A stretch of DNA of 64,000 bases from Chiloscyllium plagiosum (Eukaryota), in NCBI RefSeq assembly GCF_004010195.1, contig NC_057719.1, positions 21,280,418 through 21,344,417 on the forward strand, in the 5' to 3' direction. Position 1 is the first letter of the stretch. Every line of letters starts with the position of its first letter. The notes under the pieces were generated by a model. That model was not told the DNA's origin. It made no database searches and saw nothing but the letters and a program-made list of their open reading frames with translations. Shown one piece after another: positions 1-64,000 of the stretch. Made by a program: the position numbers and the translations under genes.

Positions 1-259
1 ATCAGATGAATGCTCTGCAACCCTGCCACATCCAGATGTGAATGGTCTTGAACAATTAAAGAATGGGCCAGAGGAGGAGGTTCGATGTATATCTGTAACC
101 TCAGCAAATTTGCAGCTGTGTATTGATGGGTGGGGGTAGAAGACCCAATGCATCAGTCCAAGCAACTGGATTAGAGATTTGCAATCATCATCAGCCAGAT
201 ATGCCAAGTAGAAGATCTATCTTGACCTCCTCCTGAGATCCCCAGCGTCATATAGTCAG

Positions 260-985
260 TCTTCAGTCAACATAGCATCAGGGTTACTATTGTCCTAAAA
301 CTTAACTAGACTAGTAACACAAATACTGTGGATACAGATCAGGGGCTCAATGTCCTGCTGCACATGACCCAGTTCTGGACTGTCCATGTGTATCAAGGTA
401 CAAGCCAGAAGGGAATACTCTCCATACCCGAATGAACACAGCTCAAACAATACTCCAGGACAGCATTTGTGGATGTGGTGGCAAGATCAGGACTTATTGC
501 ACTGAGAAGATTCTAGTAAACGGCTCCATAAAACACTGCAGTGGATTTGATGATGTTAACACCACAAAGCTGTTAGATAGGGAGTCCTTGGACTTTAACA
601 CAGAGATAATAAAGGAAGGATAATTTATTTTCAAGTTACGCTGGTATGCAACTTGAGGAGGCTGCAGATATTCCCTTGTTTCTGTTACCCACATGAGTCA
701 AAGCATCGAAGGGTAACAAATCGATCATTTTAATCATTCACTCCCTCCACCACCAGTGTTGCAGTGTGTATTATGCACATGATGCATTGAACAATCTTAC
801 AAGGTTTCAGCAATTCTAAAACCCACCGCCTCAATGTCCAGGAAGAGCAGTGTTAAATTCCTTGGGACTCACTGCCTAACAGCATTGCAGAAGTATTTTC
901 ACCATAGTAACTGCAATAGTTCAAGAAGAAAGTTTACCACGACCTTCTCAAGGGGAATTAATAATGATCTCTCCACAACCTGTGA
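260..985 (+). mobile_element. Degenerate old LINE (CR1/L2-group) 3' fragments
   Basis: Similar to the 15330-15690 remnant (gggttactattgtcc..aaacttaactagact; tatcaaggtacaagcc..gggaatactctcca); no intact ORF. Confidence 0.45.
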
Positions 986-1029
986 CTGAATAAGGTAAAA
1001 GCACTGTTCATGATCGTAAAATGTTGAGC

Positions 1030-1365
1030 CAATTAGCTATTTTGAAGTGTAATTACTGTAATAATCTAGAAAATGTGGTCGTCTATTTACACACAGCAAG
1101 ATATCACTAAAAGTAACGAGATGAATCACAAGTTAATGTCTTCTACTGATGTTGGTTAAGGGTTAATCATTGGATGAGACTTCTTTGGAGAGCAGGCCCT
1201 TTGAAAATGTTATGGCACCTTTCAGTGGAAATGAAACCTTGTTTTAATGTTTCATCTAAAACATGACAACTCCTACAGTGCTTCACTAAACTGTCAGCCT
1301 CGAATACAGGCCGCTGGAGTGGTCTTAAGTCCACAACTTTCTGACCCAAAGGCCAGACCAGCAGA
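1030..1365 (-). mobile_element. DeuSINE-like SINE remnant
   Basis: Shares tail (ttttgaagtgta..tgtaat..cacagcaaga) and Deu-like core with 9320-9770 and 20985-21280. Confidence 0.5.
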
Positions 1366-1371
1366 ACTGAG

Positions 1372-2040
1372 GTTGAGAGGGTTGAGAGGGTCAAGTTCCT
1401 GGGAGTGACAATAACTGAAAAACCGTGCTGGACTCCAATGTAGATGCGATGGTCAAGAAGGAAAAACAATGCCTCTTCTCCCTCAGGCAGCTTAGGAAAT
1501 TCAGAATGTCCATAAGGACCTCATCAAATTTTACAGATGCACCATTGAAAGCATTCTATCAGGATTCATAACAGCCTGGTGTGACAACTGCTCTGCCCAG
1601 GTCCATAAGAAGCTACACAAGGTTGTGTGTACAGCTCAGACCATCACAAAAGCCAACCTCCCACCCATGGACTCAATTTACACTTCTTGTTGCTGTGGAA
1701 AGCCTGCCAACATCATCAAAGACCCCTCCCACCCCAGTAATGCTCTCCTACAACCTCTTCCATCAGGCAGAAGGTACAAAAGCTCAAGAACACACAGCAA
1801 CAGGTTCAAGAACAATTCCTTCCTTGCTGTTGAATGAACTTCAAATAATGTTGATCTTGCTAATATTAATCTTGCTTTGCGCGCCTCCTGTTCAGCCATA
1901 ACCTAGTATGCCTCACTCTGTCTAAGCACCCTATGATCTGTATACCCTTGTTTGCTCTGATCTGCCTGTGCTGCTTGCAAGACAGAGCTTTTCACTGTAC
2001 CCAGGTACATGTGACCACAATAAGTCAAATCAAATCAAAA
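1372..2040 (+). mobile_element. Rex1/Babar-clade LINE, 5'-truncated 3' end (pseudogenised RT C-terminus)
   Basis: Translates to KFLGVTI..RQLRKF..FYRCTIESILSG.ITAW..AQTITKANLP..IIKDPSHPSNALLQPLPSGRRYKS; tail ttttcactgta..gtacatgtgac..aataa plus (tcaaa)n. Confidence 0.8.
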
Positions 2041-2898
2041 CTCAGATGACCCATAATGGATGCTAAATGATACAATGATTTATCTGAGCGTATATTAAAA
2101 AGGAAAGGTGCCTTTTCTTAGTACTGTTTTCAACAATGTTGCATCATTCACGGTGGTACTCCTTTGCATCCTGTTAACACCAAAGATGTTTTGAGATCTT
2201 TGACAATCCATTGAGTGGTGCAGATCCCCTGGCATGAAACTTATTAGTGCCAGGTGCATGCAGACAACTGCAAGTTTATAATTCTATTTGAACAGTGACT
2301 TTTTATAGCTTACAGGGAGCAACAGATATTTCCCAAATTTATAGGTGCAATGGAAACCTGTTACTGGAAGTTGACCAAAGACATTTTGTTGATTGGGATG
2401 AGGGCTGGATTTTATCAAATCATCCATTTGTAATGATTCAAAGTCACCTTGGTACCAAACAATGCATTTTCCAAATGTTCAAGCATTATGCTTCAAAAAA
2501 GTTCAGTAGTTAAGGCTAAAAATTGATTTATCCAACCATTTGGTCTAAAAAAGATGGAATTCTAATAGCCCTGTAGTCAGGTCTTAAACATAGAACACAG
2601 AACAATACAGCACAGAACAGACCCTTCGGCCCTCGATGTTGCACCGACCTGTGAAGTAATCTAAGCCCATCCCCCAACACTATCCCATTATCATCCATGT
2701 GCTTATCCAAGGATTGTTTAAATCTCCCTAATGTGGCTGAGTTAACTACATTGGCAGGTAGGGCATTCCACACCTTTACCACTCTCTGAGTAAAGAACCT
2801 GCCTCTGACATCTGTCTTAAATCTATCACCCCTCAATTTGTAGTTATGCCCCCTCGGATAAGCTGACATCATCATCCTAGGAAAAAGACTTTCACTGG

Positions 2899-2974
2899 AT
2901 TAGTGGTGCTGGAAGAGCACAGCAGTTTAGGCAGCATCCAAGGAGCAGCGAAATCGACGTTTCCGGCAAAAGCC
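2899..2974 (-). mobile_element. Short PLE-tail insertion inside the CR1 3' region
   Basis: gtggtgctggaagagcacagcag..gcagcatccaaggagcag..atcgacgtttccggcaaaagcc; cactg on both sides. Confidence 0.75.
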
Positions 2975-5042
2975 CACTGTCTACCCTACCTAATCCTCCG
3001 ATCATCTTGTATCAAATCCCCTCTTTGCCTTCTCCTTTCCAATGACCATGCAACATCCTGGTAAATCACCTCTGCACCTTTTCCAATGCTTCCACATCCT
3101 TCCTGTGTTGGGGCAATGAGAACTGGACACAATATACCAAGTGCGGCCGAATTAGCATTTTGAATAGTTGCAGCATGACATTACGGCTCCAGAACTTAAT
3201 TTCTCTACTAATAAAACCTAACACACCGTATGCCTTCTTAACAGTACTATCAACCTGGGTAGCAACGTTCAGGGATCTATGTACGTGGACTCCAAGATCC
3301 CTCTGCACATCCACACTAGCAAGAATCGTTCCATTGACCCAGCACTCAGCCTTCCCTGTTATTCTTCCCAAAGTGAATCACCTCATATTTATCTGCACTG
3401 AGCTCCATTTGCCACCTCTCAGCCCAATTCTGCAGTTTATCCAAGTCCCCCTGCAACCTGCAACATTCTTCCACACTGTCCACGACTCCTCCGACTTTAG
3501 CGTCATCTGCAAACTTACTAACACATCTACCAATGCCTGCGTCTAAGTCATTTATAAAAATGACAAACAGCAGTGGTCCCAAAATAGATCTTTGTGGCAC
3601 ACCACTAGTAACCGGACTCCAGGCTGAATATTTTCCATCAATTACCACTCGCTGCCTTCTTACAGAAAGCCAGTTTCTAATCCAAACTGCTAAATCACCC
3701 TCAATCTCATACCTCTGCATTTTCTCCAACAGCGTACCATGTGGAACCTTATTAAAGGCTTTACTGAAGTCCATGTACACCACATCAATTGCCCTACCCT
3801 CATCCACATGTTTGGTCACATTCTCAAATAACTCAATGAGGTTAGTGAGACATGACCTGCCCTTGATGAAACCATGTTGACTATCTGCAATAAAATTGTT
3901 GCTTGCTAGATGATGAGAAATCCTATCCCTTATAATCCTTTCCAAAACTTTTCCTACAACAGACATAAGGCTCACTGGTCTATAATTACCTGGGTCATCT
4001 CTACTGCCCTTCTTGAACAAGGGCGCAACACTTGCAATCCTCCAGTCCTCTGGTACTAAACCTGGAGACAATGATGACTCAAAGATCAAAGCCAAAGGCT
4101 CCAACACCTCCTCCCTAGCTTTCCAGAGAAACCTCGGATAAATCCCATCTGGCCCAGGGGACTTGTCTACTTTCATACCTTCTAGAATTGATAACACCTC
4201 TTCCTTACTAACCTCGATCCTTTCTAGTCTACTATCTCATATCTCCTTCTTCTCCTCTACAATATTCTCCTTTGCCTGAGTGAAAATTGATGAGAAATAT
4301 TCATTCAGCACCCCTCCGATCTCCACAGGGTCCACGCACAACTTCCCATTTCTGTCTTTGACTGGTCATATTCCTACCGTGGTCATCCTTGTATTCCTTA
4401 CACACGTATAGAAAGCTTTAGGGTTCTCCTTTATTCTAACTGCTAAAGGCTGCTCGTGTCCTCTCATTGCCCTTCTTAACTCTCTCTTTAAATCCTTCCT
4501 AGCTGATCTGTAACTCTCCATCACCTCACCTGAACCATCTCATCTCATCGTTACATAAGCCTCCTTCTTCCACTTAACAAGAGATGCAATACCTTAAACC
4601 ACGGTTTCCTTACCATAACACCTCCTCCCTGCCTGACAGGGACATACCTATCAAGGACACACAATATCTATTCCTTAAACTAGTTCCACATTTTGATTGT
4701 CCCCATCCCCTGCATTTTGCTACCCCATTCTATGCATCCTAAGTCTTGCCTAATCGCATTATAATTGCCCTTGCCCCATCGATAACTCTTGCCCTTGGCA
4801 TGTACCTATCCCTTTCCATCGCTAAACTAAACAAAACTGAATTATGGTCACTCTCTCCAAAGTGCTCACCTACCACTAAATCAAACACCTGGCCTGGTTC
4901 ATTACGAAGCACCAGATCCAGTGTGGCCTCCCCTCTTGTCAGCCCTTTGACATACTGCGTCAGGAAACCCTCCTGCACAAATTGGACAAAAACTGAGTCA
5001 TCCAACGTACTAGCGTTATAGCATATCCAGGTAATGTTGGGA

Positions 5043-5576
5043 GTCTGTGGTTCTGTTCGCCGAGCTGGAAGTTTTTGTTGCAAACGTTTCGTCCCCTGTC
5101 TAGGTGATACCCTCAGTGCTTGGGAGCCTCCTGTGAAGCGCTTCTGTGGTGTTTCCTCCGGCATTTATAGTGGCCTGTCCCTGCCGCTTCCGGTTGTCAG
5201 TTTCAGCTGTCCGCTTTAGTGGCCGGTGTATTAGTTTGTACACTACATTAGTTTTGCTCATGCTGGGTATCGGGTCCTTTGTTTTGGTGAGCTGTTATAA
5301 CAGCACACAAACCAACAGCCACTCTCAGACAACAACTCACCAAAACGAAGGACCCAATACCCAGCATGAGCAAAACTAATATAGTGTACAAAATCCCATG
5401 CAAGGACTGCACAAAACACTACATAGGACAAACAGGAAGACAGCTAACGATCCACCTGCCAAGCACTGAGGATGCCCCCTAGACGGGGGACAAAACGTTT
5501 GCAACAAAAACTCCCAGCTCGGCGAACAGAACCACAGCAACGAGCACCCGAGCTACAAATTTTCTCACAAACTTTG
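5043..5576. mobile_element. Rearranged Penelope-like element fragment (GIY-YIG remnant) with nested inverted repeats and 10-bp TSD
   Basis: KDPIPSMSKTNIVYKIPCKDCTKHYIGQTGRQL on + (~5348-5446); arms 5046-5123/5459-5537 and 5236-5296/5331-5392; TSD aatgttggga at 5033-5042 and 5577-5586. Confidence 0.9.
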
Positions 5577-6985
5577 AATGTTGGGAAAGTTAAAGTCCCC
5601 CATAATGGCCACCATGTTCCTTTCACTCCTGTCCAGAATCGTTTTGCCGATCCTCTCCTCCACATCCCTGAAACTCTGCGGAGGCTTATAAAAATCTCCC
5701 AGCAGTGTGACCTCTCCTCTATTCTGTTCCTAACTTCAGCCCACACTACCTCAGTCGACAAGTCCTCATCAAAAGTTCTTTCAGCCACCGGTATACTGTC
5801 CTTGACTAACAAGGCCCCTCTTCCACCTCCCCCTCTTCCACCACCACCTTCCCTGTTCATAATGAAAAATTTAAACCCTGGAATCTGCAGCATTCATTCC
5901 TCACTCTGCTCTATCCATGTCTCTGAAATGGCCACAACATCAAAGTCCAAGGTACCTATCCACACTGCAAGCTCACCTACCTTATTTTGAGTACTTCTGG
6001 CATTGAAGCAAACACACTTCATTCCAGCTTGCTGTCTGCCAGCACATTCCTGTGACCAAGAAATCCTGTCCATGCCCTCCCTACTCTCATCCACCTGTGC
6101 GCTGGAACTACACCTCAGGTTCCCATCCCCCTGCTGCGCTAATTCAAATCCACCCAAATAGCACTAGCAAATTTCCCAGCCAGAATATTGGTACCCCTCT
6201 GGTTCATGTGAAGACCGTTCTATTTGTAGAGGTCTCACCTTCTCTAGAATGAGTCCAATTAACCATGTATCTGAAACCCTCCCTCCTGCATCAAACCTGC
6301 AGCCACGTGTTCAGCTGATATCTCTCCCTATTCCTTGCCTTGCTGTCACATGGCATTTGTAACAAACCAGATTTAACAACTCTGTTTGTTCTAGCTCTCA
6401 GCTTCCACACTAACTCCCTGAAATCCTGCCTGACATCCCTATCCCTCTTTCTACCTATGCTGCTGGTACCTATGTGGACCACAACTTGGGGCTGGTCACC
6501 CTCTCCCTTCAGGACCCCAAAGACACGATCTGAGACATCATGGACCCTGGCTCCTGGGAGGCAACACACCAACCATGAGTCTTGTTCATTCTCACAAACC
6601 TTCTATCTGACCCTCTAACTATTGAGTCCACTCTAACAATTGAAAACTCTGTCAGTTATATTTTTGGTCAGGAAGGATTCAGTCTAATGCCAATGTGTTG
6701 GTCTCCCTATATCCACCTGTTAATCTTTTGATGCCCTTCATCATTTTAAGAGTTTTCAGTTTCATGATGCTAACCATTTCCTCTTGATCATGGTTGTCCA
6801 ATCTCCCTTCATTTCCATCCCTTATCAGAACGATATGAGAGCTCTCTGTTTTTGTCCCTCAGTGAAGTTTTAGTTTTAGCACTGTACTCCTTTGCCTGTT
6901 TGGCTTGTCTCTCACTGGAGAACTTTTCAATGAACTCACTTCATGTCATTCAAATAGAAGATGTTACCATGGGTAAACTCATTGT

Positions 6986-7990
6986 TTAGAGTAGAGTGGT
7001 GCTGGAAAAGCACGGCAGATCAGGCAGCATCCGAGGAGCAGGAAAATTGACGTTTCTGGCAAAAAGCCCTTCATCAGGAATAGAGGCAGGAAGCCTGCAG
7101 AGTGGAGAGATAAATGAGAGGAGGGTGGAGGTGGGGAGAAAGTAGTAAGGAGTACAATAGGTGAATGGGTGTGGGGATGGAGGTGATAGGTCAGAGAGAA
7201 GGGTGGGGGAAGCTAGCAAAGAGTACAATGGGTGAATGGGGTGGGGATGAAGATGATAGGTCAGGGAGGAGGGTAGAGTGGATGGGTGGAAAGGAAGATA
7301 GGCAGGTAGGACAGGTCATGAGGGCGGTGCTGAGCTGGAAAGCTGGAGCTGGGGTGAGGTGAGGGAAAGGAAATGAGGAAACTGGTGAAATCCACATTGA
7401 TGCCCTGGGGTTGAAGTGTTCCGAGTTGGAAGATGAGGTGTTCTTCCTCCAGGCATCGGGTGGTGAGGGAGCGGCGGTGGAGGATTCCCACAACCTGCAT
7501 GTCCTCGGCAGAGTGGGAGGGGGAGTTGGAATGTTGGGCCACAGGGCGGTGGGGTTGATTGGTGCAGGTGTCCCGGAGATGTTCCCTAAAGCGATCTGCA
7601 AGGAGGCATCCAGTCTACCCAATGTAGAGAGGACCGCATCGGGAGCAACGGATACAATAAATGATATTGGATGTGCAGGTGAAACTTTGATGGATGTGGA
7701 AGTCTCCTTGGGGCCTTGGATGGAGGTGAGGGAGGAGGCGTGGTGGCAGGGGAGGGTGCCAGGAAGAGATGGTGGGTTGTTGGGGGGCATGGACTTGACC
7801 AGGTGGTCATGGAGGGAACGGTCTTTGCGGAAAGCAGAAATGGGTGGGGAGGGAAAAAGATCTCTGATGATGGGGTCCATTTGGAGGTGGCGGAAATGTC
7901 GTTGGATGATGTGGTTTATGCGAAGGTTGGTAGGGTGGAAGGTGAGCACCAGGGGGGTTCTGTCCTTGTTACGGTTGAAGGGGTGGGGTT
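6986..7990 (-). mobile_element. Penelope-like element, 3' part (linker, GIY-YIG endonuclease, pyrimidine-rich 3' UTR, hammerhead tail)
   Basis: TFHPTNLRINHII..FPSPPISAFRKDRSLHDHLV; IYCIRCSRCGPLYIG; AQHSNSPSHS..EEEHLIFQLGTLQPQGIN; ends in the same tail as the short elements. Confidence 0.9.
7045..7081 (-). ncRNA. Minimal type I hammerhead ribozyme motif (PLE terminal repeat)
   Basis: attc CTGATGA agggc ttttt gcca GAAA c GTC aatt on the minus strand; one stem II mismatch. Confidence 0.7.
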
Positions 7991-9319
7991 CCTCACTTTG
8001 CCTATCTTTTTGTGTAAGGGATGTGGAACACTTCTTCTACTCTTCCAATCAAGTCCCCTCAATGAATTCTGTCAGGTACATTGATGGGTGTATTGGTGAT
8101 TTTCTCCTTATTTCACCCTGAACTGGAAATTTTCATCACCTCCGACCCTAGCCGGATAGCATTCTACTTACTTGGTATCCCTCTTCCCATCTGGTATCCT
8201 ATCCTCCTGGTTTCCTAACCTCAAACTCAGCACATGTACTTACCATTTGGCAGCAGCTGTCAAAATGTCTGTCAAAGTTGTGATTTACCTCCCCCCCCCC
8301 CCCAAACCCCCACCCCAGGCAGGTCTGCACAATGGAAGAGCGGAAGTAACAGTCAGCGTTTCTCACGCAGTCCTAATCAGAATGTTCCATCGGAAATACA
8401 GAGCTCTCTCTTCTTGTAAAAACAAGAGTGCAATGACAATCAGCGGGATGTTCCCACTCCTCGAAGAATCCGGCCCAACATCTCTCACTTTCCACCTTAT
8501 CACAGTAATTCCTTTTCATTCATTCTCCACCCTCCCCAATTTGATCTTTTTAAAGACTATGACATCTCCAATTTTTCCTGGTTCCGATGAAAGTTCGTCA
8601 ACCTGAACTATTAACTCTGTTTCCTCCTCCACCGATGCAGCCTACTTGGATGAACATTCCCAGCATTTTCAATTTTAATTTCAGATTTCCTGCATCTTCT
8701 ATATTTTACTATGTTTAATACCATCCTGTTGTGCCAAATTCACACAGTTAGGTATGGATGGTTTGGTTACTTATTTAATTATGAATATGGAGCTCTAAGA
8801 TACATTGTTCTAAACTAACAGCCTATATGTTTTGTATTGGGGCAAAATAAACTTTGAACCAGTTTGAGCATATGATCATAATAATTATCAAAATATGGAT
8901 GGTACTTTTCAACTCGTGGAAAGGTTTTGATTGATTGCATTTCAACTTCTGTGTGGAGTGTGTGGAGTTAGAAGTGCCAGTAACTGACCAGCATTTTAAC
9001 TATCTCAAGGATATCAAAGGATCAAAAGAGTGTTCTATCACTCGATGCTTTTAAGAAAATTCTCGAACTAGTTACATTCTACAGACTATATGACCTAAAA
9101 CATGCCTGGTTATGAATGCACAATCGGTTGTGACAAGTCTGATTTACACCAGTTGAAGGGAATGTGTAGCAAATGTTATCGCTCCCTCTTCAAAGCACTA
9201 GTGCCTCACATTTTGAGGCTGTATAGGTCGGGGATAAAGCAAACAGAACTGTGATTGTGGCCATCTCCAAAGGTAGCTTCATGTGCAGAAAGGTTGATGC
9301 TGAACTTCAAAGAAAGAAT

Positions 9320-9770
9320 GAGCTTGCCTTTATATACTACCTTTCACAACTTCAACTCACTCCAAAGTTCTTCATAGCTAATTAAGTAGTCTTTTTGAAG
9401 TCTGGTTGACAGTGGTAATGTGAGAAACATAGCAGTCAACGTGTGGATAGCAAACTCCCACGAACAGCAATATGGTTGTGACCAAATCATTTGTTATAGT
9501 GCTGTTAGTTAAGTCTTGGCCATGATATTGGGGGCAGGGGATTCCTCTGCTATTCCTCTAATAATGTCAGATTAAATTCCTCTTTCGTGTTTACCAGAAT
9601 GGATAAAAAGGACATTAGGTTAACATCTCATGAGAAAGATGGTGCTCAGCGACATGCTGTCTGATTACTGCCCGAAAGTGTCAGCACAAATCATGTGCTC
9701 CAGTCTCTGGCATGGCATTTGACTGTATAGCACTGAATCAGAGGTGAGAGTGCTACCAATGAGCCATAAC
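9320..9770 (-). mobile_element. DeuSINE-like SINE (tRNA-derived head, Deu core, LINE-like tail)
   Basis: Minus-strand head ggctcattggtagcactctcacctctga; core gcagtaatcag..caccatctttc..atgagatgttaa. Confidence 0.65.
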
Positions 9771-10379
9771 GAACAACCTACATGATTATAAAATAACATA
9801 CAGCTTAATTATTTGAATTCTTCAATCAAATTGTTCAGAGACCAACAGCAAAGGATCTGGAGAGTCATTTAAATAAAATTTATTGTAGAAAGGCTTCAAA
9901 TTCCTAGTTTTTGTAATTACACGGAGTCTTGTTTCTTTATCAAGATTGAAGGTTTGCCATACTTTCAGTTAAATAGTCAAGTACAACATCATTATTTTTC
10001 AATTATTGACTTTTTAAAATTTGGAGCTCTTCCAAGTTTTAGCACTGCATTCTCATGAAATCTCTTGCTCTGAGACCACACAAGTACTATCTCTGACCAT
10101 AACCTACAACTGCTTCACTCTCTGAGGGGTGTACAATCTATTTAGAAGTCTGGCATTTGTCTGGATATTCACTTTGCACTGAACACAATGAGCACAACAG
10201 TTTAACTGATGGTTTCAAAGTCAATTAGCAGTGGTTATAGTTGACCTGAATTCTCTCTCCCCTTTTCATCTGTGATTTCCATAAATCCTATATCACCACG
10301 ATAAGTTAGAATTGATCGATAGCTATCAATAATTGATTTATTTCTGCACTTTTGTACATGCATAACATCACATAACCAC

Positions 10380-10580
10380 AGCCAGTCAGGCAGCAGCCGA
10401 GGAGCAGGAGAGTCGACGTTTCGAGCATGAGCTCTTCATCAGGAATGTGGGGATGCCCATGGGGGCTGAGAGATAAATGGGAGGGGGTGGGCTGGGGTTA
10501 ACGTAACTAGGTAGCTTTTCTAGCGCCACACTTTTTAACTCTGATCTCCAGCCTCTACAATCCTCACTTTCTCCTTGTCG
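10380..10580. mobile_element. Short rearranged PLE-tail insertion, 13-bp TSD
   Basis: TSD atcacataaccac at 10367-10379 and 10581-10593; minus-strand ribozyme arm followed by plus-strand tail. Confidence 0.85.
10411..10446 (-). ncRNA. Minimal type I hammerhead ribozyme motif
   Basis: attc CTGATGA a gagc tcat gctc GAAA c GTC gact; stem II covaries relative to the gggc/gccc copies. Confidence 0.75.
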
Positions 10581-10899
10581 ATCACATAACCACCAAACAG
10601 CCACCTTTAAACAGCCACCAAACCTCAAACAGATCATTGTTCGTAGCAAATTGCTGGGCTTTCAGGACAATACCATACAACCGTGACACTGTAGATCTAC
10701 AAGACGTGTCAGAATGTCGACACGGATACCACCATTACGCTGGGGACACCTCCCACCATGTAAGTGGCAGGTACTCATGGGATTCAGCCAACGTTGTCTG
10801 CCTCCTATGCTGCAGGCAAGGATGCCCTGAGGAATGGTACATTGGCGAGACCAAACAGAGGCTACAGCAATGGATGAATGGACGCCGCTGAACAATCAG

Positions 10900-11110
10900 G
10901 TAGGTAAAAACAAGGACTGCAGATGCTGGAAACCAGAGTCTAGATTAGAGTGGTGCTGGAAAAGCACAGCAGGTCAGGCAGCATCGAGGAGTAGGAAAAT
11001 CGATGTTTCGGGCAAAAGCCCTGATGAATGGCTTTTGCCCGAAATGTCGATATTCCTGCTCCTCGAAGCTGCCTGACCTGGTGTGCTTTTTTAGCACCAC
11101 TAACCTAGAC
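10900..11110. mobile_element. Fold-back PLE-tail insertion nested in a PLE
   Basis: Inverted arms (gtggtgctggaaaagcacagcaggtcaggcagc / gctgcctgacctggtgtgctttttagcaccac) meeting at cctgatgaatggcttttgcccgaaatgtc; degenerate TSD ccgctgaacaatca/ccactgaacattca. Confidence 0.85.
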
Positions 11111-11312
11111 CACTGAACATTCAACAGATGGTGAACACTTCAGCAGTCCGGGACATTTGACCTCGGACCTTCGGGTGACCGTCTTCCAAGGCAGACTTCG
11201 GGACAACGCAAAGTGGCCAAGCAGAGGCTGATAGCCAAGTTCGGTACCTATGGGGATGGCCTCAACCAGGACTTTGGGTTCATGTCACACTACAGGTGAC
11301 CCCATTGCACTG

Positions 11313-11441
11313 TACACACATGCACACACAGACGGGCACACACAGACACAGACACACACACAGACACAGATGCACAGATAGACACACACACAAACACAGA
11401 TGCACACAGACACACTCACACACAGACATGCACACACACAC
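11313..11441 (+). repeat. Imperfect (CA)n/(CAGACA)n microsatellite in the PLE 3' UTR
   Basis: Directly visible. Confidence 0.95.
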
Positions 11442-11824
11442 GTTTGTGGGGTGAATTTGTACTTGCAGAATTACATTTTGCTTTGCTCAAAAACTGCATG
11501 AATCTATGTAAGATTCTGTAAATCTGTTTTTTTTTAGATTAGAATCAGTCTGACCATTGTGCCATAGACAGCCTCACAGGGAATTAACATCTTCAATACC
11601 TTATCTGGGCAAACATGACACCAATTGTTAAAGTGCACTTGAAAATGTAACTTTTAAAAAATGTTTTGCGATTCACATATGAAAGAACTGAAACCAACAT
11701 GGTCATTCTAAAAGATGAGAGACTTAATAAACAATCCATGTCTTTTCCAATATTTAATTTCAGTTACATCAGACTGTAAACCTTTGATATAAAGTCTGTG
11801 TCTTACAATCTTATACTCCACAAT

Positions 11825-11859
11825 CACCTGATGAAGGAGCAGCGCTCTGAAAGCTAGTG
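11825..11859 (+). ncRNA. Minimal type I hammerhead ribozyme motif (second family)
   Basis: cac CTGATGA a ggagc agc gctct GAAA gc TA gtg: stem I cac/gtg, stem II ggagc/gctct, palindromic AGCT in place of stem III. Confidence 0.8.
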
Positions 11860-12866
11860 CTTCCAATTAAACCTGTTGGACTATAACCTGGTATTGTGTG
11901 ATTTTTAACTTTGTACACCCCAGTCCAACACCGGCGTCTCCAAATCACATTACTATAGGCTGTTTATTTAGTATTAATTTAAAACTAGTCATCTATTTGC
12001 CATATAGGACGGAGAACTGCAGGTGCAGACACTTAGATGCCTATCAAGCACAGAGTATCCTTGTCCCTTTTGAGGAACAAATGCCATTTTTCAGGTTCAC
12101 GGGACTATTTTCTTTGGGCCTTTGTGCCCTCTCTTGTTCAGCGAAGGCACTTTGCTGATTAGCCCAAGACCTGAAGAGAACTGAGAAAAGAACACATCTG
12201 TTTGTGCTGCAATTGGAAGAAATCAAAATATCTGAAATCTGTATTATTTCAGCAAATGTGCAAAATTACAACCAGCCTTCAAATTGTTTGTACAAGTCCT
12301 CAGAAACCTTGAACTATTTTGAAGATTTCAACCACGCATGATGATAATTATATCTATAATTCTGTGGAGATTTAAGGTAAAGTGCACATTGGTGCTTAAT
12401 ATGATTTCCCTTTTTGCTAACACCTGGTATAAACATAGTCAGTTAAGGTGGGAAGCAAAGGCAATTTCTGCAAAGAGCAAATCCAAGTATTTAAAAAATA
12501 ATTAAAACTTGCTTAAAGTAAGAATTGTTCCTATGAGAAATTTCCTTTCTCACTGTAACTAATTGATCCCATGAATCATACATTACTGAAATTGCTTCCA
12601 ATCCACAGGGTTTTATGTGGAAAGATCTGCAACACATAGCAACCTCCTTAAAGCTCGGTAAGAGAAAGAAATCTCTTAGTAATTCATTATGTTATACAGG
12701 TGATGGTGGACTTAATACCATTGCAGTCTGGGAATTAAAACAAGGATGAAAGTCTTGTTAGAGGAAGAGCTCAGCACAAAATTAGTCTCACGGTAATATC
12801 ACAACAGCTGTTTCTACGCACCATTAAGGTATTTTCACATGAAGCTGCTCAGTGCAGTGACTCATT

Positions 12867-13550
12867 CAAGATGGCAACTCCGGCAAGGTAGGCAATGTTC
12901 AAGCTCCTGGGCCCAGCTGCTCCACATAGCTGCTTCTTCCCTTCTTTCCATCTTTTCATCTTCTTTCTCTTTCTTTTTCTTCATCTTCTTCCTGTCGGCG
13001 GCAGATGTGGGGGTGACATCATGGAGGGAGGCAGCCGGAATGGAATTCTTGATGAAGCTTGGTGTTGGAGCCAGGGACTCCAGGCATCAACAAAGTTGTG
13101 TCGGCTACGGAGCCAAGGACTCCTAGTTGCAGTAGGTCTGGAGGGGGGACTCCTGGTTATTGGCAAGGCAGTGGCAGCAGCTCCTGGTTGTGGTAGGCCT
13201 GAAGCCAGGGTCTCCTGGTTGTTGACAAGCCAATGGTGGCAGTGGAGCCGAGGGCTCCTGCGGTTGGCAAGTGCGGGTCCAGCATGGGAGCTGGCTTTGG
13301 TAGCCTAGCGATGAAGAGATAGTGCCTGAAGAGTGGTGATTACGAAGTTGGTGGATCCCTGCCGATGCTAGCACGGGTGTCGTTGGTTGACCGGCTCAGG
13401 GCTCGGGACTCAGGACTCATGGCAGAGCGAAGATGGACTTTCTTTCAGCTTTGACTGGCGCTGGAGTGTGACAACAGTTGAAGCTTTGCACTGTATTTAA
13501 GTAGTGTTCATTGTAGAGTACAAGTGACAATAAATCATCAATCATTCATT
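12867..13550 (+). mobile_element. Non-coding GC-rich element with a Rex1-like 3' tail (putative non-autonomous LINE derivative)
   Basis: Starts caagatggc, then a pyrimidine tract and GC-rich body; ends tttgcactgta..gtacaagtgacaataaa(tcat)n. Confidence 0.6.
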
Positions 13551-15329
13551 TATTTACGATTTGGGCTACTCTCAGTGAACTGACACTTTGGTTGGATTCA
13601 TAATCCATCAATAAAAATACACCCATTCACATTGGCATCACAAAGAGTGATCCTGGTATTACTGCTACACTTGGCAGGTAATTAAATAGGAACATTATTG
13701 GTCAATGCTCCATAGTATTAATCAAATTTGATAATTTGTACCTGCAGCTCACATTACGGTAAATCAATCAGATTGAGAGTAGGCGGGCTGTCAGTAGAAA
13801 TGGTAATTCTGGAAGAAACAATATTAAAGACAGGTAGGGATATTCTCTCTGACAATTATAATAGAAGTTCACTCAGTCTACGTTATGGTGTCACACAGGA
13901 AAATAATTTTTTGTCATCACAACCCCAGCCCTCCCCCACCCCATGTTGAAAAAGAAAGGGAAAATTGCACTGGCTCTTTGCTCCATATATTAGCAGTTAG
14001 GAAGTGAAAATTCAGTACATAAGAGGAAAAAAAACTTTGCCTGCATCTGTTGAAAGGATTTACTCCTAAAGTCAAAGAGAAAATAAGATGTTTTGGATAG
14101 TGTTAGTTTTTAAAGGGTTAATCTTAAGTAGTCATTAAGAAATTGTTAAAACATCAACAATTGAAGGAAATGTTTGGTCAGTGTGAGGATCTAACCATGT
14201 GTGCCAGATTCCCAAGGATCTGATCAGCGCAATTATTTTGGAGATGTAACAATTGCTTCACATTTCATTTAAAAAAGTGAATATTTCTGTCAAGATTTTA
14301 CAAAGAAAACCTGAACAAAAGTTCAAATCTGTTATATCAAGTGAGTCATCAATAATTCGGCACATAGCTCATCCGCTGAGGTAAAATTTTTATGAACCAG
14401 ATGCCAAAAGAGTCAAGCAATGAGCAAAGGAAAGAATTATTTGAATTCTTTAAACAAGCTAGTTTTTCCAGAAAAACACGAGCGCTGTCAAGACTCCCAT
14501 GTTTGCTTGATGGTATTTCTCTGTCACAGAATTTGCACTGACATGATAATAACCATCCAAAGATCAAAATTTCATGCAAATGTGATATCAGAGTTTGGAT
14601 TCAAGCATGAATTAGATCATGTGAATTTGGTAATGAAATGAGATACAGATCACTTCCAGTTTGCAAGTAAACCAACCGAAATAATTAAAATAATTAAGAG
14701 TTATTAATAATGCATTTCCCAATTAAAGAAAGAAGTCAGTAGTATGATCTATCATTATGATAACCATATCTAGAATACCATTCCATTTATCCTGGGTTGA
14801 ATCTGATGCACTAACCTCAATTAATGTCCACTGACTAAGCAAGTGTCACATTTATTACATCAGCTCCTGAAATAATAATTAGAAACTATTGTGACGATCT
14901 TGCACCTCAGCAATTCCTTATGTCATTGTGAAACCTAAGGTTTAATGTCCAGTCATCAGCAAGTACAATACATTTTGACAATTGTCAGCAAAGCTGTTAG
15001 GCAGGGAGCTTGCCCGCGGGGACAATTATTATAGGCATTCCTTCTCATACTGCACCAGACAATGTAGGTATTTGAATACCCAAAAAAGTCTGTGAAATGT
15101 GAAATTACATGACTGAAACTTGTTTATTGATATCATGAGATTGCTTGCAACCACTTACAGCATTCAAAGCATGGAGATGCTTTTATACTCGGGATAATTT
15201 TGTTTTTTTAAAGCATTCATCAGCTGAATACTCGTGTCACTGGCAAGGGCAACTTTTATTGCCCATTCCCAATTGCCCTTGATGAGCTTTCTTCTTCAAC
15301 TTTTTTGGCATTACAAGAATCATGTAGAG

Positions 15330-16340
15330 TTCTTTGTTGTGTTGGGTAATCATTCAGATCAGGTTAATATTCATGCTACAATGACTTCATCCATTCTCAT
15401 CTCACACATGTCAGACAATAACTGTCTCTGACAAGAGGAAATCTAACTATTGGCCTTTGATATTTAATGGTATTACCAATGTTTTATCCCTCACTATCTT
15501 AGGAGATCACCATTGACTATAAACTGTGTGGAACCAGCCATTTAAATACAGTTGCAGATCAGAGGCTAAGAATTCTGTGGCAACTAATTCACGTCCTGAC
15601 TCCCCAAATCCTGTCCACCATCTACAAGACACAAGTCAAGAATGTGATTAAATACTTTCGCCTTGCTTCAATTAGTGCGGCTCCAAAAACACTGATGTTG
15701 ATAGTCGGGTGATACAGCTTATGGGAATGCCATTCCATGTCAAGTGAAGATGGTTGGTTTCTCTCTTGTTGGAGAAGGTTGGAAAATGCCTGACATTGTT
15801 TGATGTGAATGTTATTTTCCACTTATCAGCCCAAGTCTGGATGTTGCTGAGTTTAATTGCATTTGGAAACGTACTGCTTCAGTAACTGAGGAGTCACAAA
15901 TGGTGCTGAACGTGATGCAATCATCAGTGAATATTTCCACCTCTGAATTTATGATGGATGCAAGGTCATTTGTGGTGTAGTTCAAGAAGGTTGGGCTTAG
16001 CACACTTTAGCAGTGATGTCCTGGGACTGAAAGGATTGCCCTCTAATAATCAGAACTACATTCTTATGGGTAGGACTGCAAACAGTGAATGTTTTTGATT
16101 AACTGCAGTTTTGTTGGCCTTCCTTGTTGCCATGCTACCTTAGAGTTCAGGCCAGTGAATCTCAATTTACCTCTGGAGTTCTTTATTTCTAGCAATAATG
16201 GAATGAGGTAATCAGATCAGAAACTGAGACGCCATGACAGAGCTTTAAACTAAGTTTCAGTGACAGGGTTACTGCTTGTAAAATGCTGCTTGACAGCACT
16301 GTTGACAACTCTTCCCATCGCTTTACTGGTGATCAAAGTA
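15330..16340. mobile_element. Two old LINE RT fragments in opposite orientation (+ 15330-15690, - 15692-16340)
   Basis: Minus part reads LSPT.F....NDL..IINSEVEIFTDDCI; the plus part overlaps the same region of the consensus. Confidence 0.6.
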
Positions 16341-16370
16341 GAATAATGTGATGAAAATTAGCTGCGCTGC

Positions 16371-16845
16371 CATAGAGTCGTAGAGGTGTATAGCACGGAA
16401 ACAGACCCTTTGGTCCAACTCATCCATGCCGACCAGATATCCCAACCCAATCTAATCCCACCTGCCAGCACCCGGCCCATTTCCCTCCAAACCCTTCCTA
16501 TTCATATACCCATCCAAATGCCTCTGAAATGTTGCAATTGTACCAGCCTCCACCACATCCTCTGGTAGTTCATTCCATACACGTACTATCCTCTGTGTGA
16601 AAAAGTTGCCCCTTAGATTTTTTTTATATCTTTCCCCTCTCACCCTAAACCAATGTCCTCTAGTTCTGGACTCCCCGACCCCAAGGGAAAGACTTTGTCT
16701 ATTTACCCTATCCACGCCCCTCATAATTTTGTAAACCTCTATAAGGTCACCCCTCAGCCTCCGAAGCTCCAGCGAAAACAGCCCCAGCCTGTTCAGCCTC
16801 TCCCTATAGCTCAAATCCTCCAACCGTGGCAACATCCTTGTAAAT
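16371..16845 (-). mobile_element. CR1 LINE 3' end
   Basis: FTRMLPRLEDLSYRERLNRLGLFSLELRRLRGDLIEVYKI..TRGH..FFTQR..WNELP; tail ctctacgactctatg. Confidence 0.95.
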
Positions 16846-17384
16846 CCCACACTGTCAATTTTGCACATTACCTCTTTGATACCAGTGTTGTGGTTGAATT
16901 AGCTCAACATGGCTAAGGCAACTAACTCTGCTGCCTTCAGAGGTGTTGTCGGAGTACAATTTCATCTCTCTGAAGATGTTGCTCACTATTTCCAGAATTT
17001 TCTATTTTTAACTCCACCCAACACTACACTGAAGGACCGTCTAGACTCTATTCACCAATTTCAGAGAGTGGGACTTGACCTGATGGCCTTCTGATTCATA
17101 GCCAAGAGAGATACTATTAAGCCAATGCTGCTAATATTGAAGAGAAAATGCAAGGTTTCTCCCCCAAACATCATCAGGGTTGGATTATGACTATTTATCT
17201 GTTATTAATTTATTGTGCACTGTTAATTTTAGGTAGATCATTAAATATGTGGTGTTGATGTTTTAGGTAAGAAAACTGTGCATATGTTTTATATAATCAA
17301 GTAGGCATTTGGCAGTTCTATTTGTTAAGAGTTTGGTAGTTCTCACACTGGTACGATACCATTTTCCTTCAGAACAGAAAGCCC

Positions 17385-17520
17385 TCAACCAAAGAAGTCA
17401 TATTGGATCCAGAACATTAACTCTCATTCTCTCCAAGGATTGCTGCTAAGCCTACTGAGTTCCTCCAGGATTCAAGTGTTTCTGTTTTGGATTTCCAGCA
17501 TCTGCCATTTTTTGTTTTAT
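17385..17520 (+). mobile_element. Old PLE-tail remnant
   Basis: gaacattaactctc..ctgctaagcctactgagttcctccag..gatttccagcatctgc, same family as 22045 and 59168. Confidence 0.55.
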
Positions 17521-19239
17521 CTCATTGGTTAATTCTTTTGCATGAAATAAGGAATTTGTACATTAATCTAACTGGCTCAAGAATTGCATCAGCAATTTAT
17601 CATCGGGATTCCATATACAAATCAAATATTTCAAAATAATGACATTCAATTTGGTTACAGTCAGTTTGGCAGCTGACTACAAATTGAAATAAAAACATTA
17701 CAATATTTTCCACTTGGATGTGCTAAAACATGTTGGAAACTGACAGTCATGTAATTAAATAGACTTGATTGATTACATTTTCCTGAAAAGTATGTACAGA
17801 GACTATTGCATTTTAAATGCATCTCTTTATAATATTAATGGTGTGTTGATACATCATGGCATGACGTTGTGACATCAATACATTCATGGAGCACAATGCC
17901 AATGACTATATATGGACATTAAGGGGATAGATCTTTATTTGTTGGTGACATTGTAAAATGAGTGAACCAGCTGGCAGCCCATTCACCTCCCTTCTGATAT
18001 TATTTCCGTTGTCAAAATTAACACCTATCGCTTGGTGTTTGACAACTTTTGTTTCCATTAAAGAAACAAAACTATTGGAACAATTGAGTAATTAACTGCA
18101 GCAGATCAACAACCTGCATATAAAATTGATCAAGAAAATATTTGACCACCACGCAACAGTTACAGCACATCGACCAAATCAGTCATGTGTTTTAGCATAG
18201 TATGTTAAAAAATTTCTAAAATTGTGGAATGATGAGCAAACAAGATAGATGCAGGGGGCATGTTCCTGATGATGGGTGCGTCCAGAACCAGGGGTCACTG
18301 TCTCAAGACCAAGGTACAGTGAACATTTTTAACTTGGAATTCGGAAAAAAATGTTTTTTCCCAGAAGGCTGGTACACCAAACATAGCTGGAGATACACAT
18401 TAAGCTGTTGTGTGGCAAGGGAATTTCATCCCTACAGAGATAAATACATTTCAAACAATAGCCCTTCAATAATAGAAAACACAAGTCTTAACAGACTGGA
18501 CTGTAATATCTTATGACCATAAAGATAAAGAGGGCCTAATGACACACTGCTCAATAGCAAGATCTATCTGTTGATTATATCCAAAACTGTGTTTTTCCCT
18601 ATGGAAATACACAAGGACAAGGACTAAAAGAAACAGTCTCAATTCTGCTGTAGTGTACTAGTGGGAATGAATGTGTACAAGCCAGGATTTGGTCATTAGC
18701 TTGCTGATATGGTCACAGTGAAAGTACTATCCACTAGCTAACCCTGCGTTGCTGGTAAGTACACACTCATTCTCTCATTCTGAGTACTGCAAATCAGCTA
18801 AAAAGGAAACAAGAATGACAAGAGGTCTTTTTCACACCCTGAGTGCTGGAATTCATTTATGATCAAAAGGAATCTGAGCTCAGGAATCTCAGCCAATGTC
18901 TGAAAGTAAGGATTCTGAAACTGACTGTTCATGTACCAATGCCAATGGTAACCTCCACTGCAATGACTATGTTGTTCACCTTTCCACCTTTCACAAACAG
19001 TCAGAGACTGATCCATCTGTCTTTTATTTTGCTATAATTTTGGGGTTCCCCTCATTAATTCAATGAGGCCTGCTTTACTTGGTTCTTTTAAAAATACTGG
19101 TTCATTTGGGTCTGAATGACAGGTATAGGTGAGGGAAGAAAGCCTTTGTAAATTAATTTTGTCAGAAATAACTTATGGAGTGGATGAACAAAGGATGGAA
19201 GCCATTTTGTTTCTCCCTACCCAGGAGATTAACAGATTG

Positions 19240-20004
19240 GGATATCCCATCACGAAATTGGGGTCTGCTAACAAATTGAACCTAACTCTATTACACTCTC
19301 AGGCAGTGCATTTTAGATCCTATCACTCACTGCATAGAAATGTTTTTTTTAATCTTATGTCCTTTGTTTCCTTTTTGTCAGTCTCCTTAAATCTGTGTAC
19401 CTGGTGCTTCTTTCTTCTGACAATTAGAACAATTCTCTCTGTCTAAAACCCTCCTGGTTTTGAATATATTTATCAAATTTCATCTCGACCTTCACTTTTC
19501 TCAGAAGAACAATCTCAGCTTCTCCAATGTAAATATATAACTATAGACCTCAATCATGAAATCATTCTTGTAGATTTTTTTTCTGTGGCACATCTAAAAC
19601 TTTCATTTTCTTCCTGAAGTACCCTGAACTGGATACAGTGCTCCAGTAGAGGCTGAACAAGTACATCATAAACATCACAACTTCTTTTCTTTTGTACTCT
19701 GTGTCTTTATTAACACCAAATATACCTTTTCAATCACTTCCTCAACCTGCCCTGCCACCTACAATGAAGTATACTCATGTAACCCCAGATCCTTATTACT
19801 GCACTCCTCTTTGACCACCATAGTATTCTTTAGTTTCTACTGGCTCCCTTCATTCATCCTATTAAAATGTATTAATTTCATTTTTCTGCATTAAAATCCA
19901 TCTGCCACATTTTCACCCACTCAGCCAGTCTCTTTATGTCATCTTGAGGTCTATTATAATCCTCCCTATTCTTTGCAACAGCTCCAAACTTTGTGTTATC
20001 TTTG
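19240..20004 (-). mobile_element. Old degenerate CR1 3' fragment
   Basis: ctgaactggatacagtgctccag, aaatccatctgccac, ccaaactttgtgttatc are reverse CR1 RT motifs. Confidence 0.6.
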
Positions 20005-20021
20005 CAAAGTTAGTTAGTTTG

Positions 20022-20187
20022 AGCTGAAAAATGTGTTGCTGGAAAAGCGCAGCAGGTCAGGCAGCATCCAAGGAGCAGGAGAATTGACGTTTCGGGCATA
20101 AGCTCCTGCTCCTTGGATGCTGCCTGACCTGCTACGCTTTTCCAGCAACACATTTTTCAGCTCTGATCTCCAGCATCTGCAGTTTCT
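20022..20187. mobile_element. Fold-back PLE-tail insertion, 17-bp TSD
   Basis: ~60-bp near-perfect inverted arms; TSD caaagttagttagtttg at 20005-20021 and 20188-20204. Confidence 0.92.
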
Positions 20188-20454
20188 CAAAGTTAGTTAG
20201 TTTGCAAAGAAAATTAGATTAATTGTACAGAAACTTTCAAATATTTTCATCAAAATAATCACTGCATCTACTGTGTTTTAAAAGCTGTGCAGAACAATAT
20301 GTTTTAACAAAGCCAAGTTCTTGTTCAAATGTTGCCATTAAATTATTTATTGTTAGACCTGCTGAGCTTTCCAACAGTTTCTGTTTTTGTTTCTGATTTA
20401 CAGCATCCGCAGTACTTCCAGTTTTATCTGGCCTCGTATCGTCATTATCCAAAG

Positions 20455-20890
20455 ATCTAGGTTATGTTTGAGAACCTGGGTTGAAATTCCACTACAGTAG
20501 ATGATGAAGTTCCCGCTCAGTTTTTTTAAAAATCTGAAATTAGAAGCCTACTGATGATCATGAAACCCATGTCGAAAAACCTATATGGTTCACTACCGCC
20601 CTTGAGGGAAGAAAACTGCCTTCCTCACCTGGTCTGGCCTACATGTGACTCTGCAATGTGGTTTACTCTTAAATGTCCTCAGAAATGGCCCATCAAGCCA
20701 CCCAGTTGTAACATCTTCTAGAAAGGCTCAAAAACAGTGAACCCCCCAGCATCCAGCTCAGAAATATGAGTCTACCTACAGGACATAGAATACAGCAGAA
20801 GGTAGCTTTGAGTTTTCTCTCAAAGACAACTCGGGATGGTCAAAAAATGCTGGCCCAGTCAGCAAAGCCCACATCCCACAAATGAATTTT
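20455..20890 (+). mobile_element. tRNA-derived SINE remnant (same family as 48745-49250)
   Basis: cctgggttgaaattccac..ggttcacta..gggaagaaaactgcc..cctggtctggcctacatgtgact. Confidence 0.6.
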
Positions 20891-20984
20891 AAAAACTCAG
20901 GCTGAACTGCACTATCTCCATAGTGGGAAAAGACCAATATCTTCAGCTTTTAACTATTTTTTCACTATCTGTTTCAATCAAAAA

Positions 20985-21280
20985 GAAAGTCTAGCATTTA
21001 TACAATATAACTCATAACTTCAAAGCGTCCTAAAACATGTAACAGTCAATTCAGTGTTTTTGAAGTACGGTGAGTTTTATAATGTAAAAAACACTGCAGG
21101 TAATTTGCATGCCACAAGGTCCAACAAACAGCAATGTGATAACAACCTGGTAAAACTATTTCTGCGGCGGTAAATGCAGCATAAAAACCAACAGTGGACA
21201 CAGGCTCTTCTTTGAAAGGGTTCTATAAAATCTTTTATATCCACCTGAGGTATTTGGCAGGGTCTCAGATTAATTCTCTG
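20985..21280 (-). mobile_element. DeuSINE-like remnant
   Basis: Same tail as 9320-9500 (ttttgaagta..aatttgc..aacagcaatgtgataa). Confidence 0.5.
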
Positions 21281-22044
21281 TGGCAAGGAATTCCAAAAGC
21301 TCTCAACCCTCTGAGAGAAGAAATTCTGAGTCTTGAATTGGTGCCCATTCTGTACAGTAAGGTGACATGAGTCACAGCTTTAGTTGGTACATGGTATGTC
21401 ACCTATATTTCACCCCAATCTTTGCCACATTCTTGTGATGAAATTGTGTGCAGACTAGAGTGCCTTGACATTTCAAACTCTTACATCGTGGCCTACATCA
21501 ATAATCACAATTTTGACTGCAGATACCACTGCATGACCTCACTTGCATGATATTGCTGAGACAAACTCGTTGCATAAAATCCGAGGGTTGTGGCTACTTT
21601 CATGATCACTGATGAACAGCAAATGTATCTGAAGCTCCTCTTTTAGCAATTCACAGAAACAGCCAAAGACTATTAACTGTAGCCTCTTGGCACACAACTG
21701 TCCTAAGAACTGGAAAGGCACCCAAGCTATAGATTTCTGGGTGGTAACTGTCCTTCCTAATGAATCAGTGGGTATGCGGTCTGGTATGTTTTAGTTCTTT
21801 CTGTGTTATAAAATCTAGTGGTAAGGACATTTTCTTTTCTGAGGGAAAGACTTTGCAGAAGCTTTCTTTGTTCTGTTTTTCTACCCCTTCAGTTGTAGTT
21901 ATGTTTCTTGGTGAGCATTAGCCGATAGCAGAATAGAAAATATGCTTTCCTACTTCTCAAAAAAAATAAACTCAATGTGTGATTGTCAAGGAGCAGATAA
22001 GGACATTTCTTAAAAAAAGGTTTAGAGAATATCACATGAAAATG

Positions 22045-22147
22045 TTCTGAAGAATGAGTCACTGTTCCTGAAACATTAACTCCTCTTTCTCGCCACAGAT
22101 GCTACAGACCTGCTGAGTTTCTCCAGCAATTTCTGCTTTTCTTTCAA
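22045..22147 (+). mobile_element. Old PLE-tail remnant starting at a decayed hammerhead
   Basis: gtt CTGAAGA atgagtcactgttcct GAAA cattaac..cacagatgctacagacctgctgagtttctccagc. Confidence 0.65.
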
Positions 22148-23554
22148 GTGAATAAGTGGGACACATTCACGGATAAAGATCTTACAGAAGAAGTAAACCT
22201 TTTTTACCTATCTGCACTGAGTGCCAAAGTTTCGCCTTAATACATTTTTTTTTCTAATCTATGTAAATTGGATTCTAGGGATATTCCCATGTCAATGCAT
22301 TAGCGTGAAAGTGTTAATGTTAATGAAGACACCTCAGAGCTGAATTCAGGAGCATGGACATAACCCTTCAGCAGTTTAATTTGGAAATTCGTCCAAATTA
22401 TTCTAGGATCACTGGTGGGGTAGGGATGCTTAATCTTGCACTGTTAAAAGCACAAACAACATTATTTTACTCTGGTCCTCATGATTAATATTTTGAAATG
22501 GAAAAACAATGGTCTAATTTGAAATACCAATATTTAACAGTTCATGGTAAAGTCCTTGCTTACATATTGCCAATAATACAGCCTAAACCCCAAATAAACC
22601 ACAACAGAACAGCTGTTGGCATTTGTGTTATGTAGTTAATTCAATCTTCAGTGAAAATTCTTGATAAATGGAACTAGTTACACATGGCATTGCTCAAAAC
22701 CAGCGCTTGAATGGCAGGAGCAAAGTACTATATCTATTGAGGTCAGCTGTCTCTTTGATGCCTGATGCAGTGAGTCTAAATCTTCTGACCTCGTTGCAAA
22801 GCATAATCCACTTCTGAGCGTCACAGCAGAAGTTTACTGTTAAGCATGTCTTAATAGAAATCCTCATTTCAGCAGACTAGAATGGCAACTGCCTTGAGGT
22901 GAACATTGGAAGCATTCTGGATTTTGGTTCTGCAAGTCTGAAAAATGACAGATTAAATGATGCATTACTTGGTAGGATTACGTCAAAAATGAAACTGGTG
23001 GGCTAAAATATCTTTATTGTTAGAGTTCCAAAGGCCAGTAATATGAACTGCACTTGACCTGAGCGTTAAGCCTACATGAAGCAGATCAAAGTATGCCATA
23101 AACGTAACTATGCTGGTTGCCAGATTATAAATCCACATAAAATTTTAATGATTTTTTTTTTCAAACTATTGTCAATTACTGTCAATTACATATTGTGCTA
23201 TTTTCATGAGCAGCAGGCATTTCAGTAATATTTTATGTTCCATGAATAACTATAATTACAGAGTAAAAGTGAGTAATTACAATATTAGGTCATATTAAGA
23301 TACATTTGATGTCAATATTATATTTCATATCAAAGGAATTATGAGCCAACATGAATTATGAGGCATACTTCAAAGATTCTAATGTTCCATACTCAGGAGT
23401 GAAGTGTCACAAGGTTTTAAGCCTACTGCAGGATATTAAGAGAGTGATTTTGAGAATTCCAGTGTTTGCATATGGCTGAGAATTTGACAGTTGCTATGTG
23501 CCATATTTCCTCAGGAAACGTAATGTACAGTTTTCTTTTGATTGTTGGAATCCA

Positions 23555-23955
23555 GAAGAATGAAGGGATCTCAAAGAAACATATAAAATCCTGATGGGAC
23601 TGGGCAGGCTAGATGCAGGAAGAATGCTCCTGATGTTGGGTAACTCCAGAACTAGAGGTCACAGTCTAAGAATAAGAGGTAAGCCACTCAGGACTGAGAT
23701 GAGGAAGGATTTCTTTACTCGGAGAGCTGCAAAATCTGTGGAATTCTCACCCACAGAAAGCTGTTGGGACCAGTTCATTAGGTAGATTCAACAGGGAGCT
23801 GGACATGGCCTTTGCAGCTAAAGGGATCAAAGGGGATGAAGAGAAAGCACAAGTGAGTTACTGAAATTGCATGATCAGCCATGATCATATTGAATGGTGG
23901 TGCAGGCTCAAAGGGCCGAATGGCCTACTCCTGCACCTATTTTCTCTGTTACTAT
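23555..23955 (+). mobile_element. CR1 LINE 3' end
   Basis: DL.ETYKIL.GL.RLD..SRTRGHSLRIRG..FFT; 3' UTR gggccgaatggcctactcctgc. Confidence 0.9.
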
Positions 23956-26900
23956 TATTGAGAAATGGGACAAATTGACTCGTGATTTTAAAGAGCTGAC
24001 ACTGGCAGGATTGGTGAATGGTCATATTCCTAGCCACACGATTCTGTGCTTCTATTTTAGACTTGCTTGAAAATAGGACAATTGATAGGTTTTAGTTGGA
24101 GGTAATTTGATTTCTGGTGACTATGAAAGGCAAGCAATCATGAGCCAGCTGTGATAATGATCCTTTAATGCTTCCCAACAAGTCACTCAAATGCTAAGAG
24201 AAAAGGTCACCACTCCAATTATGGAGATATGATATTGTTGTGAAATGCTTTGAAATCAATTGAATTAGTGGCACAAGATAAGTGCTCTTGTATTGCAAAC
24301 AGAGAAACATCAGTTAAATACCAGACTTAGGGCAGGATGCACCTCACTTTCTGCCACCAAATCTATCAAGTTAAAATTAGCTGGTGGTGGATTGCAGGGG
24401 GTGACTTTTATATGCTTGGCTCCCACCTTTGCTTCAGCTCTGGTTTCCAGTGATCAAGGAGCTTGATACAGAGCCACATTGTAAATTAGTCTGAAAAGCT
24501 ATCATCTCCTTATCTAGTGAGAATTGCAGAAAAAGTTGAAATGTCAGCTTGCCATACCCCTGTAAATTCTTCACATCAAAATAAATCTTAAATTTTAAAA
24601 CTGTGCTAGGATCCCCCGACTTTTTTTGTAGATTGGAACCAATTCCTCATCTCAAGACAAAGTCAGAGGAATGCTGCAGATTGATGTTGAATCAGTGCCT
24701 TTTTCCTGAAACTAATTCCAAAGGATATTGTCAAATGAAGTGTGTCATTCAAGCACAAAGATAATCCTGCCTCAAATTCACAAGATGTGGAACATACAAC
24801 ACAGAATGTATCAGCAACATAAACATCTTCCTTCTTTGGAGTGGAATGTGAACCTGTAAAAGCTCACATGATGAGACCGCCACATTTTCTGTCCACTTTT
24901 AAATCAACAAAACCAGTTTCCAACACAAGAGTGCCCAAGAAAACCATTAAACTAGATACTTGTCAACTGAGCAATCAAGATATGTAGATGTGAGCCAAAC
25001 ATTTGCTGGGTTAGATGAAATGAAATTAATTATTTGAAATCTATTTAACCTCTTTTAATGTCTTTTGTTCAGCATGTGTGTTTTGTTTTTCTATATTTTG
25101 CAATATTTCGAAGCATTATTTCTCTACAGTAAGGATGGTTTCACTCCATTATAAATAATTGATTTTATACTTGAAGCACTGAAACAAAAGTCAATAAAAC
25201 CTCAAAATGCCTACTGTCATAAAAATGGACATGTTAACCAATTTTCATTCCCAATAGAAACTGCCTTCAGAAACATACAGAGAAGACTTTCATTTTGTCT
25301 GGCTGGATCAAAGGAACTCAAGGGTTTGAAATATAATAATGGAGAATGTTAAATCACCCTCAGCACTTCAAATCCACTCTCTATACCAGAGCGGGAAGAC
25401 AGGAGAAAGCCAAAACATTAAATGGAAAAACAAAATTCAATCCTTAAAAGTGTAATTATTTGTGTTTAAACATTATGGGATTTAGTTTGACAGAATAACT
25501 CATTCTGAAAGATGGTTCTATAATTATAATATTTGATTGATGCTCCATGCCTCAGATTTTGCCAATAATCTACAATTAATGTCCCCATTACAGGTTTCCT
25601 GAGGGTTGGAAAATCTAACCAAGAGGATATGCAATCTTCTGGATCCTAAAGATAAATGATTTTCTCACGCTGCTTGTGGGTCAAGTTGTGTCAGACATTT
25701 CCACTTGGCATAACCTCAACTCTCCTAAGCACCATATCAGCCCCTTTAAGCAGACGTACTACAATCTGTCTCCCATACATGATCAATGTTATCCCTGATG
25801 CCTACCCACTGCCCTGTCTTTCACCCTGCTCCCTCAATCCAATCTCTGTCCTTCCTTTTTGCCATTCTCCAAACACCAACTCCTGACCCTCTCGGTTGCC
25901 AAAGATTGCCTTAGCAATCTTCAGCTAACGTCTTGCACCACAGATTTTCCTGCCTGGAATCCTATCAATTTTCAATTTGGTTGGCTACTGTGCAGAAAAT
26001 GAAGTAAAGGCCTTCTAATGAAGACCTCAATTTCTTGTTTTCTCTTCCTTCCAGTTGCAGACAAGCTCCCCTCCTCTCTCTGTCACTCCGTAAATATGAG
26101 TCATATGATTTTAAGTGGCATTTATGAGATCATCATTAATATGTTATACTTTAAATATCAAATGATGCTTGATGGGATACATATTTCATTTCTTGTTTTT
26201 TTCTCTGATTGCAAACATTGCCTCAGATAGCATCATCTTGTATTTTCTATTACATATACTTGGACTTGCAATGACAGTCTTAATGAAGTACCATTCTCAT
26301 TGATTATGAATATAAAAGGTAGGAAGAGAAAGAGATAAGAAATGTCACCCCATGGAAGGCTCACAGATGGTACACTTCATTGAAATCTGGAGCTGATATC
26401 TCATGCAAGTTTAGCAGTTGCGAGCTGACAATTTATGTGAGAAGCAGGCAGATAAATTCTGTAATTACAGTTTCTGAAAAAAGTCCCAGAATTCTAACAA
26501 GCAGACAGGTTTGATTCTCGTAGAACAAATGCAAAAATTGGTTCGAATGAATTAATTGAGCATAGAAAAATGTAAAGCATTTGTTGTTACGACAACTGAA
26601 ATACATTGAACAAGAAGGATATTAGATGCATCTGAGATTAAAGTGGATAACTTTGCAATGAAACAGCCTTTTCTTTGACTCCCATCTATGTTTCTTTGGA
26701 GGTGTTCTGTCATAGGTGCTGCACTGAAATCTGGAAGCACTTTCATCAGGCATGGTGTGTTTAAAACCTCTGAACAGACAAACCTGCTTCTCTGAGGATT
26801 TACAGCAAATCATTGCTTTAACACTTGAAGGGTAAACCTCCACATATGAAACTCATCAGGCACCTCACAAAAAAAATGTCAGCTACACCTCGTGTAAACT

Positions 26901-28307
26901 TGAGGCTGTATACGTGTCAATTTTAGGATCCATTGCAAGTCAGCAAATTGAAAGATGAAGTGGTGTGAAAAACCCAACTTAAAATAAACAGGTGAACACT
27001 TGAACAGAAATAGTCTGTGCAGGAATGGAGCATGAATGCGTTAAATAATTCAGATGTGAATTTTACCAGTTGGATAAAACATACTGTACAGAAGCTTCAC
27101 CAATCATCACATTACCAAGAAATCAATTGTGAGGAGAAACAAACAGCCTAGTGATAAAAATATATTCTTTTGATTCATTGAGCACTGTCACCTTAATAGG
27201 AATCACAAAATTACTCTAAGTTCATAATTTCAAATTCTGGCACAAAGAGATATCATATCTGTGTTCTTATGTTACCTTTTATGATTAAGTTATTAAAATA
27301 CATTATGAATTACTTTAGGATAGACAACTGATATTACATAGGCAAATGTGGCCACCATTCTATTTCACAAATAACCATAAGGTGAATGTCAGATCATTAA
27401 TCTACAGTATTTGACCTTCTACCTGTTGTTTAGGCATTGGTATGAGATTGTTAATGGTCAGTGAATCATTGGAAAAGTTGAGACATCTCAATATTGATAT
27501 TGAGTACATTTGTATAGATATTAATATAATAGTTTAGCTCTCTGATAGCAATTGTTAAAATTTCTACAACATAATGGCTAGGGACACCAATGAGTCTCCA
27601 ACATGAAAATACATCTAGATGACTCAGCAACCAGATTTACAGCTGTGAATAAAAATAAGTACAAAATATGCAATTGGGTGTCATAGTCTTCTTGTTTGTT
27701 GCAGGACCTTCTCTTACAAAATATCCTTTACAATATGAGTTGTATGATCCTTGATCTACATTGCCTGCTCTGAGTCCCTGCCACTCTCCCTGTGTCTCAC
27801 AATCCAGAAACCCATACCCTCCCTCTCTTCCAGAAAGCATTTACCTGAGACCTTGGTTTTCCAATCAATGACCATGCTGTTTGACTGGGAACTCTTGCTG
27901 GATGAGACCTTTGCTCTTGACATGAAAAAAAAGACTCCTGCCTATCAACCTCCCAGATTTGAGGAAAATAAGGCAGAGATTGCTCTGAGAATGAGCTTGA
28001 TGTCTTGCCAGCTATTCACCAAGTCAGCAAACTACCTGATGGATATGGAAGATTAAATTCAGAATTTTTATGTCAAAGGTGGACTGCAGCTTGGATCATC
28101 ACTAAGCCCCTTTCTCTTCCTGATTCTCATTGATTGTGCCACTTGAGCAAGTGCAACGGGAAGTGCCATTTGCAGATGACACTGAGGTATTTGGGGAGGA
28201 CAATGTAAACATGTCTGTCTATCTGTAGAACTGTTGAAAAGCACTGGAAGACAAGGGTATAAAGAAATGTCGACGAAATATGTTATGTATCAACTGTCAT
28301 TCTGAGT

Positions 28308-28483
28308 TGAGATTGTAGTGCTGGAAAAGCACAACAGGTCAAGCAGCATCAGAAATCCTGATGAAGGGCTTATGCCTGAAACATCGATTCTCCTGCTCCT
28401 TGGATGCTGCCTGATCTGCTGTGCTTTTCCAGCACCACCCTCTCATCTCTGAGCTCCAGCATCTACTGTCCTCACTTTCTCCT
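28308..28483. mobile_element. Fold-back PLE-tail insertion containing a + strand hammerhead motif (28354-28389)
   Basis: aatc CTGATGA agggc ttat gcct GAAA cATC gatt; degenerate TSD aactgtcattctgagt/aattgtcatcttgagt. Confidence 0.85.
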
Positions 28484-28632
28484 AATTGTCATCTTGAGTC
28501 AAGTGAAGAGGATTAGCATGAATGTATAAGATTATTGGATGAAAGATTAAATTGTCAGAGAAAGTGAACAATTTCAAGTAGTTGGTGTGAGTGGGAGTAG
28601 AAGATGAAGAGGGACATGGAAGTTCAATAAAG

Positions 28633-28922
28633 GATTAGATTAGATTAGATTACTTTGATTAGATTAGATTACTTACAGTGTGGAAACAGGCCCTTCGGCC
28701 CTACAAGTCCACACCGACCCACCAAAGAGCGACCCACCGAAGAGCAACCCACCCAATCCCATTCCCCTACATTTACACCTTCACCTAACACTATGGGTAA
28801 TTTAGCATGGCCAATTCACCTAACCTGCACATTTTTGGACTGCGGGAGGAAACCGGAGCACTCGGAGGAAACCCACACAGACACGGGGAAATGTGCACAC
28901 TCCACACAGACAGTTGCCTGAG
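28633..28922 (-). mobile_element. V-SINE/HE1-like SINE (5'-truncated) with (TCTAA)n tail
   Basis: Core gtgtgggtttcctccgagtgctccggtttcctccc..gtccaaaaatgtgcaggttagg; CR1-like tail gggccgaagggcctgtttcc. Confidence 0.85.
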
Positions 28923-29542
28923 TTCTAGTTTGAATAATTGGAAGATGTGCAGTGGAATATTATTTGATTGAAAATTTTCACTGAAACTGAAAGAAACTCC
29001 AAGAAAGGTGTGAGGCCAGCCTTGATGGATAATGTGGAAGCAAAGGCAACGTCAGGTAGAGAGGAACATTGACTGGATGGTAATATGATATCGATGTAGA
29101 GATGAATGTGTGGGGAGTGATGAGAAAGGTCAAGATCAGTGAATATTATGGGTACATATATGAAAGTAGCCAAGACGAGATAGAAATTCAGGTTGATGCA
29201 GAGAGAGAGAGAAAGAGAAAATGTGGTAGGCTAAGTGGTGGAGTTTGGCCTGTCAGAAAAAAAGAGAAAGACCAGATGGAAACAGACAGTTGCGAGAGAC
29301 TTCAACACAGCAGAACTGGAAGAGGAATAGGCTTCTGACAGGAGGAGATACAGAAAGATCAATCAGCCCAAACAACCTCAAGTAAAATGGGAGAAAGAAA
29401 TAAAAACATTGTCAGGGTTTAGAAACGTCCTTTAGAAAAGATGATTCAGCAGGGACTCTCTAGTCTGAGGGACAGACAGATGTTTCTGTAGCCAGCAGCA
29501 AAAACTCAGAATGGCGTGTTGCCTCCCTGGTACCAAGGATGT

Positions 29543-29742
29543 CTCCAGAGGAAGTGTGGAGGCTAGTATGATTGCAACATTTAAAGGCATCTGGATGGAT
29601 ATGTGAATAGGAAGGGTTTGGAGGGAGATGGGTTGGGTGCTGGCAGGTGAGACTGGATTGGATTGGGTTGGGATATCTGGTCGGTATGATGGGTTGGACC
29701 AAAGCGTCTGTTTCCGCGCATTTCATCTCTATGACTCTATAC
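29543..29742 (+). mobile_element. CR1 3' terminal fragment
   Basis: Matches 44122-44335 and 58670-58873, ending ctctatgactctat. Confidence 0.9.
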
Positions 29743-29949
29743 AAGTTTACAAGGACCAGTACATGAGGATAAAGAACTTACTGAGCTACGGATGAAATCA
29801 TGAGCTAAACATGATTACTCTTTCAAAGATATAACAAAGAATGGCCTCATTCTGTACCATAAGATGCTGCGATTCTTATCTAATTGTGTAATTAGCTACA
29901 TTGGATACTATAACTGATGCAAATCCTGTATTTCAGATCATGTTTGGTG

Positions 29950-30700
29950 CCAAACTAAGTTTACAATTGATCGAAAAGTAAAATATTCTATCAAGTTGAA
30001 AAAGAAGTAGAGCAAGGAAGCAGGTCCTGATTCCACAGATCATCATAAGTGATAGGACTGGTGGCGAGGGCGGTTGATAAAGCATAAAATATCCAGGCTT
30101 TGTTAATGGTGACACAGAGTGCAAGAGCAAGAAGGAGATGTTGAACTTGTATATGAACACTTGTTAGATCTCAGCTGGAGTATTGTGTACAGTTGTGGAC
30201 ACTACATTATTGGAAAGGTGTGAATGCATTAGAAAGAGCACAGAAGTGATTGATAAGGATGGTGTCAGGAATGAGAAACTTCAGTAATGAGGACAGAATG
30301 AAGAGGTTGGGACAGTTCTCCTTGAAGAGAAGAAAACTGAAAGACAATTTGACAGAGGTTTTCAAAATCCTGAGTGCATTGGATAGAGTTGATAGGGAGA
30401 AGCTGTTTCCTGTCACAAAAGGAACATTAATGAGCAGGCGTAGACTTAAAGGAAGTGTAAATGGAGGAAGTGAGATGTGAGAGAAAGTTTTCTCACACAG
30501 CGAGTTAGGGCATTGCCTGGAAATGTGGTGGAGGCAGGTTCGATCGAGGCATTCAAGAGAGCATTGGATAATTACTTTGTTAGAAATGTTGTGTAAGGGT
30601 ATGGGGAAAAGGCAGGAGATTGGCATTAGGTAATGATGCTCATTTGAAGAGCCAGTGCAGGCACAAAGGGCTGAATGGTTTCCTTCAGTGCTGTCATAAA
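29950..30700 (+). mobile_element. Older CR1 3' fragment
   Basis: LE.CVQLW..ALERAQK..RMVSGMRNFS.EDRMKRLG.FSL.RRKL. Confidence 0.85.
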
Positions 30701-32235
30701 GCTGAGGTTCTCTGAAGCTTATGTTGTTGGCACTAATCTGGTCCACACTAGCCATGTAGTCAACTAAGCCCGCTAGGGAGCCCGGAGTGCTGTAACCACA
30801 CATCCCTTTACATACACGTTGTAGCCAGGAGCTACAAATAGTGATGTAGTGATTCCAGTTTCTTTCTATCATATAGCTAATCAGGAATGTCTCCCACTTC
30901 TTATCACTGACAAATATTGGAGGAATCTACAAATTGATAATCAACCTTGGCCAGATTGTTAACACACCGTCCATGCCCATCAATTCTTGGGATGGTACTT
31001 GAACCTGGAAAGTTTGTCCAAAGGCAGGAACATTATTAACTGCACCACCAGTAGGTCCCCTTCCATTGCATCCAGCTGTGAATAATTGGTTTGGTCTGTT
31101 TACTTTATAACTATTTTTGTGTCATGGGACAGAAGCAGACACAATATTTATTAGCACTTATTAACAAACGGTAAACGATACAACACACATATACATACCA
31201 CCAACACTGAGGATCCACAGAGTATAAATAAGATGCATCAGTTGTGTGCAGGCTTTCTTTAGAGGTTTCAGTTCATCGAGCAGATGTTGCATTCTTGAGA
31301 GGGGTTAAGAAGGTTTGGGAGAATTTTGTAACCCAGAATTATGCAAAAGTAACCTTTTCATTTATTTAATACGCTACTTTTTTTTTCACAGGTCTCTGTT
31401 AGTGTGAGTGGCTATCGATCAAATAATAATGTGAAAAAGACCTCTTATGTGACACATTGTTGTTCAGAACTCATTCTCTCTCGATCTAGTCAGGTCCCAA
31501 TGAATTTACAGCATCAATTGCCATAGCCAATGTCCTAAGTGTGATTGAATGCAACTAGGTACTTATCTGGATGAATGCAACTGGCTTTAAAAATAAAAGT
31601 CTAGTCTGCTTAGCCTTGGCTCAGTCGAGATGTTTCCAGTTGCTGAACACATGTTAAGCAGCAGGAAGGATTCCCAATTAGCACTATTTAATGGGATCAT
31701 TAACTACTCACACGTTAGCTGCCGGTTGATTTCTTCTGGCTACTGATACTTATCTCAAAATGTTTGGTGTTTTCCACAGTTGTTCCAAAATATAAAAGAT
31801 GAAAGAGAATGACATGAAAAGTGCTGAGGTTCATTTTTATGAGCCCAATGTTTCTGCACAAAGCAATTGTTCTGGATATTGGTCTTACCTCAGAAGAGTG
31901 CATTCATCAGAGAAGGATCAGACACCACACCAAACAGTGCAAGCAGCTGGAAGAGGGAGGAGGAAGATTAAGAATAAGTAAAAAGGAGAAAGAGGTGAAA
32001 ACCAAGAAAGTACCAGGTTATTTTTGGTGAGATACCAGTAACCAGAACCCCAATTTTCCACCCATCAACAATTCCACACTCCTTACTTTCCTTCTCTGAC
32101 TATCAAAGCACCCAAATACAATAGCAGTAAAATATACAGATTCCAAACTAATTTATTCAATAAATTCTGACCATATTACACACTTATATAAAATAATCAC
32201 CATTGCATATTTGTTCAGTGCCTGTCTAGTAAAGC

Positions 32236-33062
32236 AAAAGAACAAAAGAACAATACAGCACAGGAACAGGTCCTGTGGCCCATCAAGTCTGCACCATGAC
32301 AGCCTTTCTAAACTAAAACGCTTTTGTCTCCAACCTGTTCATAGATCTATGACGATGCCACTGAAATGTTGTCATTGTATCTGCTTCTTTCACCTCCTCT
32401 GGCAGTGCATTGCAGGCACTTAACACCCTTTGTGTAAAGAAACTTTTCAAGTTTCCTTTAAAATTCCCCTTTTAACTTAAACATATGCCCTCTTTCCCCG
32501 GAATTAACATTTCTAAGCTGGGAAGAAAGACTCCAACTATCCATTTTATCTACGTGTCTTATAACTTTGCAAACTTCTATCAGGTTACCCCTCAGCCTCT
32601 GACATTCAAGTGAAACCAAACTAAGTGTGTCCAATCTCTTCCTGTAGCTCCAAACCAGGCTATATTCTTGTAAAAACTGAAAGAACTGTGGATGCTGTAA
32701 ATCAGAAACAAAAACAGGAGTTGCTGGAAAAGGTCAGCAGGTTTGGCAGCATTTGTGAAGAGCAATCAAAGTTAAGGTTTCAGGTCCAGTGACCCTTTCC
32801 TCAGAACTGAGGAAAAGTCACCACATCTGAAATGTTAACTTTGATTTCTCTTCACAGATGCTGACAGACCTGCTGAGTTGTTCCAGCAACATCTATTTTT
32901 ACATTCTGGTAAACCTTTTCTGCACTCTCTCCAAAACCTCCACATCCCTCTGGTAGTGTGGTGACCAGAACTTTAAGCAGTATTCAAATGTGGCCTAAAT
33001 AAGGTTCTATACAGCTGCAAACATGACTTGACAATTTCTATACTCTATGCCCTGACCAATAA
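32236..33062 (-). mobile_element. Older CR1 3' fragment interrupted by a fold-back PLE tail
   Basis: Reverse CR1 3' UTR (aagaacaatacagcacaggaacagg) and RT end (ctggtaaaccttttctgcactctctccaa..gaccagaact). Confidence 0.75.
32673..32900. mobile_element. Fold-back PLE-tail insertion (older family) with two back-to-back hammerhead motifs
   Basis: Minus-strand gtt CTGAGGA aagggtcactggacct GAAA cctt aac (32771-32807) abuts plus-strand ctgagga..gaaatgttaac; degenerate TSD attcttgtaaa/attctggtaaa. Confidence 0.8.
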
Positions 33063-35131
33063 AATCCAAACAAAATCTTGACTACCTTTAATGTTACTTT
33101 GCCTGGTAAAGCGCTCTAGCACAATGTTATCTACAATCTGGCTGCAACTTGACTGTGGGAATGCTACTAACTTTCATTGGATGCTATTGCAGCTGAAGTT
33201 GCAGGATCACCTTGAACATCTTTAGCCTCAGAAGGCTCAACATCATGTGTACCATCTTGCCATGAGTGCTGAGCTGCTGACCTGACTGGCTAATAAGCAA
33301 CAGTAAGGACACTAATGGAGTGGCGAGGGTGGAAGAATAAATCCTATTAAACTTAGAGAGGGCAAAAAGATTAGCAGTCTGCTGCCACTCCTCCAGAGCT
33401 GCAGCTGAGCAATCTCTGGAGAGATTGCTAGACCCACAAGCCTCTTGAAACATTGATATTAATAATTAAGGTGACAGCGAACTGAACTTGAATGGTAGCA
33501 ATCTGACTCCGGATGATCTCAGTCTGCTCTTTCTGAAATGTTCAGTCTTCTGGTGGAAGTGTCTTATTTTCCAATGCAAACTGAGACCTCGACCATGATT
33601 GAGTCCACAAAGGTGCGAATGGAGTTAACCATTGCTTCCACACTGGAAAGGGTAGGCTTCAATCTCTGTGTGAAGCCCTGTGCCAAGTTGGTGCTGATCT
33701 TCTCTTCTCTAACAGTAAATACTGGCTGGTTTCGCAATATATGAAGCATGTCATTATGCACAGCCAGAGACTTCTATTGCAGCTTGTCACTTTGAGTCAT
33801 AGTCTCATAGAGCTCTACAGCATACAAGCCCATTGAGCTTGCACCACTCAAAAGCAGTCACTTAACTATTCTAATCCCATTTTCCAGCACAAGGGCTGTA
33901 GCTTGTATGCCTTGGCATCACAAGTACACATCTACATACTTTTTAAATGCTCTTACAATTTCTACCTCTCCCATTCTCATAAGCAGTGAAGTCTACGCCT
34001 GTGTGCACTGGTGCTGAACTCCTGTATGAAGTTGTTCTCCCTTTGGAAACTTTGCCTCATCTCGGCTACTGGTGCCTATAATGTCTTGTGGCAAGAAGAT
34101 TTTGCCTCAGTGCTATCCTCTAAATTATGTGATATGGGCCCATGAGAGTGAAATAGTGATAATCACTGCTTTCTTACACTCCCTGCACTATCCAGCCTTG
34201 TTATCTGAAAAGAGGAAAGTATGAGAGGATTGTTGAGTTGCTGGGAGGAAAGAGTGATTAAAAGATGCATCTTATGTTATCTGCAACTTTCAAATCAGAG
34301 ATGACTGTGGTTTGAGGAGGAATTGGGACACCAGAAGAAGGATTGGGAATGAGGATAACACCATCTTCAATTAGTGTTGCCTTGCTGCAGACCACAGGCT
34401 CAGCAATGACCAATTAGTATTGCCTAGCTTCATCTCTCCATGTTGTTTCTGCAGACATGTCTAACTCCTCCAATCATGCGCCAATTACTCCTGCTCAAGG
34501 AAAATGTGTCATTGAGTCTCAGGAAATCTGTTTGGGTGACATGAGTGAAGAAGTTGAATTACTGTCAGTATAATCTGGCTCTGAGATGCATTTTGATGAT
34601 TGTAGCAGTGCTGGATGTGTGAGGATTCAGTTGCATATGTGAATTTTAGAAACATATCCTGTCGGGAAATGTTGGCAAGTGAATGATTTGAAATATGAAT
34701 TGAGAAGTGTCTGAGGCTGGTGGTTGTCATATTAGGTAATTGTTCTTAAGGATTTAATGTTCATATCACATTCCACTTACATCACATACATTTTACATCG
34801 ATGTTGATGTGTGGAAACAAGGAATTTTGCACTAGCCTTCAGAGGGATCAAATGTATCTATACAAACTCCCTAAAGTTCAGGAAAGAACAAATAATCAGT
34901 CAGCTTTTACTGTGGCACACATATCAATGTGCCTTCAGAAGTTCATTTTCTTCATTGTGTTCTTTTGTTGGAATATCCTTCATGGCACCAGCTTGCGATT
35001 TGGCTTCAAACCTAGTTTATGCAATATCTCAGGCTGAGTCACCGTATCTGACATTTCCAGTCCGTTGGCAGCTGCAACTTACATTTTCATGACTCTCTTT
35101 GACAATATGGATGTTCTGTGGATACGCAGGT

Positions 35132-35302
35132 CATTTTGGAAGCAGAAGGAGACAATTATAAATGGGGCTTGTGTAGGAGTTTGAAATGTCAAGGCACTCC
35201 AGTCTGCACAATTTCATCACAAGAATATGGCAAAGATTGGGGTGAAATATAGGTGATATACCATCTACCATTTTGGAAGCAGAAGGAGACAATTATAAAT
35301 GG
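35132..35302. repeat. 34-bp perfect direct repeat flanking a 103-bp insert that is an inverted copy of ~21385-21486
   Basis: cattttggaagcagaaggagacaattataaatgg at 35132-35165 and 35269-35302. Confidence 0.9.
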
Positions 35303-36921
35303 TTAGACCTGAGGTAGAGTACGAGCAACTTCTCATAATGTTACAGCTGTGCATGACAACAAATCATAATACATATTTCTAAATATGTTGAACTGCTTTT
35401 GTACTGAATGCTTCACCAAGGTAGCAGCACCTGAAACATGCTGAATTGACTGGCTTTATTATAGAGATAGCTCTAATATTGGTTATCAGGCTGACAAATG
35501 CTTTCAGTGTTTACACCACTGCATCCTTTCAAGCTGTACCTGAGAATAACATTTTTTTTTCCTAACAGAGGATATATGTTTGTGTGCTAGAGCTTTCTTT
35601 GTAGACAGCAAACAGGAGTTTAAACAATTAGATTTTTATGTGATACAGATTTTTCTTTAATATAGATCGTGTAACATTTCTGTTGTACAGCAATCTAAGT
35701 CCCTAGATGCAATCATTGCCTTCATGGCAGCAAAAGGTTCCATTGTACTAATGTACAACTAGTTTGTAATCATTAAAAGCAGTTGAATGTTCATTGCTAT
35801 GGTAACAGTCACATGCCTACATTTTACATCACTTTGTAGTGTCATCATTTTTAGAAATACATGGGACACTGGACATATGACTTCTCTAGGATCAAAGATA
35901 TTCTATGTTGTTTTGCCATAGCATCCCTTGAGCCATGTAATAGAAAGAGCTGAGTGTTGCTATAATGAAACACATTTAGTCATCAGGACCATCACTGGAC
36001 ACATCGTGTTTCTACAGATTAAAGACGTACTATGTTACCAGCAAAAATTTTCAATAAATGTAATCATATTGACCAAAGCACAATGTTGTTGTATAATGAG
36101 GTAGAGCTATAGAATAGCTCCTAAGAGTGTATTAATAATGGTAAAGGAGACCAAGATCTAAACAAATGTCAGTTAACACCAAGAGTTTTTTTTTACAGCC
36201 TTGGGATATATAACTGTTGTAAATCGAAAGAACTTTAGGACAAGTTCTAATCAACAGCCTACTGATTTAAATGGTGTTTGATCCAAAGGCCAAAGAGGCC
36301 TGTGGACAGTGAATAATAAAGCGAACCCACATGCTGTCCTCCCTGTCATGTTCCAGTCCTTTTGTCCAAATCTGTTTTATTGAAGCTGGTCCCAACTGAT
36401 CAGACAGTTTCTTTTCCTCTCCAATTTGTGAAGGTCTTGGGGGAATCAGAGTATTTTAATCAGATACGTCTTTTAATTTACTCAACCTAGGGTCATTTCT
36501 TAGTACCGGAGGCTGTGAAGATATACAATAGCTTTTGATAGCAGGAAACCTGACGTTCTTAGCTGGCAAGATTTAAGTCAAAACAGAAGCATATGTTTGT
36601 GCATGTAGCGACGTCTTTTTGGCTGCAACAGTACAGAGAATGCAGATGCACCTGTCAAAGAACTGAAAGGTTACTTGAGAACTTTGCATATTGTCTTTGT
36701 GAAGCATTCTTGAGAGAATGCTCCTTATTTTTCAAACTAGGAAATTTGTGGATATTCATACCTTGATAATTTTCTTGAATTGAACAAACTACTTTCCTTC
36801 ACACAGAAAGCGACATTGTCATTCCTCAAATGATCCAATATTTATCCTCAGAACATTTTTTGAACAAAGGTAACACCTCTGGAATGAGGTTGTTAGAGCA
36901 GTATTCTCAAAAGGATTAGTC

Positions 36922-37247
36922 ATCATAGAATCCCTACAGTGTAGAAGCAGACCATTCAACACATCGAGTCCATATCAACCCTCCAAAGGGCAGTGTACCC
37001 ACACCCACCCCTGCATTCCCCAAGGCTAACCCACCTAATTTACGTATCACTGGACACTATGGACAATTTACCATGACCAACTCCTAATCTGCACACATTT
37101 GGAATGTGGGAGGAAACTGGAGCATCTCGAGCAAACCACGCAGACACAGGGAGAATGTTCAAATTCCATACAGAGTCACCTGAGGGTGGAATTGAACCCA
37201 GGTTCTTGGTGTTGTGAGGCAGCAGTGCTAACCACTGAGCCATCACA
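36922..37247 (-). mobile_element. V-SINE/HE1-like SINE, near full length
   Basis: Head tggctcagtggttagcactgctgcctcac..gggttcaattcc (A and B boxes), V-core, tail ctgtagggattctatg. Confidence 0.85.
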
Positions 37248-38099
37248 CATTCCTTCACTGGCGTACTTACATTGCTACTTCATTGTTTCCATGATGTGCC
37301 AAGAAAATAGAAACCCTTTAAATTTGTAGCTCTGTTTTAGTGATGCATAAGAGCAGTGACTCTTTAAGATTTGCTGAGTTCAATATACACTCCCTGTGCA
37401 TCATACAATCTGTGCAAGAATCATTACTGGCCTTACAATGTCATGCAAAGTCAACTCTCTCTAGTGCTCGCATGCTGTGTATGCAGTGAGCTCCAATCCA
37501 GCTGGCACTGACACGATCCTGCAGGCCTGATCACAGTCTTAGTTGTTTATCATGATGTACAAAATTAGCTACTGTACTAGCCTGCTGACAATAAATGTTT
37601 TTTTTTGCCTGTGGAATTGTACAACAATGTTACGGATCATAAAGGTCATGCATCCAGGTTTCTGCCAGAATAGAACTGTGAGCTCAATTTTCTTGGCAAA
37701 CTCATACCAAATTTATTTCAGAGATAACAGAGTAGAGATGGCAGAGATGGTTTTATGAAGTATATATTCAAACTGGAACTTGGAAAGAGGGAATATGCCA
37801 TTTATCTCCTCAAATTAGCTTTCCCATTCAATTAGGCATTAGGATCACAGCTGATAATAACATGGGAAACAGAAAGAGGTCATTCAGCCCTTCAAAGCAC
37901 AAACAAAATAGTGACTTGGAAGGAGTGGACTGACAGGTGGAGGAGGTTTATGTAGACCTGCAATGTGGACATAAAATTTTGGCTGGCATTACTAATTAGT
38001 TTACCCACTATCAGAATAATCACAGATTCATGGGCCTCTGGAATGGGGACTTGACAGAAGGAATCTGCATAGGGATATAGGCAGGTTAAGTATGTGGAC

Positions 38100-38455
38100 A
38101 AGGTTCTTAGGGAACATGACAGAGTAAGGCAGAAAGGTTGTTTCCCATGGCAGGAGAGTGTACAACCAGAGGGCATCATCGCAGAGTAAAGGGTTACCCA
38201 TTAATGACAGATGTAAGGAGACATTTCTTCTGTCAGAGAGTAGTGAATCTGTGGAATTCTTTACTACAAAGGGCGATGGAGGCTGGGTTGTTAAGCATAT
38301 TCAAGGTTGAGACTGGCAGGTTTTTAATCAGGAAGGGAATCAAGGGCATGGGAAAAAGCAAGTGCAATGGAGAATGATCAGATCAGTCATGATCTCATTG
38401 AATAGCAGCGCAGACTCATTGGGCTGAGTGGCCTGTTCTGCTCCGATGTCTAATG
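38100..38455 (+). mobile_element. CR1 3' end
   Basis: TRGH..FF.QRVVNLWNSL; 3' UTR gggctgagtggcctgttctgctcc. Confidence 0.85.
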
Positions 38456-39211
38456 GTTTGAAAGTTATAACACTGATGAGAAATCCTAGGTTCCAACCAT
38501 TTATGGCTGGGGTTGAGCATTGCCACTGCTCCTTCTCCATTTGCTAGTCTGGAGCCCTCCTAACAGTTTCTGGTGAAGGGTGAGTACAAACAAGTCTTAG
38601 TGGAAGGTTTATTTTTATCATAGGTAACAGGATGCTATTTATCATATCTCTGTAACTAAACAGAATTTAAATTTAATTCATAAGCATTTACCAACTCCTA
38701 ACAAGAGGGAGTCTCCATGAGGAGACTGAGCCAGATTTCAACTACTGCATGCCCAAGCTATCTGCCTGCCCAATTCTCCACTCAGTGGCTGTGCCATAGA
38801 TCAGTGGGTGGATCTTCAGCATGACTTGAACCCATGAGTTCAGAGTGCTGCTCACAGAGAGTCAGCTAACATCAACCTACCATCAGCAACATGGACTGGC
38901 TCTAGATACTGGCTCTTACTTCCTCTAGCAGGATCATCTCATCAATCTGACAACATGCCCCCAAACCTAATGCTCAAATCAATAAACCACATGAAAGAAA
39001 GAGTCTGTGTAATTATGACCTGCGGATGCCATTCTTTTTGCATGTAGGCATGCTGAAAGCAACTGGTGAAAGAACTAATTGGATTAAATTGATTAGCAAA
39101 TGTTGATTTTAATTATAATTGACCCGATAATTATCGCCTTGCTGCTTACTTTGTGCTTTTAATCTGGTCCAATGCTGAAAGAGTTATTATTATTGAAGTA
39201 GTTACACAACT

Positions 39212-39352
39212 AAAGCTCAATCAGTCATCCATTTGCTTCCGAGTCAGAAGGTTGTGGGCACAAGTCCCATTCCAGGGATTAAGCACAACATTCTTGGCTG
39301 TCATTCCAGTGTAGTACCGAAGGAATGTTGAAACTTAGGGGGTACCATACTT
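39212..39352 (+). mobile_element. DeuSINE-like head fragment
   Basis: gagtcagaaggttgtggg..caagtcccattccag..ccagtgtagtaccgaaggaatg. Confidence 0.5.
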
Positions 39353-39374
39353 TTTATTGTTGTCTAGAAAACAA

Positions 39375-39505
39375 GGTGACGGTTTGGAGGGACATGGGCT
39401 AAATGCAGGCAAATGGGACTAAATTAATTTGAGATTTCTGGTCGGCGTGGACAAGTTAGACTGAAGGGCCCATTTCCGTGCTACACAATTCTATAACTCT
39501 ATGAG
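39375..39505 (+). mobile_element. CR1 3' terminal fragment
   Basis: ggtttggagggacatgggc..gactgaagggcc..ttctataactctatg. Confidence 0.8.
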
Positions 39506-39677
39506 ATCCTGTAAGAAAAGCAGGGGTGTTATCTCTCAGGTGCCCAGGGACAGGGGAATGCAGAGGGAGGGTGTGCACAGATCTTTGAAGGTGGCAAGAC
39601 ATGCTGAGAAAGTAGAAAAAAGACTTCATAATAAAAGTAATGACTATAAAAACAGCAAAGGTACGCTACAACGAAAG

Positions 39678-39856
39678 AAAACAAAGAACTGTGGATACTG
39701 AAGATATGAAAAAAAACTGAAGCAGAAATTGCTGGAAAAACTCAGCAGGTCCGGCAGCATCTGTGGACAGAGTTAATGTTTCAAGTCTGGTTACCCTTCT
39801 TTCAGCCCATCTTCAGAACTTTTGAAGAAGAGACACTGGATTCAAAACACTAACTA
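39678..39856. mobile_element. Old fold-back PLE-tail insertion
   Basis: gcagaaattgctggaaaaactcagcaggtccggcagcatctgtgg..gttaatgtttc followed by an inverted decayed ribozyme. Confidence 0.65.
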
Positions 39857-40093
39857 AACTATGGTACATCTTTACACAGCTTTGACTGCTTGCAACTGTA
39901 ACAACGCATCCCATTCTGGTTGCTATAACTTAAGAAAAGTGCGAAGTTCCCTAAGAGGATATAAAGGATATTTAGTAGAATGTTTTCAAGGATGAGGAAC
40001 TGTAGCTACAAGGTTAGTAAGGCAAAACTGGTGATATTCTCCTTAGAGTCATGAATATTCAGGGAAGATTTGGTAGAAGTATACAGGATATTG

Positions 40094-40186
40094 TTGGGAG
40101 TGCGTTGCTGGAAAAGCACAGCAAGCCAGGCAGTATCCAAGAAGCAGGGAAAATCAACATTTCAGGCCGGAGCTCTTCATCAAGAA
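40094..40186 (-). mobile_element. Solo PLE-tail insertion, 14-bp TSD
   Basis: TSD tatacaggatattg at 40080-40093 and 40187-40200. Confidence 0.85.
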
Positions 40187-40217
40187 TATACAGGATATTG
40201 ACATGTTTAAATAAGGA

Positions 40218-40345
40218 GACAGTGAGGAATGCAGATGCTGGAGATTAGAGTCGAGAGTGTAATGCTGGAAAAGTACAGCAGGTCAGGCAGCATCGGAGCA
40301 GCAGAAGAATTGATGTTTCGGGCATAATCCCTTCATCAGGAGAAC
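40218..40345 (-). mobile_element. Solo PLE-tail insertion, 9-bp TSD
   Basis: TSD aaataagga at 40209-40217 and 40346-40354; minus-strand cctgatgaagggattatgcccgaaacatc. Confidence 0.8.
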
Positions 40346-41739
40346 AAATAAGGACAACAAAGAGAAACTGTTCCCATTAACTAATGAAGTAAAGACTAAG
40401 AGTTTGATATAGAATTGGATTCAGTGTAGGACAGAATGGGTTAAAATGGTAGGTTGCCCAATCTAGAAGAAACTTGAGAAGCCACAGTTACTTTTATTGC
40501 CATCTTGAAGATGTATTTGTAATTGAGCCCACATGCTTTTACTATCCATTTAAATTAATGGTTTCACATACATGCCTAATACTGTCCACCTGATTTTCCA
40601 CATGTGCATTCCTTTGCTGGATATTTATGCAAAACATCCAGCCATTATATTTGTAACACTTGTCATGTTGCAAACAAATGTATTTGCTTGCCTCATCATT
40701 TGACAGAAATTCTCAGAAATATTCTAGTCTGTTTAATGTTGAATTTAAAGCATATTTTACACACTCAATTCATGAGATCTACTTCACTGAGTTTTCTTTT
40801 GATTTGAAAAGTTCATTGTGTGACATACAAAATTCTAAGATAATCATAAAAAAAACTTTAATCAAATTATTAGATTCAATGCAAAATTAGAATTTCCTAT
40901 TTATACTTTACCTATTGGGATACAACAGAGATTACTCCAACAATGTGGCGTAAAGTTTCTGTTTTAATGTTTCAAAAACTGTGTATAATACTTGGAAAAA
41001 ACACATTTGCTTGTGAAGACATTTTCTGAAGCTGCAACCCCTCCACAAGTCTTTAGCACAGTGAGCAAAGAGTTATCTAGAGCTAATAGAGAGTGCAGTA
41101 CACAAATCTCAGTAATGGTTCTTTGGGCACCACAATGAGTCAATTTAACCAATAAATTATTCATCATACTCTGGAGGCCAGGTTCAAATATTAAATTACT
41201 GGATCTATCAAAGAGATATAAAGTGATTCAAATTTCTATTGCCAGGCATTTCATCTTCCTGCCCTCTCAATGGGAATCTGTGTTTACCTTCCTCTCATGC
41301 CAAAGACAATAGTCAAAAGTTTGTCTGAAGACAGCAGACAGCAGCTACCTTGGAGGCAACAGGAGGCATGGTGAACAGAGCATTGCATTTTTAAATGTGT
41401 GACTATATTATAACCAGAGGTTGGACACAAACCTTACACCACTGAGCTGCGATTCCATCAGCTGGAGGTTAAAAAATAAACAATCAGCCCAATTGCTTTC
41501 TTCTCGGCTGTGCCCACTGAGGCAGATCATGCTGGTCATTTACACGTCTGTTCATTTACCCAGCCTCAGGGCAACAGCTTCGAGCAGTTGTCATCCATCA
41601 CAGATCCATTGAGAGAACTATGACATTTACAAATGTCTGCTTCTCCATGGTGGAAGGACAGATACAGGGAAGTTTGGAACATCTAAGCCTAATTCTGAAT
41701 ATTAGACTGACTTGTTATTTACTAATTTTTTGAAGAAGG

Positions 41740-41946
41740 TACATTAGCTCAATTGGCTGGATAACTCATTTGCAATACAGAGTGATACCAACAGCAGGCT
41801 CTCAATTACCAAATAGCTGAGGTCACCATGGAGATCCCACCTTCTTAACCTGTGTACTGATTCTCAGATTAAACAGCTACCAATTACCTCTCTCCAACGA
41901 GAGAACAGCTCTATGGTCCTCTGGGACAATGACGACTTTACCTTTA
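41740..41946 (+). mobile_element. tRNA-derived SINE remnant (same family as 54500-54680)
   Basis: A-box tagctcaattgg; tail gacgactttaccttta. Confidence 0.55.
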
Positions 41947-41976
41947 TGCATCTTGTGACATAACACAATTACAAAG

Positions 41977-42039
41977 ATGCTGCAATGACACTCACTCTAA
42001 TACAAATGAATGCTGCAATGACACTCACTCTAATACAAA
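41977..42039 (+). repeat. 30-bp tandem duplication with 3-bp spacer
   Basis: atgctgcaatgacactcactctaatacaaa x2. Confidence 0.95.
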
Positions 42040-42469
42040 GTAATGCACTGAGCCATTGTTTAGAACATGTCAGAACATTATGGATCCACCATAATGATTG
42101 CATCTGGTTCTCCTCTGCCATGGATTCATGAGCTCTGAATGTTAAAGAAAATTATTTTGACATACATGTTACATGCTTCAAGCTAAATCAGTTTTATCAT
42201 CATTGAAGCAAGATGAGAAAGACCAAAATGTTTACCTCTGTTCTTGTTGTTGTCCTGAAAAATCTTATCAGTTAAGGTTTTTGAGATCCATGCCACAATA
42301 TTGCACCAATATCATACTCAAGATAGTAAATACATCAAATCCCCAGGTGAGTTTGCTGATAACATATCTTTCCGGTAAATAAATGTCACAATTATTTCAA
42401 ATACATTGGAGCTAACATCTGTGCTTAAGTAAAGAAATTAAGAAAAATATCCAATTTAAGGAAACAAAA

Positions 42470-43640
42470 GCAGAATTAATAAAGAGTTACTTGGGATGAA
42501 GAAATTAGATTGTAAAAGGAATCTAGCTAGAAATACAAAAATGTGTTGTAAGAATTTCTGCAGGTCATTACAAAAGACAAGAGGAAGTAAAATGAGTGTT
42601 GATCCTATAGGAAGTGAGAATGGGGAGTTAACAATAGATGATAAGGAAGTGGTGGATGAAATTAGCAAATATTATGCTTCTGTCTTCACCTAATGACTGC
42701 AAAAAATTCTAGTAAACCAGAAGGTGGAAAGAGGAGAGCAACTTAGTGAAATTATAATCACGAGAGAAGTGGTATAAAGCAAGCTGCTGGAACTACAGGC
42801 TGAGAATTCAGGTTGCTAATGAGGTAGTAGATACATTGGTGCTAATTGTCCAAAGTTACTTGCATTCAAAGAAGCTTCCATAAAACTGTAAAGTAACCCC
42901 TCTGTTCAAGAAGTGAAAAAGGCAAGTGATAGCAATTAGCAAGTAATAAATAATAACTCATTGGCAAGTTACTTTGATTGTTCAGATAGGGAGAGTTTCA
43001 ATCAAACATTAAAGAGGTCACAACGGCACACTTCGAAAAATCAGGAAGAGTCAACACCTTTCCAGAAAGGGAAATCATGTTTAATCAATCTATTAGATTT
43101 ATTCGTAAGCATACCATGTTTTGTGGACAAAAAGAAACCTATAGATGTTTTGTACTTGGATTTCCAGAAGATATTTAGCAAGATGCTGCATATAAGTTTA
43201 TTGCATAAAGTAGGATTGCATGGTGTAGGGGACAACATATTAGCATGGATAAAAGATTGATTGGCTATAGAAAACAAAGCTGAAAATGTGTTGCTGGAAA
43301 AGCACAGCAGGTCAGGCAGCATCCAGGAAACAGGAGAATCGACGTTTCGGGCATAAGCCCTTCTTCAGGGCTAACGTCGATTCTCCTGTTCCCTGGATGC
43401 TGCCTGACCTGCTGCGCTTTTCCAGCAACACACTTTCAGCTCTGATCTCCAGCATCTGCAGACCTCACTTTCTCCCTATAGAAAACAAAGGTCATAAATA
43501 AACAGATCTGTGGCAAGACATAATGAATGGTGACCTGCAGGGGTTTATATTGAGCATCAAACTCTTACAACTGACATCAATGGTCCAAATGAAAGCCTGG
43601 TGGCTACATTCAAATGATACAAAAATCGCTGAGAAATATG
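42470..43640 (+). mobile_element. Old CR1 ORF2 remnant
   Basis: LARNTK...YASVFT; FQKGKSCLINLLDLF..DVLYLDFQK..LAWIKD. Confidence 0.8.
43280..43475. mobile_element. Fold-back PLE-tail insertion, 15-bp TSD, minus-strand hammerhead core ~43337-43369
   Basis: TSD ctatagaaaacaaag at 43265-43279 and 43476-43490; cctgaagaagggcttatgcccgaaacgtcgatt on minus. Confidence 0.92.
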
Positions 43641-43726
43641 TAGGATAGAGGACATTAAGAGTTACTGTTTATTAATTAGAGCTTTAAGAACAAAATGAGT
43701 TGGTTTTCTTTTTTCAAGCTGAAAGT

Positions 43727-43799
43727 GCCTGGCTAGTTCAGTCAGTAGAGCATAAGACTCTTAATCTCAGGGTTGTGGGTTCAAGCCCCATGTTGGGTG
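43727..43799 (+). pseudogene. tRNA-Lys(CTT)-derived sequence (pseudogene or element head)
   Basis: 73 nt colinear with vertebrate tRNA-Lys-CTT as I recall it; 8 transitions, 6 at CpG; T-loop TTCGA>TTCAA; anticodon CTT. Confidence 0.9.
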
Positions 43800-44121
43800 G
43801 ATAATCCAAGATGGAGGATGGGTAAAATTTCTGGTTGTAAGAGCTGCTCCTTTTTTTTTAAGTGTTGGAGGTGATTTCCTCAAATTCTAGGAGCAGCAAT
43901 TACTGTTTTATGTGCTGTTGCATTGTTTTGGAACTTTAGGAAAAAAAAGTAAAAACAACAGCAGTTTTAAAAAGGAGAAGAGCAGACAAAGGAAGCACAT
44001 GGTGAGGACAGTACAGGAGAGAGAGAGAGAGAACCTGCACAGTTAGTGCCTTTGCTGTTTTTGAATTCATGTATCGCTGGACATCGGAGTGCATCTGGGA
44101 AAATTAACAAACAGTGAAATT

Positions 44122-44335
44122 CATGGAATGAGCTGCCAGAGGATGTGGTGGAGGCTGGTACAATTGCAACATTTAAGAGGCATTTGGATGGGTATATGAA
44201 TAGGAAGTGTTTGAAGGGATATGGGCTGGGTGCTGGCAGGTGGGACTAGATTGGGTTGGGATATCTGGTCAGCATGGACAGGTTGGACTGAAGGGTCTGT
44301 TTCCATGCTGTACATCTCTATGACTCTATGATTGT
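44122..44335 (+). mobile_element. CR1 3' terminal fragment
   Basis: Near-identical to 58665-58873 (WNELPEDVVEAG..catctctatgactctatg). Confidence 0.93.
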
Positions 44336-44339
44336 GTGA

Positions 44340-46032
44340 CTTTGAAAATCTCTGTCTCAAAAGGCGGTTGAAGTTGAATAGTTTTAAGGTAAAGTCATTG
44401 TTTGGTTCGGATAATTGATTATTTGGTTAATCGATCAAATGCCTTTCCTGAGGCTTGGAGTTTTTAAGGTCTGCTCCCTGTTGCCCCACCCCCAACCCCG
44501 TCCAACACTGACTCCCACCCCCGCGCAACACCGAACAGTGCCCCCGCCCTGTGCAACACCGTCCTCCCTCCTAACCCCGCTCAACCATGCCCCCGCGCAA
44601 CACCCCCCACCCCCAACACTGGCTCCACACACCGCCTCCGACCCCCAGCCCCCGTGCAGCACCATTCCCAACACTGCCCNNNNNNNNNNNNNNNNNNNNN
44701 NNNNNNNNNNNNNNNNNNNNNNNNNNNNNNNNNNNNNNNNNNNNNNNNNNNNNNNNNNNNNNNNNNNNNNNNNNNNNNNNNNNNNNNNNNNNNNNNNNNN
44801 NNNNNNNNNNNNNNNNNNNNNNNNNNNNNNNNNNNNNNNNNNNNNNNNNNNNNNNNNNNNNNNNNNNNNNNNNNNNNNNNNNNNNNNNNNNNNNNNNNNN
44901 NNNNNNNNNNNNNNNNNNNNNNNNNNNNNNNNNNNNNNNNNNNNNNNNNNNNNNNNNNNNNNNNNNNNNNNNNNNNNNNNNNNNNNNNNNNNNNNNNNNN
45001 NNNNNNNNNNNNNNNNNNNNNNNNNNNNNNNNNNNNNNNNNNNNNNNNNNNNNNNNNNNNNNNNNNNNNNNNNNNNNNNNNNNNNNNNNNNNNNNNNNNN
45101 NNNNNNNNNNNNNNNNNNNNNNNNNNNNNNNNNNNNNNNNNNNNNNNNNNNNNNNNNNNNNNNNNNNNNNNNNNNNNNNNNNNNNNNNNNNNNNNNNNNN
45201 NNNNNNNNNNNNNNNNNNNNNNNNNNNNNNNNNNNNNNNNNNNNNNNNNNNNNNNNNNNNNNNNNNNNNNNNNNNNNNNNNNNNNNNNNNNNNNNNNNNN
45301 NNNNNNNNNNNNNNNNNNNNNNNNNNNNNNNNNNNNNNNNNNNNNNNNNNNNNNNNNNNNNNNNNNNNNNNNNNNNNNNNNNNNNNNNNNNNNNNNNNNN
45401 NNNNNNNNNNNNNNNNNNNNNNNNNNNNNNNNNNNNNNNNNNNNNNNNNNNNNNNNNNNNNNNNNNNNNNNNNNNNNNNNNNNNNNNNNNNNNNNNNNNN
45501 NNNNNNNNNNNNNNNNNNNNNNNNNNNNNNNNNNNNNNNNNNNNNNNNNNNNNNNNNNNNNNNNNNNNNNNNNNNNNNNNNNNNNNNNNNNNNNNNNNNN
45601 NNNNNNNNNNNNNNNNNNNNNNNNNNNNNNNNNNNNNAATTAACCGCCCCCTCTCCGGGACAGCTGAACTGGACACCGACAATAAGACTGCTGCAGTTGC
45701 CTTTGTGCGGTAAGTCTCCAAATAGCACTCATATACACACACACACAACCTTATACTGCAACTTTTTGACAGGTTCTACCATTGCCCTGTACAGGGCAAT
45801 TTTGTACAGATTATCTGGGGAAGGGGAGGTTTAGGGTACACCTCTCTGTAGAACTCCAGGGAAAGTGTGGGGAGAGAAAGGGCGGGCAGTCAGTCATTTG
45901 GAGACAGTGCCTCTTTAATCACTGTAAACAAAAGACGTGATCACTGTTGGAAACACATCTTCGATGAAAAGTTTCCATGGGACCTCGAGATCTCCATCGG
46001 ATAATCTGATTTTCGGATTTTTGGTGTTCAGA
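44340..46032. mobile_element. Possible Tigger/pogo-type non-autonomous DNA element spanning the gap (only the right end is seen)
   Basis: Ends tcagataattgaggttcctttg-TA with repeated tcggataat motifs at ~44408 and ~45998; no left TIR found. Confidence 0.4.
44680..45637. other. Assembly gap (958 N) preceded by C-rich low-complexity repeats
   Basis: Run of N. Confidence 1.
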
Positions 46033-46732
46033 TAATTGAGGTTCCTTTGTATATTCTTGTTTAGCAAGGGAATTAAAGGTTCGCAGTGGGAAGATGTGAA
46101 TCCGGAATGTGAAACCTTAATAGGTTAGCTATGATCTTATTGAATGGTAGATCAGAGTCAAGGCACAAATGGTGTACTTCTCCAATTCTGCATTTTCAAA
46201 TTATCAGAAGAACCACTGATTATACCTTAACAACATGAAGCCATCAGTCATCAAACAAATGAAGGTGGGTTTGGAAAGTTTTCTATCTGACACTAATCTT
46301 GGAGCTGGGGTTCACATACCAGATAACATCATGACTTGGTGACATTCTCCTATCGCTTCTATCATTTTTCAGGGCTGTGTAAATCAACACTAACAATACT
46401 AGTAAGTTGTCTTAGCCTTTGACGTTCCTGATATAGAGCTATAACCTGTATGGTGCATAAGTATCATACCTAGCTTGTCTCTTTTTGGATTCAATCAGGA
46501 TCTTCAAAGCGTTTGGTGCATTTTAAATGTCAGAAGAATCAAGAATCATCTTGGTGACTGTCAATTTCAGAAAGGCTTCTTGTCTGTTTTCTGTCTTTTC
46601 TTATGAATAAAAATTACAATACAGTCTGGAAATGACTTGAAGAATTGTATCCTATCAGTCAATAACTTTGAAAGGTTTGACAGAGATGTTCAAAATCATG
46701 TGGGATCCAGACAATATTAATTGAGAAAAACT

Positions 46733-47574
46733 GGGCAGAACCTTCAGGACCTAACTGGAGTTTTAGTTGGGTGGGCATGGAAACTTAATTAAGTGGGAGG
46801 CCTCAAGTCATTTCCCTGATGACATGTTAAAGATTTGCTATTAAGTTCTCAGGTCTTTTCAGGCAAGGTCAGCTTTCCTGGCTTTCATAGAAACCACTTT
46901 TTCATTCATTCGCATGTCATGAATACTCACGAATGAGGCATGTACCTGACAGAGGAGACTTCCTCCTCCAAGCTCTGTGAAATCCAAATTCCTTCATTAT
47001 TAGAATGAGGGGTGAAGTCTCACCAAGCTAACTAGCTCATGAGAAGGCTCAGCCATATTCAGTCTTGCTTGTGGTTCTTATGCATTTACAGTGTAATGGA
47101 TGCATACTATCATAAGCAGTCTAACTTGTTGTAATTAAAAATAGAAACATAGAAAAAAGGAACTCAAGTAGCCCATTCAGCCCTTCAAGCTTGCTCTGAC
47201 AATCAAAATGATCAACTTACTCAGTACCATTCCTGCTTTTACCCCATACCCTTTGATCCCTTTATCCTTAGGATCAATTCTATGTCCTTCTTGAAATCAA
47301 TTTTTTGGCTTCAACGGCTTTCTATGGCAGAGAATTCCACAGGCTCACTACTCTCTGGATGAAGAGATTTCTCCTCATAAATGGCCCAGCAGGGATAATG
47401 CAGAATTTCCTGCTTGCTTGCCCATAGCTTTTGGCATTTTATTTATGCATGAATGTGCACTAAGCTGAGAAAAATGTAATTATTTGAGAAAAATCTAACC
47501 CAACCCGAAGCAGAAGAATTACTCAATTTTAGGTCCAGATCTGCGTTTAGTCCCCAAAGAACAAGATTCTGCCC
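46733..47574. mobile_element. Harbinger-type non-autonomous DNA transposon (MITE-like) with an internal CR1 tail (~47140-47380, minus)
   Basis: TIRs gggcagaacctt / aagattctgccc (11/12); splits a colinear CR1 remnant. Confidence 0.6.
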
Positions 47575-48297
47575 TTTATTTTAGATGGAAGGATTAAGAA
47601 CAAGAAGGCAGAGATTTAAGGTAATTACTGCAGTAACCATTCTATGATTCTATGGTTTTGAAATACACCAACAAGCTCCATACCCTTTGCTCACCATTAG
47701 ATAAGAAACTTGCTGCAATATTAAAGAAGACACACAAATATTGAATCTTGATTAAATGTAAGATTCTCTCGCGGTTCTCATGAGAATAGTGTGCAATGTC
47801 AGAATTTTTAGTTTAATCATTTCTGGAATACTACTAAATTAAGAAACATGTTGTGACATCAAAACAATCTGTCATTCATTGTGAAGAAAGATGCAAATTT
47901 ATTTTTGGAATAGGATTCCAAGTTGGTTCCTAAACTGCCAAAAAAGTAAGTTCGGCATGGTCTCTTTGTGGTCTCCAGCTGAAAGTAGGTCCAACCCACA
48001 ACTCCAAGATGGGATGAGGTGCGAGGTCCCAAGGATTGCATCCCTTGCTGCTGGTACCAACCTGATCTACATCAGCCATTCGGGCAACTGACCCTCACCA
48101 GGAGAACCAAGCTGCTGTAGCAACATACAATTCTACATGCATGTTATACCCTAGAGAAATGGATAGTGATGGAATAGCTTTAAATTTCTTTTCATCACTT
48201 GGCTGACCACCAATCTCTCCTGCTCTTATACTTGCCATTAGCAAATGTCAGAAGAATTTTCAAGTTAATGCAGGAGTTGGTTGGCCACATAATGAAC

Positions 48298-48333
48298 ATT
48301 CCTGAAGAAGGGCCTGTGCCCGAAACGTCGAAT
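48298..48333 (+). ncRNA. Intact minimal type I hammerhead ribozyme motif
   Basis: ATTC CTGAAGA a GGGC ctgt GCCC GAAA c GTC GAAT; perfect stems I and II; predicted cleavage after 48329. Confidence 0.85.
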
Positions 48334-48424
48334 CTCCTGTTCCCTGGATGCTGCCTGACCTGCTGTGCTGTTCCAGCAATAAAGTTTCAACTTTGATCTC
48401 CAGCACCTGCAGACCTCACTTTCT
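48299..48424 (+). mobile_element. Solo hammerhead-headed PLE-tail insertion, 14-bp TSD
   Basis: TSD ccacataatgaaca at 48285-48298 and 48425-48438. Confidence 0.92.
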
Positions 48425-48744
48425 CCACATAATGAACACACCTTCCTTACAACCAAGTCCAGAAATGGAACTTCAATTGGAACCTTTAACTCAGAGGTAG
48501 GGATGTTATAATTGCACCACAAAGCCCCCTCAACTGCAGCATACATTTTATAACTCATCCATGTTGAAGTACAAAGAAGCAGTTAAGCACAATGACATGG
48601 AATTAACTGGATGCCATCTCAATGATCTGCTTTCATTTATATGGGTACATCCATTACATTTAGGACATAAACAAAGCACTTAATTTGACTCTACCAACAA
48701 TTTATACATTCCTTTTTATCCATCCTTTTCACTTTTGACTACTC

Positions 48745-49250
48745 TAGGGGAGGCAAAAGCCTAGTGGCATTATTTCTAGACTGTTAATCCAGAGACCCAG
48801 GTAATATTCTGGAGACCTGGGTTTGAATCCCACTGCAGCAGATGGTGTAATGTGAACTCAGTAAACATTTGGAAGTAAGAGTCGAGAGTGTGGTCATGAA
48901 AAAGCACAACAGATCAGGCAGCATGATGAAGGGCTTTTGCCTGAAATTTGATTCTCCTGCTCTTCGGATGCTACCTGATCTGCTGTGTTTTTCCAGCACC
49001 ACACTCTCGGCTCTAAACTCCAGCATCTGTAGTACTCACTTTCACCTATTTGGAGGTAAGAGTCTAATGATGACCGTGAATCCATGATTGATTATTGGAA
49101 AATCCCGCCTGGTTCACTAATGTCCTTTAGGGAAGGAAACTGCCATCCTTACCTGGTCTGGCCTACATGTGACTCCAGACACACAGCAATGTGCTTGATT
49201 CTTAACTGGGATGGGCAACCCTCAGCCTGTGAATGAATGAATGAATTTTA
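48745..49250 (+). mobile_element. tRNA-derived SINE interrupted by a PLE tail
   Basis: Head gcctagtgg..cctgggtttgaatcccac; (gaat)n tail. Confidence 0.7.
48884..49047. mobile_element. Fold-back PLE-tail insertion, 17-bp TSD (1 mismatch)
   Basis: atttggaagtaagagtc at 48867-48883 / atttggaggtaagagtc at 49048-49064. Confidence 0.85.
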
Positions 49251-49380
49251 AAAGTTCCTTTTTCTTTGTATCTTATATCAATGCAACTTTTCAGTTTAAG
49301 TTTGTCATACCTTTGGTTTAAAGCACAGTCCAAAAAGAAATGTAAACATTTTCAGTTCACTATTCTAATATAATATTCAG

Positions 49381-49553
49381 GAGAAAATGAGGTCTGCAGA
49401 TGCTGGAGATCAGAGCTGAAAATGTGTTGCTGGAACAGCGCAGCAGGTCAGGCAGCATCCAGGGAACAGGAGAATCGACGTTTCGGGCATAAGCCCTCCT
49501 GTTCCCTGGATGCTGCCTGACCTGCTGCGCTGTTCCAGCAACACATTTTCAGC
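49381..49553. mobile_element. Fold-back PLE-tail insertion with perfect ~60-bp arms, 17-bp TSD
   Basis: TSD tctaatataatattcag at 49364-49380 and 49554-49570. Confidence 0.93.
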
Positions 49554-50960
49554 TCTAATATAATATTCAGTTATTTTAACAAAGTACAGGTTGGTGTCTC
49601 AAAAATAGTTGCCAAATGCAAGGTTAGCTCATCACTTCCTATTATGGATATTTTATTTTATCTACTTTTCTGCCAAACCAATTCAGTTACAATTTGTCAA
49701 TTGCTTTGCCCAATATAGTTCATTGAAATTATAATCCAGTTTTTCCATGATATCTTGAGACATTAACCTTGATAATATCTGACACTAATACCTTTGGACA
49801 ACAATTAGAATGAAGAACACAAGACTTTATTTGCAGTCTTAAAGGGTTAAGATATCTGGTTTTGGACTGCCAAACTAATACGATGGTTTAAGAAATCAAT
49901 TGATTATTCATGTGAACTTTGATTCTGTTTCTTGTTTTTCTGCAGTTTTCCAGCTATGATTCTTCTGAATCTTAATTAATGACAGATGCTATTTGTTATG
50001 ACAGAATGCCATTCCTAAAAGGTCAGATTCTGTCCCTGAAGCAGGCATATTATCTAAATTCATTACCTATCAGAAGCCAGTCAAGCAGTAACATATGGGC
50101 TAGAGTTGCAAAATAATTACTACGCATCAGATTTCAGTCTGTAATCAGTTTTCCAGATTGAAAGAACATTGCTGAGATGATTAGGTAAAAGCATGCATTG
50201 TTTGTGATGCCTGGCTTATATTTTCCTATGTAACAATAGTCTCAATGCTTTCCAATGTGTCAAATACTTTGAGACATTTTGATAATGCGTTAATGAACTG
50301 CATAAATTTCAGAATTATCCAAACATTATTTAATCCAGGCATTTCCTTTTCCAATGCCTATCAAGAGCAAGGAGCTACATTTCTCTTCACTCAAACAAAA
50401 CAGGAAAGAAAACGTTACTTCCTTTTTGTTGGGGTTCGATTTTAACTCTTGCCGCAGGCAGAAAATAGCAAGGAAGATTGGACGGGCTTCATAACAGGCC
50501 ACAGAGCTGCTCCTGCTAGTTTTCCAAGTGGTGTTCAAAGTTAAAAGCTAGCAAATTATTTCTGAGCACTCAACTGAAGTTGTCAAAATGAATGATTTTT
50601 AAATCACATTCCTCCTGAGAATATGATTCCATCAGCAGGAATAAACTAAATTAGTCAGATGAAATTCTTTGCTAATAATGACCCTTTAACATCCCTCAAT
50701 TGTCAATGAACCATTCTATCAGAGTAAAGATAATGGTTTTTAATCCTGTTATATCATGCATAATCTCTGCACTAAATAACTGAACAAAATTTGAGAAGAT
50801 CTCAAGTGCTCCAGGATGCACTGCATTTCATGTCTGCTGTTCTAATAAATGGAAACAATTGCACATGTTTAGAATTCCTATCCAATTGAAAGTGACTTTC
50901 TCCTAGTCTAAGAGCATGTGCCAGAATAAGTTGGCTACATTGGATGGGACATATTATAGA

Positions 50961-51140
50961 TTAGGTAAAAACAAGGACTACAGATGCTGGAAACCAGAGT
51001 CTAGATTAGAATGGTGCTGGAAAGGCACAGCGGGTCAGGCAGCATCCGAGGAGCAGGAAAATCGACGTTTCGGGCAAAAGCCCTTCATCAGGAATAGAGG
51101 CAGGGAGCCTGCAGGGTGGAGAGATAAATGAGAGGGGCGT
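50961..51140 (-). mobile_element. Solo PLE-tail insertion, 11-bp TSD, hammerhead motif at 51060-51095
   Basis: TSD catattataga at 50950-50960 and 51141-51151; attc CTGATGA agggc tttt gccc GAAA c GTC gatt on minus; closely matches 6986-7125. Confidence 0.92.
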
Positions 51141-51328
51141 CATATTATAGACTTCCAATCAACATGCAAGAAATGGAAGAAGGATGTATTTAGATAAGGG
51201 AAGGGTCAGAATAACAAAATTATTGCTTTGTAAGATTTTAATTTTGGACACGGAGAGGGTAAATGAAGAAGGAGGACTTGGAATACTTAAAATATCAAGA
51301 GCGTTCCTCCCTTGGGTAGTATGTTAGC

Positions 51329-51459
51329 GAGGAGGAAGTGAGGACTGCAGATGCTGGAGATCAGAGTCGAGAGTGTGGTGCTGGAAAAGCACAGCAGGTC
51401 AGTCAGCATCCGATGAGCAGGAGCATCGATGTTTGGGCAGGAGCCCTTCATCCGGAATC
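51329..51459 (-). mobile_element. Solo PLE-tail insertion, 11-bp TSD
   Basis: TSD agtatgttagc at 51318-51328 and 51460-51470. Confidence 0.88.
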
Positions 51460-52839
51460 AGTATGTTAGCAAGCTAATGGTTTCGAGTTGTGGTTTGAAC
51501 CTGTTTGTTGCAGTAAAATGGTCTGGTAGACGAACTGAATAAGGCTGATAAGCTTGGGAGCATTAGTCATGGTGTTACACAAGCTTTCAGACCTCCTTTG
51601 AAATGGAGACGGAAACAGTACAAAAAATGGATTGGAATGGGTCTTAAAAAGCTGCAGTGAGGCAGAAGGAGAAATTGGCACAGAAGACTAGACAGCAACA
51701 GTGGGATATTTATAAAAAATGGAAAAGTATAGAATTCATTAAAAAAGAAGAAAACCAATGGTTGCTATCGGGGCCTAGGGTAAACCAGGAGATTAGACAA
51801 AACAAAACAAGGAAAAAGAAAGTGATTAGAGAGCCTCGTAAAAAGTTTAAGAAATTTTCAAATATGTAGCAGTAAAAATAAAACTACTTTCTGTTCGGTA
51901 GTGCTCTGAGAGTAGAAGTTAATTAAATCTTTCAGTGTTGTTCTGAGATAAAACAGCAGCTATATTACATAAGATATTTGTGTCAGGCTTAACTGAAGTG
52001 AATGGTATTGGTGAGGAGATGAATCTTAAGGGGGTGAGAGCAATATTAACTTGAAGCTTTTAGTAAAGCTAAAGAAATGCACAGGAATGTGCAATGGTTT
52101 TCTCTTTCAAAACCAATGCTGAATGTATGCTTTTCATTATCTTCTAAAGGCATATAAATCCTAAAACTACCAGACTGAACAGGGATCTAAAAGTGGATCT
52201 ACATGTGGACGCAAAGGGCATGACTAAGGTATTACATTTCTAATTTCGGCTGGTGTTTTCATGACAGGTGTGTGAAACGTTCAAAATGCATACTCAGCTC
52301 CTGATTGGCTGTGTATGGGACTTCTGTGTTTTCTTGTAAGGTTCAGGTTTGCAATTCATTTTTGAAAGCTGTGTTGATGTGGTACAAAGATAGCCTGGTT
52401 AGAATGCCCACTTCCATTCTTGAAGACACCAGCCAGCTCACAAAGTTGTTTAAAGGTACCCTTAACATCACTTCTCCTCTGTCTTCTTATCCCATGCTAC
52501 CATACCCACCTCAGATCCCCTACCTCCTTTCTTGTCCCATCAGATTTCAATGTTATTTTTATGCCCCCTACGATCACCCATGTCTCACCATGCAGCCTCA
52601 GATCTGCTCTGACACCCCATGTCCTCTCAGATCACTCATTGCATCCCATGCAGTCCTGTCCACATTTTCAAACACCTACTCTACTCTCTGTGCACAGTCC
52701 TCAGGCCTTCTGTGCCAGGCAATCACATTCTTTCAAGTACAGGATTGAAATATAAACCTCTCAAAAGTAATTCAAAACTCTTGTTCAGAAATCTGTCATT
52801 AATACTGTAAAGAAAAGATTGAATTGTACAAGCAAACAC

Positions 52840-53235
52840 AAATGGCCCTACTAGAGAAGGGGCAAAACTCAACCTCAAACTTGGGAAATAAGGCAGGGCA
52901 AGCGACTGAAGTGTTAGTGGACAAGCACTCCGGAACTAGTGATCACAATTCTATTAGTTTTAAAATAGTTATGGAAAAGGATCGGCTTAGTCCATTGGTT
53001 AAAGTTCTAAATTGGGGCAAGGCCACTTTTGATGGTAGTGACATGCATTTGGAAAGGCAAGGACTGATGAGAGATATTCAGTATGGCTTTGTGCATGGGA
53101 AATCATTTCTCACAAAATTAGTTTGAGTTCTTTGAAGAGGTGACAAAGAAGATTGATGAAGGCAGAGTGGTAGATTGTCTACATGGACTTTAGGAAGGCC
53201 TTTGACAAGGTTCTGCATGATTGATTGACTAGTAA
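52840..53235 (+). mobile_element. Internally deleted CR1 ORF2 fragment
   Basis: SDHNSISFKIVMEKD (EN end) joined directly to HLERQGLMRDIQYGFVHGKS..MDFRKAFDKV (RT). Confidence 0.8.
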
Positions 53236-53538
53236 CTTTGTCTAATCATTGCATAAACAACTCGCTCATCCTATGGTGTTATATCTAAGAATGACATTTC
53301 TAGGCATGAACACATGTTACTTTTACTTGTCAGAAGCTTCTCACTCTGGTCAAAAGCTCTCCAAGTGAGCACATTTTCTTCTTTTTGGCTTGCAAAAACA
53401 TATTAGCAATGACAATAAGGTACGGGAGGAAATCTAGTTATCCTGTGGTTCTCATAATGAAGTCACTGACCTCAGAAAAGATGCATTTACATTTTTGTAC
53501 CCAAGACCTTCCCAACCGACCAAAACCACTCACTAAAA

Positions 53539-54965
53539 TGATGTGATGTCAGAAAGGCTCTGGACAGGTTGTATTTTCTGCAAAAGAAAATATGCGCTAC
53601 ATTTTGCATTGAAAATCAGGCCCTGTGCATTCTTCTTTACCAATTTAGTAAATACCTGCATTGACAAAATCGTAGAGAAAGAAGGCAAAGTTGATACAGT
53701 AAATGTGCTACACATGATTTATAAAATACTTAAAGTTGTTAAGTTGTCAGGTCCAATGTATCTGAAGATATTGAGAGCAGTAAAGAGGAGAATTGAAACT
53801 ATATGTAGTCTTCTCAGCCCCTAAAAATAGATGTCAGGTGTCAGATTTTCAGTTGAGTAGGACAGATTGCTCTAGAGGTTAGTGAGTGAAGTTAAGTTAG
53901 ACAGAGAGTGGAGGATGCTTAGTGCAGAGGAGGGATGATCGAAGTCCTGCCTCTTGGAGTTGTACTGTGTCCAAGTGTTTTTAAACAAAGATAGAACATC
54001 CCTACTGCCCTCACATCCCTTCCATCACCGAACCACTCTCCAGGTCCTATGCATGTTAACACATGCCACCTTGTATCCTATACTCAATCCTAATGGCCCT
54101 TCATGTCTTCAATGTCAAACTATGCCCCTGTACCCACTCTTATTGCTGTTTATAGCCCCATGCCAATTTAATGCTAAATCATACCAGACAAGGGCTCCCA
54201 CCATCTTTGTACTCACATCTGCCATTCAGTTCAATTTGTGTTGACTGGATGCAGATTAAATGAGCAATGTAGAGATTTTTATTTATATTTATATTACTTT
54301 TATTTAGATTTTAGTGTCATGTGTGTTCGAGCATAGGAATAAGGAGTACACTGAAAAGTGTACAAAATAGGCTTCTTTTAAATGTTGTGAATATGCATTC
54401 ACTGCATTAACCATACACTGTCACTCATAAAAATCAATTTACTGTATTTACATCCCTCAATTGCATAGAACCTTAGAAGAACAAAGATTTTGTTCAAGTA
54501 CAGGTAAAGTCACAATAGTCCTGCTCTTTCATTAGAGAGAAATGTTGGTGGTTTAAACTAAGGGTCACAATGCTTCAAGTGAGAGGAGGGATTGAGAAGG
54601 AGAGCCCTTTATTGTAATCTCAGCTGGTGTGGAAATTGAACATATGCTACTGGCATCTCTCTGCATTGCTCTCCAGCCAATCTCTATCTGTCTGTGTTAC
54701 AGTGAAAGTTCATGTTTTAATCTAACACCTAGGTAACTCCAGGATTGAAATCTTAATCAGACACAATGAATCCACACTCCAGATCCTTCCACAACTCCAA
54801 CACCCCAAACTGATGTGATGTCAGAAAGGCTCTGGAAAGCTGTATTTTCTGCAAAAGAAAATACACGCTGAATTTTGTGTTGAAAATCAGGCCCTGTGCA
54901 TTTGTCTTTACCAATTAAGTAAATACTGACAAAATCGGAGAGAAAAAAGACAAAGTTGGTACAGT
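53539..54965 (+). repeat. ~160-bp diverged direct repeat (53539-53700 and 54811-54965)
   Basis: tgatgtgatgtcagaaaggctctgga..ttttctgcaaaagaaaata..ttgaaaatcaggccctgtgcatt..tgacaaaatcg in both copies. Confidence 0.9.
54500..54680 (-). mobile_element. SINE remnant (family of 41740-41946)
   Basis: aggtaaagtc..tagagaga..ttgagaagg..ctcagctgg is reverse-similar to 41740-41946. Confidence 0.5.
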
Positions 54966-56084
54966 CTAACTACATTCTAAGACCATAACTGGCATCAGAT
55001 TTTCAAAATCATATAATTATAGAATCACGGAACAGATACAACACAGAGCAAGACCATTCAATCCAGCAGATGCATGCCAGCTTCTACAAGGGTAAAGCAA
55101 CCATTGCCACTCCCCTGCCCTTTCTCTCCCCATGGCTTGAATTCTCTTTTTTTGAAAATCTCTATAAGAGACTTGAAAAGCAACTTCAATTGTGGATTTC
55201 TTACAGAAATTTGATAAGCAGTAAGATAAAAAAGAGAATTGAGATTTTGAAAGCCTGATGAAATATATTGAATTTTTAGTGAGGTTAAATTTTGAGAGGA
55301 TTATCTATAATCACAATATTTAGTTCACTTTATATATCCTTCGAAATTTTGTATATTTTTCTCCATGATTGGGAGAATGTTTATCATTTTGATTCAGAAG
55401 TTGGATCGCACTGGTAGTATTATTGTAGCCACAAGACTGTGGAAAGCATACAAATATATGTTTTAAACATACGATCCATTCATATTTTCAGAAGTGTGGC
55501 ATTCACATCCTGTTCTCTTCTCCATTAATTTACTATCAGCTTTTCATTCAGGTTTGCTGTGTTCTCTAATACTTCCACGTTAATTTTTATTTATTGTCAC
55601 ATGTTTTCTCCTGTTGTCTTTCTCCCTTTCCATTGAGCTTCAGCCAATAAGCACAATCTTTGTATCGATGCTGTAAGGATTCAACATGGGAAGCAATGTT
55701 GGTCCTTTGTTGGTTCTATCCACTCTGAAACAAGGTTAGTTCAAACGTCAGACTCCCAGGTTTCTACACATAAAATAACAGCAGTCTGCAAGTTCTCTAA
55801 ATTACGTCTGTAATCTCACCCCACGTATGCATTCACTCTCTTGTACAGAGATACACACTCAAAGATGCACACACCATCTGATCGAAAATAATGTCAACAT
55901 TCAGCAAATCTTAATGGAGGGAATTTTTAGTTGTGACTCAGTGGAATGTATATTAAACTCTTGTGTTGACTTACCTCGTACAACCTCACGTGATCTTTAA
56001 CTTGCTTCAGTTGCTCTGTTCCTATTCATGAAGCACTTGTCCATTTCATCTGACCCCTTGATAAGAAAAGAACAGTAAAAGAAG

Positions 56085-56265
56085 ACTCATTCAACTTTCG
56101 AGTCTGCTCAACAAATATCATGGCTGATTTCCTAGTAATTTTGAAAAAAACTCTTACCTTAGCTGTAGTCTCCCGGGTTCACCTCAACTCGGCCGCTGCT
56201 CCCACTCAAAATGCCACTCATTCAACTTTCGAGTCTGCTCAACAAATATCATGGCTGATTTCCTA
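56085..56265. repeat. 50-bp perfect direct repeat flanking an 81-bp insert
   Basis: actcattcaactttcgagtctgctcaacaaatatcatggctgatttccta at 56085-56134 and 56216-56265. Confidence 0.95.
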
Positions 56266-57013
56266 CTTCAATTCCACATTTTGACACTGTGTCCAAATCT
56301 CTCAATGTCTTTAGTTTCCAAACATCTCTTGATCTTTGTCTAAAAACACTCATTGATTGACTGTCCGTGCCTCTTTGGATGGGAGAATTCAATAACTTTA
56401 CAACGTTTGTTCTGAGATCGTCCCACCTGAACTTTACTGAATTACTCCATTTGGTGTGGGGCAGTGTGATGAGAAGGACCTGAAACCTGAAAGTAAATCT
56501 GCCTTGTGTCAGTTTTGTGTCATTTTTATAACTAGAGGAGAAAGCATCCAAAAATACAATGTGAAAACATCTGACAACAAGAAAGGCACTGATGGCACAA
56601 AAAAAGGATGTTATCTGATAATTGCATCTTAGCCTACTCATTAAGAAGGCTATTCAACAGAATGTATGAAGAGCTTTGATTAGGTGTAGGGGAAAGAATT
56701 ATGCCTTTTGCTTGCAAAGTCAATGTTAAGGGAATAATTATTTTAAAAATCTATTGAGAGAATGAGAGCAGATTAGGTAGAAAGTTGTTTAAGCATGGAA
56801 TGGGTTAACTAGCCTGTACGTGAAGCAAGAGAGACACAGTCTCTTAACAGAAAACTCACTTAAATCTTGAAGCAGAGAATGATTCAGATGCGGACTATAA
56901 GACCACAAGAAATAGGAACAGGAGTAGGCAACTCAACCCCTTGAGCCTGCTCTGCCATTCAATAGGATTATGGCTGACCGACGTTCTTCATGTATTCTTT
57001 CTTGCCCTTTCCA

Positions 57014-58873
57014 AGCTTTGGCAAATAGAGTTAAGGAGAATCCAACGGGTTTTTACAAATACATTAAGGACAAAAGGGTAACTCGGGAGAGAATAGGACT
57101 CTTCAAAGATCAGCAAGTTGGCCATTTTGTGGAGCCGCAAGAGATAAGGACGATATTAAATGAGTATTTTGCATCAGTGTTTACTATGGAAAAGGATATG
57201 GAAGATAAAGAATGTAGGGAAATAGATGGTGACATCTTGAAAAATGTCCATATTACAGTGGAGGAAGTGCAGGATGTCTTGAAACCCATAAAAGTGGATA
57301 AATCCACAGGATCTGATCAGATGTATCCTAGAACACTGTGGGAAGCTAGGGAAGTGATCGCTGGGCCTTTTGCTGAGATATTTGTATCATCGATAGTCAC
57401 AGGTGAGCTGCCGGAAGACTGGGGGATGGCAAACGTGGTGCCACTGTTTAAGAAGGGTGGTAAAGACAAGCCAGGGAACTATAGACCAGTGAGCCTGACG
57501 TCAGTGATGGGCAAGTTGTTGGAGGGAATCCTGAGGGACAGGATGTACATGTATTTGGAAAGGAAAGGACTGATTAGGGATAGTCAACATGGCTTTGTGC
57601 ATGGGAAATCATGTCTCACAAACTTGATTGAGTTATTTGAAGAAGAAACAAAGAGGATTGATGAGGGCAGAGTGGTGGACATGATCAATATGGACTTCAG
57701 TAAGGCGTTCGACAAGGTTCCCCATAGGAGACTGGTCAGCAAGGTTAGATCTCATGGAATACAGGGAGAGCTAGCCATTTGAATACAGAACTGGCTCAAA
57801 GGTAGAAGACAGCGGGTGGTGGTGGAGGGTTGGTTTTCAGACTGGAGGCCTGTGACCAGTGGAGTGCCACAAGGAGTGGGGCTGGGTCCTCTACTTTTTG
57901 TCATTTACATAAATGATTTGAATATGAGTATAAAAGGCATAGTAAGTAAGTTTGCGGATGGCATCAAAATTGGAGGTGCATTGGACAGTGAAGAAGGTTG
58001 CCTCAGATTACAACAGGATCTTGATCAGATGAGCCAATGGGCTGAGAAGTGGCAGATGGAGTTTAATTTAGATAAGTGCGAGGTGCTGCATTTTGGGAAA
58101 GCAAATCTTAGCAGGACTTCAGCACTTAATGGTAAGGTCCTAGGGAGTGTTGATGAACAAAGAGACCTTGGAGTGGAGGTTCATAGCTCCTTAAAAGTGG
58201 AGTCGCAGGTAGACAGAATAATGAAGAAGGCGTTTGGTATGCTTTCAGAGTTGGTCAGAGTTTTGAATACAGGAGTTGGGAGATCATGTTGTGGCTGTAC
58301 AGGACACTGATATGACGACTTTTGGAATATTGTGCACAATTCTGGTCCCCTTCCTATCGGAAGGATATTGTGAAACTTGAAAGGGTTCAGAAAACATTTG
58401 CAAGGATGTTGCCAGGCTTAGAGGATTTGAGAAATAGGGAGAGGTTGAATAGGCTGGGGCTGCCTTCCCTGGAGCATCGTAGGCTGAGGGGTGAGCTTAT
58501 GGAGGTTTATAAAATCATGGGGGGGGCATGGATAGGATAAGTAGACAAAGTCTCTTCCCTGGGGTGGGGTTGACCAGAACTGGAGGGCATGGGTTTAGGG
58601 TGAGAGAGGAAAGATATAAAAGAGAACTAAGGGTCTACCTTTTCACGCAGAGGGTAGTACGTGTATGGAATGAGCTGCTAGAGGATGTGGTGGAGGCTGG
58701 TACAATTGCAACATTTAAAAAGCATCTGGATGGGTATATGAATAGGAAGGGTTAGGAGGGATATGGGCCAGATGCTGGCAGGTGGGACTAGATTGGGTTG
58801 GGATACCTGGTTGGCATGGATGAGTTGGACCGAAGGGTCTGTTTCCATGCTGTACATCTCTATGACTCTATGA
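57014..58873 (+). mobile_element. CR1 LINE, 5'-truncated, RT domain plus 3' UTR (stops/frameshifts), inserted into an older antisense CR1 tail (56895-57010 and 58874-59030)
   Basis: LNEYFASVFT, PGNYRPVSLTS, SQHGF, MDFSKAFDKVPH, SGVPQG..LGPLLF, KFAD, LERVQK, TGGH, WNEL. Confidence 0.96.
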
Positions 58874-59167
58874 TAACCCTCGATTCCCATACTAATCAAG
58901 AATCTATCGACCTCAGTCTCGTCCTAGAATGTCCCATGAGGCGAAGCATCCTTTCAGTATTTAACGATCAATCCCCTTAAGAACCCCATATGTTTCAATG
59001 AGATCACCTCTTATTCTTCTAAATTCCAATGAGTTGAGTGACAAAGAGGAACTGTTACATTTGTTCAGGATTATCGTTGAGAAAATCTTCGCATACATTT
59101 TGAATGAAAAGGCTTCTTTCTATCCTGTGAACCTCTATGTTGCTATTCCCACTGAGTTTTTAAATGA

Positions 59168-59372
59168 CAGAAGTTGCTAGGCAAGCTCAGCAGGTCTGGC
59201 AACATGTGCGAAGAGAAATCAGAGTTAACGTTTCAGGTCCAGTGACTTTTCTTTAGACCTGCTGTTAACTCTGGTTTCTCTTCACAGATGCTGCCAGACC
59301 TGCTGAGCTTTTCCAGCAACTTCTGTTCTCATTGCTGATTTATAGCATCCGCAGTTCTTTTGGTTTTTCTTC
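59168..59372. mobile_element. Fold-back PLE-tail insertion (older family)
   Basis: acagaagttgct..gctcagcaggtctggca..gaagagaaatcagagttaac / gttaactctggtttctcttc..tgccagacctgctgagc..agcaacttctgt. Confidence 0.85.
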
Positions 59373-59409
59373 AAGTTTTAATTGAGACCGAAGAAGAATC
59401 ATTTGCATC

Positions 59410-59737
59410 GTTGGTCAGTGGTTAGCACTACTGCCTCACTGTGCCAGGGATCTGAGTTTGATTCCAGCCTTGAGTGACTATCCATATGACGTTTGCACAT
59501 TCTCCCCATGTCTGCGTGGGTTCCCTCCAGTTGCTCCGGTTTCCTCCCACAGTCCAAAGATGTGCAGGTTGGGTGAATTGCCCATCCTAAATTACCCATA
59601 GTGTTCAGTGATGTGTAGGTTAGGTGCAGTACTGTAATGGGGTGGGGGAGTGGGTCTGGGTGGGTGGGTTGTTCTTCAGAGAGTTGGTGTGGACTTGTCG
59701 GGCCGATGGGCCTGTTCCACACTGTCGGGACTCTATG
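59410..59737 (+). mobile_element. V-SINE/HE1-like SINE, near full length
   Basis: cagtggttagcactactgcctcac..gtttgattcc; core tttgcacattctccccatgtctgcgtggg..tcctcccacagtccaaagatgtgcagg; CR1-like tail. Confidence 0.88.
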
Positions 59738-60431
59738 GCTGCAAATGATTTAACCAAAACAGTTAAGTTTCCTTCTTCACTGTTTTGAAAGAGACATTGA
59801 CTTGATTAAATATAATGGGTTAATGCACCCTATTGAAACTAAGGAGAAACAAACTTAAGATGGCAATTTTAAGTGTTCATGCTCTGGAGTGCCACTGCAC
59901 AATTTCAAAGTCATGAAGTTTCCAAGCATCACTAATTAGATATTAGTTAGGATCAAACAAAAAGCCATGGTAAGAACTCTCATCATCAAAAGAATTTCAC
60001 AGTATCTGTGGACTATTTAAACATTAGCCACTTTATCAAAGAATCATCTGATTATCTAACATACACCATTGATTAGGACTTGTCTCTTCTAAAGAATGAT
60101 AACAATTTTAAAATTCTAGTAACATACTGGAGGAACATCACTACTTCTCATTCACTTTACAAATCTTGTAAACTGTGTTGCATGTGGAACTTTAACCACT
60201 TTAAGGGACATTTTCTGTTTGCTTATAAAAATTAATCTGGACTAAACACTGTGTAAATTGGCAAACATGAATAATACACTCCTGACATGGGTGAGGTTTG
60301 CATATCAGGAAATTGTGAACCTCATCTCATGATTTTCTGTCCATTAATTTTAGCAAGAAGCAAAAGTATGTTTAAAAGCTTGAAGGCAAGACCATAAAGA
60401 TTTCAACGGCTTGACAGTGGGAAAAATGATG

Positions 60432-61294
60432 AGGCAAGATTTTACATTTCTTAGCAGGTTGAGGGGAGGCAGCACAGAAATAAAATGGTCTGCTCACTTC
60501 CACTCTGCCATCACTGTACATTTTCCCAAGTGCGGATAGACACTCAGAAGGAAAATAGTCGATTGCAAATGCAAATGAAACTTGCTTCCTTCCTCTTGCT
60601 CACTTACAAACACTGGAGTTATTATCACAGACAGTTTCTCATTTTTGTCTTTAGATGCCACAGTACACTCAGTGGTTGTGACTTTGGTTTATTATGGAAA
60701 AAAGTGTCGCAGCGACATTCACACTGGATTATGAATCATTTTATGAGCACTTCTGTGTGATCACACAACTTGTGGCTTCTGTGAAACTCCATACACAACT
60801 ACCACTGTCAGGAGGCCGGGGGGTGGGGGCTGGGGGGAGGGTGGGTAAGTCTGCAGATTCAGAAGTCAGTCATGGTTAGAGCCACAAAGCTTCCTGCTCT
60901 CAAAGCCAGTCTTTTTTTCTATTGAAGATGCATAAGAGATAAATGAAAACGGTTAAAAGAAAGATAAACATGCTTTCAACTTTGCTGATATAATAAGCTG
61001 GCATTTAGAAATGGCAGGCCCTTTCTACTGCCCTTGTGCCACCCCATTGCCGTTAGTGGAAACGGACACCAAATTTAGTCAGGACAGCCCAAAGCTGCAC
61101 TGGACAATGAAAAGTTGCTGACTCTCATGTTGTTAATGGTTTCAACACGGAATGCTGATGTCTGTGCTTACATGTTTTCCAAATGGTCAGAGACTGGCAA
61201 CGATGTCATTGTGATGCCAATTTGATGGTATCACACCACGGTGGGTGAGGGTTTGGGGACAGCTTTCCTGGTTTAGGAATGTAAAATCCAGCCC
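60432..61294. mobile_element. Harbinger-type non-autonomous DNA transposon (MITE-like)
   Basis: TIRs aggcaagattttacatt / aatgtaaaatccagccc (14/17); 3-bp TSD ATG at 60429-60431 and 61295-61297. Confidence 0.6.
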
Positions 61295-61751
61295 ATGGTG
61301 GCAGTGTTGATACCTGACATACAGTGATATACAGGGGTTGAGGTTCTGATGTTTCAAAAGGGATCAGTGGTGGTTCTAGTTTCATTCTCCAAAGAAGCTT
61401 CTATTCTCCAGAGGTTTATATGCTTTGCCCTTTTCCATTACAATGTTCCAACGCCCCTTAAATAAAACCTCGAGTCCCGCTGACCTCAGGCCCTCCATCC
61501 CTTGAAATCTTGTGTTTCCGATTCCAAGATCAAATAACTTAATTTCCATGCTCGAAAGCCCCATAGTGAATGCATTCTCACTATTCACAGAATCACAGAT
61601 TTATTATGGTGCAGAAGGAGACCAATTAGCTCATAGCTGTTCCCAAGCCTCCAATGCACCAAATGAGCCTCTCCAATATGGTTAGGTCCTAGGATTACTT
61701 TCTTGGGATCCCAGGCCTGCCCTATTGTTCTTTATTAGAGCTCTCAGTGAC

Positions 61752-62382
61752 AGAATTAGAATTAGCTTTATTGTTACATGTACTCAAACGAATACAATGA
61801 AAAGTGTAAAAGTCGCCACTTACAGCACCATCTTAGGTACAAAGGTCCCTATGTACAGCTTCTTCAATTACAGTTCTTAGAAAAATAGAAAAGTAAAAAG
61901 TCCAGCATTGCAGATTTTAGGAATAAAGTATGAAATGATGAAAAATAAGTACAATGAAGGACCACCACATCAGCCTGAGGGGACTCCACTCAGGCCCAAG
62001 AGACCACCAAGTTGAGGTGTGAGGGCATCTCGCTGGGCCAGGAAGCTGCCATGGCAGGGCAAGAGGATGCCACCTCAGATCTGCGCTGAGGCCGGGAATT
62101 CCAATGCCGCAAGTTCAGCAGTCGCGAGGTCAGAGGCCAGGAGTTCCGAGCCGAGGCTTTTGAGTCTGGAAGATCCAAGATCATAAGATTTGAGGCCAGG
62201 AGTTCAGAGGCTGCGAAGCACCAAGACCATGAGGTTGCAGGCCGGGAGGTCCAAGGCCAGGAGATCAGAGGCTGAGCAGGCTGAATGGGAGAAAAGAAGA
62301 AGACAAAAGAAAGAAAAAAAGAAAAGGAATGGACGGAGTGGACGAGATCTAGTTGAAGCGTCCTACTTCACCGCCATCTTGG
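61752..62382 (-). mobile_element. Non-coding GC-rich element with a Rex1-like 3' tail
   Basis: Minus strand starts ccaagatggcgg, then a pyrimidine tract; ends ttttcattgta..gtacatgtaacaataaag(ctaatt)n. Confidence 0.65.
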
Positions 62383-63645
62383 TTCTGACATTTATCAGCA
62401 GGGTATTAGATGCAGATGAAACTGAAGATTCAATCTACTGTGCCCCTCACAAGCACTCCTGCTGCCCATTTCTGCTTATTCAATCAAAGCACCTGATGGT
62501 GAATTAGTAGGCCATCAAGTAAGAAAGGTGACAATTATAAATGCACTCGGGAGCTCCGAGCAGAACAGGGACTATATGGCTGGGTATCACGTGGCAAAGT
62601 GGTACTGTGTGAATGTAAAGTCAGCCCTAACTAGAACTGTAAAAGTCCCTTACTCTTAGAATCATTCTTTATTTTGCATTAAAAGTTGAAAAACAGGCAG
62701 ATATAACCCCCTTGCCCAAAAGGAGCCACTGATACATTCAACTCTGGTACCAAATATCTACCACCCTGGATCATACCCTGGTACAGCAGCAAAACAATCT
62801 TGAGGAAAGACTGTCATTTCACCCCGGGGCCGTTTAACCTGTAATATACAAGCAATTTTCTGACTTTAAATTGATTTCAATTCATTACAAGGAATTTTGA
62901 ATTACTTGAGCTCCCATGGGCAGTACTTAAGTCGTGGCCCTAAAGGGAAAAGTCAGATTATCAGTTCAGCAACATTATAACAATCCAGACCTCATGTCAC
63001 CTATGAATAGTACCATGAGATCCTTTCAAAGGTTAGTAAATTGTTCTGAGTTATGATAAACTGATGCCATATCATACTGTCAAAGCAGTGTGATCTGAGT
63101 ATAAATGCATCAAATAATCAAAAAGGGAACATTTCAATCAAGGAACATCTCAGACACTGATTTATTTCTAAGCAGGACCATATACTGATAATTCTTATTG
63201 ATCTTTTTTTAAACTTCGGAATCGCATTAAGCCATAAAGTACAGAAATCAGATTCAGGGCAAGTTATTTTAAAAATCTAGTGATAATTCTAATAGTGATG
63301 CTTTGAAATAGTGTTTTATTTATATATGGAAGTGATTCAAAATCCTAACCAGAGAGCTGAAAGTAGTTCTGTTTAAAGTTACTGGAAAATATTTTTGTTA
63401 TCTGCAATCACTGTGGACAGGTTAAACCCAAACTCACCAGGTTGGAAACTCATAGGATAGATGAATGGTATTTCTACTTATTGTTCAATATCACTTTATG
63501 CCGACTTTAATGAAGATTTAGAGCAGGAGGATTGGAAAATAGCACTACACATGATACTGACAGTTTGCTGACACGTTAGATTAGAATTACTCCCCACAGT
63601 CAAACTTAAGTAGGACTGAAAGGATGCAAGTTTAATTCTATTTGA

Positions 63646-63738
63646 TTCCTGAAGAAGGGCTCATGCCCGAAACATCGATTCTCCTGCTCCTTGGATGCTG
63701 CCTGACCTGCTGCACTTTTCCAGCAACACATTTTCAGC
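63646..63738 (+). mobile_element. Solo hammerhead-headed PLE-tail insertion, 14-bp TSD
   Basis: TSD ttaattctatttga at 63632-63645 and 63739-63752; attc CTGAAGA agggc tcat gccc GAAA cATC gatt. Confidence 0.9.
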
Positions 63739-64000
63739 TTAATTCTATTTGAAACAGGTACCTTAGCATTCTCATTAAAACAGTGAGAAAACCACATGGA
63801 TATGATAAGGATTCAATATTGTCATGTCTGGAAAGTGTAACTTGAAAGATCAAATTCTCTCGATCCCACTAATTTACTGGTCACTTGCATGAATTGTGCT
63901 GTTTGGTAACAAGAGTTGGTCCTGATTTCGAACTCAAACAAAATTATTCTTTGTTTATGACATTGAATATATATCAGTACTGATAAACGATTCTATCACA

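Follow-up and report, generated by a model that had tools for sequence, protein, structure and literature searches.

The short hammerhead-bearing insertions scattered through this part of the Chiloscyllium plagiosum genome are end pieces of protein-coding Penelope-like elements (PLEs) and do not form a separate family. The shortest class among these terminal modules is probably produced by reverse transcription that begins at an internal site of a capped transcript, 95-130 nt from its 5' end, and continues until it runs off that end. The window, that is, the whole stretch analysed (64 kb of contig NC_057719.1), contains 33 hammerhead-module arms, which make up 23 insertions of four families (A, B, C and D). 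This agrees with an earlier note on the same DNA, which had counted more than 20 short inserts, most of them with a hammerhead-type motif, and at least four stem II families. All four of the stem II types named there are present, namely gggc/gccc (family A), ggtcactggacc (family B), ggagc/gctct (family C, at 11828) and cctagacagg (family D, at 5045-5581). The inserts stand far above shuffled sequence: a strict motif gave 9 matches in the window against 0-2 (mean 0.37) across 30 shuffles, and 66 matches in 626 kb against 2-3 in three shuffles. The core, CTGANGA-stem II-GAAA-NNTH, is intact in 13 of the 33 window arms. TSDs of 9-17 bp, of which the earlier note had seen many, flank 13 of the 23 insertions (11 called by script, 2 by eye), and a control with mismatched flanks for single copies returned 0/150. 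Thirteen insertions are single and ten are head-to-head pairs (a script paired 8 of them, and 2 were recognised by eye); these fold-backs were absent from the earlier note.

The description of the inserts as tiny and non-coding stood except for 3 of the 23, in which PLE coding remnants were found (module positions are numbered hereafter from the C of CUGA, +1). The first (6984..7990, minus strand) is a 5'-truncated Neptune-type PLE of subfamily A2 with an RT thumb/linker/GIY-YIG remnant, a 3' UTR, an intact hammerhead at 7077 and a short 3' end (+90). The second (10574..11945, plus strand) is a 5'-truncated Neptune-type PLE of family C, in which a GIY-YIG remnant and a (CA)n-rich 3' UTR precede the hammerhead module at 11818-11945. 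The third (5045..5581) is a fold-back of the Penelope/Poseidon-type family D with a GIY-YIG remnant before its plus arm and a 10-bp TSD recognised by eye.

Family A accounts for seven further fold-backs. That at 10374..10574 has a minus arm starting at -70 with an intact core, a plus arm covering +66 to +126 and a 13-bp TSD found by eye; the A2 fold-back at 10901..11110, with a long minus arm, a short plus arm and an 11-bp TSD (1 mismatch), lies within the family C copy. Three belong to A1: 20021..20189 (arms from +11 and +33, 17-bp TSD), 43275..43475 (arms from -1 with the short end and +23 with the long end, 15-bp TSD) and 49380..49559 (minus arm long, plus arm short, 16-bp TSD). The remaining two lie at 28301..28482 (minus arm short, plus arm long from -2, no TSD called) and 48870..49048 (11-bp TSD, 1 mismatch). 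Single copies of family A on the minus strand comprise an A2 stub lacking the CUGA core (+9 to +89) within a LINE fragment (2895..2975), a decayed stub (40098..40188) adjoining a copy that runs from -2 to +125 with an intact core and a 9-bp TSD (40215..40350), an A2 copy extending to -49 in the 3' UTR with a long end and an 11-bp TSD (50962..51140), and a direct stub in which a 14-bp TSD (1 mismatch) is followed by G and ATTC(-4), again with the long end (51331..51457). On the plus strand, direct stubs with intact cores are an A1 variant from -5/-4 with the long end and a 14-bp TSD (48298..48426) and an A1 copy from G-ATTC(-4) with the short end (+91) and a 17-bp TSD with 1 mismatch (63645..63740). 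Family B is represented by two fold-backs, one with both cores intact and an 11-bp TSD with 1 mismatch (32670..32900) and one with arms from -1 and +29 and no TSD called (59167..59368), by plus-strand stubs that are decayed from +25 (17413..17502), tail-only from +61 (20355..20425) or intact in the core from about -2 (22037..22145), and by a minus-strand stub with a partly duplicated core (39678..39825).

An Rfam scan of the window gave no match to hammerhead families at E<=1, and its miRNA matches at 20044, 43309, 48874 and 49425 are fold-back hairpins of these inserts. Pfam searches of the six window frames recovered LINE-type RVT_1 only, the frameshifted PLE remnants remaining unmatched. 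Judged by their sequence, the modules appear to be minimal type I hammerheads, as had been proposed, with CUGANGA, stem II, GAAA and a palindrome-UH core with helix I. In A, C and D, helix I pairs better within the family than between families (2.1 vs 0.4, 2.8 vs 0.7 and 3.4 vs 0.0 bp, respectively), and in B there is no difference (2.4 vs 2.4 bp, n=8). Most A copies have a weak helix I, which is ATTC/GATT in 34 of 61. When four modules were folded as single strands by MFE, stem II was retained but the monomer hammerhead did not form, a result that is uninformative.

The derivation from PLE termini, also put forward earlier, is borne out in every family: each includes copies in which a 3' UTR and an RT/GIY-YIG frame precede the module, with ORF-linked copies found for A2, A1 (L224, L214), B, C and D. 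Both RT and GIY-YIG motifs could be read in L053, L054 and L120; no intact full-length ORF was seen, the longest open frames spanning N gaps of the assembly. In A2 the tail also continues downstream into the start of the RT/GIY-YIG frame, the pLTR being repeated at the ORF start as a partial tandem, and the first ATG follows the tail end by 39 nt. This tail-to-ORF junction has 57 exact matches in the genome, of which 56 carry the A2 tail and one is an A1 fold-back inserted there. We class families A, B and C as Neptune-type and D as Penelope/Poseidon-type. The CX2-5CxxC linker motif reads CHRRNCKTC in A and CHGRRCKTC in C, a decayed motif of this kind lies upstream of B, and the motif is absent from D; together with the reported presence of Neptune in vertebrates, the linker suggests Neptune rather than Nematis. 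The families may already carry names in Repbase, Dfam or the supplements of the non-LTR retrozyme preprint, which include one chondrichthyan. Mobilisation by PLE RT/GIY-YIG, as the earlier note supposed, would fit these observations.

In 953 kb of spread genome sample we found 247 insertions per Mb, the module alone occupying ~3% of bases, a density which corresponds to roughly 800,000 insertions in the whole genome. The core is intact in 130 of the 248 arms that cover it. One exact 42-nt A1 string has 21,370 genome matches, compared with vertebrate maxima of ~4,000 and 9,000 motifs given for solo hammerheads of truncated metazoan PLEs in the consulted part of Cervera & De la Pena 2014 (PMC4209133).

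Truncation is not random in families A-C. Their 5' ends pile up ~tenfold directly before the hammerhead and away from its cut site, the main 5' end lying ~32 nt upstream of the predicted cleavage position; start-position counts led us to reject cleavage-defined 5' ends as the main class. Among long-end arms, the per-base stop rate at -9..-1 is 0.064 (A 34/59, B 8/14, C 8/14), against upstream rates of 0.004-0.008 in A and 0-0.011 in B and C; the recurrent boundaries noticed earlier are real, and endpoints are not uniform along the element. Family D has no such peak (0 of 13 long-end arms stop at -9..-1). Of 30 A1 loci taken in order of position, the start lies within -1..-5 in 20, at -44 or farther out in 9, and at about -22, as judged by eye, in the remaining one; some apparent -6/-8 starts (L186_50, L180_9714) are artefacts of a missing subfamily reference. 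Of the pLTR-ORF junctions, examined for A2, 40 of the 57 were inspected and 38 were usable: in 24 of these the copy begins at +7..+117, in 9 farther out than -20, and in just 5, one of them at the edge of a gap, at -5..+1. Since these junction copies start mostly elsewhere, -4 is not the sole template end. Splicing was rejected as the origin of the -4 end, as AG never precedes ATTC and the upstream letters vary; a YAG after a pyrimidine tract is nevertheless present at -12 to -27.

The base at the 5' junction is also biased. Before ATTC(-4) of A1, non-C bases are G:A:T = 69:18:13 among 100 listed of 4987 matches (hand count), whereas the control at -12 gave 20:22:58 among 100 listed of 227 matches (G vs A, p=5e-4); the 22-fold ratio of counts between -4 and -12 is rough, because the control pattern covers only part of the A1 upstream variants. 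Family C shows the same tendency before ACAA(-8), with G:A:T = 10:2:3 among 100 matches listed (hand count; p=8e-4), and A2 shows no significant excess (6 G : 6 A among 100 matches listed, p=0.33). In 12 of 19 fold-back cases the G is discontinuous with the inverted arm. An extra G before a fixed start is probably the mark of the cap at the 5' end of the element's own transcript. Untemplated 5' G residues of full-length L1/SVA insertions have been attributed to the cap (PMC3287187, in the part consulted); there the G sits on full-length insertions, here on PLE products of 95-130 bp. A literature search found no report of an untemplated 5' G for PLEs.

The same ends might be produced by ordinary 5' truncation at a structural hotspot, with RT on a long template stalling or being released past the hammerhead fold, the G coming from non-templated addition, a template jump or target microhomology, and no RNA start involved. 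The 5' ends do form a continuum reaching several hundred bases, stop rates rise already at +1..+29, and microhomology in stem II or the palindrome is used at many junctions. The G often falls within the TSD (in 8 of the 13 direct copies that have both the G and a called TSD), so that target choice could explain it; the CT that precedes the G in 4 of 41 G cases could stem from a return of RT to the CTGA core; and ATTC is repeated at +30..+33 in A1, where a jump onto cleaved RNA would add one G. The lack of a clear excess in A2 points the same way. However, the folded core lies downstream of the peak, which falls ~tenfold over a few bases, and family D, whose hammerhead is equally strong, has none. 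The G excess is moreover site-specific, being low both at the -12 control and at -3 starts (3 of 18, hand count), and it occurs in family C and in an A1 variant with GAATC, neither of which has the ATTC repeat. We regard such an origin as unlikely.

The 3' ends are bimodal in all four families, with two sites ~36 nt apart that delimit the known tail. The commonest paired form is head to head, and 63 of 70 such pairs join a long arm to a short one, where 34.9 would be expected (p=1e-12). Of the single A copies, 14 of 28 with a start at -9..-1 have direct TSDs, as do 4 of 85 with other starts (p=3e-7). Fixed ends with TSDs hold for the direct class and fail for the fold-backs, whose junctions are nearly all distinct.

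These clean direct copies, together with their very high number and their start at an initiator-like motif, are what one would expect of a self-propagating SINE-like family, in which stubs with their own internal promoter and RT start are transcribed alone and re-mobilised by PLE protein; the earlier note had raised the possibility of a non-autonomous family of retrozyme/SINE-like kind. Similarity to the best reference is slightly higher for short copies (0.94 vs 0.91 for long copies, p=0.02), and in a rotifer pLTR sequence alone supported trans-mobilisation (PMC3846280, in the portion drawn on here). An 80-row tree shows 21 short/long label changes against 26.3 when shuffled, a weak clustering (8 of 500 shuffles as low) that nevertheless counts both arms of single insertions, and nearest neighbours share a label no more often than expected (0.52 vs 0.50, p=0.36). 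Short and long copies interleave in the tree, every subfamily mixing the two with no short-only clade, although this 92-column tree is poorly resolved and small short-only bursts are possible. Moreover, 43 of 45 family A fold-back junctions are distinct, just 14 same-strand same-family neighbours within 300 nt occur among 399 arms, each family has its ORF-linked copies, and an anole template needed ~55 nt beyond the distal RT start (PMC11167929, as far as its consulted text goes), a stretch that the stubs lack. The interleaving, the near-unique junctions and the rarity of tandems argue against both a retrozyme and a separate SINE lineage, and we consider the SINE-like reading distinctly improbable.

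Non-LTR retrozymes, whose circularised and tandemly inserted units are delimited by hammerhead cleavage, share the pLTR origin and type I hammerheads (PMC7229834 and 10.64898/2026.07.22.740005, both in part). They might account for the slight surplus of starts at +28/+29 (about 27 among 100 listed vs 4-9 per neighbouring base, hand count) and for 5 family A fold-back arms at +29. Copies here, however, are single or head to head and rarely head to tail, the cut site matches neither main end, and starts at +20..+29 total 1155 matches including point mutants vs 2058 for G-ATTC alone with a longer pattern. This reading, largely refuted by the copy ends, is most improbable. No back-joined reads at the cut site were listed in poly(A) reads, which retain circles poorly.

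We thus favour run-off of internally started cDNAs at the capped RNA end. Transcription would begin at TCA(+1)TTC, an A1 sequence which we take to resemble the initiator consensus; as this start overlaps helix I, the hammerhead would sit at the 5' tip of the RNA. GIY-YIG would nick both target strands 9-17 bp apart, and RT would prime at the +92 or the +128 site. A cDNA reaching the cap would gain a C and then join the target, giving a direct stub; where each nick primed a cDNA, the two would join head to head, giving a fold-back with one long and one short arm. Read-through or tandem transcripts would be the source of longer copies. Nothing downstream of the tail is present in the stubs, which are probably dead on arrival. 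Two sets of poly(A) single-cell reads, a type of data unsuited to mapping starts, showed no site where many molecules begin. These reads mostly reflect transcribed genomic copies.

Several elements of this scheme have precedents, cited here from parts of the respective sources. Insertions of EN+ PLEs show 5' truncation, an adjacent inverted copy, a 30-40 bp tail on one end and a TSD (Arkhipova et al. 2013, PMC3846280; Craig et al. 2021, PMC8557442). Fold-backs, the one-arm tail, TSDs, partial tandems, insertion into other PLE copies and the CX2-5CxxC linker (in A and C) are shared with them. A terminal module with nothing else attached, however, is the usual form here, and in three families the 5' ends are concentrated at one place. 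In Poseidon_Ac (Frangieh et al. 2024, PMC11167929), two RT start sites bound the tail near the ORF start, as here, and these internal starts explain the tail; both target strands are cut and extended, and hammerhead cleavage is dispensable. Family D shares its ATG at the last A of the core; the Poseidon_Ac tail ends inside the ORF, whereas that of A2 stops before the first ATG. The 5' ends of genomic copies, analysed here, are not addressed in the consulted portion of that work. Penelope of Drosophila virilis has a TATA-less internal promoter with an initiator inside the pLTR, and its partial tandems contain an upstream copy truncated to varying degrees (Schostak et al. 2008, PMC2377424), both similar to what is seen or proposed here; 46 nt plus a 75-nt intron separate its start from helix I downstream (PMC2377424, PMC4209133), unlike the start proposed here for Neptune-type families. 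The hammerheads of PMC4209133 resemble ours in their minimal type I core with an extra base before stem II, their palindromic 15.2-16.2 (ACGT, AGCT) and short helix I, and their occurrence as several consensus families per genome, mainly as single motifs with some close opposite-strand pairs; copy ends, mapped here, are not mapped in the sections used. Non-LTR retrozymes (10.64898/2026.07.22.740005) are likewise pLTR-derived, with type I hammerheads and monomers dispersed genome-wide, but are defined by tandem units each with a hammerhead, an arrangement that differs from ours.

As the elements and the insertion shapes are already known, the family itself is ordinary. With so many copies, however, it preserves extensive traces of the PLE cycle, which is poorly understood, and these traces suggest a Neptune-type transcript start and different RT start sites primed by the two nicked strands. 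The fold-backs score as miRNA hairpins and are short enough for SINE annotation, so that they can mislead annotation. More tentatively, and with considerable doubt, the capped mRNA of Neptune-type PLEs might start on the first base of the hammerhead, a strong-stop-like cDNA of 95-130 nt being the main product and the source of hundreds of thousands of stubs, and the ribozyme might act as a self-decapping switch that removes the cap-bearing 32 nt. If the start were confirmed, the position of the hammerhead at the 5' tip of the mRNA would permit a direct test of its role; self-decapping, if true, would answer what the hammerheads of PLEs are for.

A BLAST search seeded with natural copies detected 33 hammerhead modules (hereafter arms) in the window, which spans 21280418-21344417 of contig C10 (NC_057719.1); these correspond to 23 insertions, and the strict hammerhead motif occurs at a frequency far over chance level. 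The earlier note's count of more than 20 short hammerhead insertions in 64 kb, its minimum of four families and its 9-17 bp target-site duplications (TSDs) on many copies are all upheld, as the arms of the window sort into four families (A, B and C probably of Neptune type, D of Penelope/Poseidon type) and such TSDs surround 13 of the 23 insertions. BLAST returned 399 arms from a 1.206-Mb sample of the 3.56-Gb assembly (one 264-kb block plus 100 evenly spaced 10-kb stretches), the spread part holding 235 units in 953 kb, present in 86 of the 100 stretches; this count scores each long-armed fold-back (a head-to-head pair of arms) as two. An exact 42-nt string of subfamily A1 has 21,370 matches genome-wide and its reversed control none. 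In the sample, TSDs flank 27 of the 211 single copies that were examined for them and 42 of the 69 fold-backs (families A-C). The strands of helix I covary between families A, C and D, the same test failed for family B, and most family A copies carry a T-T mismatch in this helix. The window also contains LINE fragments (RVT_1, common 3' end; 2528-4236, 16371-16898, 29580-29740, 39381-39503, 44123-44332 and 56928-58874), which we take to be of CR1/L2 type, a tRNA-Lys(CTT)-like sequence on the plus strand (43726-43800), probably a pseudogene or a SINE head, and an assembly gap of 958 N (~44680-45640).

The proposed origin of these insertions from the ends of Penelope-like elements (PLEs) is supported, modules of all four families being joined to PLE coding sequence. 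Window positions 6984-7990 match PLE copies bearing reverse transcriptase (RT) and GIY-YIG frames; A1 modules are preceded by their own 3' UTR and GIY-YIG end (loci L214 and L224), and those of B, C and D likewise lie downstream of ORF fragments. The CX4CxxC linker, a Neptune/Nematis feature according to Craig et al. (PMC8557442), is present in families A and C and absent from D. Family D has an ATG at the last A of the hammerhead core, a trait shared with Poseidon_Ac as described by Frangieh et al. (PMC11167929). Of 57 exact matches to the tail-to-ORF junction, 56 show the tail of subfamily A2 leading into the ORF start; the remaining one is an A1 fold-back inserted at that very point. Since the sample holds 33 ORF fragments against 329 units, roughly one unit in ten retains detectable coding sequence. 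The inserts belong to a known class, and they are real and abundant.

Two further kinds of junction were encountered. At L122 (C26, ~52347900-52348250), the tail-to-ORF junction of an A2 element is the exact insertion point of an A1 fold-back that has a 14-bp TSD, so that one PLE subfamily has landed on the RT start site of another. Beginning at an ATG near +47, the A1 module there (2430-2560 of L122 as oriented) has an uninterrupted reading frame in phase with the start of the ORF that follows, unlike the natural A2 junction, which has no open in-frame reading into the ORF start. A fragment of GIY-YIG coding sequence abuts an A1 hammerhead module at L002 and at L226/L281 (a single locus), no 3' UTR lying between the two; template switching or nested insertion may account for this.

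A separate retrozyme or SINE lineage, as the earlier note envisaged for a non-autonomous family, is unsupported, because long and short copies interleave in the phylogeny that it had proposed as a check, fold-back junctions are distinct (43 of 45) and tandem arrangement is rare among arms. The tree of family A modules (80 rows by 92 columns; 45 short and 35 long copies) requires 21 changes of the short/long label against a shuffled mean of 26.3 (8 of 500 shuffles were equally low), its starred branches require at least six, and nearest neighbours share the label at chance level only. Small bursts made up of short copies alone may lie below the resolution of a 92-column tree.

In every family the 3' ends fall at two sites separated by some 36-40 nt; those of A lie near +92 and +128 (the C of CUGA being +1, with the predicted hammerhead cut between +28 and +29). 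Such a two-site end is the known PLE tail (PMC8557442, PMC3846280). Close head-to-head pairs combine one long and one short arm in 63 of 70 cases (34.9 expected), which, together with the two end sites, fits the two internal RT start sites and the priming from both nicked strands shown in vitro for the anole element (PMC11167929). Of 87 flanks beyond the A1 long end, 66 begin with T, suggesting that RNA and target match over a short stretch at priming.

The recurrent boundaries that had been claimed hold for these two 3' sites and for a 5' peak in families A-C, which family D lacks; upstream of that peak, 5' starts spread continuously to several hundred bases. In families A, B and C, arms with the long end stop at -9 to -1 about ten times as often per base as they do further upstream (a few starts scored near there are artefacts of missing subfamily references), and none of the 13 such arms of D stops in this interval. 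Twenty of 30 position-ordered A1 loci, including both arms of three fold-backs, begin at -1 to -5. Direct TSDs typify the -9 to -1 class (14 of 28, versus 4 of 85 other single copies), and starts at the predicted cut site (+28/+29) form a minor class, with a modest excess at most. Family D has 27 scored 5' ends in the sample, and 5 of these lie at -79 to -89, perhaps reflecting a start site further upstream in this Poseidon-type family. The 3' UTRs of A1, A2, A4, B and C contain, shortly before the hammerhead, a pyrimidine tract ending in YAG at -12 to -27, resembling a 3' splice site; in D. virilis Penelope an intron terminates at helix I (PMC2377424, PMC4209133).

The sequence around A(-4) reads TCA-TTC in A1 and TCA-GTT in B, contexts that match the initiator consensus. 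Poly(A) single-cell RNA reads, a type unsuited to mapping starts, gave no start peak. An internal initiator promoter has been demonstrated for D. virilis Penelope (PMC2377424). We fetched 40 of the 57 junctions between terminal repeat and ORF and excluded two in which the alignment ended off the junction; the 38 usable loci start beyond -20 (9), at -5 to +1 (5) or at +7 to +117 (24). As most starts thus lie off -5 to +1, read-through or tandem templates contribute too. This spread, the missing RNA start peak and the even G and A counts of A2 given below all weigh against an RNA start close to the hammerhead.

Many 5' ends carry an additional G, tallied by hand from printed match lists. The A1 reference has C at -5; copies with another base there give 4987 matches, with 69 G, 18 A and 13 T among the first 100 listed, and at the control position, -12, the corresponding total is 227, those listed having G in 20 cases, A in 22 and T in 58. 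The base preceding A(-8) in family C is G in 10, A in 2 and T in 3 of the matches listed; A2 has no G excess (6 G versus 6 A among matches listed). We inspected 41 G loci from a G-enriched pool, 22 direct (single copies) and 19 fold-backs. A TSD was called for 13 of the direct loci and none for 9; where called, the G fell within the TSD in 8, stood alone between TSD and element in 2 and ended a longer insert in 3. For 12 of the 19 fold-backs, the G is not an extension of the inverted arm. A comparable G on L1 and SVA insertions is ascribed to cap copying (PMC3287187). Our literature searches returned no report of cap-derived G or strong-stop products in PLEs, nor of an RNA start site at the hammerhead, shark PLEs included. 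The novelty here is the site-specific extra G, which makes the boundary cluster a testable claim on where PLE RNA starts.
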